Shown: positions 1 to 64,000 of the stretch, one piece after another | How the letters are laid out: the number at the start of each line of letters is the position of its first letter | Numbering within the stretch: the first letter of the stretch is position 1 | Assembly (NCBI RefSeq): GCF_964204645.1 | Contig: NC_134030.1 | Location: 1,161,355-1,225,354 of the forward strand | DNA: 64,000 nucleotides | Direction: 5' to 3' | From: Tubulanus polymorphus | Lineage: Eukaryota > Animalia > Nemertea | Translations under genes and position numbers: made by a program | The notes under the pieces: model-generated | Database searches by the model: none | The model's input: only the letters and a program-made list of their open reading frames with translations | What the model was told of the DNA's origin: nothing

Positions 1-842
1 TGTGGTGTCCCTGGACCCCTACATGCATCATATAGAGAATTAGTGGATGTGGTGTCCCTGGACCCCTACATGCACCATATAGAGAATTAGTGGATGTGGT
101 GTCCCTGGACCCCTACATGCACCATATAGAGAATTAGTGGATCTGGTGTTCCTGGACCCCTACATGCACCATATAGAGAATTAGTGGATGTGGTGTCCCT
201 GGACCCCTACATGCACCATATAGAGAATTAGTGGATCTGGTGTTCCTGGACCCCTACATGCACCATATAGAGAATTAGTGGATGTGGTCTTCCTGGACCC
301 CTACATGCACCATATAGAGAATTAGTGGATGTGGTGTCCCTGGACCCCTACATGCACCATATAGAGAATTAGTGGATGTGGTGTCCCTGGACCCTTACAT
401 GCACCATATAGAGAATTAGTGGATGTGGTGTCCCTGGACCCCTACATGCATCATATAGAGAATTAGTGGATGTGGTGTCCCTGGACCCTTACATGCACCA
501 TATAGAGAATTAGTGGATGTGGTGTCCCTGGACCCCTACATGCATCATATAGAGAATTAGTGGATGTGGTGTCCCTGGACCCCTACATGCACCATATAGA
601 GAATTAGTGGATGTGGTGTCCCTGGTCCCCTACATGCATCATATAGAGAATTAGTGGATGTGGTGTCCCTGGACCCTTACATGCACCATATAGAGAATTA
701 GTGGATGTGGTGTCCCTGGACCCCTACATGCATCATATAGAGAATTAGTGGATGTGGTGTCCCTGGACCCCTACATGCACCATATAGAGAATTAGTGGAT
801 GTGGTGTCCCTGGACCCCTACATGCACCATATAAAGAATTAG
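1..842 (+). repeat. 47-bp tandem satellite (>=18 units)
   Basis: Unit tgtggtgtccctggacccctacatgcaccatatagagaattagtgga repeated head to tail; ends ~70 bp upstream of the gene A first coding exon. Confidence 0.97.
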
Positions 843-914
843 TTCACTGAACCAGAATAAGACTGACTGATATATTTTCAAATGATTTAATATTTTTACT
901 TGTTTTTCTAGATA

Positions 915-3900
915 ATGCCGAAGGCAAATAAAAAAACTCGGGGCGTGGGGCCCTCAACATCTAGCCCCTATAATAAAGTAAGTACAAATTTACTGCTTCC
1001 ATGCTTATTTATTCATCCCATACTTAGTATTTTGTACCCCTGGGTCCAGTTTCACAAAAAGGATTAACGCCTAAATCGATTTAAGATAAACTGTATTAAT
1101 GAAGGAATTAAATCGATTTAAGAGTTAAACCTGTTTGTGAAACTGGGCCCTGAATTGCATCTAGAATGAAAAAAAAGAAAAAAAAATATTGAAAATAACG
1201 TTGGTGAAATATTTCTGGATCTCTCTGGATTTCTGCTCAATGCATCGTTTAGTAAAATATCGATATTCTCTAAAAGTAAAGATATAAGTATAAAAATATT
1301 GTATTGAATCGTGATTAGTTACTGTATGCGCTGCTAGTTGTTGCCCAACCCATAGCCTCATTTCTCTCCATTCTAAATTTGCATTGTTTAACATTGTCTG
1401 GTCGCTATGGAAACTATTTATTTAAGTTTCTTTGTGGTATCCATGGCAACAGTAACGTTTAGGTAGTGGCACCAATTATGGGTCCCAACGTTCCCATGGC
1501 GATACATGAGAACATTTATCCTATTTTTGACCTACATGACGTAAGATGGTAGTGAGTCGATGACGTCATTTTCGTCTCACCACTAATGAAAAAAAAAATT
1601 AAATGAAAAAAAAAGGAAGAAATGGTTAGAATTACGTTTATGAAATTTTTCTGGATCGGCTAAATGTATTGTTCCATTAAATATCGACATTCTCTAAAAT
1701 TATAGGCATCAATATCAAAATGATGATACAGCAGACTCCGCTTAACTCTGTTCTATTTGGACCATTAATTAACCGAATACCAACTTTTTAAAATTTTAGG
1801 ATTTTTACGTTAAGGATCAGAAAATGTGTATGCAATTTCAACCGGGTACCGAGTAGGGTGGCCGAGTCTACTGTAGTCTGCTGCCCCCTCGAATCCATTA
1901 CCTTATTATCTCTCAATTTGCATTGTTTGACCTCGTCTGGTTGCTATGGAAACTATTTAGTTATATCAGGAACGGTTTTTTCGAGGTAACCAGTGGCAAC
2001 AGTTAACAGACGTGTCCGTCCTAGAGATAAACTGTCTGATTTCACAGCCACATCCGTCCTAGAGATAAACTGTTAGATAAACTCTGATTTCGCGTCTGTC
2101 CTATTTCTTGTCATTGTATGAATATGTTTTCTCTTTTATAGGGTACAGCGCAGCAACAACAACAACAACAACAACAACAGCAACAGCAACAACAACAACA
2201 AAAATTTAATATTTCTATGTCCGGAATAGACGTAAGTTATCGTAAACGCCTGTTTGAAGTCATCATTCTTGAGCTTGAAACCGAAATTTATATTATAGAA
2301 TATTAAACCCTGCTTCTGCTACTGACAGGTAATGTCCGTCATACATTACTGCATCGTCAAATCTATACCAGGGTGCACCCAGGCAGATCGTTCGCATCAT
2401 CACATGCAAAGGGCTGATTATTTTGGAACCCAGTTTTTATCAGCTGGAACATTCTGCACATTCGACCATATTGATTGATAGCCCGTTATAGACGAGTGGA
2501 GAAAAACTGAAAAACCAGTTCGGAAAAACTTCGATTGATTTCACTCACATTTACAGAAATTTGGTCCGACCCCAAAACCATTTACTTACACTATACAAAT
2601 CAGATCAGGTTTTTAACATTGTCTTTGATTGTATTTTCAGTTTTTGCCGACAACGCCGCCCAGTGGTGTTTCGACGCCGGTAAGTGATAACTATTTTCTA
2701 ATAAATCACGCTTATTTCAATTTGTAATTTGAAAATAGAGGGTAGTAGCTGTTATGTATAAATTATGCTAATTAGGAATAAATTCATATTCGATTAAGTC
2801 TCATCATCGTAGAAGTCATATATTAATGATGCTATCTCTAAAGTTGTCATTTAAATTAAGTGTTATATTTACTACTTCATTTGCTTCATGACCCAAAAAC
2901 CTCTACTATATAACTACTGGTTTTGTTCTAATCTTGGAGAATTTGCTGCAAAATTTACTTATCATTTGTTAAACAGTTTTTATTGAAAACCTGAATCAGT
3001 GATACATGCATTCATGAATATCCATCTAATATTTTGTTTTATTTTATCTTTACAGGATTTATCACCGATACAGCACGTGGACGTAAGAGATTAAACATTG
3101 ATCTTGAATTTTAAGTTCAAACTAATTTATTTTTTATCTCACTCGGGACTATAGTTATTGCGTTCACTTTGCGTCCAGTTGTCTCGGGTAGTTTTTGATT
3201 TATCGTGTTGATAATTGGTTTATATACTCAAACTCAAAATATCGGCGCAATTGGAATTAAGATGGCGCACTTGTATGTCCATTTTTTTCCCCGGCAAAAT
3301 TAGCACTTTAGCAGATTTTAAGGATCAATTCTGTTGTTATATTACATTGAAATCAGAGTTTAATATATATCGGTATAGAGCAGATTTTTGCTCTAGTTAT
3401 AAATAAAGTTATAAATAATCTCATGACATGTTCTGTATATGTGTAGTGAGTTTCGATGTCTTTGGTTCCTTTTAAACCAGGGGGAGTTAAATTTGAAAAT
3501 GTCAGATCGTCGAGCATTTCAGACCGCTTCCAAAGTGGGTCCCTGCACCCCTAGTTATACCGTTAATATTTTAATAAAACATTAATATTTTTATTTGATA
3601 GAATATATTGATATACCATACATTGATATCGGTCTTGTAATTGGATCAACAACCATGAGATCAAAACACAGCAAATATGAACCTGCTGTGAATCAATAGA
3701 TTTGTGATAAATGTAATGAAATTGTTATTTTTCATATTGACTTTTTGAGTTAAGGGTCTGTTGTATAAGAGTATTTGGTCTCGCGTGTCAATGTATGATA
3801 TCAATCTGTTGTATTTCCTCGTTCCAATGTTTAAAAGGTGTTCGTCACCTTATATTAATAAACTACTTTAACCGTTAGATGGCGCCATAAGTGTGATATT

Positions 3901-6900
3901 TGATTTATGGGATACCCGCAAAACCAGCTATTCCACCAGATGGCGCAACGAGTAGTAGGTCGTTCGTTGTCAAAATTAGTTCATTTTCGATAAACTTTGA
4001 GATGGTTTGAAGAAGAAATACTTTCATTCTTCTACTCTGATATCGATTTAGTTTTCATTAATAATTGATTCATTTAAGAGAACAATTCATTCAGATTTAA
4101 TTGAAATGTACAAGAAAATCGAACGCAGACGACCAACTATTTACTAGCGACACCTGGGGAATCCTCGCCTGCCATAAGTGGAATCCTCGATTGCCACAGT
4201 AAGACTGCGGGTATCCCATTGTTTGGCGTGTGAAGTAAAGTAAAGTTAGAAAACGGATGTTTAACTTTGTTGTGAAACGAAAGCGTTTTGGAGATTTTTA
4301 AACCAATCAAATCAATATTTTGATATTACGCTTGAAACCCTTCCCACTCATATTCTACGTACTAAGTATATATTCTTGTTTCCGTGGAAATCATGGTGAG
4401 TGGCGTCATCTATACAGTGGAGTTAGCTTTAAAAATCGAGCATGCTTCGACAAGTGGCTCCATCTATTCCCTAATACTGAAGCGAGGTAACCAGCAGCGC
4501 CCTTATATACAGGAAATGAACGCCTATCAAGTTTAACAATGCACGGTGTATTGACCACAGCGACCGGTGATAATTATATCAATGTTGATTAGCTATTGCC
4601 ATAGACAGGTCCGTAGCGTTTGACTGGACCAGAACGGGGCCCCCTAACCAAAACAAATTTTGAAAACGTGCCCAGATAAATTGCCTCTGGGAGATTGATT
4701 TAACGAGGTTTTGATTAAATGAACAAATTTTAATATTTGTAAGTTTAACATTTCTGTTTTTAATTTTTCTTTGTAAGGAACTGAATTTTCGAACCCCCCT
4801 TAACCACTTCAAGCTACGTTCCTGATATAGTGCTAGCTATACCTGAATACTTTTCTCTTATTGAAATTGTCTAAAAAACCAGCACCTTGAACTAATGAAC
4901 GTCATAATGAAAATGTTTAAAAATTCAACCGTTAATGAATTTGACTAATATATTTTTTTTATTTTCATTTCTAGCGTCAGTTTGCCTCACAGGCAAGGTC
5001 GCCGTCGCTTAATGTAAGTATCAGTGACGCCCTCAATCTCACATGCCTCACTTCCCTCCTAATGTAACCATTTTTATGAAATTCCTCAAGAAAATATATA
5101 CTAGTAATCTTAGAATACACGTTTTTGTACCCAGACCCCTTCATTCTACTGAACTACCGTGTAATAAGTGCCTGTTGTGTTCATTTTCTGTTGCATTGAT
5201 TTATATATTATTTCTATTTACAGTTGTCAAACAACAGCAGCAGCAGCAGCAGCAGCGCACCCCTCCCGCCGGAGACGCCTCCCGACTTGCAAGCAAGAAG
5301 TAAGTTCAGTCTTCAAATACAATTTCAATGCATTCAATTTTGTGTATGGCATTAAAACGGTTAAAGTTGTGACTAGTTTTCATAACTCCGTGACGTCATA
5401 TTTCCATCGAGTACCGGACCCTTTCCTATGTTTTTTGCCAATTTGGATTGAATGATCGCCAGCGGTTTTTCTATACGACCCGGCTCTGCTGTATTGCATT
5501 TAGCCATCCTTTTTCTTGGCGTTTTTTATAAGAAGGTGTTTGATTTTGTCTCTAAGGGATTTAGGAATTTAAGAGACACTTGTACTCTCTATACAGTGAG
5601 TTTGTTCTGTTTTTGTTCCCTCGTGAATTTTATTTTGTTTGAATCAAATCAAATCAGTGCATCTTTCTTGAATTGCGTGTATGTTATAATATTATGTAAG
5701 TTATAACGTTAAAATTTCTGTTATATTTAAACCGAATATTTAATTGTTGTATTTTGAATGCGATAATGCCGCTCCCTGCTAAAGTCCAGCGTCGTCATCG
5801 TGAGGGATGCGGTCATCTGTTCGGGCCCTGATTACGTTCTGTGTTCATCCTGTTGGGCTACATCGGGCGTTATATGAGTTCATCCTTCCTGGACTTGCGG
5901 ATTGTGGTCGGAAGATCTATGGGTTCGGGCCGATAAGTCCCGGAAACAGAAAGTACAGTTTCTGCCGATGTGCCCATTGATGTCTCTATTTCAGAACATC
6001 ACAGCGGTCGCCGGCTGTACAAGCACGGTCGGCTTCCCAACTCCATTCTCTGAGGAGGATCGCTGGTTCTCTAGTAACGGTCAGTCACCAGTCAATCAAC
6101 GGTTCAGCTGGTTCAGTTTCCCAGGTATCGGCGCGCGACAGTCGGGATACCTGCACAGGAACTCAGGTCCGGTCCGGGCTACTCCGAGCACCGGTCCGGT
6201 CCAGGCATCACCGGATACTGAACATCCTGTCCAGTAGCTTCGAGAACTGGTCCGGTCCAGGCATCACAGGGTACTGAACATCTGGTCTGGTCAGCTTCGA
6301 GAACCGGTCCAGGCATCACCGGATACTGAACATCTGGTCCGGTCAGCTTCGAGAACTGGTCCGGTCCAGGCATCACCGGGTAATAAACATCCGGTCCGGT
6401 CCGGGTGGCTTCGAGCACCGGTCCGGTCCAGGCATCACCGGGTACTGAACATCCAGTCTGGTCCGGTCCAGGCATCACCGGGTACTGAACATCCAGTCTG
6501 GTCCGGTCCAGGCATCACCGGGTACTGAACATCCAGTCCGGTCCGGTCCAGGCATCACCGGATACTGAACATCCGGTCCGGTAGCTTCGACAACTGGTCC
6601 GGTCCAGGCATCACCGGGTACTGAACATCCAGTCCGGTCCGGTCCAGGCATCACCGGGTACTGAACATCCAGTCTGGTCCGGTCCAGGCATCAGTGGATA
6701 CTGAACATCTGGTCCGGTAGCTTCGAGAACTGGTCCGGTCCAGGCATCACTGGGTACTGAACATCCAGTCCGGTCCGGTCCAGGCATCACTGGGTACTGA
6801 ACATCCAGTCCGGTCCAGGCATCACCGGGTACTGAACATCCAGTCTGGTCCGGTCCAGGCATCAGTGGATACTGAACATCCTGTCCGGTCAGCTCCGTGC

Positions 6901-9900
6901 ACCGGTCCGGTCCAGGCATCACTGGGTACTGAACATCCACTCTGGTCCGGTCCAGGCATCACCGGGTACTGAACAGGGTTCGTCGCGGTGCTTGAAAAAC
7001 TTGAAATGGCTTGAATTTGAAAAATACTACTCAAGCGCTTGAAAACAGCTTGAAAATAGATCGAAAGCTTGAAATAATTATTTTTGACTTGAAATAAAAA
7101 GATATGGCTTGAAATGCTTGATTATCACAAATTTTCTTCTTCGCGAATTTTTTTCGATGAAATCGCTGACAGAATATGTTCTTGAGTTGTTTCTACGCTT
7201 GCGTCATGTTTTAGGCATCAATAAAGAAATTAATTGAATTGTATATAATCGCTATGAGGCTCTTGTGGTGAAACTCTACGGTGTCTGGAGACATGAACAT
7301 ACGGGGAAATTTCAGTCATGCATGTTATCGAGCATTGATGTAAAATGGCATTGAAATCCCACACCAGGAGTGAGAGCCATGTTGAAGGCACCGCGACCTA
7401 GTCAAAGTCATTGAACATTACAAATTTCGTATTAGGCCATACAAAAATCAAGGTCTGTTTGCCGTCATCCGACCGACCCGACTTCAAAGGTACCCAGTGG
7501 AAACTTTTTTCTTGGATTCATTGAAATAAATTGTATTTTTGATACAAATGGCCGACCCACTGCCGATGTATGAGCTATGTATGTTTGAAGTTAAGTGTGC
7601 ATCATGTGAAAACATGCCTCGACTATTTAGTTGAAGTTTTCCAGGAAACTGGCAGTGTTCCAATAAGCTGCCATTCATTCTAAAGCTGGTAATGTTATAG
7701 CGTGCATATATTCAATCTACTGTTTCATTTTGAACGCAGATTTCGGATGTTGTTTCCGCTAAAAGTGGTGATGATAAATTTGTTGTTTTTTTTGCCCCAA
7801 AATTTTGCAAAAAAAAAATGATGCTACCTTCCTACTGACTTATCCCAAAAATAGTAGGTGTAACGGCAAAACAGACAATTAATTTGGGATGGCCAAATAT
7901 CCAAATCTTGATTGATATGAATATTTAAGCTAGGAAATGCTGAAAATCATTGTGATGAACAGGTTTCATCTCTAACAGAATCGTATCAACTCGGAGGTTC
8001 CACTGGAATCAAAATTTTACCTCTTTTTTAACATTTTTATACGAACCTGTTCAAAATAGGCAAATTGGCTGCGACTAACGAAAATTGCTTCCAACGTGCC
8101 TTAAAAATAGCTTGAAAATGGTATAAATCTAGCTTGAAATGGCTTGAATTTCACCTGAGCTTGAGACAATGAACCCTGCTGAACATCTGGTCCGGTCAGC
8201 TTCCAGCACCGGTCCGGTCCAGGCATCACCGGTTACTGAACATCCGGTCCGGTCAGCTTCCAGCACCGGTCCGGTCCAGGCATCACCGGTTACTGGTCCG
8301 GTCCGGGCAGCTTTGAGCACCGGTCCGGTCCAGGCATCACTGAGTACTGAACATCCAGTCCGGTCCGGTCAGCTCCGAGCACCGGTCCAGGCATCACCAG
8401 GTACTGAACATCTGGTCTGGTCCGGGCGGCCTGGCATCAATGTTTCGAATTTAAAACATAGTTATCATGGTTCTAGGTTTGGTAGAGGGCGCTCTTCTAC
8501 CAGATGCAGGAGCGAGGTCACCTTCACGGAGATCGAGATCGAGGGATTATGATTGATTCTGTAGGAACCATCATCATTCATCAGTTCAGGTCGAGGGACC
8601 GTTTAGGAAGTTCACGTCTTTCACGTCGAGGGACCGTTTAGGAAGTTCACGTCTTTCACGTCGAGGGACCGTTTAGGAAGTTCACGTCTTTCACGTCGAG
8701 GGACCGTTTAGGAAGTTCACGTCTTTCACGTCGACGGACCGTTTAGGAAGTTCACGTCTTTCACGTCGAGGGACCGTTAAGGAAGTCGTCACAATAATCA
8801 GGATTTCCGCGATTTCGAAAGTCAGATTTTAAACTTGTTATTGTCATTGTAAGCTACCGCAGTTACAGGTAAGCCTATTCTTGATTGCCCGAGACAGGCG
8901 TGCAGATATTGTTCCCGACTTAAGTTTTTGGTTGATTCTCTTGTGACTTGTTTGTTTTAGGGGTGAGATGGATGAGCCTTATTGTTTTTTGACATATATA
9001 GGTCATCCAAGATGGCCGCCACAGCCATTACAATGTGTAAAATAGCCATTTTGAAGCTTGTGACAACTCTACAATCTACAGTTTCAAACCAATTTGCCAA
9101 TTACTTATTCTGTGGTTTCATAATGGTAGGAGAATGAGCCTTATTGTTTTTGACATATATAGGTCATCCAAGATGGCCGCCACAGCCATTTCAATGTGTG
9201 AAATAGCCATTTTGAAGCTTGTGACAACTCTACAATCTACAGTTTCAGACCAATTTACCAATTACTTATTCTGTGGTTTTATAATGGTAAGAGGATGAGC
9301 CTTATTGTTTTTGACATATATAGGTCATCCAAGATGGCCGCCACAGCCATTTCAATGTGTGAAATAGCCATTTTGAAGCTTGTTACCGCTCTACGGACTT
9401 AAGTTTTAAGCTTAAGACTTAAGATGGCCACCACAGTTATATCAATGTGTTAAATCTTATCCGATTTGGAGCTTGTTACTGCTCTAAGATGTAGAGGTTT
9501 AGAGGTTTATAATTTCATTCATACTTGTACTGTGGTTTATTTATGGTGGTCAGAGGATGAGACCTATTACAATTTGCATTCTCTACTTGACTCACTGGTC
9601 AAGGGTTAATATCTAGTTTGATAAATGTGATAAGCATGTCGGTGAATCACCCCCCCCCCCCCCGGACTCTGATCTCAATGTCTGATGTCAATCGTCAGCA
9701 GTTTCAATGGAATGGGCTCGATTAGGTGTGGAACAAGTGGAATCCTCGATTGCCACAGTCGAACCTAGAGTATTAAGAGCTCAATTAGGTTCTTCTTTGC
9801 GTCTCTTCTCCAGTTGGAGTGCTCCAGTTTCCACCGAATGGAGGAAGATTCGAGATGTGCAGATTCAAGTCCACCATGCGGACTCCGGCTCCGGCTCCGG

Positions 9901-12900
9901 CAGCTCAAGGTTCAGCCCGAACTCACACAATGCCATCTCAAGCATCCGTACTTTCTCAAGCGGCTACTAATGCTGTTTGGAGAACAAGTGCACAGCTCCA
10001 ACATTCTCGTGCCCCTTCTGGTCAGAATAATTCTAGTTCATATCGGGGAATGCTCCTAAAAGGAGCTCTTCCTCTCGGAGAAACTCAAAATGAATGCTCG
10101 GGGCCAGTGAGAGGTTGTCTATAACGAGCAGCCACCTACTGATCCGGCGTTCCCGGGTCGTATCACGGCGGCTACTGTCTTCAATTCTGAACACCTCCCG
10201 ACATGCGCCCGAAAGCAGGTCACGAGACACTAATCTCGTTAGCTCTCAAAGATCTGGCCAAAAAGAGAGCAATAGAACCAGTACGGGACGAAGCCACATC
10301 CGGCTGGTTTTCATGAATATTTATGCTCCTGAAGACCACAGGGCGTCGATGGACTGTCATTCCTCGAGTGGCACCTGGATATCCCGAGGCTTCCGATGAC
10401 TAAAACAGGGAGGTAATTCAAGGTCTCCGTCGAGGTTAATGGGCGGCTTCATTGGACCTGAAAGATGTCAGGTTCCTATTCACCCGAAATCTCATCAATT
10501 GCACAGAATGAAGTGGAAACGCTGCCAGTTCCAGTTCAGGTCTCTTCCAGTCGGCCTCAGTACAGCCCACGCCCTGGGTATTTACCAGCTTGGGTCAAGT
10601 CCAGAAGGTACACTACACTCCAGGGCTGGGTTTCATAGATATGGAAGAAAAATAATTCCAGGGAACATTTTGAAATTTGTCAGTTATAACCATGGTTTCT
10701 CATTGTTAGTATGGTGGTTGAGGATTTATCCCTTTGGATAACTTTGATACTCAGTCTATGAAACCGGGTCCTGGAGTATTTGTCTGTTGGTTTACCTCGA
10801 CGACTGGTTACTAGTACCAAACTCGACTATAGAATGTCAGGAGGCGGTGACCGCTGTCGACCGCTGTCGTAGACTTAGTTCACCAGTTCCGCGTAAACTA
10901 AGTAAAATCTCACTTGATGCCGTCCCAACAGTTCACATCTCCGGATCAGCACGGTCTTTCCGTCCATGGCTCGAGTAGCCAAACTTCAAGAAGCGTAGTT
11001 ACCACAAACGAGAGGACAGCTAGTTATCGGTGACGCCTGTGGCTAAATGCAATACCGCACTGCCAGGGGTCGTATCTCTGGCTATCTACACATTCAGAGA
11101 ATATTAACTAAAACCATAGGAAAGGGTCAAGCACTACTCCGAAAAAAACTAATTTTATTTCCAAAAAATTATGATATTATATGGATTGCATGCTGTGTGG
11201 AAGAAGTTTTCAAAATTATTTAGGAGCTTATTATAATTTGAATGCATGAATTGAGAGCAATTTGAAATGTGTTGATATCCGAAAGTGTTTCCATTGACTT
11301 CACTCATTCACCTGATGAAGCTTCTATACATTAGTACCCAAAGCTTGTGTGTCAAATAAACTAGTTACACGTCCTATAAAGTATTACTTGTCTCGTTATA
11401 TATTCTAAACCCCAGTTAACAATTCCAGTAAGTCAGGTTTAGGGAATAGATATTTAAACCTTGAGATGATACCGATGTGATACAATTCCAGTAACTCAGG
11501 TTTAGGGAATAGATATTTAAACCTTGAGATGATACCGATGTGATACAATTCCAGTAAGTCAGGTTTAGGGAATAGATATTTAAACCTTGAGATGAAACCG
11601 ATGTGATACAATCCCAGTAAGTCAGGTTTAGGGAATAGATATTTAAACCTTGAGATGATACCGATGTTATACAATTCCAGTAAGTCAGGTTTAGGGAATA
11701 GATATTTAAACCTTGAGATGAAACCGATGTGATACAATTCCAGTAAGTCAGGTTTAGGGAATAGATATTTAAACCTTCAGATGATACCGATGTGATACAA
11801 TTCCAGTAAGTCAGGTTTAGGGAATAGATATTTAAACCTTGAGATGATACCGATGTAATACAATTCCAGTAAGTCAGGTTTAGGGAATAGATATTTAAAC
11901 CTTCAGATGATACCGATGTTATACAATTCCAGTAAGTCAGGTTTAGGGAATAGATATTTAAACCTTGAGATTAAACCGATGTAATACAATTCCAGTAAGT
12001 CAGGTTTAGGGAATAGATATTTAAACCTTGAGATGAAACCGATGTGATACAATCCCAGTAAGTCAGGTTTAGGGAATAGATATTTAAACCTTGAGATGAA
12101 ACCGATGTGATACAATTCCAGTAAGTCAGGTTTAGGGAATAGATATTTAAACCTTCAGATGATACCGATGTGATACAATTCCAGTAAGTCAGGTTTAGGG
12201 AATAGATATTTAAACCTTCAGATGATACCGATGTGATACAATTCCAGTTAGTCAGGTTTAGGGAATAGATATTTAAACCTTCAGATGAAACCGATGTGAT
12301 ACAATTCCAGTAAGTCAGGTTTAGGGAATAGATATTTAAACCTTCAGATGAAACCGATGTAATACAATTCCAGTAAGTCAGGTTTAGGGAATAGATATTT
12401 AAACCTTGAGATGAAACCGATGTGATACAATTCCAGTAAGTCAGGTTTAGGGAATAGATATTTAAACCTTCAGATGATACCGATGTAATACAATTCCGGT
12501 AAGTCAGGTTTGATATTTAAACCTTGAGATGATACCGATGAATTTAGCAATTTTGAATGAATTAAACCAATATGAGATTTCGATCCTAAGAATATTGGAA
12601 GCTTGTGTTTAACGTTACTAAATATTAATATTATATAAAGCTAGAAGGACACGAGCGTATCCATTTTTCGCCCGATCGCGACGATTAAATTCGCCGGTGA
12701 ATTTATACGCCCGATACGAGCGGGTACCGATCTATCTATAAATCGGCCGTCACGGTGATTTCGTCGCCCGCCGACATTAAACATGTTCGATATTTACGCC
12801 GGTGTTCGGGTCACTTGTTAATTCGCTCGGCTTGTCGGCAAGCTTAAAAAGATTTAGAAAAAACTAGAAATTCTCATTCCTGAATGAACTGGATTCATCT

Positions 12901-15900
12901 GGGTTCAGTTTCATGAGACACAGTTCAAACTGCTCTTGAATTTGAGTTTGTAATTAATGTATGTGATTATAATGAATTGTATTTTTGTTTTACAGCTTTG
13001 GCATTTCGGTTAAGTCGTGCGTTCCGGCGGGAGGAGTTCGTCAGAATATTTCTACCGGAGTGTAAGTAGTTTAACTATTTTCATACAATATCATTTAGTG
13101 TGACGTGTGTTACTGATTCAGGCACGGATCCAGGAATGTTTCCAAGACGGGGTTCATAAAAATGCTGACTAAAATCTCTAATAATAGCCGGGGCCTATAC
13201 GGCATATTTTTTGGCCAAACATAAGGCCTTTTTTTAATAGCATGGTTTGGTTGCTCCCAAAATTTGAAGAAACATAAAATAAAAAAGAATTAGAAAAAAA
13301 ATTTTTTATTCCTGTCTGTGAAACAAATTCAGTGAAAAACCGAGCAAAAAAGATTTTTCACCTCGGCCGAATGAGAATCCTGGATTGAACGATGAAACAA
13401 TTGAAAAACGCGAGGTTCTTTTTTGATCGCAGTGTGCAGAATTCAAACTTTCCAAGAATCATTTGTTCGGACATATGTATATTGCCCTATTGACAGTTCC
13501 CTCTTCCTTCTAAAAGTGATTTTATCTCACTGAGGGAATTTTTAAAAAATTTTCTCTGAAATGATATGGTAGCGTTTTTTTTTTTGCTTTAAAAATTTTT
13601 TGGTAGCCGATCAGCGGGGTCACGACCCCTGAAACCCTCCCTGGATCCGCGCCTATGATATCTCCTCAAAATCTAATAAAATCTTTCAATGAATTAATGC
13701 TGTAATGACGATATGTAGCCATCTGTCTATTTGAATGCATTTGCAAAAAGACAAAAAGAAATAGTAGCAGAATTTTGGCTAAAAGTTTAGAATACCCAAA
13801 TTCAACATTGCTTGCAGCAGACGGAATTTCCGCCATTTTGGTTAACAGGGGATTCCCCCCTCCGGTACTTCCCATGATCAATAGTGTCTATGACGCGTTG
13901 CGTACGGAATGCCATGGAATTCCCTCACATGATTTATGATAATAATGTTTACTTGCATTCTGATTGGTTAAAATCGCGTGTAGTTTGAACGTAGGCAATG
14001 TTTACATTTGTAACGTCACCGGCGAGTCGCTGACATTAACGTAGTCATTGAGTTAACATTATCTTGCACTGAATGGTGATATCAATCGCATTCATTTTAT
14101 AAATATTTTGAATATGAATTTGTTTTTATATATCAACTGCGAGTAACAGTGTTACGCTATTGAGTCTTAAGAGACAGCCTTTATGGACCTTATTGGTTGT
14201 TATAACTCACAAGCTGACTGAGTTAGCATTCTGGATCCGTCAGATTAGTTACTTCTAGAAAATATGTTAGTCACATTTTCTGACTATATTCTGGAAAACA
14301 GTGGAAGCTTGTATCCACCCTAGATTAGAACCAATCAGAATAGAACCAATCAGAATACACTATTTTACAGAAAATATATTTATGACAATTGCGTAAGGTT
14401 TTAGTAAAATAGTGTTTTTTCTCGAGTAGTTGCCGAAGAAGCATAAAAATTTGATTCAATTTCATTCAGATTTAAACAAACAAATCGAATTTCATTTCAT
14501 TCAGCGCAAACTTCAAATCTAATTAAAATTTTGTTCAGTATGAATAAGTTGCAAATCATTGAGAGGAAAAAATAATTAATTGTGTTACTTAAAAAAATCA
14601 CAATTGTACTGTGTTTATCAAAACAGGAGACCACAGGACCTTTGGTCCTCTAGTATTCTTTTCCTAGTTATTCCAAAAACACTAAAACAGTCCAATCAAT
14701 GATCGCTGCCAGACCAACACGATTACATTGAAATCAAACTTAAGTAACATCAGGCGCCCCCTGTTGGAATAATATTCATAGCCGTAGCATCGAAACCATT
14801 CGACTTGTTGTTTAATGTATTTCTCTCTATTTTTATTTTACAGTGATGAACATTTTAGAAGAATGTCCGTTTGGGGACTTGGTGGGGGAATTCAAAAGAA
14901 ACTTGGTTCCCGATAGGATACCACCACCGGTTAATCCTATATCGCCCGCTGCTGCCCCTCCCCCACGTCCATTAAATTCGCCTCAGCAGCGGCCTGTCAG
15001 ACAGCCGCCCCCGGCCGCCACTCGTTCGTCAGACAGAGTCCGGGGACGGCTGTTTGAAGGAGATCTGACGGAGGTAAGAATCTTTATTTGTATTCATATT
15101 TTATTCAGGATATCAGTTGAAGTTCAGCAAATAAATTACCAGACCTGTAAACAGAAGAGTAGTCATAAATTTCCATTTGCGGGTAAAACCCCATAGTCGA
15201 AAACCTTCGGTTATTGATCTATATCTGCTTAAGACCAATGGTTGTACACACGAGTGCGAAAACTTATCGCTCAAACTTTGATTGTATCCATGGTAACGCG
15301 TACAGTATACTATGCGTGACTTACCGTTTCCTATCACTGGAATACAATACTGTTTTTGACCATGAGCGCCATCTGCGGCGGTCATAACGGACTGACTGGT
15401 GATTGGCTGAAATGCTCGTCTACCGTGGTGACGATTATTCGGTGTTACACGTGCAGCAGACACGTCTCTGAATATCTAACATTTGATTGTTGTAACTCAT
15501 CGGGAAAAATATGTTTATGAGTCGATTTTTTGTCGAAATTTTGTTCGGCAGAAAATTGGCTGCGTACGTCAAGAAGGCGGCTGATATTTGTATCGTGTGA
15601 CCCCTCGTCCCGGTAATATGCCGACCCACGTACACCTGAGACCAGTTGCATAGTCAGAGCTTAGAATTAAGACCGTTCTAAGACCAACTTAGTTCTATAG
15701 CCAATCTAATAACTTAAGACCAGTCTTTAGATTTAAGACCACTTTTGGACTTAAGTCTTGACCATGGAATCGGCCCCAGATGCTTATTCCGCTGTATTGG
15801 ATGCTGACGTGCTCGTGTCTTCCAGCAATGTTGTTATTCACCAAAAATATCATGTTTTGTTCGAATAACACGATTCATCTGAGTCTGGGTTTAACGGATG

Positions 15901-16600
15901 ACACGTTCAAACAGAACTACGAAATCAATATCAGAAGTCCTTTTATATTGAAACGGTCCCAGAAGTCCCTGTTATAATGGGTACTTTTTCAAAAAAAGTA
16001 ACGAGAACTCCGATGGCTTTCCGTATCGGTAAAAACTAACTATTTCTATGAGCGTCACTCGTAGATTTACCGAAACGCCACCTTGTGACACGATATCCTA
16101 ACTACGTATAGGTGTTTTATTTGCTGAATCGCTGGTTTCTCATTCTCATTTTTTATACTTGTGTTTAATTTTATACTAAACAAATTTTTCACTTTTTCTC
16201 TTTACAGACACGACCACCGCCAAAAAAAACTAGAACAAAAAGGAAAAGAAAAGTTGCGGTCGTCGTGGCTCCGCAGGGAGGAGGAGCAAGAGTGGTCCCG
16301 GCGGATGGTGCGGCTGAAGAAGGTAATCGGGAGGAAGGGGAGGGGATAAATAGGAAGCGGCCGAGGAGGGATGGTGGTGGGGCTGGGGATGGTGCGGGTC
16401 CTGCTCCTCCTGCTCCTCCATCCGTATCTCGGGCGGTCACTCGTTCACTCGCCAAAAAGCTGGCGAGTGAACGAGTGGCCCGAGAGGTAGAGGTGGTGGC
16501 CCGACATACGGATGGAATGTGGGAGGAGCGGCTTCGTTCGGGGACAATTCCGGATTTGTTAACTGATTTAAAAAATATTCTTTCAGTGAAGGGATATTAG
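915..16600 (+). CDS. Gene A copy 1: spliced orphan gene, 9 coding exons, 340 aa, low-complexity probable nuclear protein
   Basis: Exons 915-977, 2142-2231, 2641-2679, 3056-3082, 4975-5013, 5224-5299, 12996-13061, 14844-15073 and 16208-16600. All have pyrimidine-tract+AG acceptors and GTAAGT/GTAAGA donors, with compatible phases (0,0,0,0,0,1,1,0). Total 1023 nt with no internal stop: MPKANKKTRGVGPSTSSPYNK-GTAQ17KFNISMSGID-FLPTTPPSGVSTP-DLSPIQHVD-RQFASQARSPSLN-LSNNS7APLPPETPPDLQAR-TLAFRLSRAFRREEFVRIFLPE-LMNILEECPF...RGRLFEGDLTE-TRPPPKKTRTKRKRKV...RLRSGTIPDLLTDLKNILSVKGY*. The frame is preserved in copy 2. Confidence 0.8.
1043..1149. mobile_element. Small MITE, PIF/Harbinger-like (also 33065-33171)
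   Basis: TIR ggtccagtttcacaaa / tttgtgaaactgggcc with CTG direct repeat on both sides. Confidence 0.7.
1729..1873. mobile_element. Tc1/mariner(pogo)-type MITE
   Basis: TA|cagcagactc ... gagtctactg|TA: TIR with TA target duplication; inserted into the second copy of a ~300-bp intronic duplication. Confidence 0.65.
3907..4219. mobile_element. MITE with 14-bp perfect TIR
   Basis: atgggatacccgca ... tgcgggtatcccat plus further internal inverted matches; also present in copy 2 (~35932-36244). Confidence 0.7.
4606..4824. mobile_element. MITE (CAGG...CCTG ends)
   Basis: caggtccgtagc ... gctacgttcctg imperfect TIR. Confidence 0.55.
6974..8178. mobile_element. Non-autonomous DNA transposon, CAGGGTTC termini, 5-bp TSD (hAT5-like)
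   Basis: ctgaa|cagggttc ... gaaccctg|ctgaa, with subterminal cttgaaa repeats. Copy 2 (39396-40547) has a ~50-bp deletion near its right end. Confidence 0.8.
7435..7894. mobile_element. Harbinger-like MITE nested in the hAT5-like element
   Basis: Imperfect ~30-bp TIR ggccatacaaaaatcaaggtctgtttgccgt / acggcaaaacagacaattaatttgggatggcc; TTA on the left flank. Confidence 0.65.
8590..8786 (+). repeat. 35-bp tandem repeat (~5.5 units; also ~40959-41155)
   Basis: Unit gtcgagggaccgtttaggaagttcacgtctttcac. Confidence 0.95.
8848..9617 (+). mobile_element. Helitron/Helentron-type non-autonomous element (HINE-like) with ~161-bp internal tandem repeats
   Basis: 5' short inverted pair agctacc...ggtaagc; ~3 internal units each containing aagatggccgcc; 3' hairpin ttgac-tcactg-gtcaa followed by CTAGTT. 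Confidence 0.55.
10250..10940 (+). pseudogene. DIRS-like reverse transcriptase remnant
   Basis: Frameshifted motifs KRAIEPV...GWFS*IFMLLK, WAASLDLKD, VPIHP...QFRSLPVGLSTA and VYLDDWLL match the DIRS RT pattern (KGAIE.V / SLDLKDAY.HVPIH / LPFGL.TAP / YLDDWL). About 190 bp of unrelated sequence is inserted before YLDD. Confidence 0.85.
11305..11400 (+). mobile_element. Penelope-like pseudo-LTR fragment with degenerate minimal hammerhead core (also ~43673-43770)
   Basis: cac-CTGATGA-agcttc...ccCAAAGCTTgtg...AATAAA; the GAAA core reads CAAA, so it is probably inactive. Confidence 0.45.
11420..12540 (+). repeat. 63-bp tandem repeat (~18 units)
   Basis: Unit caattccagtaagtcaggtttagggaatagatatttaaaccttgagatgataccgatgtgata. 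Confidence 0.96.
13120..13654. mobile_element. MITE present only in copy 1 (intron 7)
   Basis: TIR aggcacggatccagg / cctggatccgcgcct; absent from the corresponding site (~44740) in copy 2. Confidence 0.75.
15639..15776. mobile_element. Harbinger-like MITE (CWG flanks)
   Basis: ctg|agaccagttgcatagtca ... tgaccatggaatcggccc|cag, with internal ttaagacc repeats. Confidence 0.5.
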
Positions 16601-16652
16601 GTGCCTTGAACGCATGAGTCGTTCATGCGCGCCTAATATGCCTTCACTGAAA
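16581..16652 (+). other. 24-bp-arm hairpin overlapping the gene A stop codon (also ~46699-46770)
   Basis: tttcagtgaagggatattaggtgc ... gcgcctaatatgccttcactgaaa; inner cgcatga/tcatgcg pair. Confidence 0.75.
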
Positions 16653-17209
16653 AAAATCAACTATAACATGTACCACATATTTTTTGATTTAATTTTAGTC
16701 CAATTCCACAATTATTTCGGCTTACAATAGTGTCTTCAATTCTTTAAAGCCCAAAGCACCTTTTTGACTCAACATCCAGTATGAAGGTGGCCGGGAATCG
16801 GGCCTGTTTTCTTCCATTTTTGTATCCCGCCCAGCATACTGGTTGTTGACTCGAAAAGGTGCTCGCTCTGGGAGCTTATCAAAGGCAGGTGATGGGAAAG
16901 GTGCCATCACACACTCTCCTTTGATAAGTTTCCTAGAGTGTCACGGGCTTTAACGGGTTGAATTCACTATAATACCAATTTTCCAAAATCAATTTAATTT
17001 CTTTCAGGCCATTCTTTTTCCATGTTTTTCTGGTACATGTTATGGTTGATTTCCATTTTCGAAAATCCGGAATTGAAGCCGTTCGAAGTCGGGGGGATGG
17101 TGGTGGGGTTGGGTTAGTTTAGGGTTCCTCTCTGATTACCTTCTTTAGCTCATCATCCGTGCAGGTGGCGCTTGCTCTTCTAGCCGGTGTTCCCTGGGGT
17201 AAACATTTT

Positions 17210-17710
17210 AAATTTAAAAAATCAAAAATAAAAAAAAAATTATAAAATCTTTAAAAATCTCATCTCATTTCATCCAATTTATTTATTTGCGGGTGCGATG
17301 CCTATCGCACCCATTCATGTCATCCATCAAAAAAAAAATTAAAACTAAAAACGAAAAAAAATATAAAAATTTAAAAAATCTCATCTCATTTCATCCAATT
17401 TATTTATTTGCGGGTGCGATCCCTATCGCACCCATTCATGTCATTCATCCAAAAAAAAATAAAAAACTAAAAACGAAAAAAAAATGTAAAAATTAAAAAA
17501 ATCTCATCTCATTTCATCCAATTTATTTATTTGCGGGTGCGATTCCTATCGCACCCATTCATGTCATTCATCAAAAAAAAATTAAAACTAAAAACGAAAA
17601 AAAATATAAAAATTTAAAAAATCTCATCTCATTTCATCCAATTTATTTATTTGCGGGTGCGATTCCTATCGCACCCATTCATGTCATTCATCCAAAAAAA
17701 ATTTAAAAAC
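17210..17710 (+). repeat. ~121-bp A-rich tandem repeat with GC hairpin (4 units; 5 units at ~47330-47945)
   Basis: Each unit contains gggtgcgat-Ncct-atcgcaccc. Confidence 0.93.
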
Positions 17711-17964
17711 TAGAAATTAAAGTTCTAAGTTTGTTGTTAGATTCTATTCAAAGAACGTTGTAAAGTTCTTAATTTGTCGTAAAAAACGTTAGAAAAAAAG
17801 AACTTCTTAAAGTTCTCAATCTGCCGTAAAATGCAATTGAAAAGATTATAACTCACATGAAAATTAAAAAGATAAAATAATTGATAAATAATCATTAATA
17901 AAAATTGAACTTTGGTCTCGCAATGTTTCCCCGTTATGCATTTTTTACTCGTCGTCAAACATCG

Positions 17965-18645
17965 GCAGCTCATCGTCGATACTCGCAGCTCGATACACAC
18001 CAGCAGCTTGTCGTCGATACACACCAGCAGCTCGATACACACCAGCAGCTTGTCGTCGATACTCACCAGCAGCTCGATTCACACCAGCAGTTCGTCGTTG
18101 ATACACACCAGCAGTTCGTCGTCAATACACACCAGCAGTTCGTCATCGATACACACCAGCAGTTCGTCGTCGATACACACCAGCAGCTCGATACACACCA
18201 GCAGTTCGTCATCTATACACACCAGCAGTTTGTCGTCGATACACACCAGCAGTTCGTCGTCGATACACACCAGCAGTTCGTCGTCGATACACACCAGCAG
18301 TTGGATACACACCAACAGCTCGATACTCAGCAGCAGTTTGATACACACCAGCAGCTCGTCGATACACACCAGCAGTTCGTCGTCGATACACACCAGCAGT
18401 TGGATACACACCAGCAGCTCGATACTCAGCAGCAGTTTGATACACACCAGCAGCTCGTCAATACACACCAGCAGTTCGTCGTCGATACACACCAGCAGCT
18501 CGTCGTCGATACACACCAGCCGCTCGATACTCACAGCTCGATACACACCAGCAGCTCGTCGATACACACCAGCAGCTCGATACTCACCAGCAGCTCGATA
18601 CACACCAGCAGCTCGTCGTCGATACACACCAGCAGCTTGATACCA
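17965..18645 (+). repeat. 18/21/24-bp cryptic minisatellite (shorter at ~48200-48620)
   Basis: gatacacaccagcagctc(gtc)n units; source of the DTHQQ/SSIHT ORFs. Confidence 0.93.
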
Positions 18646-19613
18646 AAACAGCTTTTAGCTGGTGAAAACCTACCCCCCATCGGGGTTAAACATGATCAAG
18701 CTATTATTCTAGGAATATAACTGTTGCAAGGGAAGTTAAGATTCATTAACCTAAACTTGATACAAAGAGATTATTGCTAATTATGAATTTCAAGGGTTTA
18801 AAAACTGATTTAAAAATCTTGAAAGACGCTCGGTCTCACTAGAGATTTTCATCTTAAAGATTTATTGTCCTCTTACTATTGTTTAGGTGATCTATAATTT
18901 GGTAAATGCTGTGGTTGGAAAGATGCCAGAAGAAAGTTGATTCGTGCACATCTTCACTTCACGTATTTATTGCACAAGGCGCCGACTTGCACCTGCACTA
19001 CACCATTCACACTTCACCACTTCTGCATCTTTATCAATTAATTCTGGCATCTATTTGAAAATTACTTTAAACATCAGATCTCAAACTGAAACATTGAGGT
19101 ATTGAATTTCAAACTGAAATATCGAGCTATCGAATCTCGATCTCAAATGTTTACTGGAAGCCATATTTGATGTTGTATTATTCATCATAGATTGTTTAGT
19201 GTTTTCTGGCATATGCGGGCCATTTAAGATGGTCAGATAAATTCCCCGGTGGAAAATATATCTCGTGGAAGAGTCATGGAAATGAAAAATATCTTATGTA
19301 GATGTGAAGTTAGGAACCTTGCAACAGTTATTCCACCTGAGGATAATTTGATATAAGATGAATCAGTTATTGGATCATTTAACTGAAGCCAAATATAGTG
19401 AAAAATCTTATTAAAAATTTGTCTCAAACTACAATTGAAAGGACTTATCACAGTTCTAATTCGACTCTAGGTGCGTTCAGAAGAACTTCTTAACAGTGAA
19501 AAAACTTGACTAAAAATCAGGAATCGACCCTGTTCATTGATAAGATTTGATCTTTATTTGAAGATTAAGAATCAAACTCGCTAATTCACAATTTTTGGTA
19601 GTAAATACTGTTG

Positions 19614-19820
19614 ATCCATCATATTCGCAGCCCCCCGTGGGCTTACCAATCCATCATACGTGCAGCCACTTTGCGCTTACCAGTCTATCATACTCGCAGC
19701 CCCAGTGGGCTTTTCGATCCATCATACGTGCAGCCCCCGTGGGCTTACCAGTCCATCATACTCGCAGCCCCAGTGGGCTTATCAATCCATCATACGCGCA
19801 GCCCCCTTGGGCTTATCAAT
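19614..19820 (+). repeat. 34-bp tandem repeat (6 units; 4 units at ~49591-49730)
   Basis: Unit atccatcatacgtgcagcccccgtgggcttacca. Confidence 0.9.
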
Positions 19821-20003
19821 GAGAAACATTCAGACATAGTAACCGTTTTACTCGTGCTTTTCAACGACACCGTCTTATCACTCTGTAGAACGGCGATCGC
19901 AGCGTGAAATTTGTAATCGTATTTCTCCGCTGAATTTGAATATTTGATACGCGACGCGCGTGATTGAAGCTTTGTTTATGTTCGTGCTTGCCGCGATGAA
20001 TTG

Positions 20004-20288
20004 TCATAAATATATCCTCCGTACAGGAGGACCATGAAAAGGTTTGAAGGGATCCCTAGTTAGCGCTTGTCCAGGTTTGGCTCTGGACCCGCTTGTTCGA
20101 CTAGGCATCTTGTTGGAAATTTTGTCGACTGAAACTTCCGTAACTTTCGTTTTAGACCTCGCTGCTCGAAGAGCCGTTGCTGCGTCGGTTACTGTCATGC
20201 TTCGGCACAATTTTGAACGATTGTTGGAAACCGCCTTGTTCTTCTGCTGCAGATGTTGACTGTGTCGTACCCATAGTAAAGTAGCCAT
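20004..20288 (-). CDS. Gene B copy 1: 94-aa basic orphan ORF convergent with gene A
   Basis: ATG in aagATGG context; GC-richer than flanks; the three differences from copy 2 are all synonymous (CTA/CTG, GTT/GTA, GCC/GCT). Confidence 0.5.
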   Translation of the reverse strand: MATLLWVRHSQHLQQKNKAVSNNRSKLCRSMTVTDAATALRAARSKTKVTEVSVDKISNKMPSRTSGSRAKPGQALTRDPFKPFHGPPVRRIYL

Positions 20289-20703
20289 CTTAAATTCAAA
20301 TAGTTTCGGACATTTGAGGTCCTCATCAACTCCGAGTCTTCATTCAACTGCAGTTACTGCCATTTGCCAGTGTCTGATGTAGAAGTTCTGACTTGACATT
20401 TTGATTTTCAGAATTAAAACCTTTTTTCTATTAAAGAAATTAGATATTGGTTAAAAAGAAATTAGATATTGGTTAAAAAACAAGTGAATAATTGTTTGTA
20501 AGAAAAAAGAAAATCATGTTAGAAAAAAATATAGATGTAAAAAAATATAGATGTAAGAAAAAAAAGTATATTTTAAATCGACGAGACGACAGAACCAGCA
20601 TCAGCAACAACAACATCAGAGGAAGCAGTAACCAGTTATTTATCAGCTCCATAAATTACTGAAACGAAATCCACAACTCGGAAACCAACCACACTCAACT
20701 CTA

Positions 20704-21820
20704 GAATTGTTCATACAACTGTCAACATGGAGTTCATCTCACAAGCAAATTAGGTAATTATCTTATGAAATTGTATGAATTGCCAATTTTACATTTTTGC
20801 ATTTCAAGTAGGTGTAATTGAATGTTTGTCAACCTTACTCTTATAAAACTGTGTTAACCGTTGAACAGGATTCTAAGACTGTGCAGAAAACCCGTTATCG
20901 CTGCTTTGCAGCTATAATTATCTGATAAATTAGTATGGAATGCCAATTTTACATTTTTGCATTTAAGTTTAAATGAGTTTAAAATCACGTTTCATTTGTT
21001 GTTTATTTTGTCTTTTCAGTTTTCAATTTGCCGAGATCAATCGTCAAAAACTGTTACAACGGAAACTAAGATAACAAAGACTTGATTTGGCAGATTGAAG
21101 AAATCCTGCGAAAAGATTATTCATGAATTGTTCATACAACTGTCAACATGGAGTTCATCTCACAAGCAAATTAGGTAATTATCTTATGATTTTGTATGAA
21201 ATGCTAATTTTTACTCGTTAATTTTTTACAAATAAGTTGACTTTATTAATTTCTTGTTTATTTTGTTTTTTCAGTTTTCAATTTGCCGAGATCAGTCATC
21301 AAAAAACTGTTACAACGGAAACTAAGATAACAATGACTTGATTTGGCAAAGATTGAAGAAATCCTGCGAAGAGATTATTCAAGAATTGTTCATACAACTG
21401 TCAACATGGAGTTCATCTCACAAGCAAATTAGGTAATTATCTTATGATTTTGTATGAAATGCCAATTTTACATTTTTGCATTTAAGTTTAAATGAGTTTA
21501 AAATCACGTTTCATTTGCTGTTTATTTTGTCTTTTCAGTTTTCAATTTGCCGAGATCAGTCATCAAAAAACTGTTACAACGGAAACTAAGATAACAAAGA
21601 CTTGATTTGGCAAAGATTGAAGAAATCCTGCGAAGAGATTATTCATGAATTGTTCATACAACTGTCAACATGGAGTTCATCTCACAAGCAAATTAGGTAA
21701 TTATCTTATGATTTTGTATGAAATGCTAAATTTTACTCGTTATTTTTTTACTAATAAGACTTTGAAATCTTTATTTATTTCTTGTTTATTTTGTCTTTTC
21801 AGTTTTGAATTTGCCGAGAT
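20704..21820 (+). repeat. ~260-bp tandem exon-intron-like repeat (4 donors; 5 at ~50592-51990)
   Basis: Each unit reads ttttcag|ttttcaatttgccgag...caagcaaattag|gtaatt; the unit checked has stops in all three frames. Confidence 0.85.
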
Positions 21821-21927
21821 TCACATGTAGCAGATATAATGGAATTAAGTATTGAGAACCGCAACTTAACAATAAACCGGATCAACTTAATATAGTGCTG
21901 AGGACCAAAAATAAAGGATAAACCCGA

Positions 21928-22540
21928 CCAGTGTAATTCAGTGTCGAGAACCGCAGTTAAACGATGAACCCGACCAGTGTAATTCAGTGTCGAGAACCAC
22001 AATTAAACGATAAACCGGACCAGTGTAATTCAGTGTCGAGAACCGTAATTAAACGATGAACCGGACCAGTGTAATTAAGTGTCGAGAACCACAATTAAAC
22101 GATGAACCGGACCAGTGTAATTCAGTGTCCAGAGCCGCAGTTAAACAATGAACCGGACCAGTGTAATTCAGTGTCGAGAACCGCAATTAAACGATGAACC
22201 GGACCAGTGTAATTAAGTGTCGAGAACCATAATTAAACGATGAACCGGACCAGTGTAATTCAGTGTCGAGAACCGCAATTAAACGATGAACCGGACCAGT
22301 GTAATTAAGTGTCGAGAACCACAATTAAACGATGAACCGGACCAGTGTAATTAAGTGTCGAGAACCACAATTAAACGATGAACCGGACCAGTGTAATTCA
22401 GTGTCGAGAACCGCAATTAAACGATGAACCCGACCAGTGTAATTAAGTGTCGAGAACCACAATTAAACGATAAACCGGACCAGTGTAATTCAGTGTCGAG
22501 AACCGTAATTAAACGATGAACCGGACCAGTGTAATTCAGT
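21928..22540 (+). repeat. 46-bp tandem repeat (13.3 units; 11.3 at 52095-52615)
   Basis: Unit ccagtgtaattcagtgtcgagaaccgcaattaaacgatgaaccgga. Confidence 0.96.
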
Positions 22541-22734
22541 TTCGCAATAACCGCAATAAAACGATAATCTGGAGTTGTAATAGTGTTGTGTATTTGCGTA
22601 GTGGATCAAGTGGAAGGATTTTAAGTGTATTTGGTGACTTTAATTCGTTCGCATCCAACAGAATCAACAAAGACATTACAAAAAACGACAAAAAATGATT
22701 GAATGTAAATGCATTGAATTTAGGTTTGATGATC

Positions 22735-23710
22735 AAGATAATCACTGATCAAGATTGACAGTTATAATCCATAATTGTTGAACTTGATCAGAGATTTTCA
22801 AGATCGATTTTAAGGTGATTCAGAAGTTTAAATCTGATGTTTTAATCTCTGGGACTCAGATATTAAATCAATAGATTTTTACTGCTGAATGATCTTCATG
22901 TACAGATGAGCTACAATTGTTCCTAGTGTGTTCTGTTAAGACTGATTAAAGGGTGGAAAAACTTGACTCAAATTCAAATTGAGTCGAGTTTTTCCAAGAT
23001 AATCTCTGATCAAGATCGGCAGTTACCGGTATAATCCATAATTGTTGAACTTGATTGGTGATTTTCAAGATCTGTTTTAAGGTGATTCACAAGTTTAAAT
23101 CTAATGTTTTAATCTCTGGGTTCCAGATATTAAATCAATAGATTTTTACTGCTGAATGACCTTCGTGTTCAGATAAGCTACAATTGTTCCTAGTGTGTTC
23201 TGTTAAGAAAGGGTGGAAAAACTTGACCCAAATTCAAATTGAGTCGAGTTTTTCCAAGATAATCTCTGATCAAGATCGGCAGTTATAATCCATAATTGTT
23301 GAACTTGATTGGAGATTTTCGAGAACTGTTTTTAAGGTGATTCAGAAGTGTGAATCTGATGTTTTAATCTCTGGGTTTCAGAGATTAAATCAATAGGTTT
23401 TAACTTCTGAATCACTTCGGGTTTAGGTAAGTTAAAGTGTTTCCTATTGTAATCTGTTAAACTGATTAAAGGGTGGAAAAACTTGATTCAAATTAATAAT
23501 CTGAATCAATTTTTCCAATGATAATCCGCGATCAAGTTCGGCAGTTATAATTCATAACTGTTGAACTCAATTCACAATTAAATGAACTGTTTTAAGGTGA
23601 TTCAGAAGTATAAATCTGATGTTTTAATCTCTGGGTTTCAGAGATTAAATCAATAGGCTTTACTTCTGAATCACTGTTAGGTTTTGATAAGTTGTAAGTT
23701 GTTCCTATTG
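22735..23710 (+). repeat. ~255-bp diverged tandem repeat (~4 units; also ~52810-53780)
   Basis: Recurring gatcaagatcggcagttataatccataattgttgaac...gggtggaaaaacttga. Confidence 0.85.
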
Positions 23711-24406
23711 TTTAATGAATTGGTAGAAATTCTATTTTTAGGTGACAGGTCAAATAGATTAGAACAGTAATTTATGCAGAGGTTGAATTAATTTAATGTT
23801 TGATATACCAAAGAATGGTTTATTGTGAAGATTTAATTAAAATCTTAAATAAAGAGTTGTTCAATTTCATAAATGTTTTGTTTTCGATGAAGTTTTTTCA
23901 TTTTCTGGATTTGAGGAATTATACTTTAAACACATCGGTGGATTCAGCACAGTTCTGTGGACACAGTTTTGGGACCGAGACACAGCTCAAGACCCAGTTA
24001 CAAGTTCAACTGGACTCCATCCCAAAAAACCCTGGGCCCTTCAAACCTTTAAGTAAGATGCTCACTTACAGATTCATAAAATTGACCCTTATTATCTTGT
24101 CATCTGCAGCACCATCTCAGAGGCTTAAACCAAGAATTTCTTGTAATGTTCAACAAATGTGAATTACATTAAGTAATTTTTGAGATCGACTTATTACCAC
24201 CAGTATTGAGTTTTTTCTAAATCACAGTCTACTTATTTTATATTCATCCACGATTTCATAGCTCTTTAACTATTCAACCCTTTCCCTGATGGGCCCTGGC
24301 CCCAATTGCTGAACCCAGTTCTCCAAGTCTAACTTCTGGGTTTAATGGTTTATCAGAGAATTAATGGATTAATTGGAAATAATCTAACAATCAATAAAGT
24401 TGTTCT

Positions 24407-24472
24407 TTTTTGATACGGGCTAGAAGTTGAGGGGCCCGCGCCCCGGGTTTTCTTTAAAGCTTTTGGCATTAT
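24407..24472 (-). pseudogene. Third variant of gene A exon 1, truncated at the duplication breakpoint
   Basis: Reverse complement reads ctag|ataATG... MPKALKKTRGAGPSTSSPYQK; the upstream 70 bp match copies 1/2 except for a 1-nt indel; no GT donor. Confidence 0.85.
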
Positions 24473-24542
24473 CTAGAAAAACAAGTAAAAATTATTAAAT
24501 CATTTGAAAATATATCAGTCAGTCTTATTCTGGTTCAGTGAA

Positions 24543-25105
24543 CTAATTCTCTATATGGTGCATTTAGGGGTCCAGGGACACCACATCCACTAATTCTCTA
24601 TATGGTGCATGTAGGGGTCCAGGAACACCACATCCACTAATTCTCTATACGATGCATGTAGGGGTCCAGGGACACCACATCCACTAATTCTCTATATGGT
24701 GCATGTAGGGGTCCAGGGACACCACATCCACTAATTCTCTATACGATGCATGTAGGGGTCCAGGGACACCACATCCACTAATTCTCTATATGGTGCATGT
24801 AGGGGTCCAGGGACACCACATCCACTAATTCTCTATATGGTGCATGTAGGGGTCCAGGGACACCACATCCACTAATTCTCTATATGGTGCATGTAGGGGT
24901 CCAGGAACACCACATCCACTAATTCTCTATATGGTGCATGTAGGGGTCCAGGGACACCACATCCACTAATTCTCTATATGGTGCATGTAGGGGTCCAGGG
25001 ACACCACATCCACTAATTCTCTATATGGTGCATGTAGGGGTCCAGGGACACCACATCCACTAATTCTCTATATGGTGCATGTAGGGGTCCAGGGACACCA
25101 CATCC
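24543..25105 (-). repeat. 47-bp satellite, inverted orientation (~12 units)
   Basis: Reverse complement of the unit at 1-842 and 31581-32864. Confidence 0.97.
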
Positions 25106-25548
25106 TCTATTCTGTTTGGGGCATGGAGATTGCCCAGATTGCCTCTGCTAACAACAGACACCCATTCAACATTTCTCTTTATGGTACTTTCTTCTTCCTC
25201 TTTTCTCTCATTTTACAAATTGATATTCAACTATGACCTTTTTCATTTTGATATGATGTTTATCTTTACATCATGGTTGCTGGAGATTGTACAAGGAATG
25301 ACACAAGAAATAATATCCTTAGTTTTAAACTCACAGCTGTTTGCAATTCTTTCATTTAATCACAGGTTCGATTGAAACGATGCATTCCTATACATATACG
25401 CAATCATATCTTTTTTCGAGTCATCATTCTCAGGGAAATTTGATCTCCACTCAGGTACAGTCTACTGGCTTGCCAGTTATCCTTTAACTTTTTTACAAAA
25501 TTATCTTTTCAAAATGAATTACCATGAAAGCAGTAAATTTGAACTTAC

Positions 25549-25826
25549 CTTATCATAAGGGGTTTTTCTTTTACTCTTTGTTTTAGCTTTAGCTATCTTT
25601 GATTTGCTGGTGGTTTTAACATGCATGTCGAGGGAGCTCTATCAATCAAGGAACAGTCGGCTCACAAGCAGCCCCTGCCCAAAAGGTTTTGACATTATAT
25701 TTTCAAAAGCTCTAGTTGTTCTGTAGAACCGAGAGCGGAGCTCTGACTTGTTCCCCTCACTGCTGAGGTCTACTTTCTCTGATTCGCTGATTGGCTTCTC
25801 TTTGGTACATTTTAGATGATCAAAAA
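25549..25826 (-). pseudogene. Divergent exon-1-related exon ending ...MHVKTTSKSKIAKAKTKSKRKTPYDK|GTAAGT
   Basis: PYDK followed by gtaagttcaaatttactgctttcatg is homologous to gene A PYNK|gtaagtacaaatttactgcttccatg. The frame extends to an AG at 25827 with two adjacent stops (TGA TAG) shortly before the ATG at 25626. Confidence 0.6.
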
Positions 25827-25899
25827 CTAGAAACTGTCATGCGTTTATTCATTTGGGTATATGTTAAAATTCTTTTACAGTAATGGCATATTAGGCACA

Positions 25900-26246
25900 T
25901 CAAAACAAATCCGGAATTGTCCCCGAACGAAGTGGCTCCCTCCACTCTCCATCAGTATGCCGGGCCACCACCTCTACCTCTCGGGCAACTCGATCACTCG
26001 CCAGCTTTTTGGCGAGTGAACGAGTGACCGCCCGAGATACGGATGGAGGAGCAGGAGGAGCAGGACCCGCACCATCTCCAGCCCCACCACCATCCCTCTT
26101 CGGCCTCTTCCTATTTATCCCCTCCCCTTCCTCCCGATTACCTTCGTCAGCCGCACCATCCGCCGGGACCACTCTTGCTCCTCCTCCCTGCAGAGCCACG
26201 ACGACCGCAACTGGTACTTTTCGGTTTCTCATGGTTTCCCCACCAT
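25900..26246 (-). pseudogene. Third variant of gene A terminal exon with a different 5' end
   Basis: ORF 25900-26253 shares VAVVVA...RHTDG...LRSGTIPDL with exon 9, with a different N-terminal part and an earlier stop; candidate acceptor ttctcttttgaaag. Confidence 0.85.
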
Positions 26247-29200
26247 CTTTCAAAAGAGAACTATCAATATATCATTAGCTACAAGGAAATTTTTCAGAAA
26301 CTTTTTCAGGTCATTCTTTCTTGTATTATTAGCATTTGATTCTCTATATATCGTCAGAACATGGACTCAGAGTGTTTCTTTAATGGTTAAGAATGTCTCT
26401 TTAACCAACATCCCCCTAGCCTGCTTCCTACATATCCCTTCCCTTTCCTCCTGATTACCTTTGATCCCCACTGCCTAGCAGCTAACAGCTGCTGCTATTT
26501 TATCTGGTTTACATGTTTTGCAGATAGTGTCTGTTATGCTATAGTTGTTCTTTTAATCGTTTAACTTCTTCATCTGAAATTTCATTATTCTAATTTCAGT
26601 TTCACGCAGGAAATGGTTCATGAAAATCTGCATTGAGACTGGGACGAAATGTGCATTGAGACGGATGAAATCTGCATGAACAGAGATATACTTTAAGATC
26701 CCCATTTTATCCATCGGAGTGAATGTACATCCACTACTCACAGGTAGCAAACCTACAAACGCTAAACACTCATCCCTGGGCCCTGATTCAAAAATAAAAA
26801 TAAAAGATTAAATTAAGAATTAACATTTTTATGAATCAGTGATCAGTTTCATAAAATAATTCCTAAATTAATTTTAGGGGTTTATTATTTCATATTGAAA
26901 TGAATTCTTCATGTTTATGCAATTCTCATTATCTTTCATTGCAGCATTTATATATTCAATTTTAATCATACATGTGAAATATATAATGTATTTTCAGGGA
27001 AACGTAAACAAGAAAGGAAGGGAAGAAAGAGAAGGGAAGAAAGAGAAGGGAAGAAAGAGTTGGATGATTAATGCGCACTTATTCTCCATTCCGAATTCCT
27101 GTACTCGACTCTAGGTGATCATCATACGAACGAGATATAGAAAAAAAAAACATTACTGAAGTCATCTCTATTTTGAAGTCTCAATTAGTATTCAGTTTAC
27201 TTCAGATAACGTAATTTGGTTTAATCACAAGTCGTCAACATTATAATCAATGTAACTACAGTGACTACATTATTGTCCTTTTATTGAGAAATTTATGTTA
27301 AATTTTGATTTCTGGGATAAATCAAAATTCAAATGTTATCATTTTTTGTATCAAAAATTGTAAAAAATTGAATAACTTGTGTGCTATTGAAACATTCAGT
27401 TATGGGGAGTTTTTTGCTCAGAAAACTTTGAGCCTGTTTATACAAGTGTTGTAACAAGTGTTGAACAATTCAAAGATCATGTTTTTTATACTTTGCCATG
27501 TTAGAAAAAATGTTTTCTAATATATTGATGTTTCTAAAAAAACATATGATTCAACTTCAAACGGCCAACAAGCCTTCTAATAAAACTAGTTTGTCATATA
27601 TATATATATATATTACTTGGTCATTGTCAAGTTTTTTTAAAAATATTTTGGTTTTCTCAGCTTTCTCTGGTGGAAATTTCTTCGTGGAATTCCTCTTCTA
27701 TACAAGTTCCTCCTCAGACTGTTTTAATGCGAGAGTTTTTAACAACCGGATCCTCAGAAAATGGTCGGAGTGCCAAGTCTTCGATTTAAGATCACCAGTC
27801 TTATCTGAGACCATAAGTTCACTAGCGAATCCAACAGCTATAGGATGGAACAGTATTATTATATAGGTCACCACTGTGCAATTGAGCCCAGATCATCAGA
27901 AAAAGATAAAAGTGAAGATATGTGATGGGATTCATTGAAAATTTTGCATATATAATTAATTCATTGAAATACTTAATTTGTATGACTTATTTTTTGGGAA
28001 TTTTCGAATTTGTCATCAATAACTAGTATATATTTCTTTTCAAGTTGTGAGCGATCTAGTTCTCTGTCGACCCATTGAAAATGAATCGACTCTGAACTGT
28101 AGAACTGGACCCAGGGAGCTGAATCTCGCGTGCCACAGCAAGATACAGAGCTCTTCAATGTCTTAACCGTCAGGTGCTGCCCCTAAACAAATCAATAGCG
28201 GTAAATCTGTGAACTAACTTATAGCTCGCTTGCCAGAGTAGAATCATAGCGAGCTGTCTAAAATCTTGAACCGTCTAGTGCTGCCCCTTAATCGATATGT
28301 ATCGGAAAAGTGAATTTATTACTCGCATGCCACAGTAGTTGAGTAGTTGGAACATCACGATAGACTCGTTTTTCTGTGCAGCTATAACGGGAACTATTTC
28401 AGATCTGATAATGAATATAAACTCAGTCACAGTTCGATAACAAACGCCGCTGGGTGAAATTGATGTAAACAAATAATCGTGTTGAAATTGAATTTAGTTT
28501 AAGATATATTTTCGTGGTAGTTTTTATTTTCAAGCTGTTTACGTTCACTTCAAATGATGAAACGATGAAACCATATTAAATACATCCCTGTTTTAGTGGG
28601 GATTTTGAGTTTTGGTCCTTTCCGTATCTTCTAGAAACATCAAGTAGAAAGGCATTAACTGAACCCTATGTCTTTAACTTCAGGAGTCTATATGGAGTTT
28701 TCGGATGCCTCTTTTCCTCACTTCTTGCATTCGTCACTATTAGAAATCCGGACAAACTGAATTCAGTTCGACGAGGCCGAAGAACAGAAGACCAAAGAGT
28801 GATCTGCACTAGCCGCAGGGTTCGTGTTGGCTTGGATCGGTGGGAGGCAATCAAACCCCGACACGTGAAGATGTATCCTCAAAAATGGATACCGGAACGC
28901 TTCTCTGGTTTACGATGATTAGTCTGCAGGGATAACTCTTTGGCGGGGCGTGATCGCGTGAATAGCCCAAACTAAACCTTCAGAGTTCACTGTACTACAG
29001 CATACAACATCTGATAACTTGCATAATAAAGCGCGGCGTGCATGAAAAGAATTGTATAAATGCGGGCAAGATTCCGTGCCCTGGCAATCGAACGCCGGAG
29101 TGGAGGTATTCCATACACTGGTAGGTGAGTCGGAGTAGACTGGTTGCTTGTCCCATAGAGACCGGTAACCAGTCTAGCCACCTCACGATCAGTCTACATT

Positions 29201-29639
29201 GAAAAACCATTACTGAAATATGGTTGACGGAAATATTCATTTTATATCAGATTCTAAAATATTTTCTCGTATTGAATACAAAATTTTTATTATCTTAATA
29301 AGATAAATCTGCCAAAGCTCAACAATTTAAATTAGTGAAAACCGATGTGCGAAGTCGTCAATTCAGTAGCCCGATAGAGCCCGGTAACCAGTCTAACTGA
29401 CAATGTTCATTGCGCGGGAATGAACGGGCAACTAGTCTACGATGAAAAATCATTTCTGAAAAATTATGAACGGAGATATTCAGTTTACTTTGAATTTTGA
29501 ATTATCTTATAAAACTGACAGCCATATTAACCAAAGTATTAATAGTAAATCTGATAAAATCTAATACCGGTTTTAGAATAGGTGAAAACTGATTTATGTG
29601 ATGCCGTCGGTTCAGAAGACTGATCCGTAGAATCGTTCG

Positions 29640-29803
29640 CCACTTTCTTCCGGTCCACTTACTTCCGCGTTTGTGATTTGCATACAAGTAGTTTGAATGT
29701 TAAATGTATTAAGCCGCGTGTTGATTGGTTGAGGTCAGTGCGGTTTACTGAACGATGACCAGCTGTCAGCTGATCGAATCATTCGTTTCACAGACATTAC
29801 GAC
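29640..29803 (+). promoter_or_regulatory. Candidate promoter and short non-coding first exon for gene A copy 2
   Basis: ETS-like cttccgg, octamer atttgcat, CHR-like tttgaa, inverted CCAAT, Inr-like tcattc (~29780), then a donor ac|gtaagt at 29804. Exon 1 of gene A is preceded by an acceptor AG and therefore needs an upstream exon. Confidence 0.4.
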
Positions 29804-30424
29804 GTAAGTATATTTTACATCTTTGATCAAAAATTGTAGTGTAAAAAAACTCAAAACTAAGGCCTCTATAAATGATCGATTGACTTTAAATTATTACTTT
29901 AGCACAGCTCTTGTAGACAATGATTAGGTGTCATAGTAGTTTAGCTCGAAAGTGCACATATAAGGTTAATTTTCATCCCTTATTTAGAGACCGAGGTATT
30001 GAGCGTCCATTTCAGCCCTTAAAACATCATCAACCTACCTCAAACTGACTGTTTTTAAATCCAACAATAGCTACCTAACTATTGACTCATCATGGATTCG
30101 ATTCAAAAACAATTTTTGATGATCATAGTGATTCGAAACGTTTGAATTTTTGAAAAACACGAATGCTAAACGACGGATCCGGACTTCGATTGCGGCCCAA
30201 TGGCAGAGTTGATTTTCTTATTTGGAATTTGAAGATATAAATCACTGAAATCAATTGGTTTTCTCAACCAAAATTAAAATTAAGAAGAATTTAGGATGGA
30301 GATGTTTGATTTTCATTTTGTCTAAAATGCCGACTTAAAAATTAATTCAATTGAATCAAATTAATGAATTCATCATTTCACGATATTATAGATAATCAAA
30401 ATGTGAATATGAAATCACCTTTTC

Positions 30425-31530
30425 AATCGCTGTTTTTGGGTAAGATCGCAGTTTTTAGGTAAGATCGCAGTTTTTAGGTTAGATCGCTGTTTTGAGGTTA
30501 GATCACCGTTTTGTGTTAGATTGCGGTTTTGTGTTAGATCACTTTTTTGTGTTAGATCGCTGTTTTGTTTTAGATCGCTGTTTTAGGTTAGATCGCAGTT
30601 TTTAGGTTACATTGCAGTATTTGGGTTAGACCGCAGTTTTTTGTTAGATCGCAGTTTTTAAGTTAGATCGCTGTTTTGGGTTAGATCACAGTTTTTGTGT
30701 TAGATCGCTGTTTTAGGTTAGATCGCAGTTTTTGTGTTAGATTGCATTTTTGTGTTAGATCACTGGCTTTTTGTTAGATCGCAGTTTTTAGGTTAGATGG
30801 CAGTTTTTAAGTTAGATGGCTGTTTTGTATTAGATCGCTGTTTTTAGGTTAGATTGCTGTTTTTAGGTTAGATTGCTGTTTTGTGTTAGATCGCTGTTTT
30901 TAGGTTAGATCACAGTTTTTGTGTTAGATCACAGCTTTTAGGTTAGATTGCTGTTTTTAGGTTAGATGGCTGTTTTTAGGTTAGATCCCTTTTTTTCTTA
31001 GATCGCAGTATTTAGGTTAGATCGCTTTTTTTGGATTAGATCGCAGTTTTTGGGTTAGATCGCAGTTATTGGGTTAGATCGCAGTTATTGTGTTAGATCG
31101 CTGTTTTTGGGTTAGATCGCTGTTTTTGGGTTAGACGGCAGTGTTTAGGTTAGATTGCAGTTTTTAGGTTAGAACAATGTTTTTCTGTTAGATCGCAGTT
31201 TTTTTGTTAGATCGCAGTTTTTAGGTTAGATCGCAATTTTTTGTGTAAGATCGCAGTTTTTTGTTAGGTCGCTGTTTTTGGGTTAGAAAGCTGTTTTTGT
31301 GTTAGATTGGTGTTTTTAGGTTAGATCGCTATTTTTGTGTTAGATCGCTGTTTTTGGGTTAGATGGCTGTTTTTGGGTTAGATGGCTGTTTTTGGGTTTG
31401 ATCGCTGTTTTTGGGTTAGATCGCTGTTTTTGGGTTAGATCGCTGTTTTTAGGTTAGATCGCTGTTTTTGGGTTAGATCGCTCTTTTTGGGTTAGATCGC
31501 TCTTTTTGGGTTAGATCACTGTTTTTGTGT
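30425..31530 (+). repeat. 19-20-bp G/T-skewed minisatellite (~55 units)
   Basis: Unit ~ggttagatcgctgttttt(a/g). Confidence 0.95.
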
Positions 31531-31580
31531 TTTTGTCAATCATCATATCAAGATTTGCAATCCCAGTTGCCTTCAAGTTT

Positions 31581-32864
31581 CATATAGAGAATTAGTGGAT
31601 GTGGTGTCCCTGGACCCCTACATGCACCATATAGAGAATTAGTGGATGTGGTGTCCCTGGACCCCTACATGCACCATATAGAGAATTAGTGGATGTGGTG
31701 TCCCTGGACCCCTACATGCACCATATAGAGAATTAGTGGATGTGGTGTCCCTGGACCCCTACATGCACCATATAGAGAATTAGTGGATGTGGTGTCCCTG
31801 GACCCCTACATGCACCATATAGAGAATTAGTGGATGTGGTGTCCCTGGACCCCTACATGCACCATATAGAGAATTAGTGGATGTGGTGTCCCTGGACCCC
31901 TACATGTACCATATAGAGAATTAGTGGATGTGGTGTCCCTGGACCCCTACATGCACCATATAGAGAATTAGTGGATGTGGTGTCCCTGGACCCCTACATG
32001 CACCATATAGAGAATTAGTGGATGTGGTGTCCCTGGACCCCTACATGCATCATATAGAGAATTAGTGGATGTGGTGTCCCTGGACCCCTACATGCATCAT
32101 ATAGAGAATTAGTGGATGTGGTGTCCCTGGACCCCTACATGCATCATATAGAGAATTAGTGGATGTGGTGTCCCTGGACCCCTACATGCATCATATAGAG
32201 AATTAGTGGATGTGGTGTCCCTGGACCCCTACATGCACCATATAGAGAATTAGTGGATGTGGTGTCCCTGGACCCCTACATGCATCATATAGAGAATTAG
32301 TGGATGTGGTGTCCCTGGACCCCTACATGCACCATATAGAGAATTAGTGGATGTGGTGTCCCTGGACCCCTACATGCACCATATAGAGAATTAGTGGATG
32401 TGGTGTCCCTGGACCCCTACATGCACCATATAGAGAATTAGTGGATGTGGTGTCCCTGGACCCCTACATGCACCATATAGAGAATTAGTGGATGTGGTGT
32501 CCCTGGACCCCTACATGCACCATATAGAGAATTAGTGGATGTGGTGTCCCTGGACCCCTACATGTACCATATAGAGAATTAGTGGATGTGGTGTCCCTGG
32601 ACCCCTACATGCACCATATAGAGAATTAGTGGATGTGGTGTCCCTGGACCCCTACATGCACCATATAGAGAATAAGTGGATGTGGTGTCCCTGGACCCCT
32701 ACATGCACCATATAGAGAATTAGTGGATGTGGTGTCCCTGGACCCTTACATGCACCATATAAAGAATTAGTGGATGTGGTGTCCCTGGACCCCTACATGC
32801 ACCATATAGAGAATTAGTGGATGTGGTGTCCCTGGACCCCTACATGCACCATATAAAGAATTAG
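31581..32864 (+). repeat. 47-bp satellite (~27 units)
   Basis: Same unit as 1-842. Confidence 0.97.
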
Positions 32865-32936
32865 TTCACTGAACCAGAATAAGACTGACTGATATATTTT
32901 CAAATGATTTAATATTTTTACTTGTTTTTCTAGAAG

Positions 32937-35900
32937 ATGCCAAAAGCAACAAAAAAAACACGGGGCGTGGGCCCCTCACATTCAAGCCCGTATAATAAAG
33001 TAAGTACAAATTTACTGCTTCCATGCTTATTTATTCATCCCATACTTAGTATTTTGTACCCCTGGGTCCAGTTTCACAAAAAGGATTAACGCCTAAATCG
33101 ATTTAAGATAAACTGAATTAATGAAGAAATTAAATCGATTTAAGAGTTAAACCTGTTTGTGAAACTAGGCCCTGAATTGCATCTAGAATGAAAAAAAAGA
33201 AAAAAAAATATTGAAAATAACGTTGGTGAAATATTTCTGGATCTTTCTGGATTTCTGCTCAATGCATCGTTTAGTAAAATATCGATATTCTCTAAAAGTA
33301 AAGATATAAGAATAAAAATATTGTATTGAATCGTGATTAGTTACTGTATGCGCTGCTAGTTGTTGCCCAACCCATAGCCTCATTTCTCTCCATTCTAAAT
33401 TTGCATTGTTTAACATTGTCTGGTCGCTATGGAAACTATTTATTTAAGTTTCTTTGTGGTATCCATGGCAACAGTAACGTTTAGGTAGTGGCACCAATTA
33501 TGGGTCCCAACGTTCCCATGGCGATACATGAGAACATTTATCCTATTTTTGACCTTCATGACGTAAGATGGTAGTGAGTCGATGACGTCATTTTCGTCTC
33601 ACCACTAATGAAAAAAAAAATGAAATGAAAAAAAAGGAAAAAATCGTTAGAATTACGTTTATGAAATTTTTCTGGATCGGCTAAATGTATTGTTCCATTA
33701 AATATCGACATTCTCTAAAATTATAGGCATCAATATCAAAATGATGATACAGCAGACTCCGCTTAACTCTGTTCTATTTGGACCATTAATTAACCGAATA
33801 CCAACTTTTTAAAATTTTAGGATTTTAACTTCAAGGATCAGAAAATGTGTATGCAATATCAACCGGGTACCGAGTAGGGTGGCCGAGTCTACTGTAGTCT
33901 GCTGCCCCCTCGAATCCATTACCTTATTATCTCTCAATTTGCATTGTTTGACCTCATCTGGTTGCTATGGAAACTATTTAGTTATATCAGGAACGGTTTT
34001 TTCGAGGTAACCAGTGGCAACAGTTAACAGACGTGTCCATCCTAGAGATAAACTGTCTGATTTCACAGCCACATCCGTCCTGGAGATAAACTGTTAGATA
34101 AACTCTGATTTCGCGTCTGTCCTATTTCTTGTCATTGTATGAATATGTTTTCTCTTTTATAGGGTACAGCGCAGCAACAACAACAACAACAACAACAACA
34201 ACAGCAACAGCAACAACAACAACAAAGATTTAATATTTCTATGTCAGGAATAGACGTAAGTTATCGTAAACGCCTGTTTGAAGTCATCATTCTTGAGCTT
34301 GAAACCGAAATTTATATTATAGAATATTAAACCCTGCTTCTGCTACTGACAGGTAATGTCCGTCATACATTACTGCATCGTCAAATCTATACCAGGGTGC
34401 ACCCAGGCAGATCGTTCGCATCATCACATGCAAAGGGCTGATTATTTTGGAACCCAGTTTTTATCAGCTGGAACATTCTGCACATTCGACCATATTGATT
34501 GATAGCCCGTTATAGACGAGTGGAGAAAAACTGAAAAACCAGTTCGGAAAAACTTCGATTGATTTCACTCACATTTACAGAAATTTGGTCCGACCCCAAA
34601 ACCATTCACTTACACTATACAAATCAGATCAGGTTTTTAACATTGTCTTTGATTGTATTTTCAGTTTTTACCCACAACGCCGCCCAGTGGTGTTTCGACG
34701 CCGGTAAGTGATAACTATTTTCTAATAAATCACGCTTATTTCAATTTGTAATTTGAAAATAGAGGGTAGTAGCTGTTATGTATAAATTATGCTAATTAGG
34801 AATAAATTCAAATTCGATTAAGTCTCATCATCGTAGAAGTCATATATTAATGATGCTATCTCTAAAGTTGTCATTTAAATTAAGTGTTATATTTACTACT
34901 TCATTTGCTTCATGACCCAAAAACCTCTACTATATAACTACTGGTTTTGTTCTAATCTTGGAGAATTTGCTGCAAAATTTACTTATCATTTGTTAAACAG
35001 TTTTTATTGAAAACCTGAATCAGTGATACATGCATTCATGAATATCCATCTAATATTTTGTTTTATTTTATCTTTACAGGATTTATCACCGATACAGCAC
35101 GTGGACGTAAGAGATTAAACATTGATCTTGAATTTTAAGTTCAAACTAATTTATTTTTTATCTCACTCGGGACTATAGTTATTGCGTTCACTTTGCGTCC
35201 AGTTGTCTCGGGTAGTTTTTGATTTATCGTGTTGATAATTGGTTTATATACTCAAACTCAAAATATCGGCGCAATTGGAATTAAGATGGCGCACTTGTAT
35301 GTCCATTTTTTTCCCTGGCAAAATTAGCACTTTAGCAGATTTTAAGGATCAATTCTGTTGTTATATTACATTGAAATCAGAGTTTAATATATATCGGTAT
35401 AGAGCAGATTTTTGCTCTAGTTATAAATAAAGTTATAAATAATCTCATGACATGTTCTGTATATGTGTAGTGAGTTTCAATGTCTTTGGTTCCTTTTAAA
35501 CCAGGGGGGAGTTAAATTTGAAAATGTCAGATCGTCGAGCATTTCAGACCGCATCCAAAGTGGGTCCCTGCACCCCTAGTTATACCGTTAATATTTTAAT
35601 AATACATTAATATTTTTATTTGATAGAATATATTGATATACCATACATTGATATCGGTCTTGTAATTGGATCAACAACCATGAGATCAAAACACAGCAAA
35701 TATGAACCTGCTGTGAATCAATAGATTTGTGATAAATGTAATGAAATTGTTATTTTTCATATTGACTTTTTGAGTTAAGGGTCTGTTGTATAAGAGTCTT
35801 TGGTCTCGCGTGTCAATGTATGATATCAATCTGTTGTATTTCCTCGTTCCAATGTTTAAAAGGTGTTCGTCACCTTATATTAATAAACTACTTTAACCGT

Positions 35901-38900
35901 TAGATGGCGCCATAAGTGTGATATTTGATTTATGGGATACCCGCAAAACCAGCTATTCCACCAGATGGCGCAACGAGTAGTAGGTCGTTCGTTGTCAAAA
36001 TTAGTTCATTTTCGATGAACTTTGAACTGGTTTGAAAAAGAAATACTTTCATTCTTCTACTCTGACATCGGTTTAGTTTTCATTAATAATTGATTCATTT
36101 AAGAGAACAATTCATTCAGATTTAATTGAAATGTACAAGAAAATCGAACGCAGACGACCAACTATTTACTAGCGACACCTGGTGGATCCTCGCCTGCCAT
36201 AAGTGGAATCCTCGATTGCCACAGTAAGACTGCGGGTATCCCATTGTTTGGCGTGTGAAGTAAAGTAAAGTTAGAAAACGGATGTTTAACTTTGTTGTGA
36301 AACGAAAGCGTTTTGGAGATTTTTAAACCAATCAAATCAATATTTTGATATTACGCTTGAAACCCTTCCCACTCATATTCTACTTACTAAGTATATATTC
36401 TTGTTTCCGTGGAAATCATGGTGAGTGGCGCCATCTATACAGTGGAGTTAGCTTTATAAATCGAGCTTGCTTCGACAAGTGGCTCCATCTATTCCCTAAT
36501 ACTGAAGCGAGGTAACCAGCAGCGCCCTCATATACAGGAAATGAACGCCTATCAAGTTTAACAATGCACGGTGTATTGACCACAGCGACCGGTGATAATT
36601 ATATCAATGTTGATTAGCTATTGCCATAGACAGGTCCGTAGCGTTTGACTGGACCAGAACGGGGCCCCCTAACCAAAACAAATTTTGAAAACGTGCCCAG
36701 ATAAATTGCCTCTGGGAGATTGATTTAACGAGGTTTTGATTAAATGAACAAATTTTAATATTTGTAAGTTTAACATTTCTGTTTTTAATTTTTCTTTGCG
36801 AGGAACTGAATTTTCGAACCCCCCCGAACCGCCTCAAGCTACGTTCCTGATATAGTGCTAGCTATACCTGAATACTTTTCTCTTATTGAAATTGTCTAAA
36901 AAACCAGCACCTTGAACTAATGAACGTCATAATGAAAATGTTTAAAAATTCAACCGTTAATGAATTTGACTAATGTATTTTTTTTATTTTCATTTCTAGC
37001 ATCAGTTTGCCTCAGAGGCAAGGTCGCCGTCGCTTAATGTAAGTATCAGTGACGCCCTCAATCTCACATGCCTCACTTCCCTCCTAATGTAACCATTTTT
37101 ATGAAATTCCTCAAGAAAATATATACTAGTAATCTTAGAATACACGTTTTTGTACCCAGACCCCTTCATTCTACTGAACTACCGTGTAATAAGTGCCTGT
37201 TGTGTTCATTTTCTGTTGCATTGATTTATATATTATTTCTATTTACAGTTGTCAAACAACAGCAGCAGCAGCAACAGCAGCAGCAGCGCACCCCTCCCGC
37301 CGGAGACGCCTCCCGACTTGCAAGCAAGAAGTAAGTTCAGTCTTCAAATACAATTTCAACGCATTCAATTTTTTGTATGGCGTTAAAACGGTTAAAGTTG
37401 TGACTAGTTTGCATAACTCCGTGACGTCATATTTCCATCGAGTACCGGACCCTTTCCTATGTTTTTTGCCAATTTGGATTGAATGATCGCCAGCGGTTTT
37501 TCTATACGACCCGGCTCTGCTGTATTGCATTTAGCCATCCTTTTTCTTGGCGTTTTTTATAAGGTGTTTGATTTTGTCTCTAAGGGATTTAGGAATTTAA
37601 GAGACACTTGTACTTTCTATACAGTGAGTTTGTTCTGTTTTTGTTCCCTCGTGAATTTTATTTTTGTTTGGTATAATTTGATTTATCATAATCAAATCAA
37701 ATCAGTGCATATTTCTTGAATTGCGTGTAAGTTATAATGTTATCAAATATCTGTTGTATTTAAACCGAATATTTAATTGTTGTATTTTTAATGCCGCTCC
37801 CTGCTAAAGTCGAGCGTCGTCATCGTGAGGGATGCGGTCATCTGTTCGGGCCCTGATTACGTTCTGTGTTCATCCTGTTGGGCTACATCGGGCGTTATAT
37901 GAGTTAATCCTTCCTCGACTTGCGGATTGTGGTCGGAAGATCTATGGGTTCGGGCCGATAAGTCCCGGAAACAGAAAGTACAGTTTCTGCCTATGTGCCC
38001 ATTGATGTCTCTATTTCAGAACATCACAGCGGTCGCCGGCTGTACAAGCACGGTCGGCTTCCCAACTCCATTCTCTGAGGAGGATCGCTGGTTCTCTAGT
38101 AACGGTCAGTCACCAGTCAATCAACAGTTCAGCTGGTTCAGTTTCCCAGGTATCGGCGCGCGACAGTCGGGATACCTGCACAGGAACTCAGGTCCGGTCC
38201 GGGCTACTCCGAGCACCAGTCCGGTCCAGGCCTCACTGGGTAATGAACATCTGGTCCGGTCCGGGCGGCTTCGAGCACCGGTCCGGTCCAGGCATCACCA
38301 GATACTGAACATCCTGTCCAGTCAGCTCCGTGCACCGGTCCGGTCCAGGCATCACCGGGTACTGAACATCTGGTCCGGTAGCTTCGAGAACTGGTCCGGT
38401 CCAGGCATCACCGGATACTGAACATCCTGTCCGGTCAGCTCCGTGCACCGGTCCGGTCCAGGCATCACCAGTTACTGGTCCGGTCCGGGCAGCTTTGAGC
38501 ACCAGTCCATTCCAGGCATCACTGAGTACTGAACATCCAGTCTGGTCCGGTCCAGGCAACACCGGGTACTGATCATCCAGTCCGGTCCGGTCCAGGCATC
38601 ACTGGGTACTGAACATCTGGTCCGGTAGCTTCGAGAACTGGTCCGGTCCAGGCATCACCGGGTACTGAACATCTGGTCCGGTAGCTTCGAGAACTGGTCC
38701 GGTCCAGGCATCACCGGGTACTGAACATCTGGTCCGGTAGCTTCGATAACTGGTCCGGTCCAGGCATCACCGGGTACTGAACATCTGGTCCGGTAGCTTC
38801 GAGAACTGGTCCGGTGTAGGCATCACCGGGTACTGAACATCCAGTCTGGTCCGGTCCAGGCATCACCGGGTACTGATCATCCAGTCCGGTCCGGTCCAGG

Positions 38901-41900
38901 CATCACTGGGACTGAACATCCAGTCTGGTCCGGTCCAGGCATCACCGGGTACTGAACATCCAGTCTAATCCGGTCCAGGCATCACCGGTTACTGAACATC
39001 CAGTCCGGTCCGGTCCAGGCATCACTGGGTACTGAACATCCAGTCCGGTCCGGTCCAGGTATCACCGGGTTCTGATCATCCAGTCCGGTTCGGTCCAGGC
39101 ATCACCGTAACTGAACATCCAGTCCAGTCCGGTCCAGGCATCACCGGGTACTGAACATCCAGTCCGGTCCGGTCCAGGCATCACCGGGTTCTGATCATCC
39201 AGTCCGGTCCGGTCCAGGCATCACTGGGTACTGAACATCCAGTCTGGTCCGGTCCAGGCATCACGGGGTACTGAACATCCAGTCTGGTCCGGTCCAGGCA
39301 TCACTGGGTACTGAACATCCAGTCTGGTCCGGTCCAGGCATCACCGGGTACTGAACATCCAGTCTGGTCCGGTCCAGGCATCACCGGGTACTGAACAGGG
39401 TTCGTCGCGGTGCTTGAAAAGCTTGAAATGGCTTGAATTTGAAAAATACTACTCAAGCGCTTGAAAACAGCTTGAAAATAGATCGAAAGCTTGAAATAAT
39501 TATTTTTGACTTGAAATAAAAAGTTATGGCTTGAAATGCTTGATTATCACAAATTTTCTTCTTCACGAATTTTTTTCGATGAAATCGCAGACAGAATATG
39601 TTCTTGAGTTGTTTCTACGCGTGCGTCATGTTTTAGGCATCAATAAAGAAATTAATTGAATTGTATTGAATCGCTATGAGACTCTTGTGGTGAAACTCTA
39701 CGGTGTCTGGAGACATGAACATACGGGGAAATTTCAGTCATGCATGTTATCGAGCATTGATGTAAAATGGCATTGAAATCCCACACCAGGAGTGAGAGCC
39801 ATGTTGAAGGCACCGCGACCTAGTCAAAGTCATTGAACATTACAAATTTCGTATTAGGCCATACAAAAATCAAGGTCTGTTTGCCGTCATCCGACCGACC
39901 CGACTTCAAAGGTACCCAGTGGAAACTTTTTTCTTGGATTCATCGAAATAAATTGTATTTTTGATACAAATGGCCGACCCACTGCCGATGTATGAGCTAT
40001 GTATGTTTGAAGTTAAGTGTGCATCATGTGAAAACATGCCTCGACTATTTACTTGAAGTTTTCCAGGAAACTGGCAGTGTTCCAATAAGCTGCCATTCAT
40101 TCTAAAGCTGGTAATGTTATAGCGTGCATATATTCAATCTACTGTTTCATTTTGAACGCAGATTTCGGATGTTGTTTCCGCTAAAAGTGGTGATGATAAA
40201 TTTGTTGTTTTTTTTGCCCCAAAATTTTGCAAAAAAAAAATGATGCTACCTTCCTACTGACTTATCCCAAAAATAGTAGGTGTAACGGCAAAACAGACAA
40301 TTAATTTGGGATGGCCAAATATCCAAATCTTGATTGATATGAATATTTAAGCTAGGAAATGCTGAAAATCATTGTGATGAACAGGTTTCATCTCTAACAG
40401 AATCGTATCAACTCGGAGGTTCCACTGGAATCAAAATTTTACCTCTTTTTTAACATTTTTATACGAACCTGTTCAAAATAGGCAAATTGGCTGCGACTAA
40501 CGAAAATTGCTTCCAACGTGCCTTAAAAAATAGCTTGCTGAACCCTGCTGAACATCTGGTCCGGTCAGCTTCCAGCACCGGTCCGGTCCAGGCATCACCG
40601 GTTACTGAACATCCGGTCCGGTCAGCTTCCAGCACCGGTCCGGTCCAGGCATCACCGGTTACTGGTCCGGTCCGGGCAGCTTTGAGCACCGGTCCGGTCC
40701 AGGCATCACTGAGTACTGAACATCCAGTCCGGTCCGGTCAGCTCCGAGCACCGGTCCAGGCATCACCAGGTACTGAACATCTGGTCTGGTCCGGGCGGCC
40801 TGGCATCAATGTTTCGAATTTAAAACATAGTTATCATGGGTCTAGGTTTGGTAGAGGGCGCTCTTCTACCAGATGCAGGAGCGAGGTCACCTTCACGGAG
40901 ATCGAGATCGAGGGATTATGATTGATTCTGTAGGAACCATCATCATTCATCAGTTCAGGTCGAGGGACCGTTTAGGAAGTTCACGTCTTTCACGTCGAGG
41001 GACCGTTTAGGAAGTTCACATCTTTCACGTCGAGGGACCGTTTAGGAAGTTCACGTCTTTGACGTCGAGGGACCGTTTAGGAAGTTCACGTCTTTCACGT
41101 CGAGGGACCATTTAGGAAGTTCACGTCTTTCACGTCGAGGGACCGTTAAGGAAGTCGTCACAATAATCAGGATTTCCGCGATTTCGAAAGTCAGATTTTA
41201 AACTTGTTATTGTCATTGTAAGCTACCGCAGTTACAGGTAAGCCTATTCTTGATTGCCCGAGACAGGCGTGCAGATATTGTTCCCGACACAAGTTTTTGG
41301 TTGATTTTCTTGTGACTTGTTTGTTTTAGGGGTAAGATGGATGAGCCTTATTGTTTTTTGACATATATAGGTCATCCAAGATGGCCGCCACAGCCATTAC
41401 AATGTGTAAAATAGCCATTTTGAAGCTTGTGACAACTCTACAATCTACAGTTTCAAACCAATTTGCCAATTACTTAATCTGTGGTTTCATAATGGTAGGA
41501 GAATGAGCCTTATTGTTTTTGACATATATAGGTCATCCAAGATGGCCGCCACAGCCATTTCAATGTGTGAAATAGCGATTTTGAAGCTTGTGACAACTCT
41601 ACAATCTACAGTTTCAGACCAATTTACCAATTACTTATTCTGTGGTTTCATAATGGTAAGAGGATGAGCCTTATTGTTTTTGACATATATAGGTCATCCA
41701 AGATGGCCGCCACAGCCATTTCAATGTGTGAAATAGCCATTTTGAAGCTTGTTACCGCTCTACGGACTTAAGTTTTAAGCTTAAGACTTAAGATGGCCAC
41801 CACAGTTATATCAATGTCTTAAATCTTATCCGATTTGGAGCTTGTTACTGCTCTAAGATGTAGAGGTTTAGAGGTTTATAATTTCATTCATACTTGTACT

Positions 41901-44900
41901 GTGGTTTATTTATGGTGGTCAGAGGATGAGACCTATTACAATTTGCATTCTCTACTTGACTCACTGGTCAAGGGTTAATATCTAGTTTGATAAATGTGGA
42001 GCATGTCGGTGAATCACCCCCCCCCCCTCCCCCGGACTCTGATCTCAATGTCTGATGTCAATCGTCAGCAGTTTCAATGGAATGGGCTCGATTAGGTGTG
42101 GAACAAGTGGAATCCTCGATTGCCACAGTCGAACCTAGAGTATTAAGAGCTCAATTAGGTTCTTCTTTGCGTCTCTTCTCCGGTTGGAGTGCTCCAGTTT
42201 CCACCGAATGGAGGAAGATTCGAGATGTGCAGATTCAAGTCCACCATGCGGACTCCAGCTCCGGCTCCGGCAGCTCAAGGTTCAGCCCGAACTCACACAA
42301 TGCCATCTCAAGCATCCGTACTTTCTCAAGCGGCTACTAATGCTGTTTGGAGAACAAGTGCACAGCTCCAACATTCTCGTGCCCCTTCTGGTCAGAATAA
42401 TTCTAGTTCATATCGGGGAATGCTCCTAAAAGGAGCTCTTCCTCTCGGAGAAACTCAAAATGAATGCTCGGGGCCAGTGAGAGGTTGTCTATAACGAGCA
42501 GCCACCTACTGATCCGGCGTTCCCGGGTCGTATCACGGCGGCTACTGTCTTCAATTCTGAACACCTCCCGACATGCGCCCGAAAGCAGGTCACGAGACAC
42601 TAATCTCGTCAGCTCTCAAAGATCTGGCCAAAAAGAGAGCAATAGAACCAGTACGGGACGAAGCCACATCCGGCTGGTTTTCATGAATATTTATGCTCCT
42701 GAAAACCACAGGGCGTCGATGGACTGTCATTCCTCGAGCGGCACCTGGATATCCCGAGGCTTCCGATGACTAAAACAGGGAGGTAATTCAAGGTCTCCGC
42801 CGAGGTTAATGGGCGGCTTCATTGGACCTGAAAGATGTCAGGTTCCTATTCACCCGAAATCTCATCAATTTCACAGAATGAAGTGGAAACGCCGCCAGTT
42901 CCAGTTCAGGTCTCTTCCAGTCGGCCTCAGTACAGCCCACGCCCTGGGTATTTACCAGCTTGGGTCAAGTCCAGAAGGTACACTACACTCCAGGGCTGGG
43001 TTTCATAGATATGGAAGAAAAATAATTCCAGGGAACATTTTGAAATTTGTCAGTTATAACCATGGTTTCTCATTGTTAGTATGGTGGTTGAGGATTTATC
43101 CCTTTGGATAACTTTGATACTCAGTCTATGAAACCGGGTCCTGGAGTATTTGTCTGTTGGTTTACCTCGACGACTGGTTACTAGTACCAAACTCGACTAT
43201 AGAATGTCAGGAGGCGGTGACCACTGTCGACCGCTGTCGTAGACTTAGTTCACCAGTTCCGCGTAAACTAAGTAAAATCTCACTTGATGCCGTCCCAACA
43301 GTTCACATCTGATCAGCACGGTCTTTCCGTCCATGGCTCGAGTAGCCAAACTTCAAGAAGCGTAGTTACCACAAACGAGAGGACAGCTAGTTATCGGTGA
43401 CGCCTGTGGCTAAATGCAATACCGCACTGCCAGGGGTCGTATCTCTGGCTATCTACACATTCAGAGAATATTAACTAAAACCATAGGAAAGGGTCAAGCA
43501 CTACTCCGAAAAAAAACTAATTTTATTTCCAAAAAATTATGATATTATATGGATTGCATGCTGTGTGGAAGAAGTTTTCAAAATTATTTAGGAGCTTATT
43601 ATAATTTGAATACATGAATTGAGAGCAATTTGAAATGTGTTGATATCCGAAAGTGTCTCCATTGACTTCACTCATTCACCTGATGAAGCTTCTATACATT
43701 AGTACCCAAAGCTTGTGTGTCAAATAAACTAGTTACACGTCCTATAAAGTACTACTTGTCTCGTTATATATTCTAAACCCCAGTTAACAATTCCAGTAAG
43801 TCAGGTTTAGGGAATAGATATTTAAACCTTCAGATGAAACCGATGTGATACAATTCCAGTAAGTCAGGTTTAGGGAATAGATATTTAAACCTTCAGATGA
43901 TACCGATGTGATACAATTCCAGTAAGTCAGGTTTAGGGAATAGATATTTAAACCTTGAGATGAAACCGATGTCATACAATTCCAGTAAGTCAGGTTTAGG
44001 GGATAGTTATTTAAACATTCAGATGAAACCGATGTAATACAATTCCAGTAAGTCAGGTTTAGGGAATAGATATTTAAACCTTCAGATGATACCGATGTCA
44101 TACAATTCCAGTAAGTCAGGTTTAGGGAATAGATATTTAAACCTTCAGATGATACCGATGAATTTAGCAATTTTGAATGAATTAAACCAATATGAGATTT
44201 CGATCCTAAGAATATTGGAAGCTTGTGTTTAACGTTACTAAATAGTAATATTATATAAAGCTAGAAGGACACGAGCGTATCCATTTTTTTGCCCGATCGC
44301 AACGATTAAATTCGCTGGTGAATTTATACGCCCGATACGAGTGGGTACCGATCTATTTATAAATCGGCCATCACGGTGATTTCGTCGCCCGCCGACATTA
44401 AACATGTTCGATATTTACGCCGGTGTTCAGGTCACTTGTTAATTCGCTCGTCTTGTCGGCAAGCTTAAAAAGATTTAGAAAAAACTACAAATTCTCATTC
44501 CTGAATGAACTGGATTCATCTGGGTTCAGTTTCATGAGACCCAGTTCAAACTGCTCTAGAATTTGAGTTTGTAATTAATGTATGTGATTATAATGAATTG
44601 TAATTTTTGTTTTACAGCTTTGGCATTTCGGTTAAGTCGTGCGTTCCGGCGGGAGGAGTTTGTACGTTTGTTTCTCCCGGAGTGTAAGTAGTTTAACTAT
44701 TTTCATACAATATCATTTAGTGTGACGTATGTCACTGATAATCAAAATCTAATAATAACTGTTGATCCGTAGTATTAACATTGTGCAATTGAAATCCTAT
44801 AGTTGTTTTTAGAAAGGATAAATGGCGCCATCAATGTGACAATCGATTGTAAAGTTTAAGAAATGAATGTTTAACCTCGCCGAGTACCAGAATTCTTAAC

Positions 44901-46718
44901 CGTAGCATCGAAACCATTCGACTTGTTGTTTAATGTATTTCTCTCTATTTTTATTTTACAGTGATGATCATTTTACAAGACTGCCCGTTTGGGGACTTGG
45001 TGGGGGAATTCAAAAGAAACTTGGTTCCCGATAGGATACCACCACCGGTTAATCCTATGTCGCCCGCTGCTGCCCCTCCCCCACGTCCATTAAATTCGCC
45101 TCAGCAGCGGCCTGTCAGACAGCCGCCCCCGGCCGCCACTCGTTCGTCAGACAGAGTCCGGGGACGGCTGTTTGAAGGAGATCTGACGGAGGTAAGAATC
45201 TTTATTTGTTTTCATATTTTATTCAGGATATCAGTTGAAGTTCAGCAAATAAATTACCAGACCTGTAAACAGAAGAGTAGTCATAAATTTCCATTTGCGG
45301 GTAAAACCCCATAGTCGAAAACCTTCGGTTATTGATCTATATCTGCTTAAGACCAATGGTTGTACACACGAGTGCGAAAACTTATCGCTCAAACTTTGAT
45401 TGTATCCATGGTAACGCGTACAGTATACTATGCGTGACTTACCGTTTCCTATCACTGGAATACAATACTGTTTTAGACCATGAGCGCCATCTGCGGCGGT
45501 CATAACGGACTGAGTGGTGATTGGCTGAAATGCTCGTCTACCGTGGTGACGATTATTCGGTGTTACACGTGCAGCAGACACGTCTCTGAATATCTAACAT
45601 TTGATTGTTGTAACTCATCGGGAAAAATATGTTTATGAGTCGATTTTTTGTCGAAATTTTGTTCGGCAGAAAATTGGCTGCGTACGTCAAGAAGGCGGCT
45701 GATATTTGTATCGTGTGACCCCTCGTCCCGGTAATATGCCGACCCACGTACACCTGAGACCAGTTGCATAGTCAGAGCTTAGAATTAAGACCGTTTTAAG
45801 ACCAACTTAGTTCTATAGCCAATCTAATAACTTAAGACCAGTCTTTAGATTTAAGACCACTTTTGGACTTAAGTCTTGACCATGGAATCGGCCCCAGATG
45901 CTTATTCCGCTGTATTGGATGCTGACGTGCTCGTGTCTTCCAGCAATGTTGTTATTCACCAAAAATATCATGTTTTGTTCGAATAACACAATTCATCTGA
46001 GTCTGGGTTTAACGGATGACACGTTCAAACAGAACTACGAAATCAATATCAGAAGTCCTTTTATATTGAAACGGTCCCAGAAGTCCCTGTTATAATGGGT
46101 ACTTTTTCAAAAAAAGTAACGAGAACTCTGATGGCTTTCCGTATCGGTAAAAACTAACTATTTCTATGAGCGTCACTCGTAGATTTACCGAAACGCCACC
46201 TTGTGACACGATATCCTAACTACGTATAGGTGTTTTATTTGCTGAATCGCTGGTTTCTCATTCTCATTTTTTATACTTGTGTTTAATTTTATACTAAACA
46301 AATTTTTCACTTTTTCTCTTTACAGACACGACCACCGCCAAAAAAAACTAGAACAAAAAGGAAAAGAAAAGTTGCGGTCGTCGTGGCTCCGCAGGGAGGA
46401 GGAGCAAGAGTGGTCCCGGCGGATGGTGCGGCTGACGAAGGTAATCGGGAGGAAGGGGAGGGGATAAATAGGAAGCGGCCGAGGAGGGATGGTGGTGGGG
46501 CTGGGGATGGTGCGGGTCCTGCTCCTCCTGCTCCTCCATCCGTATCTCGGGCGGTCACTCGTTCACTCGCCAAAAAGCTGGCGAGTGAACGAGTGGCCCG
46601 AGAGGTAGAGGTGGTGGCCCGACATACGGATGGAATGTGGGAGGAGCGGCTTCGTTCGGGGACAATTCCGGATTTGTTAACTGATTTAAAAAATATTCTT
46701 TCAGTGAAGGGATATTAG
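32937..46718 (+). CDS. Gene A copy 2, 9 coding exons, 343 aa
   Basis: Exons 32937-32999, 34163-34255, 34665-34703, 35080-35106, 37000-37038, 37249-37330, 44618-44683, 44962-45191 and 46326-46718. All splice sites are conserved, indels are in frame (+3, +6) and there are no internal stops. Confidence 0.8.
37448..43495 (+). mobile_element. DIRS-type remnant, copy 2 (RT motifs ~42620-43310)
   Basis: Same motifs and nested insertions as 5417-11128. Confidence 0.75.
43788..44160 (+). repeat. 63-bp tandem repeat (6 units)
   Basis: Same unit as 11420-12540. Confidence 0.95.
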
Positions 46719-49700
46719 GTGCCTTGAACGCATGAGTCGTTCATGCGCGCCTAATATGCCTTCACTGAAAGAAAATCAACTATAACATGTACCACATATT
46801 TTTTGATTTAATTTTAGTCCAATTCCACAATTATTTCGGCTTACAATAGTGTCTTCAATTCTTTAAAGCCCAAAGCACCTTTTTGACTCAACATCCAGTA
46901 TGAAGGTGGCCGGGAATCGGGCCTGTTTTCTTCCATTTTTGTATCCCGCCCAGCATACTGGTTGTTGACTCGAAAAGGTGCTCGCTCTGGGAGCTTATCA
47001 AAGGCAGGTGATGGGAAAGGTGCCATCACACACTCTCCTTTGATAAGTTTCCTAGAGTGTCACGGGCTTTAACGGGTTGAATTCACTATAATACCAATTT
47101 TCCAAAATCAATTTAATTTCTTTCAGGCCATTCTTTTTCCATGTTTTTCTGGTACATGTTATGGTTGATTTCCATTTTCGAAAATCCGGAATTGAAGCCG
47201 TTCGAAGTCGGGGGGATGGTGGTGGGGTTGGGTTAGTTTAGGGTTCCTCTCTGATTACCTTCTTTAGCTCATCATCCGTGCAGGTGGCGCTTGCTCTTCT
47301 AGCCGGTGTTCCCTGGGGTAAACATTTTAAATTTAAAAAATCAAAAATAAAAAAAAAATTATAAAATCTTTAAAAATCTCATCTCATTTCATCCAATTTA
47401 TTTATTTGCGGGTGCGATGCCTATCGCACCCATTCATGTCATCCATCAAAAAAAAAATTAAAACTAAAAACGAAAAAAAATATAAAAATTTAAAAAATCT
47501 CATCTCATTTCATCCAATTTATTTGCGGGTGCGATTCCTATCGCACCCATTCATGTCATTCATCCAAAAAAAATAAAAAACTAAAAACGAAAAAAAAATA
47601 TAAAAATTAAAAAAATCTCATCTCATTTCATCCAATTTATTTATTTGCGGGTGCGATTCCTATCGCACCCATTCATGTCATTCATCCAAAAAAAAATAAA
47701 AAACGAAAAACGAAAAAAAATATTAAAATTAAAAAATCTCATCTCATTTCATCCAATTTATTTATTTGCGGGTGCGATCCCTATCGCACCCATTCATGTC
47801 ATTCATAAAAAAAAAATTAAAGGTAAAAACGAAAAAAAATATAAAAATTTAAAAAATCTCATCTCATTTCATCCAATTTATTTATTTGCGGGTGCGATTC
47901 CTATCGCACCCATTCATGTCATTCATCCAAAAAAAATTTAAAAACTAGAAATAAAAGTTCTAAGTTTGTTGTTAGATTCTATTGAAAGAACGTTGTAAAG
48001 TTCTTAATTTGTCGTAAAAAACGTTAGAAAAAAAGAACTTCTTAAAGTTCTCAATCTGCCGTAAAATGCAATTGAAAAGATTATAACTCACATGAAAATT
48101 AAAAAGATAAAATAATTGATAAATAATCATTAATAAAAATTGAACTTTGGTCTCGCAATGTTTCCCCGTTATGCATTTTTTACTCGTCGTCAAACATCGG
48201 CAGCTCATTGTCGATACTCGCAGCTAGATACACACCAGCAGCTTGTCGTCGATTCACACCAGCAGCTCGATACACACCAGCAGCTTGTCGTCGATACTCA
48301 CCAGCAGCTCGATTCACACCAGCAGTTCGTCGTTGATACACACCAGCAGTTCGTCGTCGATACACACCAGCAGTTCGTCGTCGATACACACCAGCAGTTC
48401 GTCGTCGATACACACCAGCAGTTCGTCATCTATACACACCAGCAGTTTGTCGTCGATACACACCAGCAGTTCGTCGTCGATACACACCAGCAGTTGGATT
48501 CACACCAGCAGCTCGATACTCAGCAGCAGTTTGATACACACCAGCAGCTCGTCGATACACACCAGCAGCTCGATACACACCAGCAGCTCGTCGTCGATAC
48601 ACACCAGCAGCTTGATACCAAAACAGCTTTTAGCTGGTGAAAACCTACCCCCCATCGGGGTTAAACATGATCAAGCTATTATTCTAGGAATATAACTGTT
48701 GCAAGGGAAGTTAAGATTCATTATATCCTAAACTTGATACAAAGAGATTATTGCTAATTATGAATTTCAAGGGTTTAAAAACTGATTTAAAAATCTTGAA
48801 AGACGCTCGGTCTCAATAGAGATTTTCATCTTAAAGATTTATTGTCCTCTTACTATTGTTTAGGTGATCTATAATTTGGTAAATGCTGCTGTTGGAAAGA
48901 TGCCAGAAGAAAGTTGATTCGTGCACATCTTCACTTCACGTATTTATTGCACAAGGCGCCGACTTGCACCTGCACTACACCATTCACACTTCACCACTTC
49001 TGCATCTTTATCAATTAATTCTGGCATCTATTTGAAAATTACTTTAAACATCAGATCTCAAACTGAAACATTGAGGTATTGAATTTCAAACTGAAATATC
49101 GAGGTATCGAATCTCGATCTCAAATGTTTACTGGAAGCCATATTTGATGTTGTATTATTCATCATAGATTGTTTAGTGTTTTCTGGCATATGCGGGCCAT
49201 TTAAGATGGTCAGATAAATTCCCCGGTGGAAAATATATCTCGTGGAAGAGTCATGGAAATGAAAAATATCTTATGTAGATGTGAAGTTAGGAACCTTGCA
49301 ACAGTTATTCCACCTGAGGATAATTTGATATAAGATGAATCAGTTATTGGATCATTTAACTGAAGCCAAATATAGTGAAAAATCTTAGTAAAAATTTGTC
49401 TCAAACTACAATTGAAAGGACTTATCACAGTTCTAATTCGACTCTAGGTGCGTTCAGAAGAACTTCTTAACAGTGAAAAAACTTGACTAAAAATCAGGAA
49501 TCGACCCTGTTCATTGATAAGATTTGATCTTTATTTGAAGATTAAGAATCAAACTCGCTAATTCACAATTTTTGGTAGTAAATACTGTTGATCCATCATA
49601 TTCGCAGCCCCCCGTGGGCTTACCAATCCATCATACGTGCAGCCACTTTGCGCTTACCAGTCTATCATACTCGCAGCCCCAGTGGGCTTATCAATCCATC

Positions 49701-49912
49701 ATACGCGCAGCCCCCTTGGGCTTATCAATGAGAAACATTCAGACATAGTAACCGTTTTACTCGTGCTTTTCAACGACACCGTCTTATCACTCTGTAGAAC
49801 GGCGATCGCAGCGTGAAATTTGTAATCGTATTTCTCCGCTGAATTTGAATATTTGATACGCGACGCGCGTGATTGAAGCTTTGTTTATGTTCGTGCTTGC
49901 CGCGATGAATTG

Positions 49913-50197
49913 TCATAAATATATCCTCCGTACAGGAGGACCATGAAAAGGTTTGAAGGGATCCCTAGTTAGCGCTTGTCCAGGTTTAGCTCTGGACCCG
50001 CTTGTTCGACTAGGCATCTTGTTGGAAATTTTGTCGACTGAAACTTCCGTTACTTTCGTTTTAGACCTCGCTGCTCGAAGAGCCGTTGCTGCGTCGGTTA
50101 CTGTCATGCTTCGGCACAATTTTGAACGATTGTTGGAAACCGCCTTGTTCTTCTGCTGCAGATGTTGACTGTGTCGTACCCACAGTAAAGTAGCCAT
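49913..50197 (-). CDS. Gene B copy 2 (identical 94-aa product)
   Basis: See copy 1. Confidence 0.5.
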   Translation of the reverse strand: MATLLWVRHSQHLQQKNKAVSNNRSKLCRSMTVTDAATALRAARSKTKVTEVSVDKISNKMPSRTSGSRAKPGQALTRDPFKPFHGPPVRRIYL

Positions 50198-53100
50198 CTT
50201 AAATTCAAATAGTTTCGGACATTTGAGGTCCTCATCAACTCCGAGTCTTCATTCAACTGCAGTTACTGCCATTTGCCAGTGTCTGATGTAGAAGTTCTGA
50301 CTTGACATTTTGATTTTCAGAATTAAAACCTTTTTTCTATTAAAGAAATTAGATATTGGTTAAAAAACAAGTGAATAATTGTTTGTAAGAAAAAAGAAAA
50401 TCATGTTAGAAAAAAATATAGATGTAAAAAAATATTGATGTAAGAAAAAAAAAGTATATTGTAAATCGACGAGACGACAGAACCAGCATCAGCAACAACA
50501 ACATCAGAGGAAGCAGTAACCAGTTATTTATCAGCTCCATAAATTACTGAAACGAAATCCACAACTCGGAAACCAACCACACTCAACTCTAGAATTGTTC
50601 ATACAACTGTCAACATGGAGTTCATCTCACAAGCAAATTAGGTAATTATCTTATGAAATTGTATGAATTGCCAATTTAACATTTTTGCATTTCAAGTAGG
50701 TGTAATTGAATGTTTGTCAACCTTACTCTTATAAAACTGTGTTAACCGTTGAACAGGATTCTAAGACTGTGCAGAAAACCCGTTATCGCTGCTTTGCAGC
50801 TATAATTATCTGATAAATTAGTATGGAATGCCAATTTTACATTTTTGCATTTAAGTTTAAGTGAGTTTAAAATCACGTTTCATTTGTTGTTTATTTTGTC
50901 TTTTCAGTTTTCAATTTGCCGAGATCAGTCGTCAAAAACTGTTACAACGGAAACTAAGATAACAAAGACTTGATTTGGCAAAGATTGAAGAAATCCTGCG
51001 AAAAGATTATTCATGAATTGTTCATACAACTGTCAACACGGAGTTCATCTCACAAGCAAATTAGGTAATTATCTTATGATTTTGTATGAAATGCTAATTT
51101 TTACTCGTTAATTTTTTACAAATAAGTTGACTTTGAAATCTTTATTAATTTCTTGTTTATTTTGTTTTTTCAGTTTTCAATTTGCCGAGATCAGTCATCA
51201 AAAACTGTTACAACGGAAACTAAGATAACAAAGACTTGATTTGGCAAAGATTGAAGAAATCCTGCGAAAAGCTTATTCAAGAATTGTTCATACAACTGTC
51301 AACATGGAGTTCATCTCACAAGCAAATTAGGTAGTTATCTTATGATTTTGTATGAAATGTTAATTTTTACTCGTTAATTTTTTACAAATAAGTTGACTTT
51401 GAAATCTTTATTAATTTCTTGTTTATTTTGTTTTTTCAGTTTTCAATTTGCCGAGATCAGTCATCAAAAACTGTTACAACGGAAACTAAGATAACAAAGA
51501 CTTGATTTGGCAAAGATTGAAGAAATCCTGCGAAGAGATTATTCAAGAATTGTTCATACAACTGTCAACATGGAGTTCATCTCACAAACAAATTAGGTAA
51601 TTATCTTATGGTTTTGTATGAAATGCTAATTTTACATTTTTGCATTTAAGTTTAAATGAGTTTAAAATCACGCTTCATTTGCTGTTTATTTTGTCTTTTC
51701 AGTTTTCAATTTGCCGAGATCAATCGTCAGAAAACTGTTTCAACGGAAACTAAGATAACAAAGACTTGATTTGGCAAAGATTGAAGAAATCCTGAGAAGA
51801 GATTATTCATGAATTGTTCATACAACTGTCAACATGGAGTTCATCTCACAAGCAAATTAGGTAATTATCTTATGATTTTGTATGAAATGCTAAATTTTAC
51901 TCGTTATTTTTTTACTAATAAGTTGACTTTGAAATCTTTATTTATTTCTTGTTTATTTTGTCTTTTCAGTTTTGAATTTGCCGAGATTCACATGTAGCAG
52001 ATATAATGGAATTAAGTATTGAGAACCGCAACTTAACAATAAACCGGATCAACTTAATATAGTGCTGAGGACCAAAAATAAAGGATAAACCCGACCAGTG
52101 TAATTCAGTGTCGAGAACCGCAGTTAAACGATGAACCCGACCAGTGTAATTCAGTGTCGAGAACCGCAGTTAAACGATGAACCCGACCAGTGTAATTCAG
52201 TATTGAGAACCACAATTAAACGATGAACCGGACCAGTGTAATTCAGTGTCCAGAGCCGCAGTTAAACAATGAACCGGACCAGTGTAATTCAGTGTCGAGA
52301 ACCGCAATTAAACGATGAACCGGACCAGTGTAATTAAGTGTCGAGAACCACAATTAAACGATGAACCGGACCAGTGTAATTCAGTGTCGAGAACCGCAAT
52401 TAAACGATGAACCGGACCAGTGTAATTAAGTGTCGAGAACCCCAATTAAACGATGAACCGGACCAGTGTAATTCAGTGTCGAGAACCGCAATTAAACGAT
52501 GAACCCGACCAGTGTAATTAAGTGTCGAGAACCACAATTAAACGATAAACCGGACCAGTGTAATTCAGTGTCGAGAACCGTAATTAAACGATGAACCGGA
52601 CCAGTGTAATTCAGTTTCGCAATAACCGCAATAAAACGATAATCTGGAGTTGTAATAGTGTTGTGTATTTGCGTAGTGGATCAAGTGGAAGGATTTTAAG
52701 TGTATTTGGTGACTTTAATTCGTTCGCATCCAACAGAATCAACAAAGACATTACAAAAAACGACAAAAAATGATTGAATATAAATGCATTGAATTTAGGT
52801 TTGATGATCAAGATAATCACTGATCAAGATTGACAGTTATAATCCATAATTGTTGAACTTGATCAGAGATTTTCAAGATCGATTTTAAGGTGATTCAGAA
52901 GTTTAAATCTGATGTTTTAATCTCTGGGACTCAGATATTAAATCAATAGATTTTTACTGCTGAATGATCTTCATGTACAGATGAGCTACAATTGTTCCTA
53001 GTGTGTTCTGTTAAGACTGATTAAAGGGTGGAAAAACTTGACTCAAATTCAAATTGAGTCGAGTTTTTCCAAGATAATCTCTGATCAAGATCGGCAGTTA

Positions 53101-55528
53101 CCGGTATAATCCATAATTGTTGAACTTGATTGGTGATTTTCAAGATCTGTTTTAAGGTGATTCACAAGTTTAAATCTAATGTTTTAATCTCTGGGTTCCA
53201 GATATTAAATCAATAGATTTTTACTGCTGAATGACCTTCGTGTTCAGATAAGCTATTGTTCCTAGTGTGTTCTGTTAAGAAAGGGTGGAAAAACTTGACC
53301 CAAATTCAAATTGAGTCGAGTTTTTCCAAGATAATCTCTGATCAAGATCGGCAGTTATAATCCATAATTGTTGAACTTGATTGGAGATTTTCGAGAACTG
53401 TTTTTAAGGTGATTCAGAAGTGTGAATCTGATGTTTTAATCTCTGGGTTTCAGAGATTAAATCAATAGGTTTTAACTTCTGAATCACTTCGGGTTTAGGT
53501 AAGTTAAAGTGTTTCCTATTGTAATCTGTTAAACTGATTAAAGGGTGGAAAAAATTGATTCAAATTAATAATCTGAATCAAGTTTTCCAATGATAATCCG
53601 CGATCAAGTTCGGCAGTTATAATTCATAACTGTTGAACTCAATTCACAATTAAATGAACTGTTTTAAGGTGATTCAGAAGTATAAATCTGATGTTTTAAT
53701 CTCTGGGTTTCAGAGATTAAATCAATAGGCTTTACTTCTGAATGACTGTTAGGTTTTGATAAGTTGTAAGTTGTTCCTATTGTTTAATGAATTGGTAGAA
53801 ATTCTATTTTTAGGTGACAGGTCAAATAGATTAGAACAGTAATTTATGCAGAGGTTGAATTAATTTAATGTTTGATATACCAAAGAATGGTTTATTGTGA
53901 AGATTTAATTAAAATCTTAAATAAAGAGTTGTTCAATTTCATAAATGTTTTGTTTTCGATGAAGTTTTTTCATTTTCTGGATTTGAGGAATTTGACTTTA
54001 AACACATCGGTGGATTCAGCACAGTTCTGTGGACACAGTTTTGGGACCGAGACCTGGAGACACAGCTCAAGACCCAGTTACAAGTTCAACTGGACTCCAT
54101 CCCAAAAAACCCTGGGCCCTTCAAACCTTTAAGTAAGATGCTCACTTACAGATTCATAAAATTGACCCTTATTATCTTGTCATCTGCAGAACCATCTCAG
54201 AGGCTTAAACCAAGAATTTCTTGTAATGTTCAACAAATGTGAATTACATTAAGTAATTTTTGAGATCGACTTATTACCACCAGTATTGAGTTTTTTCTAA
54301 ATCACAGTCTACTTATTTTATATTCATCCACGATTTCATAGCTCTTTAACTATTCAACCCTTTCCCTGATGGGCCCTGGCCCCAATTGCTGAACCCAGTT
54401 CTCCAAGTCTAACTTCTGGGTTTAATGGTTTATCAGAGAATTAATGGATTAATTGGAAATAATCTAACAATCAATAAAGTTTAAAATTAATTATTTGACA
54501 TATCGTAATTGATTTTGTTCGCCACAACGCCTTTCTCATCAGGATTATAGCATTTTACTTTCTATGGGTTTTTAAAGGTAAGTTTTCAAAGGAAAGACAG
54601 AATGTCCGAATATACGTCCGGATCCGCCTTTATATGCCTCATTCCGATTCTGCTCATTTGCATATATTTTCAGCAAGTGGAAATTCCCCGAATTCCAAGA
54701 TGGCGGCGACCATGATATATTAAATAACAACTATTTTGGGCCAAATCAACGCTTTCTCAAGCTCAATATGAGATTTCCCGAGCGCAAATGTAACTTAAAA
54801 AGAAAATAATCCTGTTGGTTAGTTATATTTTTGATAATTAAATTTATTTGCAAAGTTAAAGTGAAGTTCCAATGACAGATAGAAACGTTGAAAGACTGGG
54901 GTAGATTGAAACATGCCCTAGCCACTGGCCACTATGAACAGTCCTAAACGTTTTGATCCAACTGCACCAGTTGAGGTTACTAACTGTGTGGCCCTTATTT
55001 AACAATAGTGTGTACATATAAACACAAGGGCCCCCAAACTGCAGTTGCTCTGTTGGTTTTAAATCTGTATATAGTCATAGTCATTTTTGATCTTATCATC
55101 TGTTCTCCACCTTTTTGAGTGTGAGAGTTTTATAAACTGTTGTGAAGATTGAGGAAGTCGATAGAAAGAGATGAAAATTGTTTAAGTTGTTATCATGAAA
55201 ATGACTGAGCTTACTATGTACGGTACATACGACCCAGAGGGACATGGCTTATTATGAGAAACATTGAGGTTTTCATGAAAGTTCATGAATTTTGCATGAA
55301 AGTACAATGTTGGAAAATATATCCCCTATGTCACACTCCCTGATTCTTTTTCATTGCCCTCATTTCTCTGAAAGGCCCTTCAACTGAATCAGTCTCCAGT
55401 CGAAAAGGTTCCTCTTATAAGTTCAATTGTCTATAACTGATGATGTGATGTGAAGGGTCTACAATTGAACAAATACCGCATTGAAATCAAATCTTCTCTA
55501 TTTCAGGCATTACTTCTGGCATAAAACA

Positions 55529-55689
55529 CTATTCAAGCAATGTAGGAGCATTTATAGGCGCAGCAGGAAGGAGGAGTTCAGGAGCAGCATCATATAGGAG
55601 TTGCACAGGAGCAGCATCATATGAGTAGTGCAGGAGCAGTGAGAGCTTCATAGGAGCAGCAAGACCAGCATCATAGATAGGAACAGTAG
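55529..55689 (-). CDS. Possible terminal coding exon with YDAAP repeats
   Basis: Strong acceptor ttgtttcatttcttcag followed by TVPIYDAGLAAP...YDAAPVQLLYDAAPELLLPAAPINAPTLLE*; no linked exons identified. Confidence 0.25.
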
Positions 55690-55781
55690 CTGAAGAAATG
55701 AAACAAGATAAGTAGCATTTGAAATATAGAAAATAGAAAAGCTGTAGAATGTTTTCTATTGTAAAAATATATTTTCAAATT

Positions 55782-58700
55782 CAGTCTGATTTGTGCCAGA
55801 TTGTAACTGTAGAAGTTTCACTCATTGTTTCAGTCTAATAGAGTTATAACTGATGTACATGTAACATTGACTGTGTAACACTGCAGTCATTTCTTCAATT
55901 ATTCCTCCTCAGTTGGAAGAATGTTTGTTCTCTCATCTTCATTAGCGATAAGAATCAATCCCATCCGTCTACCAACAACATCGTCAAATTTCCACTTATC
56001 TAATCCTAGAGGGAATGAGTAGTATGAGGTTTGGGTATGGAGTGGGGCAGGGTATGGTGTAGTTGACAGTTAGGGTAGGATAGGGTAATGTGATGAGGTA
56101 AGGTCGGTTTGATGATGCAGGGTTATTTGATGTGGTTGGATTCGATGATGAGTTTGATATGGAACTGGTCGAGGTGGGTGTATGTGGTAGTGTACGGTGT
56201 GTATGTTCGGAGGGTGTATGATAACTGATTGAAAGGTTGCTGTTAGAGGTCAGTGCAGTAGTGATGCTGGTATAGTTTGTGTAAGGTAGGCGTCGGTGTA
56301 CCGGGTTAAGTATAGGGTAAGGCATGGTCAGAGTAATGTTACCGTAGAGGAAAAGTTATGTGGGGAAGGGTGTTTTTGTTTTCAGCCCACTTGAGACTTA
56401 AGTCTCAGCGGGCCGTTGCATTTTCTTTTCATCCGTTGTCCGTTTGTGTATCCGCAGACGGAATACAGTTATTTTTGGAGGTTTTTAAGTTTTCCAACGC
56501 CACTGCACATGTTCTCCAGGGGGTGTTGAGTATAGAATTTTCAGATTGTCAGGAATTTCACCAAGTGTGCATTGGTGTCCCTGGACTCCCCAATTTTGAA
56601 ATTAGGGTGAATTCTGTAGAATTCTAATGATTGGTTAAATGGGCATCACTCTTTATTGGAATTCTGTGCTTAAAATATTGAATACGAAAGTAAGAACAGA
56701 CGTCGAAGCTGTCACTGTGGACAGTGAATCTATTTCTGATTTGTCTGGATGTGATGGCGCAGGTGGTGGCCATAACTTCGAGGTCACCTCTTAATCATTA
56801 CATGTCCTTAGATGGATAGGACACAAGGGTAAATGAAAACATTCTTTAGGTTACTGCCAGGTTTTAGGGTATCGTACCAAGCCTTACCTTCCCGACCTCC
56901 TTCCCGCGCTAGCTATTCCAAAATCTCTATATGAGATACATCGAGAACGATGCTATTGAAGATTGAATTCATCGATTCATTTTGGAATTGAAACTTGTTT
57001 CATGGAACAAATGGTGCTGCAAATAAACAATATCATCAAACAATGATTCTGATTGACTATAGTGAACTGCTGCCCTACTACTGGTTTTAAAAGCAATTAT
57101 TGAGATAGATTCCAATCCAGTTCAATTACTATATTTCCCATATAGACACTTACTGCCGGTTGGTACTGGTACATAGCCAGGAGAGACAGCCATAAGAAAA
57201 AGAAAGAATATGAAGAACATGAAGAGTGGGGGGTTTAGTCCACTGTCTGCCTAGCGGGTAGGCAGTGGTCTATTCCTACCTCGACTCAAAAAAAGAAAAA
57301 AGATATGAAGAGTGGGGTCCGAGAGCAATTCGAAGGTTAAGTCCCCTGTCCGCCTAGCGGGTAGGTAGTGGTCTATACCTACCTCGACTCAAGAAAAAAA
57401 GGTGAGCTTAAAGCCACCAAGCACAAAAGTGGGGTCCGAAGGGTAGTCCTCTGCTGGCTTAGAGGGCAGGCATTGGTCTATTCTTACCTCACGTGCTTAA
57501 AAATGTTCACAAAAATGGCTATTAAGAGAGAGAGTGAGAGAGAGGAGGTGCTAAGTTTCCTGTACTTGACTGGGTGTAAAGTGATCAATAATGGAAATCA
57601 TTTACGGTAAACCTTGAGTTTACTAACAATGTATTTTGGGTTCAGAGTCTATTTCTCAACAGTTTGCTGTTAACAAGCTGGTAGTAGGGTAAAAACTACC
57701 GGTATTCAGAGATTTGTGAATCAGAAGTTTTGCCGTCATTTGCTTCATGAATCATTCACTTGTTAAAATGAATGATGTGACACACATGTAAAATACTGTT
57801 ACTGATTTGTCATTGTTTTGATGGTGTCTTAATGTTCAATATCTTGCAGGTATCATCTCCTTGCATTTCACATAGAATTGAGGAGTAGTTTGAGTGGATG
57901 GGAGGCATGGAGAGATTTGGCTCAAGATATCTCACTCGTTCGTTTAGGTTTAGTTTGAGATCATCTAATCAGCTTAAGTGTATACATCCTCGACTACTTT
58001 TCAACTAGTAGTTCATCGTAGGTTTTAGACGTCACATCCATAGCTCCTTCCACTACTCGTGAATTTACAATTCATTCCTATCCGATGATGCTATTTATGA
58101 TGGAATGTGTTAAAGTAGATGTCTGTGTGTTTTCATCTTTTGGTAAATCGTGAAAAAATCTGGCTAATTTGAATCGAAAGCCATTGATTATTATCTTGCG
58201 CGGTAATGATGGAAAAATTCAAAATGCGAATAGCTGTGTGGAATAAGAGAATGTCTTGAAAGGATTTGAGACATTGAGATGTGTAAAGAGAGACTGATTA
58301 CACCTGTACTGTCCTAGCCCCTCCCCAGGCAGTCACCACCTCACCCTAACCAATTCTACCAAATCACCCTCACCTCAACAACATCAAAATCCCTTTCACT
58401 TCTCCTCTACCATTATTTTTACCATGCCAGCTACCTTATTCCTAACCCTGCAAACCATACTCTACTCTACACAAACCATACCAACATCACAACTGTACCG
58501 TCCTCCAGCACCAACCTTTCTTCATTGTCAGACACCTCTCTAACTATACATCGTACACTACCACATACACCCACCTCGACCGGTTCTATAACAAGCTGAT
58601 CATCTAATCCAGCCATATCAAACAACCCTGCATCATCCAACCTGACCTTACCTTACCACAATACCCTATCCTCCCCTAACATGTCAATCACACCATTCCC

Positions 58701-58970
58701 TTTTCCATTCCATCCCCAAGCGCCATACTACTCATTCCCTCTATGATTGAATAAGATAGAAATGTTACAATGTTGTAGTTAGACGGATGGGATTGATTTT
58801 CTTTGCTAATGAAGATGAGAGAACAAACATTCTTCTAACTGAGGAGGAATAAGTGAACAAACTACAGCGGTGTTACACATTCAATGTTACATGTACATCA
58901 GTCACATCTCAATTAGACTGAAACAATGAGTGAAACTTCTACAGTTACAATCTGACACAAATCAGACTGT
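55782..58970. repeat. Diverged inverted duplication: arms ~55782-56340 and ~58400-58970
   Basis: For example cagtctgatttgtgccagattgtaactgtagaagtttcactcattgtttcagtctaat matches the reverse complement at ~58912-58968. The inner part encodes an S/T/P-rich ORF (55996-56325, minus strand) that is disrupted in the right arm. Confidence 0.85.
57222..57495. repeat. Three diverged ~85-105-bp hairpin-containing units separated by A-rich tracts
   Basis: gagtgggg...cactgtctgcc-tagcg-ggtaggcagtg-gtctattcctacctcgactc-A(n). Confidence 0.7.
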
Positions 58971-59231
58971 GTCAGAAAACATTTTTACATTAGCTCCACG
59001 TGCTGAGTGGATGATAAACATCATGAGACTCATCAAATTTTGAGAAATTAGTTTAATTGAAAAATTAATTTAAGCAATGTCTGTTTTTGCATTTCAGAGG
59101 TTGATGTTACCTGAACATGCAGTTCTGAGCTGACTCCAGATCAGGTGAGCATATTTGCAGTGAAATTGGATAAAATCATGACATTTTCCAAGAGCTCTTA
59201 TTAGTGGAATTTTATCTCTATAGCCCTTGAT

Positions 59232-59490
59232 CCAAGTGCTGCCCAGTGAGACACTGTCTGGTGAACTCAACATCCAAGTGCTACAGAATCTACCCCCAGT
59301 GAGACACTGTCTGGTGAACTCAACATCCAAGTGCTGCAGAATCTACCTCCAGTGAGACACTGTCTGGTGAACTCAACATCCAAGTGCTACAGAATCTACC
59401 CCCAGTGAGACACTGTCTGGTGAACTCAACATCCAAGTGCTGCAGAATCTACCCCCAGTGAGACACTGTCTGGTGAACTCAACATCCAAG
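59232..59490 (+). repeat. 53-bp tandem repeat (~4.7 units)
   Basis: Unit ccaagtgctacagaatctacccccagtgagacactgtctggtgaactcaacat. Confidence 0.93.
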
Positions 59491-61250
59491 GAGATGATCT
59501 GTTAATTACACTCATGGTTGTGCTGGCTACTGATATGGGAGGTATGTATCGTATCTGGAGCCAATTTCACTTTGATTCCAACAACTAATTTCTTATGATT
59601 CTCCATTTCATTTTCCATTAGAAGGAACTGTGTTATTATGATTTGTCTGAGTGTCCGTTAATGTTAGTTGAACTGTAACTCAGAGAAGTGAACCGTGGAT
59701 GTGACAACTCCACACAGATGTCATGTATGTATCTGGACAATTTTCATTATCAATGTCTTTCTGTTTTAGTTTTCCGCAGAAGAATCTGATAAATATAATG
59801 TTATGGACTTTGTGTTTTTCTTTTGAGTGTCTATCATCATTAGCTTATTTCATCATTAACAATTTTATTAATTTTTTCCTTCAGTTTAAAGAATCTGTTT
59901 AAGGAGATGATCTGTTAATTACACTCATGGTTGTGCTAGCTACTGATGAGTGGTATGTATCGTATATGGAGCCAATTTCTATTTGATTTCAACAACTAAT
60001 TTCTTATGATTTTATTCAGTTTGTTTTCCTTCAGAAGAAACTTTGTTATTATCAATTGACTGAGCCTCCATCATTATTAGTTAAACTGTAACTGAGAGAC
60101 ATGAACCACGAATATCCTAACTCTTTAGTCAATGTGTATGTATCAGGACAACTTTCTGATTATCGATATCTTACCGTATGATTTTCCTGCAGAAGAATCT
60201 GATGAATATAATGTTATGGACTGAATGTGTTTTTCATTTTAGTGTCCATCATCATTAGTTTAACTATAACTGAAGAGACCTGAACCAGGGATGTTATAAT
60301 TCCAATGTTGATATGTATGTATCACGACAACTTTCGTTATCAATGATTTTCATTTTTCGAAATCTATGAAATACGGTAGATGTGTGATTGAATCTATATT
60401 GTTCTCATTTCAGAGTCTGCTACATACATGTGATACGTGCACAGAGAGACAAATTATATTAATTTTAAACACTTATCCCTTAGTTATCAATGATTTTCCA
60501 TATTGTTTTAATCTGTTAGGAGAACTGAACTCTGGTCCTGAACATGTTTCAACTCTTCTATCAATAAGTGGTTTGTATGGAAACAGAATTTCCTGCAATA
60601 GAATCTGATGAATAGATGTCATGATATTATGTTATTCTCATTTCAGTGTCCATCATTATAAGTTGAACTGTACAGAAACCAATAGCTGAATTGAACTGAT
60701 CTCCGCAGTCAATGGTTGCAGATGGCTACAGATACGAGTGGTATGTGTGTATGGACACATTTTCAACAACTGATTTTGTATTTTATATTCTGTAGAGGAA
60801 TCTTTGAGAGATAGATGTTATAGAATCTGTTATTTTCAGTGTTGATCAATGTTAGTTGAACTGTAATGAGTAGAACCAGTAGTTACTCCACAGTCAATGG
60901 TTTAGTCAGTTACAGACATACATACAAATAGTCAGCAATAATTCTCTCAAGTGCTGTTCTGTTAAGACAATTTGTTGTAAGTAAACCCACAATGTACGTG
61001 ATGTGGTTTGTGTGTATGGAGACAATTTCATTATTTTCATTAATTATTTGTTAGGCAATGACAAATTGTCCATGGGATGACCGATTACCAGTAGATGACC
61101 AGGGAACAGTCTACATGTATGTATCGAGACAATTTTCTGTTGTTTTGAGGAATCTATAAGAGATAAATGTTATAGAATCTGTTATTCTTATTTCAGTGTC
61201 CGTCATCATGAGTTGAAACAAATATCTGATTTGAAGTGAACTCTGCAGTC
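59490..61250 (+). repeat. Old diverged tandem duplications (~200-400 bp) with splice-like signals
   Basis: Recurring gaatctgat...tttcagtgtccatcatcattagttgaactgtaac...gtatgtat. Confidence 0.6.
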
Positions 61251-62503
61251 ATTCAACCCTTACACATATATAAGTTACGTATTAGTGATATTTACCACTG
61301 ACAGACAATCAAAACAACTTGTATAATAATGATTCACTGTTTGTGAATGAACTTGTGAACAGTCGCTACTCCTTAATGCTATCAGTTACAGCCACCTTTT
61401 GATAGAATCTCTGTCTAAACCTCTTGCATGATCATCTATATCTCAATTATAATATAATAAATACTAATCCTTCATTTTAACTCTCTTCTATTCTAATACA
61501 TTGTATGAGTCAAAAGATGGTTGTCATTGATAGAATTAGGGACGCTATACAGCTGGCTAATTGTCATAATCTAAACCCTTTTTGTGTTCACTGCATACTC
61601 TGTGACCCTCCACTTCAATGCATTTTAATTGATTCAATTTCACCAACTTTTTATATTTTTTTTTCATGTCAGCGTCAATCATTTTTACCTGCCGCAGGTA
61701 GAAATGAATCCACTGCTTGAGTGGCTATAAAAGTCGTTGGTGAAGACAAGTACACTCAATTGGAGACAATAATTTCTTTTAGATCTGACAGTGGTAGGAA
61801 TTGTAACATTTTAATATATAAGGGGCACATCTAGAAAATTGGAAGACACGTTTTAATTGATATCTGTTATTTTACGTGTTTCAGCTTCAAAATTATCCGA
61901 GTTCTACCAAATGAGATTATTCACCCATGAAGACTCGACTGATTCATACCCACATAAGGTAGTTGTACTTTCATTTTTATTAAACATTTCAATAATTAAA
62001 ATTGGCGATATTAAGAAGAAAAAAGAAATTCGTAAAAATTGCATTATTTAAAGTACTTAAAACCTATTCATAAATAACAATGCGGTACCGCTACATAACA
62101 GATGGCACCACTATACGGTCGTTGCTACTACTAGACTGGTTACCTGTATAATAAGTACAATACAATGAATTTTATTCGCACGGTGACGTATGTATTGGCA
62201 TTGAAGCGCTCACTTATAATTCTATTGTTTTGAATGTGGATACTATGTAGACCCAGAAAACAACGAAGGCTGCATTACGATTGCACCTTACACACAGGGC
62301 CACCTTCGGTTATCGGAGTCAGTCGACTTATAATAGTCCCGAGTAACTCATGTCAAATGTCGGAACTATATTCCGGAAATAGTTCGAAAATCAAGCGCAT
62401 TCGGTTATTAGTTCCAACCACTGGTCGACTAGCTACCTATTACCGAATTTGGCCCAGCCTGTCTAACTCTGGATTCGCAACTGGCAACCGAGTTAAGTGC
62501 TTC

Positions 62504-62640
62504 TCGCTAGCCAGGTTGCCGCTAAGCGGCCACCAGTCTATAATATTAACCCAATCACACGTCTGTCACTCGCTGATTCGCTACGCATCTGATTGGCTAG
62601 ATATATAGACTGGTGGCCGCTTGACCATTGAGGCAAGCGA
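62504..62640. mobile_element. Palindromic MITE-like element
   Basis: aagcggccaccagtctata ... tatagactggtggccgctt. Confidence 0.55.
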
Positions 62641-63205
62641 GGATGGTTGCGTGACTTATCGAAATGTTCGCTTGCCACAGCAGGAATACCGTCCAATGTA
62701 ATAAGTGTTTATGTATTAATTGTAGGAATGCCTGGTGATGTAGATCAAGTTCACAGAAACTGAAAACAGAAAGAAACCTTGCGGAATCTATTGTGTATAA
62801 ATAAATATATTTATTATCGTGTTGTGTTGTTTATTCTGAGTGCGATCTGTGGTGATTCAACCACTTGGTCCTCTCAAGTTTTTTTCCCCATCCAAATTTT
62901 TGAATCCGTTTGCGCCGTTTTGACTGAAGTGATCTTTAAATTTGTATTAGTTCTAAGACTTAGACAGGTCTTAAATTCTTTCAGTTGCGGCCACCTCTCG
63001 ACAAAAATCTATTGTACTAATCCTTAATAACTTCTAATCGCATGCGTCGAAAGGTGGCTGTCATAGATGGAATTAGAGATATGATCGATGTCTAAGATGA
63101 ATACAATTGCGTTTAATTTGAAACTGCTAAACAGTTGCAGTAAGAGTTAAATAACGATCATCACTGTATCTATGCTTGTGATGATTGTTCCACTCTCAGT
63201 AATTA

Positions 63206-63393
63206 CAGAGCTGCCAACTGTTACTGATTTCCAGTATTAGTTAGTATTTTATAACGAGAAATACTGATCTGATTTGTGAAGGTCTTGCCGTTGATTACTG
63301 ATTAATTGAACATTCCTTTCATATTTCAATGAAACCTTACTGAAAAAAATTCAATTTGCTACTGATAGGACTTTTCAAAGGTTGGCAGCCCTG
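63206..63393. mobile_element. hAT-like MITE
   Basis: TIR cagagctgccaac / gttggcagccctg. Confidence 0.65.
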
Positions 63394-63479
63394 TAGTTAT
63401 CTTGGTCTCGCAACTTTACCACCTCAGTACCGGCGACGCATCACTCGTAATCCTCGCCTTCCATGCTGCGCATTTAGCT

Positions 63480-63576
63480 ATCCTCGCTTGCCGGGGTTTA
63501 ATTGGTTCTGCCCAATCAGATGCGTTGTTTTTCTACCAATAAGGGGCGCCAATTTAAACCCCGGCAAGCGAGGATT
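63480..63576. mobile_element. Palindromic MITE-like element
   Basis: atcctcgcttgccggggttta ... taaaccccggcaagcgaggat. Confidence 0.6.
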
Positions 63577-64000
63577 AATTTGTCAGCGTTGCCACCGTTA
63601 GCTCCAGTACTGTGCCATTGTCAGTTAGACTGGGTCTGAAATGGTGGTGGCAAGCTGCAGGTCTGGACTGCGCGACCAACATTTTCCGTTCCTACATCCG
63701 AAATCTACACGTTTTCTTGGCACGTGGTAATAAGAGTTTGGTTGGTTTTTGTTCGAACGCGCGTCTGGTAGTAGACTGGTTGCCAGTTTACATTAGACTG
63801 GTTGCCGGTCTCTTCCTGTAGACCGTTTACCGGTCTCTATCTTTTATTAGAGACCGGTTGTGCCCATCCTCCATTTTACATTTTCGATGCATGTCAAATA
63901 AGGTCAAACATGTAAAGTAGCAGGTTACTTCCTGGTTAAGATGGCGTCTCTTCGAATCTGCTTGGCTTCGAGCGATATTAAAATTGTCCTTTATAATGGA

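Follow-up and report, generated by a model that had tools for sequence, protein, structure and literature searches.

We analysed a 64,000-nt stretch of the genome of the nemertean Tubulanus polymorphus (hereafter, the window), which carries two copies of a multi-exon gene and several antisense fragments. The gene product, an NLS- and polyQ-bearing orphan of about 349 amino acids, looks nuclear from its sequence. In copy 1, read on the forward strand, a 47-bp satellite (1-843) lies directly 5' of the gene and is followed by a unique upstream flank (844-911), near-invariant across copies, in which a polypyrimidine tract leads to an AG acceptor at the end. Exon 1 (912-977) is a hypervariable cassette with a 3-nt leader and 21 codons, MPKANKKTRGVGPSTSSPYNK, and intron 1 (978-2141) contains a hairpin with a 45-bp stem (1042-1150). 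The exons that follow, also on the forward strand, are exon 2 (2142-2231), which encodes the polyQ and varies at its 5' and 3' ends; exons 3 (2641-2679) and 4 (4975-5013), both variable all along; exon 5 (5995-6124), whose donor site is less certain than in the other exons; exon 7 (12996-13061), in which both ends of ~20 nt are variable and the 24 nt in the middle are invariant; and exon 8 (14844-15073), variable in its first ~35 nt and otherwise uniform. The last exon (16208-16600) encodes the NLS-rich C-terminal 130 amino acids and shows intron-like uniformity, with a hairpin spanning its stop codon (16581-16652).

Copy 2 has the same satellite array at its 5' side (31581-32865), with exon 1 at 32934-32999 (forward strand) and the remaining exons at 34163-34255, 34665-34703, 37000-37038, 38020-38149, 44618-44683, 44962-45191 and 46326-46718. 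The satellite is also present in inverted orientation (24542-25128), next to an antisense exon-1 pseudo-cassette (24407-24472, reverse strand) that retains an intact upstream flank (24473-24541). This pseudo-cassette has no intron 1 and runs directly into AGAAC..., which resembles the start of exon 2. An inverted repeat of 723 nt, with 95.6% identity, links the antisense scrap with the 5' end of copy 2. Older material lies on the reverse strand nearby: a fragment that takes in the 3' end of exon 1 together with the first part of intron 1 (25513-25561; 84% identical), and an antisense fragment of an older last-exon lineage (25865-26227; 90% nucleotide identity, reading frame intact), a further piece of which lies at 26404-26461.

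A sequence-only reading of this locus had reported that the coding part of exon 1 is recoded among the three copies while its flanks are almost identical, and our recount gave the same figures. Copies 1 (915-977) and 2 (32937-32999) differ at 11 of 63 sites, amounting to six synonymous codons plus N5T and T15H; the inverted copy (24407-24469, reverse strand) differs from copy 1 at 14 of 63 sites and from copy 2 at 11 of 63. The three exonic bases 5' of the ATG add two differences, giving 13/66 between copies 1 and 2 over the whole exon (912-977). By contrast, the 70 nt upstream are identical in copies 1 and 2, with one 1-nt indel in the inverted copy; the 116 nt downstream are identical, in line with the ~115 bp claimed; and a comparison of intron 1 in copies 1 and 2 shows 16 differences over 1163 aligned bases (1.38%, close to the earlier estimate of ~1.5%). 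Against the background between the two ~22-kb units (409 mismatches in 21,522 aligned columns, or 1.9%), the exon-1 excess is highly significant (Poisson P = 1e-9; Fisher P = 3e-10). The variable block begins at the first base past the AG acceptor (ttgtttttctAG, then ATAATG) and ends at AAA, followed by GTAAGT. Because an AG acceptor and a GT donor bound it, we take the block to be a splice-bounded exon and rejected the idea that it marks a transcript start.

The gene belongs to a tandem family of some 30 units, each of 32 kb, spread over three contigs (C3, C6 and C8), and we compared 28 genomic copies from these contigs. The excess of exon over flank divergence held across all of them: exon 1 had a diversity of 0.158, with 26 of 66 sites variable and 13 sites carrying at least three alleles, whereas the flanks had a diversity of 0.019, with at least three alleles at 4 of 1375 sites. 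The only flank windows as diverse as exon 1 were those on exon 2. Flank divergence was 0.7-1.1% within arrays and 1.3-2.8% between contigs, alongside exon-1 divergence of 12-26%. A 29-nt stretch of the upstream flank occurred without mismatch in 45 genomic copies, of which about 20 were antisense cassettes. The 28 copies comprised 21 distinct exon-1 sequences, all in frame and with conserved peptides; the variable sites were distributed 5:5:14 over the three codon positions, and codon 5 encoded at least seven different residues across copies. No diversity was left at the AG and GT splice signals on either side of exon 1. Measured by distance from exons, diversity was 0 within 6 nt, 0-0.003 within 10 nt, 0.003-0.016 up to 50 nt (0.009-0.016 between 10 and 50 nt) and about 0.03 beyond; exon-adjacent intron sequence is thus less diverse than the intron background, and the profile by distance showed a step and no gradual decay of linked diversity away from exons.

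The behaviour of exon 1 was shared by exons 2, 3, 4 and 7 and, at their 5' ends, by exons 5 and 8. Silent-site difference was 0.29-0.51 in exons 1, 2, 3 and 7; the last exon had a value of 0.022, and introns stood at about 0.03 (0.01 within a cluster), so that silent sites of the small exons were 10-25 times as diverse as the adjoining introns. In the same four exons, pN/pS was 0.08-0.25, and we found no protein-altering switching, in which non-synonymous changes would equal or exceed synonymous ones. Only exon 4 (0.82) and, at low divergence, exon 8 (1.0) had values near 1. Exon 5 had moderate diversity (0.064), with variable sites over its full length, and exon 4 of one copy (C3:1312958) was radically different. 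Every island of divergence contained amino-acid polymorphism, with pN/pS below 1, whereas the last exon (393 nt) and the greater part of exon 8 were as uniform as introns (pS 0.02), with neither amino-acid polymorphism nor silent diversity. Switches between the arginine codons AGA and CGT and between the serine codons AGT and TCA indicate deep divergence under protein constraint. All introns were kept in the 12 genes examined (12/12), and cluster-specific intron indels were preserved. The sequence-only reading had proposed a process acting on mRNA while keeping the peptide. In its favour, the excess is bounded by exons to within a few bases and the peptide is largely kept; the effect does not extend over the whole mRNA, however, as the 3' part, as uniform as introns, makes plain.

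The histories of exon 1 and its flanks were only loosely coupled (Mantel r 0.40). Pairs of copies with just 2-5 differences in about 1230 nt of flank differed at 7-13 exon-1 sites, and pairs with identical exon 1 differed in their flanks by up to 1.4%; one pair (L001 and L002) was identical across 1.3 kb. Between near-identical units, differences lay in contiguous sub-blocks: all seven exon-1 differences between L007 and L009, for example, fell within the first 36 nt. All four gametes were present in 102 of 210 site pairs. No donor for the exon-1 variant of copy 1 was found within three mismatches in the whole assembly. The coding segments and the DNA around them thus differ in history. Exon diversity in this family is confined to exons, mostly silent, multi-allelic and mosaic, and it is common to the genes and to the ~70 pseudo-cassettes.

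Genome-wide, about 70 antisense exon-1 pseudo-cassettes lie between gene units, with about 69 exon-1 copies in reverse orientation and 35 in forward orientation. These pseudo-cassettes, which adjoin gene copies, have conserved arms and variable cores. Every scrap seen was antisense to the neighbouring genes, including in the inverted region C6:0.65-0.69 Mb, and at C3:654.1-654.8 kb cassettes form a run with a 174-nt period. The cassette type at 24407-24472 recurs antisense in at least 12 units, and gene C6:1252022 carries its 5' 32 nt; several further gene haplotypes have identical antisense counterparts. For at least 10 of the 28 genes, an antisense cassette provides a perfect match of 32-35 nt. 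Between distinct exon-1 types, the median length of uninterrupted identity is only 13 nt. In at least nine antisense copies, exon 1 is joined precisely and in frame to exon 2 without intron 1. This fusion was seen only in antisense pseudo-cassettes, and the fused exon type was not found elsewhere in the assembly. In L029, the sole fused copy compared, the fused exon shares 74-78% of its bases with modern exons, whereas the flanks match modern copies at 28/28 nt upstream and 310/311 nt (99.7%) of intron 2. Intron-less copies, possibly derived from RNA, are thus part of the system; the alternative to intron loss is a later gain of intron 1 by the lineage of the genes.

The family also has older members. 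Last-exon fragments on C8 are 85-93% identical and have non-homologous introns, antisense last-exon fragments are only 87-91% identical, with mostly silent changes, and relatives with 45% identity occur on C9 and C11. To judge from these sequences, the family is much older than its non-coding uniformity suggests; given such old, diverged lineages, the uniformity reflects homogenisation and not youth.

Our preferred explanation, which we put forward tentatively, is that old coding cassettes are shuffled in short patches within non-coding DNA kept uniform by concerted evolution. Unequal exchange and gene conversion would keep the non-coding DNA of about 30 units near-identical, while short DNA conversion patches, with the identical flanks as homology arms, would shuffle cassette segments among genes and pseudo-cassettes. 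Densely mismatched coding cores may not be erased by homogenising tracts, owing to a putative mismatch barrier to heteroduplex formation that selection on a small number of variable residues (codons 5, 6, 11 and 15, for example) may have initiated or strengthened. As cores escape these tracts, silent differences would keep piling up in them, whereas single changes in the flanks would be swept away, and conserved splice signals would mark the ends of the cores. This DNA-level account explains as much as, or more than, a process acting on mRNA. It has difficulties of its own: the step in diversity is steeper than linked selection predicts and needs the putative barrier; it does not account for the initial rise of core density to a level that resists homogenisation; variable patches abut exon edges, which tracts entering from introns should homogenise first; and a spliced template is the simpler account of the exon 1-exon 2 fusion in modern flanks.

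It is unlikely, in our judgement, that the templates were spliced RNA, cDNA or intron-less copies of diverged paralogues, with only the exons overwritten. Homology would then stop at exon junctions, and the arrays could be young. Variable blocks do end exactly on splice sites, without spilling into introns; variable patches flank exon junctions on both sides, as where the end of exon 7 meets the start of exon 8; and precise exon 1-exon 2 junctions exist in genomic DNA, in L029 within modern flanks. Conversion by cDNA or RNA from older paralogues had been suggested from the window, and the older lineages with non-homologous introns (on C8) and the intron-less fusions that it calls for do exist, but in the assembly the copy 1 variant lacks a donor, as does the fused type outside the scraps. 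Reverse transcription would also favour 3' exons, whereas the 5' exons are affected here; the last exon and most of exon 8 lack imported patches, although the older lineages differ by 7-15%; and no introns were lost from the genes examined. Moreover, identical flanks hide ordinary DNA tracts, so the exchange can be explained without RNA. An RNA-level arms race, in which antisense cassettes between the units yield small RNAs that target the spliced mRNA and each gene copy is under positive selection for silent changes disrupting the complementarity, seems decidedly improbable. The antisense bias, the inverted repeat between the window's scrap and copy 2, and the short identity shared by exon-1 types are consistent with it, as is the nature of the family, an amplified orphan nuclear-protein gene; exon 1, moreover, has the most antisense copies, some of them perfect, and is the most variable, while the last exon is uniform. 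The bias could nevertheless come from one ancestral inversion amplified with the unit, and close relatives differ in blocks and not by scattered new point changes. Escape from antisense targeting, as the sequence-only reading had proposed, is not evident, since the genes perfectly matched by antisense cassettes have not escaped. No documented animal case in which silent recoding served as an escape is known to us.

Taken more broadly, a process that recognises mature RNA, and not ordinary DNA conversion, whether by repair templated on spliced or intron-less molecules or by selection against complementarity to small RNAs from the antisense cassettes, may have recoded the small exons of a possibly selfish family, a proposal that we regard as possible but doubtful. 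The antisense cassette arrays would then document the contest and at the same time be the genes' opponent in it, with silent recoding as the means of escape. A mutation rate raised in exons alone by methylation-, transcription- or editing-linked mutagenesis would fit the large silent excess in small exons and the many variable third positions in NCG-prone Pro, Thr, Ala and Ser codons, yet the unaffected last exon and most of exon 8 largely refute it and make it very remote. All four bases occur at several sites, the transition:transversion ratio is the same in the exon (6:7) as in the flanks (48:49), and pairs with identical exon 1 reach 1.4% flank divergence, so there is no proportionality of rates. 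Long near-identical arrays are prone to assembler and polisher error, and the identity of L001 and L002 might be so read, but we give hardly any credence to an artefact as the source of the exon differences or of apparent intron uniformity. The exon-1 sequences are distinct, in frame and biased towards third-position changes, with conserved peptides, the pattern is repeated in eight exons and three contigs, cluster-specific intron indels survive, and no known artefact silently recodes exons.

Classic cases of divergence islands involve the introns of primate red and green opsin genes and, in the MHC, introns as against exons. Theory describes how such islands persist under gene conversion between duplicates (PMC3924837), and the GOT1 paralogues of Tigriopus provide an example (PMC3728101). 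Like these, the present family has homogenised non-coding DNA, short and deeply diverged coding segments, mosaic haplotypes and decoupled exon and intron histories; intron diversity and pS differ in the manner expected of islands, and the four-gamete pattern, the blocks and the 32 nt shared with a scrap type attest to mosaicism. Unlike them, it comprises about 30 genes and about 70 pseudo-cassettes; almost all of its small exons form islands, silent changes make up most of the differences (pN/pS 0.1-0.25), and diversity steps at splice sites instead of decaying with distance. In snake toxin genes, accelerated segment switch in exons (ASSET), or accelerated exon evolution, involves switching only in exons, by a mechanism that its authors call unknown (PMC2474615, PMC2711939). 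Here, too, short exon segments are switched among copies with highly similar introns; there, however, the result is radical protein change in secreted toxins, whereas this orphan, nuclear-looking protein largely keeps its peptide and most changes are silent.

Further parallels exist in silent-cassette conversion systems, such as the chicken Ig pseudo-V genes and Borrelia vlsE, where non-expressed cassettes with conserved arms and variable cores likewise adjoin mosaic genes, often in opposite orientation. Those systems are programmed, somatic or clonal, and protein-changing, whereas the changes here are mostly silent and on a germline evolutionary scale. In Drosophila, amplified driver genes are paired with antisense or hairpin suppressors (Stellate/Su(Ste) and Dox/Nmy), which would be the nearest analogues of an RNA-level arms race. 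The likeness lies in gene content and layout: a lineage-restricted gene that encodes a basic nuclear protein has been amplified in tandem, and antisense or inverted pieces of it are interspersed among the copies; exon-restricted silent recoding has, to our knowledge, not been reported for either pair. Intron loss mediated by reverse transcriptase is a known process, and the fused cassettes resemble its products in that intron 1 is precisely absent, exons 1 and 2 are joined in frame and genomic flanks are kept. They differ in being confined to antisense pseudo-cassettes and in lacking the 5'-most intron, where loss of a 3' intron is expected.

Silent sites are usually taken as the neutral standard, and introns should diverge no more slowly, a pattern that is reversed across these roughly 30 genes and 70 pseudo-cassettes. 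If only conversion and a mismatch barrier are at work, the family would be an exceptionally clean natural system for measuring tract lengths, homology thresholds and the persistence of islands. Should the cause instead recognise spliced RNA, whether in templated repair or in evading small RNAs, gene-family evolution would have a new route, and the family offers many independent replicates for testing such recognition. For the dating of duplicates in this genome, dS and intron identity disagree more than tenfold.

Exon 1 of the two gene copies in the window (912-977 in copy 1 and 32934-32999 in copy 2, both on the forward strand) was compared with the inverted copy, an antisense exon-1 pseudo-cassette between the gene units (24407-24472, reverse strand). 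The three pairs differed at 11, 14 and 11 of 63 coding positions, reproducing every count of the sequence-only reading, as did the six synonymous codons plus N5T and T15H that separate copy 1 from copy 2. The surroundings also matched its description: upstream, a single indel in the inverted copy is the only difference over 70 nt; the 116 nt downstream are identical, and intron 1 differs by 1.38%. With the 3-nt leader included, copies 1 and 2 differ at 13 of 66 nt, where 1.25 differences would be expected (Poisson P = 1e-9), and the variable block extends from the first base past the AG acceptor to AAA|GTAAGT. No other copy lies within 3 mismatches of copy 1's exon-1 variant anywhere in the assembly.

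A whole-genome search recovered approximately 28 full copies, plus partial ones, on contigs C6 (0.67 and 1.06-1.74 Mb), C3 (0.40-1.31 Mb) and C8. Among 28 aligned copies, which are related by duplication so that counts over them are not independent events, exon 1 occurs as 21 distinct sequences, with a diversity of 0.158, 26 of 66 sites variable and at least three alleles at 13 sites. Flank diversity was 0.019 (1375 sites), and the only intervals near the exon-1 level fall on exon 2. The variable coding sites of exon 1 are distributed 5:5:14 over the three codon positions, and the peptide reads MPKAxKKTRGxGPSxSSPYNK, with at least seven residues encoded at codon 5.

The exon-over-intron excess first noted for exon 1 proved to extend to other small exons when twelve full-length copies were aligned. 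We placed the exons of copy 1 by combining splice signals with the reading frame and with comparison across the family, using inferred splice sites, and counted substitutions only, many gap-inclusive hot spots being indels. Diversity, pS and pN/pS were 0.164, 0.35 and 0.25 for exon 1 (912-977); 0.115, 0.51 and 0.08 for exon 2 (2142-2231); 0.115, 0.30 and 0.13 for exon 3 (2641-2679); 0.125, 0.14 and 0.82 for exon 4 (4975-5013); 0.064, 0.11 and 0.46 for exon 5 (5995-6124); 0.108, 0.29 and 0.16 for exon 7 (12996-13061); 0.028, 0.027 and 1.01 for exon 8 (14844-15073); and 0.008, 0.022 and 0.11 for exon 9, the last exon (16208-16600), with a diversity of 0.029 in non-exonic DNA. Within a single cluster, exon 1 reached 0.13-0.15 versus approximately 0.01 for non-exonic DNA. 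Intron diversity was 0 within 6 nt of an exon, 0.003 at 7-10 nt, 0.009-0.016 at 10-50 nt and approximately 0.03 further away; the change at the splice site is therefore a step, and exon-adjoining intron is less diverse than distant intron. Codon-family switches (Arg AGA/CGT and Leu TTG/CTG) lie beside identical introns. Not every exon is variable throughout: in exon 7 an invariant 24 nt separates two variable ends of 20 nt each, exon 8 varies in its first 35 nt only, and the last exon is uniform.

Within clusters, dense non-exonic patches correspond to alignment edges at large intron-7 indels or to small two-allele SNP clusters. The one genuine deep non-exonic patch, at 8890-8960, marks only the split between the C3 and C6 clusters: 65 nt are approximately 50% different between all C3 and all C6 copies, in otherwise identical surroundings. 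It is flanked by GTAAGC and TTTTAG and may represent a tiny intron or the edge of an exon that escaped recognition. One array gene (L009, G000:C6:1384345) carries a 1-nt exon-1 deletion that shifts the frame, and an outlying copy (G000:C3:1312958) has a radically different exon 4 (GHIGRLAPSPSLN), with most of exon 5 absent from the alignment.

Exon and flank histories were only moderately correlated (Mantel r 0.40 between exon-1 and flank distances). Between contigs, flanks differ by 1.3-2.8% and exon 1 by 12-26%. Pairs with 2-5 flank differences per approximately 1230 nt differ at 7-13 exon-1 sites, and pairs identical in exon 1 show flank divergence of up to 1.4%. Near-identical units differ in blocks, with 7 out of 7 differences between loci L007 and L009 falling in the first 36 nt, and all four gametes were present in 102 out of 210 exon-1 site pairs. 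Together, the block differences, the four gametes and the decoupled distances suggest that the exon changes largely by short-patch exchange in a pool of variants, rather than by a clock-like excess of point changes.

Last-exon identity was 98-100% in the arrays, 92-93% for outlying copies, 85-93% for the C8 paralogues, whose intron homology ends 100-230 nt in, and 87-91% for antisense fragments. The window's own antisense last-exon fragment (25865-26227) retains an open frame, and its differences are mostly silent. Given these old last-exon lineages, the uniform non-coding DNA of the arrays reflects homogenisation or recent re-amplification rather than how old the family is. At G000:C8:15158588-15172302, six copies of a tandem repeat (period 2.69 kb) each hold the last exon's first 91 codons, 88-91% identical; they form a compact array of their own, from an older lineage.

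A 35-place degenerate pattern for the 5' half of exon 1 matched 104 copies in the genome, 35 forward and 69 reverse. Every non-gene exon-1 copy is antisense to the neighbouring genes, including those in the inverted region C6:0.65-0.69 Mb. These pseudo-cassettes comprise many in-frame exon-1 types, some identical to present genes. The type in the window's inverted copy (GCTTTAAAG, 24407-24472) is present in at least 12 units and has its first 32 nt in common with a single gene, at C6:1252022. In 45 copies the 29-nt flank upstream shows no mismatch, and one older cassette type differs at 3 places in the flank versus 8 in 35 exon bases. Exon 4 with its flanks, and exons 4-5, also have antisense copies.

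Three pseudo-cassette loci were read through in full. In the L029 cassette, exon 1 is fused in frame to exon 2, without intron 1. Relative to copy 1, it is 74% identical in exon 1 and 78% identical at the end of exon 2, and the fused exon carries a Ser AGT/TCA switch and a 1-nt frameshift. Its flanks match modern ones, at 100% over the upstream 28 nt and 99.7% over the 311 nt with which intron 2 begins. Fused copies of this kind number nine on C6 and C3, all antisense, and belong to at least two diverged types. The window's inverted copy continues past exon 1 into AGAAC..., which looks like the beginning of a fused exon-2 type. Antisense cassettes also form mini-arrays (G000:C3:654109-654760 and C6:1036204-1036868) with periods of approximately 130-240 nt (174 nt on C3), in which neighbours have identical flanks and different exon cores. 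Tandem pseudo-cassette junctions coincide with the short repeat AAATCGATTTAA/AAATGATTTAA.

We tentatively read these patterns as old coding cassettes lying inside homogenised DNA, an account that is plausible but far from assured. Dense mismatches in the cores would halt homogenising tracts, the cores having perhaps been seeded by selection on a few residues, and short patches would shuffle variants among genes and pseudo-cassettes. The account agrees with an old family, with decoupled exon and flank histories, with mosaic haplotypes and with C-terminal exons that are uniform; it does not explain how the cores arose or why the step is so sharp. Exact exon boundaries are what templating by spliced RNA or intron-less copies would yield, and such templating would also account for a fused exon in modern flanks. 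However, it lacks donors, it should have hit the last exon too, and the effect lies at the 5' end, not the 3' end, so that we consider it rather unlikely. Escape from putative small RNAs of the antisense arrays agrees with the bias in orientation and with exon 1 ranking above the last exon, but a perfect cassette match persists for many genes, and we regard this explanation as improbable.

Several other candidates were set aside. Whole-exon mutagenesis does not agree with the uniform large exons and the absence of rate proportionality, and CpG-only decay does not agree with the presence of all four bases at several sites. With tracts of ordinary length, hitchhiking near selected residues cannot produce a fifty-fold drop within approximately 25 nt. 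We judge an assembly or polishing artefact very unlikely, since the 21 variants are in frame with a third-position bias and the pattern recurs in eight exons and on three contigs. A single old block taking in exons 7 and 8 with intron 7 between them was rejected, as 400 nt of identity lie between the diverged intron interior and exon 8.

Silent-cassette conversion systems and driver/suppressor loci both resemble the antisense cassette arrays in layout. Divergence islands under gene conversion offer the closest accepted framework (PMC3924837, PMC3728101). Opsins and MHC are classic cases of this kind. The closest phenomenology is ASSET in snake toxin genes, in which segments switch in exons only, introns remain similar and the mechanism is unknown (PMC2474615). 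ASSET switches alter the protein, whereas the changes in the present exon family are mostly silent.

The window holds two tandem units (1-24400 and 32023-54480; repeat of approximately 32 kb) with one gene each, differing at 409 of 21,522 aligned bases (1.9%), and satellites are abundant. AG and GT border every exon, and the summed coding sequence predicts approximately 349 aa, with a polyQ tract, S/T-P-rich stretches and a KKTRTKRKRK motif. We found no counterpart of exon 6 in the earlier numbering, and the reading frame passes directly from exon 5 into exon 7. Protein searches, made exon by exon, gave no Pfam family above threshold for exons 5, 8 or 9 and no relative of the 130-aa last-exon peptide among 1.84 billion representative proteins. 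Thus, the gene is, on these searches, a probable orphan.

The gene units hold further features. A hairpin with a near-perfect 45-bp stem lies 65 nt into intron 1 (1042-1150, also 33064-33172; -51 kcal/mol, z = -10); its arms hold AAATCGATTTAA, similar to the upstream AAATGATTTAA, and the hairpin may represent either a MITE or a precursor of hairpin RNA. Satellites after exon 5 (6125-6975 and 8179-8422; periods of 40 and 57 nt) consist on the gene strand of GPVQASPVTEHPVRS repeats, partly in frame with exon 5, and vary in copy number between units. Three overlapping ORFs of approximately 100 aa with a reverse-transcriptase-like F.F..LP.GL motif (9819-10741 and 42189-43111) look like a decayed retroelement within the long intron between exons 5 and 7. 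Intron 7 measures 1782 nt in copy 1 (13062-14843) versus 278 nt in copy 2 (44684-44961), and C3 carries a third version, which has other insertions; the versions are 5-20% different in the interior and identical over the exon-adjoining 75-400 nt. Finally, a hairpin over the last-exon stop codon (16581-16652; -45.9 kcal/mol, z = -9.9), visible in all copies as an opposite-strand self-match, may have a role in 3'-end processing or regulation.

Follow-up and report, generated by a model that had tools for sequence, protein, structure and literature searches.

Organisation of the gene A repeat unit

The stretch of the Tubulanus polymorphus genome analysed here (the window, 64,000 nucleotides) carries tandem copies of gene A, a plus-strand gene of nine exons encoding 340 amino acids. 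Exon 1 of the first copy, with 21 codons, lies at 915–977 (+), and exon 9, comprising the final 130 codons plus the stop, at 16208–16600 (+). These two exons are the sources of inverted pieces found further downstream, and their putative targets: exon 1 for an exon 1 variant (casA) and a more divergent exon-1-like stub, and exon 9 for a pseudo-exon (casD). The inverted pieces form a cassette at 24402–26253, which is followed by the spacer segment E (26254–30425) and, at 31581–32999 (+), by the start of the next gene A copy, with its 47-bp satellite, leader and exon 1. The whole arrangement belongs to a unit of ~33 kb, ordered as 47-bp satellite, gene A, a 7.8-kb tail, spacer, segment E and a 19-bp satellite, that is repeated about 28 times in the genome. 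Segment E was seen only in gene A arrays, where it stands after the cassette in every unit, with a short or a long spacer.

The spacer itself has two forms. The short form is the one with the cassette at 24402–26253, and the long form consists of tandem, inverted mini-genes of 2.7 kb (in the order satellite, exon 1, exon 2, exon 3, exon 3, exon 4, exon 8) followed by two inverted copies of exon 9, D1 and D2. Because the mini-genes are colinear and retain intron flanks, the fragments are genomic duplicates rather than a purpose-built array of exons only. Throughout the 250 kb examined, all spacer pieces derived from gene A are antisense to it; together they represent all nine exons, with deep intron interiors missing, and exon 1 modules, multiplied over time and of widely differing ages, number ~30.

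The preliminary description had placed the cassette between the tandem copies. According to the copy census, the cassette is no one-off junction but recurs after gene A copies and is a standard module of the ~33-kb unit. Within the 250 kb read, it is found at C6:1086288, 1119258, 1153596, 1185756 (the window's own copy) and 1279362, and the order tail, casA, satellite, casB, casC, casD, E recurs every 32–34 kb. A genome-wide census of tail ends, in which all 33 candidates were scored, yielded 28 ends: 12 junctions (11 units, all on C6) run on into the cassette, and the other 16 ends continue as long spacer. The inner cassette is present in 11 copies, seven on C6 and four on C3 (in four C3 spacers), while casD is carried by at least 15 cassette copies of the short type and occurs again in long spacers.

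Anatomy of the inverted cassette

Homology searches and alignments recovered all the pieces that had been listed for 24402–26253, in the minus-strand order originally proposed. One element had been overlooked in that inventory, a dispersed repeat of ~230 bp at 25135–25353, and the full minus-strand order is exon 9 copy, exon-1-like stub, dispersed repeat, inverted 47-bp satellite, and exon 1 variant with leader. As first described, the pieces are inverted, their order is not that of the gene, gene A cannot be encoded from them, and a plus-strand transcript across the interval would be antisense to exon 9 and to exon 1 with its leader.

The left edge requires a different reading. A breakpoint had been placed at 24401/24402, and homology between the tandem copies does stop there: the tail end is common to both (24300–24401 corresponds to 54380–54481, and 24320–24401 to 54400–54481 at 100% identity). 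However, the last ~43 nt of the tail (24359–24401, −; HSP and alignment) weakly resemble the inverted start of intron 1, and a single HSP connects 24359–24545 to 1025–840 at 82% identity. Since this inverted similarity extends to 24359, position 24401/24402 is better read as the point at which short and long spacers diverge.

Inside the cassette, casA (24407–24469, −; tblastn E 3.6e-10, alignment and allele table) is an exon 1 variant with an ATG and 21 codons. Read from 24469 to 24407, it is identical to gene A exon 1 at 18 of 21 residues, and the alignment reveals that its GTAAGT donor has been destroyed. It adjoins an inverted copy of the ~70-nt gene A leader, the stretch between satellite and ATG (24470–24541, −; alignment), which is near-identical to the sense leaders, with TATAGAG against TATAAAG in four of the six sense copies. 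The 47-bp satellite occupies 24542–25113 with 12.2 copies (TRF, minus-strand HSPs and inverted arms) and is inverted with respect to the gene-proximal arrays at 1–843 and 31581–32865. A genome copy search for the unclassified dispersed repeat returned at least 29 copies with 74–80% identity on 8–9 contigs (C1, C2, C3, C6, C8, C9, C10 and C11 among them); a comparison with Rfam gave no match, and the repeat probably derives from a transposable element. The divergent stub (25549–25626, −; alignment and sequence reading) has an open frame of 26 codons from its ATG, running from 25626 to 25549 with TPYDK as its last residues. An intact GTAAGT donor comes next, and intron-1-like sequence continues for ~35 nt, as far as 25513; the region 25513–25564 matches 965–1013 in inverted orientation at 83% (E 1e-7). 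Finally, casD (25865–26238, −) was identified by both nucleotide and protein matches: 25865–26227 is ~90% identical to 16238–16599, inverted (E about 1e-116), and translation from 26238 to 25906 gives 88% identity over 111 aa. A further exon-9-like scrap of 58 nt lies just beyond the reported interval (26404–26461, −; 83% to 16378–16320).

This anatomy bears on the proposal that the cassette acts as a hairpin. Between 24402 and 26253 no internal inverted repeat was found, and the sole partner arm belongs to the next gene copy, so that a single transcript spanning 24.4–33 kb would have to fold 24488–25109 onto 32298–32919 before Dicer could make siRNAs against gene A. Although the two 622-nt arms are 98% complementary in the window unit, with the same layout in other short-form units, 6.5–7.2 kb separate them and nearly all of their length is satellite and leader; the high identity gives out ~18 nt short of the ATG, with ~11 of 63 positions differing between the exon 1 parts. 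The exon 9 copy, casD, has no nearby sense partner, the closest exon 9 being 9.3 kb upstream. D. simulans does have amplified clusters that interleave paralogues and hairpins, such as hp-tHMG (PMC10317233), but Dicer-2 is reported as not found in nemerteans, and the small RNAs of Notospermus geniculatus as lacking an endo-siRNA signature (PMC11114477). We regard an hpRNA or endo-siRNA locus as highly unlikely, and the hairpin is the weakest version of the suppressor idea.

Decay, probable homogenisation and allele exchange

The exon 9 copy casD drifts almost neutrally: its comparison with exon 9 in five short cassettes gave pN/pS values of 0.69–0.88. Its acceptor has been lost via an 8–9-bp deletion, and a 63-bp 3′ deletion takes the stop together with the 13 codons before it. 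Of five neighbouring short cassettes, three have an 8-bp deletion that shifts the frame, deletions of 3 bp and 9 bp occur in others, and the longest open stretch falls from 123 aa to 82–88 aa among cassettes; the open frame of the window copy is chance only. The window casD is also chimeric: its diagnostic sites are of D2 type in the 5′ part and of D1 type in the 3′ part, the 63-bp deletion being one of the D1 features, and in other cassettes the switch between the two types occurs at a different point. The single casD of the short form looks, from these sites, like a recombinant of the D1 and D2 of the long spacer. Between contigs, the C3 and window cassettes are 92–97% identical, compared with 96–97% for E and 93–95% for the tail end, and the casB inner segment (97–99% between C3 and C6) stands above its surroundings.

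We favour, with somewhat better than even confidence, an account in which the cassette is a co-amplified, decaying relic of inverted gene A copies. The account builds on the observed anatomy, copy census, neutral-like decay, chimeric structure and allele sharing, and from these we infer both an order of events and a lack of function. Specifically, the relic would have entered the ~33-kb unit before the unit was amplified, and unequal crossing-over and gene conversion would then have copied whole units and kept them alike. Such copying would explain why the cassette has persisted, 96–100% alike between units, without any need for selection on the cassette itself. The loss of expression signals (acceptor and stop of casD, donor of casA), the scrambled order, the neutral substitution pattern and indels that differ between copies are all as expected of a relic, and the tests applied (pN/pS, copy-specific indels, recombinant casD) lean to a neutral one. 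In addition, exon 9 of the sense genes has not responded to casD, with 6 of 393 sites variable (1.5%) against a background of 2.7%. Inverted and truncated pseudogene fragments occur at the junctions of segmental and tandem duplications, through complex rearrangements by template switching. Like the cassette, these are inverted, truncated and out of order between direct repeats, decay neutrally and have structural variants that recombination could produce from one another. Cassette-type fragments differ from such debris in having been amplified further, as with the exon 1 modules, in covering every exon and in still exchanging with intact genes.

Several observations count against the relic account: the uniform antisense orientation, the representation of all exons, the multiplication of exon 1, the perfect 24-mers described below, the 622-nt inverted repeat and the casB identity. 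Furthermore, among sense copies only exons 1–3 are hypervariable, with mostly synonymous differences (27% in exon 1, p = 1e-12; 18% in exon 3, p = 9e-5), and the plain relic model does not explain this large excess.

Since sense genes and antisense pieces have exon alleles in common, the two sets exchange sequence. What had been described as a third exon 1 variant is indeed present as casA, but it is not confined to the cassette: over the first 29 coding bases it is identical to the sense exon 1 of C6:1252002, and the 3′ half of that sense exon is the same as in another sense allele. Two sense genes and the antisense mini-gene C6:1049003 carry an identical exon 3 allele, which has four synonymous changes, and also agree fully over 40 nt on each side of it. 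Exon 2 variants are likewise common to sense and antisense copies, and one mini-gene unit has an exon 8 that is 99% sense-like, compared with ~85% in the units in tandem with it. This apparent exchange between inverted pieces and sense genes is the sole activity documented by sequence. It raises the alternative that the inverted fragments, including casA, form a reservoir of old exon alleles that serve as conversion donors and recipients with the sense genes, such that exchange, and not escape from silencing, makes the exon-limited, mostly synonymous mosaics among gene A copies. Exon 9 would then stay uniform if casD variants, most of them non-synonymous changes or indels, were purged on copying into the gene. 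The reservoir would be a consequence of architecture rather than a selected function and is compatible with the relic reading. However, it leaves the differing exon and flank histories in the donors unexplained, the flanks being identical and third codon positions near saturation. The shared alleles, drawn from six sense copies and 250 kb, might reflect repeated duplication instead of conversion. We consider the reservoir, taken as the explanation of the locus, distinctly improbable.

Chicken pseudo-V segments and Borrelia vls are silent donor cassettes for gene conversion, in programmed systems that are somatic or clonal and that diversify protein. Gene A arrays resemble them in holding unexpressible partial copies, often inverted as in those systems, beside expressed ones, and in their mosaic alleles. 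They differ in that the differences are mainly synonymous and lie in the germline over evolutionary time, with neither machinery nor a selective benefit evident.

Possible antisense suppression and comparison with known systems

Because small-RNA sources need no coding constraint, the neutral decay favoured above leaves room for a regulatory role. In one such role, a plus-strand spacer RNA antisense to exon 9, exon 1 and the leader would be processed by PIWI and restrain the amplified gene A; this suppressor would act like Su(Ste) on Stellate but would sit in cis inside every repeat unit. Read-through from gene A, the dispersed repeat or a start site not yet mapped could each give rise to its transcript; no promoter was identified, bacterial-type promoter scanning being inapplicable to animals. 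The antisense orientation of all spacer fragments over 250 kb is consistent with such a source, although one inversion followed by local duplication could produce the same uniformity. As a repeated homologue of the target, casD has sufficient identity for piRNA targeting: it is 90–94% identical to exon 9 and offers 107–131 perfect antisense 24-mers against each of six gene copies. However, the best-matched parts of the presumed mRNA, namely exon 9, the leader and the 3′ flank, show no escape substitutions, and casA has perfect 21-mers to only two of the six exon 1 alleles (nine to C6:1252002 and one to C6:1060627). The coding loss of casD (frameshift, missing acceptor and stop, pN/pS 0.7–0.9) also suits a suppressor, given that several copies are frameshifted as Su(Ste) repeats are (PMC7874207), but the cassette copies decay differently from each other. 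The transposon-like repeat inside the cassette, and at least six loci with Piwi domains in the genome, would fit the same mechanism; a report on another nemertean describes piwi genes (PMC7764242). The shared exon alleles, and the single sense-like exon 8 among its diverged sisters, could likewise indicate a suppressor that tracks its target. Weighing these points, we view a piRNA-type suppressor as possible but not probable.

The preliminary description had further linked the cassette to the synonymous recoding of gene A through an arms race. Judged by sequence variability, this link fits poorly, because the parts that the cassette complements best, exon 9 and then the leader, are the least variable (1.5% and 4.2%, against 2.7% background), whereas hypervariability is confined to exons 1–3.

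In the Stellate/Su(Ste) system of Drosophila melanogaster, as here, an amplified gene is accompanied by amplified, frameshifted homologous repeats with ~90% identity (PMC7874207). A transposon-derived piece within the repeat, probable in the case of the cassette, is also shared, and by analogy the output here would be antisense RNA entering the piRNA pathway. Su(Ste), however, lies on another chromosome than its target, is a near full-length homologue and has demonstrated antisense transcription from a hoppel insert (PMC7874207), whereas the cassette consists of short pieces (exon 9 and two exon 1 stubs) that are physically inverted and placed in cis within each unit. The Dox/MDox genes with the hpRNAs Nmy and Tmy, together with the D. 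simulans hp-tHMG cluster (PMC10317233, PMC10292708), resemble gene A arrays in that young amplified genes are interleaved with their own inverted fragments and turn over rapidly in copy number and structure. Their hairpins are compact local inverted repeats in one defined transcript, which Dcr-2 processes into siRNAs (PMC10317233, PMC10292708); the cassette differs in its distant, mostly satellite partner arm.

A more inclusive model would join these elements, with the unit-borne antisense modules and the long-spacer mini-genes acting as a single-strand piRNA source interleaved with an orphan, ampliconic gene A, conversion maintaining the match and synonymous change in exons 1–3 marking escape. 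We hold this model to be doubtful. If true, the gene A locus would be a spiralian example of a self-contained target and suppressor array, and the first such array beyond Drosophila and mouse.

Gene A and the composition of the cassette

The two tandem copies of gene A in the window (1–24401 and 32023–54481) are 95–99% identical in a self-comparison of the window, and the cassette (24402–26253) occupies the short spacer between them. The gene model in copy 1 was re-derived from splice motifs and open frames, with exons treated singly, and comprises exon 1 (915–977), the polyQ-encoding exon 2 (2142–2231), exon 3 (2641–2679), exon 4 (3056–3082), exon 5 (4975–5013), exon 6 (5224–5299), exon 7 (12996–13061), exon 8 (14844–15073) and exon 9 (16208–16600), which total 1023 nt, or 340 codons, with consistent phases. 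Exon 9 has no match in Pfam or the ESM Atlas. Within the cassette, every element of the minus-strand order given in the preliminary description is present: the exon 9 pseudo-exon casD (25865–26227, ~90% identical to 16238–16599, E ~1e-116, with 88% protein identity to gene A across 111 residues); an exon-1-like stub (25626 to 25549) with a 26-codon frame that ends in an intact GTAAGT donor and continues into ~35 nt of intron-1-like sequence; the 47-bp satellite (24542–25113), inverted relative to the gene-adjacent arrays; and casA, a leader plus exon 1 variant (24541 to 24407) with 18 of 21 residues identical and the donor destroyed. That inventory had overlooked a dispersed repeat of ~230 bp at 25135–25353, of which at least 29 diverged copies are spread over nine contigs. 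Rfam returned no match within the cassette, and a bacterial promoter and terminator scan returned nothing, its models not being applicable to an animal genome. A 117-aa minus-strand ORF (25900–26253) was considered as a small protein gene and rejected as an accident of the window copy, because the frame is broken in three of five sister cassettes; its pN/pS is near 1 and it has no Pfam match.

Several features of the sense genes were recorded alongside this model. Intron 1 carries a MITE-like palindrome, ~110 nt long and bounded by terminal inverted repeats (1041–1151 and 33063–33173), and sub-threshold Rfam matches there to the microRNA precursors MIR5070 and mir-556 most likely reflect merely the hairpin of this element. 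Overlapping plus-strand ORFs in intron 6 (9819–10741), including a reverse-transcriptase-like motif (…LPVGLSTA…), are probably a retroelement fragment that contributed to the growth of this 7.7-kb intron. Intron 7 measures ~1.65 kb in copy 1 (13118–14773) versus ~150 bp in copy 2 (44740–44891), an insertion/deletion difference between adjacent units that adjoins the exon 7/8 region. The satellite unit that immediately precedes the leader has TATAAAG (831–837 and equivalent positions) in four of the six sense copies, and the remaining two have TATAGAG together with casA-like exon 1 alleles; this split suggests two haplotype classes of the gene A 5′ end. As a core-promoter contrast between genes and inverted copies the two motifs are uninformative, because each form is found in either class.

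A recurring module of the repeat unit

Sequence-level analysis covered a continuous 250 kb (C6:1040001–1290000, the window with 200 kb of flanking DNA) of arrays that span roughly 2 Mb, at 0.64–1.77 Mb on C6 and 0.40–1.34 Mb on C3, and coordinates beyond this interval come from searches of the window's own 268-Mb genome, in which the window is G000:C6:1161355–1225354. Landmark probes revealed an identical element order every 32–34 kb across the 250 kb: 47-bp satellite, gene A, the 7.8-kb tail, casA, inverted satellite, the inner cassette segment casB, casC, casD, the spacer segment E (26254–30425 in the window) and a 19-bp satellite. Genome-wide, the tail end occurs 28 times (33 of 33 candidates scored), leading into a cassette at 12 junctions, which represent 11 units, all on C6, and into a long spacer at the remaining 16 (seven on C6, nine on C3); casB-bearing cassettes number 11 (seven on C6, four on C3). 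The cassette is accordingly a module recurring across repeat units, and not a singular feature between gene copies; it appeared singular because the second copy in the window belongs to a long-spacer unit. Two further units lie outside the main arrays. A lone inverted long-spacer unit (G000:C6:642215–674555, minus strand) precedes the main C6 array by ~370 kb, and a gene A unit in opposite orientation occurs beyond both arrays at G000:C8:15597891–15621862, where it includes E and an extended tract of the 91-bp sub-repeat of E. Homology in the C8 unit stops within E (at about window position 26789), no cassette match adjoins it, and it may represent a pre-amplification state or an array edge.

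In both long spacers examined, all gene-A-derived pieces lie on the minus strand, as tandem 2.7-kb inverted mini-genes that keep gene order (satellite, exons 1, 2, 3, 3, 4 and 8), followed by exon 1 modules and by two copies of exon 9, designated D1 and D2. The scrambled order reported in the preliminary description therefore applies to the cassette pieces but does not extend to the mini-genes. Long-spacer pieces retain 50–400 nt of intron flank and so are genomic duplicates rather than cDNA copies; retention of intron flanks on the fragments likewise ruled out a retrocopy origin of the cassette. All nine exons are represented over both spacers and the long intron interiors are missing. Descent from an older, compact gene accounts for this exon-centred appearance as well as selection does, because the absent interiors in gene A are rich in satellites and hold the palindromic MITE-like element and the reverse-transcriptase-like fragment.

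The mini-genes also contain a second, 82%-diverged exon 1 copy that joins exon 2 directly, without intron 1, at C6:1047228–1047533 (minus strand) and again at C6:1044551–1044853 and 1041128–1041415. The junction equals the spliced exon 1–exon 2 junction in length and matches it at 12 of 21 bases, intron 2 is retained in these copies at 96% identity, and the copy at C6:1047228–1047533 carries a 1-nt frameshift; the arrangement may reflect either an ancestral intron-less state or a copy that was processed in part. In the window, the initial 9.5 kb of the long spacer (54482–64000) has no gene A similarity and no ORF longer than 124 aa, and includes an 83% inverted repeat (55756–56341 versus 58993–58408) and a 53-bp tandem repeat (59242–59490).

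Variation and exchange among sense and antisense copies

Variable sites were counted among the six sense copies in C6:1040001–1290000 against a background of 2.7%. Excess differences are limited to exon 1 (27% variable, p = 1e-12), exon 3 (18%, p = 9e-5) and exon 2 (7.8%, p = 0.012); exons 4–9, the leader and the 3′ flank are at background level (4.2% for the leader, p = 0.45; 1.5% for exon 9, p = 0.2; 2.0% for the 3′ flank, p = 0.82; none significant). The differences in exons 1–3 fall mostly at third codon positions, which are near saturation, and the adjoining introns show no differences within 40 nt of the exons. CpG decay was rejected as their source, many of the changes being transversions outside CpG.

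Exon alleles are shared between the sense and antisense sets, which therefore form one exchanging pool. Specifically, the first 29 coding bases of the sense exon 1 at C6:1252002 equal casA and the remainder equals another sense allele; one and the same exon 3 allele, marked by four synonymous changes, is found in two sense genes and again in the antisense mini-gene at C6:1049003, with 40 nt of intron per side identical across all copies; exon 2 variants are likewise common to both sets; and exon 8 in one mini-gene unit is 99% sense-like, whereas its tandem sisters are at ~85%. Such sharing would fit a suppressor that tracks its target and plain gene conversion between inverted repeats equally well. 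Conversion with purifying selection would also account for the uniformity of exon 9, because casD variants are mostly non-synonymous changes or indels. Neither suppressor tracking nor gene conversion explains saturated third positions in exons 1–3 beside identical introns.

The preliminary description had proposed that the cassette suppresses gene A as an antisense or hairpin source, in an arms race with the synonymous recoding. A piRNA-type antisense role is conceivable but rather unlikely. Every gene-A-derived fragment in the spacers of the 250 kb lies antisense to the gene, exon 9 is matched in each of six sense copies by 107–131 perfect antisense 24-mers from the cassette, the leader has a near-perfect antisense copy within the cassette, and the genome holds at least six Piwi-domain loci. 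However, the parts of the sense copies best complemented by the cassette show no recoding, and casA shares perfect 21-mers with the exon 1 alleles of just two sense copies out of six (nine at C6:1252002, one at C6:1060627). Moreover, the uniform orientation may descend from one inversion and local duplication, and thus need not reflect many independent events. A hairpin role seems very improbable. Over 622 nt, the cassette arm at 24488–25109 and the 5′ end of the following gene A copy (32298–32919) are 98% complementary, but these arms are almost entirely satellite and leader and lie 6.5–7.2 kb apart, and a published survey recovered no Dicer-2 from nemerteans and detected no endo-siRNA signature in the small RNAs of Notospermus geniculatus (PMC11114477).

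Decay of casD and the status of the cassette

In casD, the exon 9 acceptor is missing owing to an 8–9-bp deletion, and the last 13 codons and the stop owing to one of 63 bp. An 8-bp frame-breaking deletion is present in three of five short cassettes and in D2 copies, and other casD copies carry 3-bp and 9-bp deletions. Against exon 9, pN/pS is 0.69–0.88 for the five short-form casD copies, and 0.40–0.48 for the older D1 type (pS about 0.2). At diagnostic sites, the exon 9 5′ part of the window casD is D2-like, including the 5′ end at around 26200–26238, and the 3′ part is D1-like, with the switch point placed elsewhere in the remaining short cassettes. The single casD would so appear to be a D1 × D2 recombinant that arose at least twice or was converted later, because the switch points differ among cassettes. 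Between C3 and C6, cassette identity (92–97%) is similar to that of E (96–97%) and the tail end (93–95%), and casB alone is higher (97–99%).

The reading we favor, with some reservation, is that the cassette is a co-amplified relic, reshaped by recombination and drifting neutrally. We take the documented conversion with the sense genes as a consequence of layout and not as a function in itself. Su(Ste) consists of frameshifted tandem homologues, in which antisense transcription is initiated within a hoppel insert and gives rise to piRNAs (PMC7874207); the cassette resembles it in sequence identity to its putative target and in decay. Loci for hpRNAs, including the interleaved hp-tHMG cluster, require compact local inverted repeats and Dcr-2 (PMC10317233), to which the cassette is a poor fit.

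With exon alleles common to sense genes and inverted fragments, explanations of the exon-limited, mostly synonymous differences among gene A copies must consider both as one pool. Should it prove a relic and nothing more, the cassette would clearly illustrate inverted pseudo-exons being built into, carried with and recombination-reshaped in a tandem amplicon, and would caution that antisense orientation alone does not imply function. Cassette-specific variants provide unique mapping tags for a direct test of suppression, and if small RNAs do arise from the cassette, the locus would offer a rare instance, outside the model organisms, of an amplified family policed by its own antisense copies.
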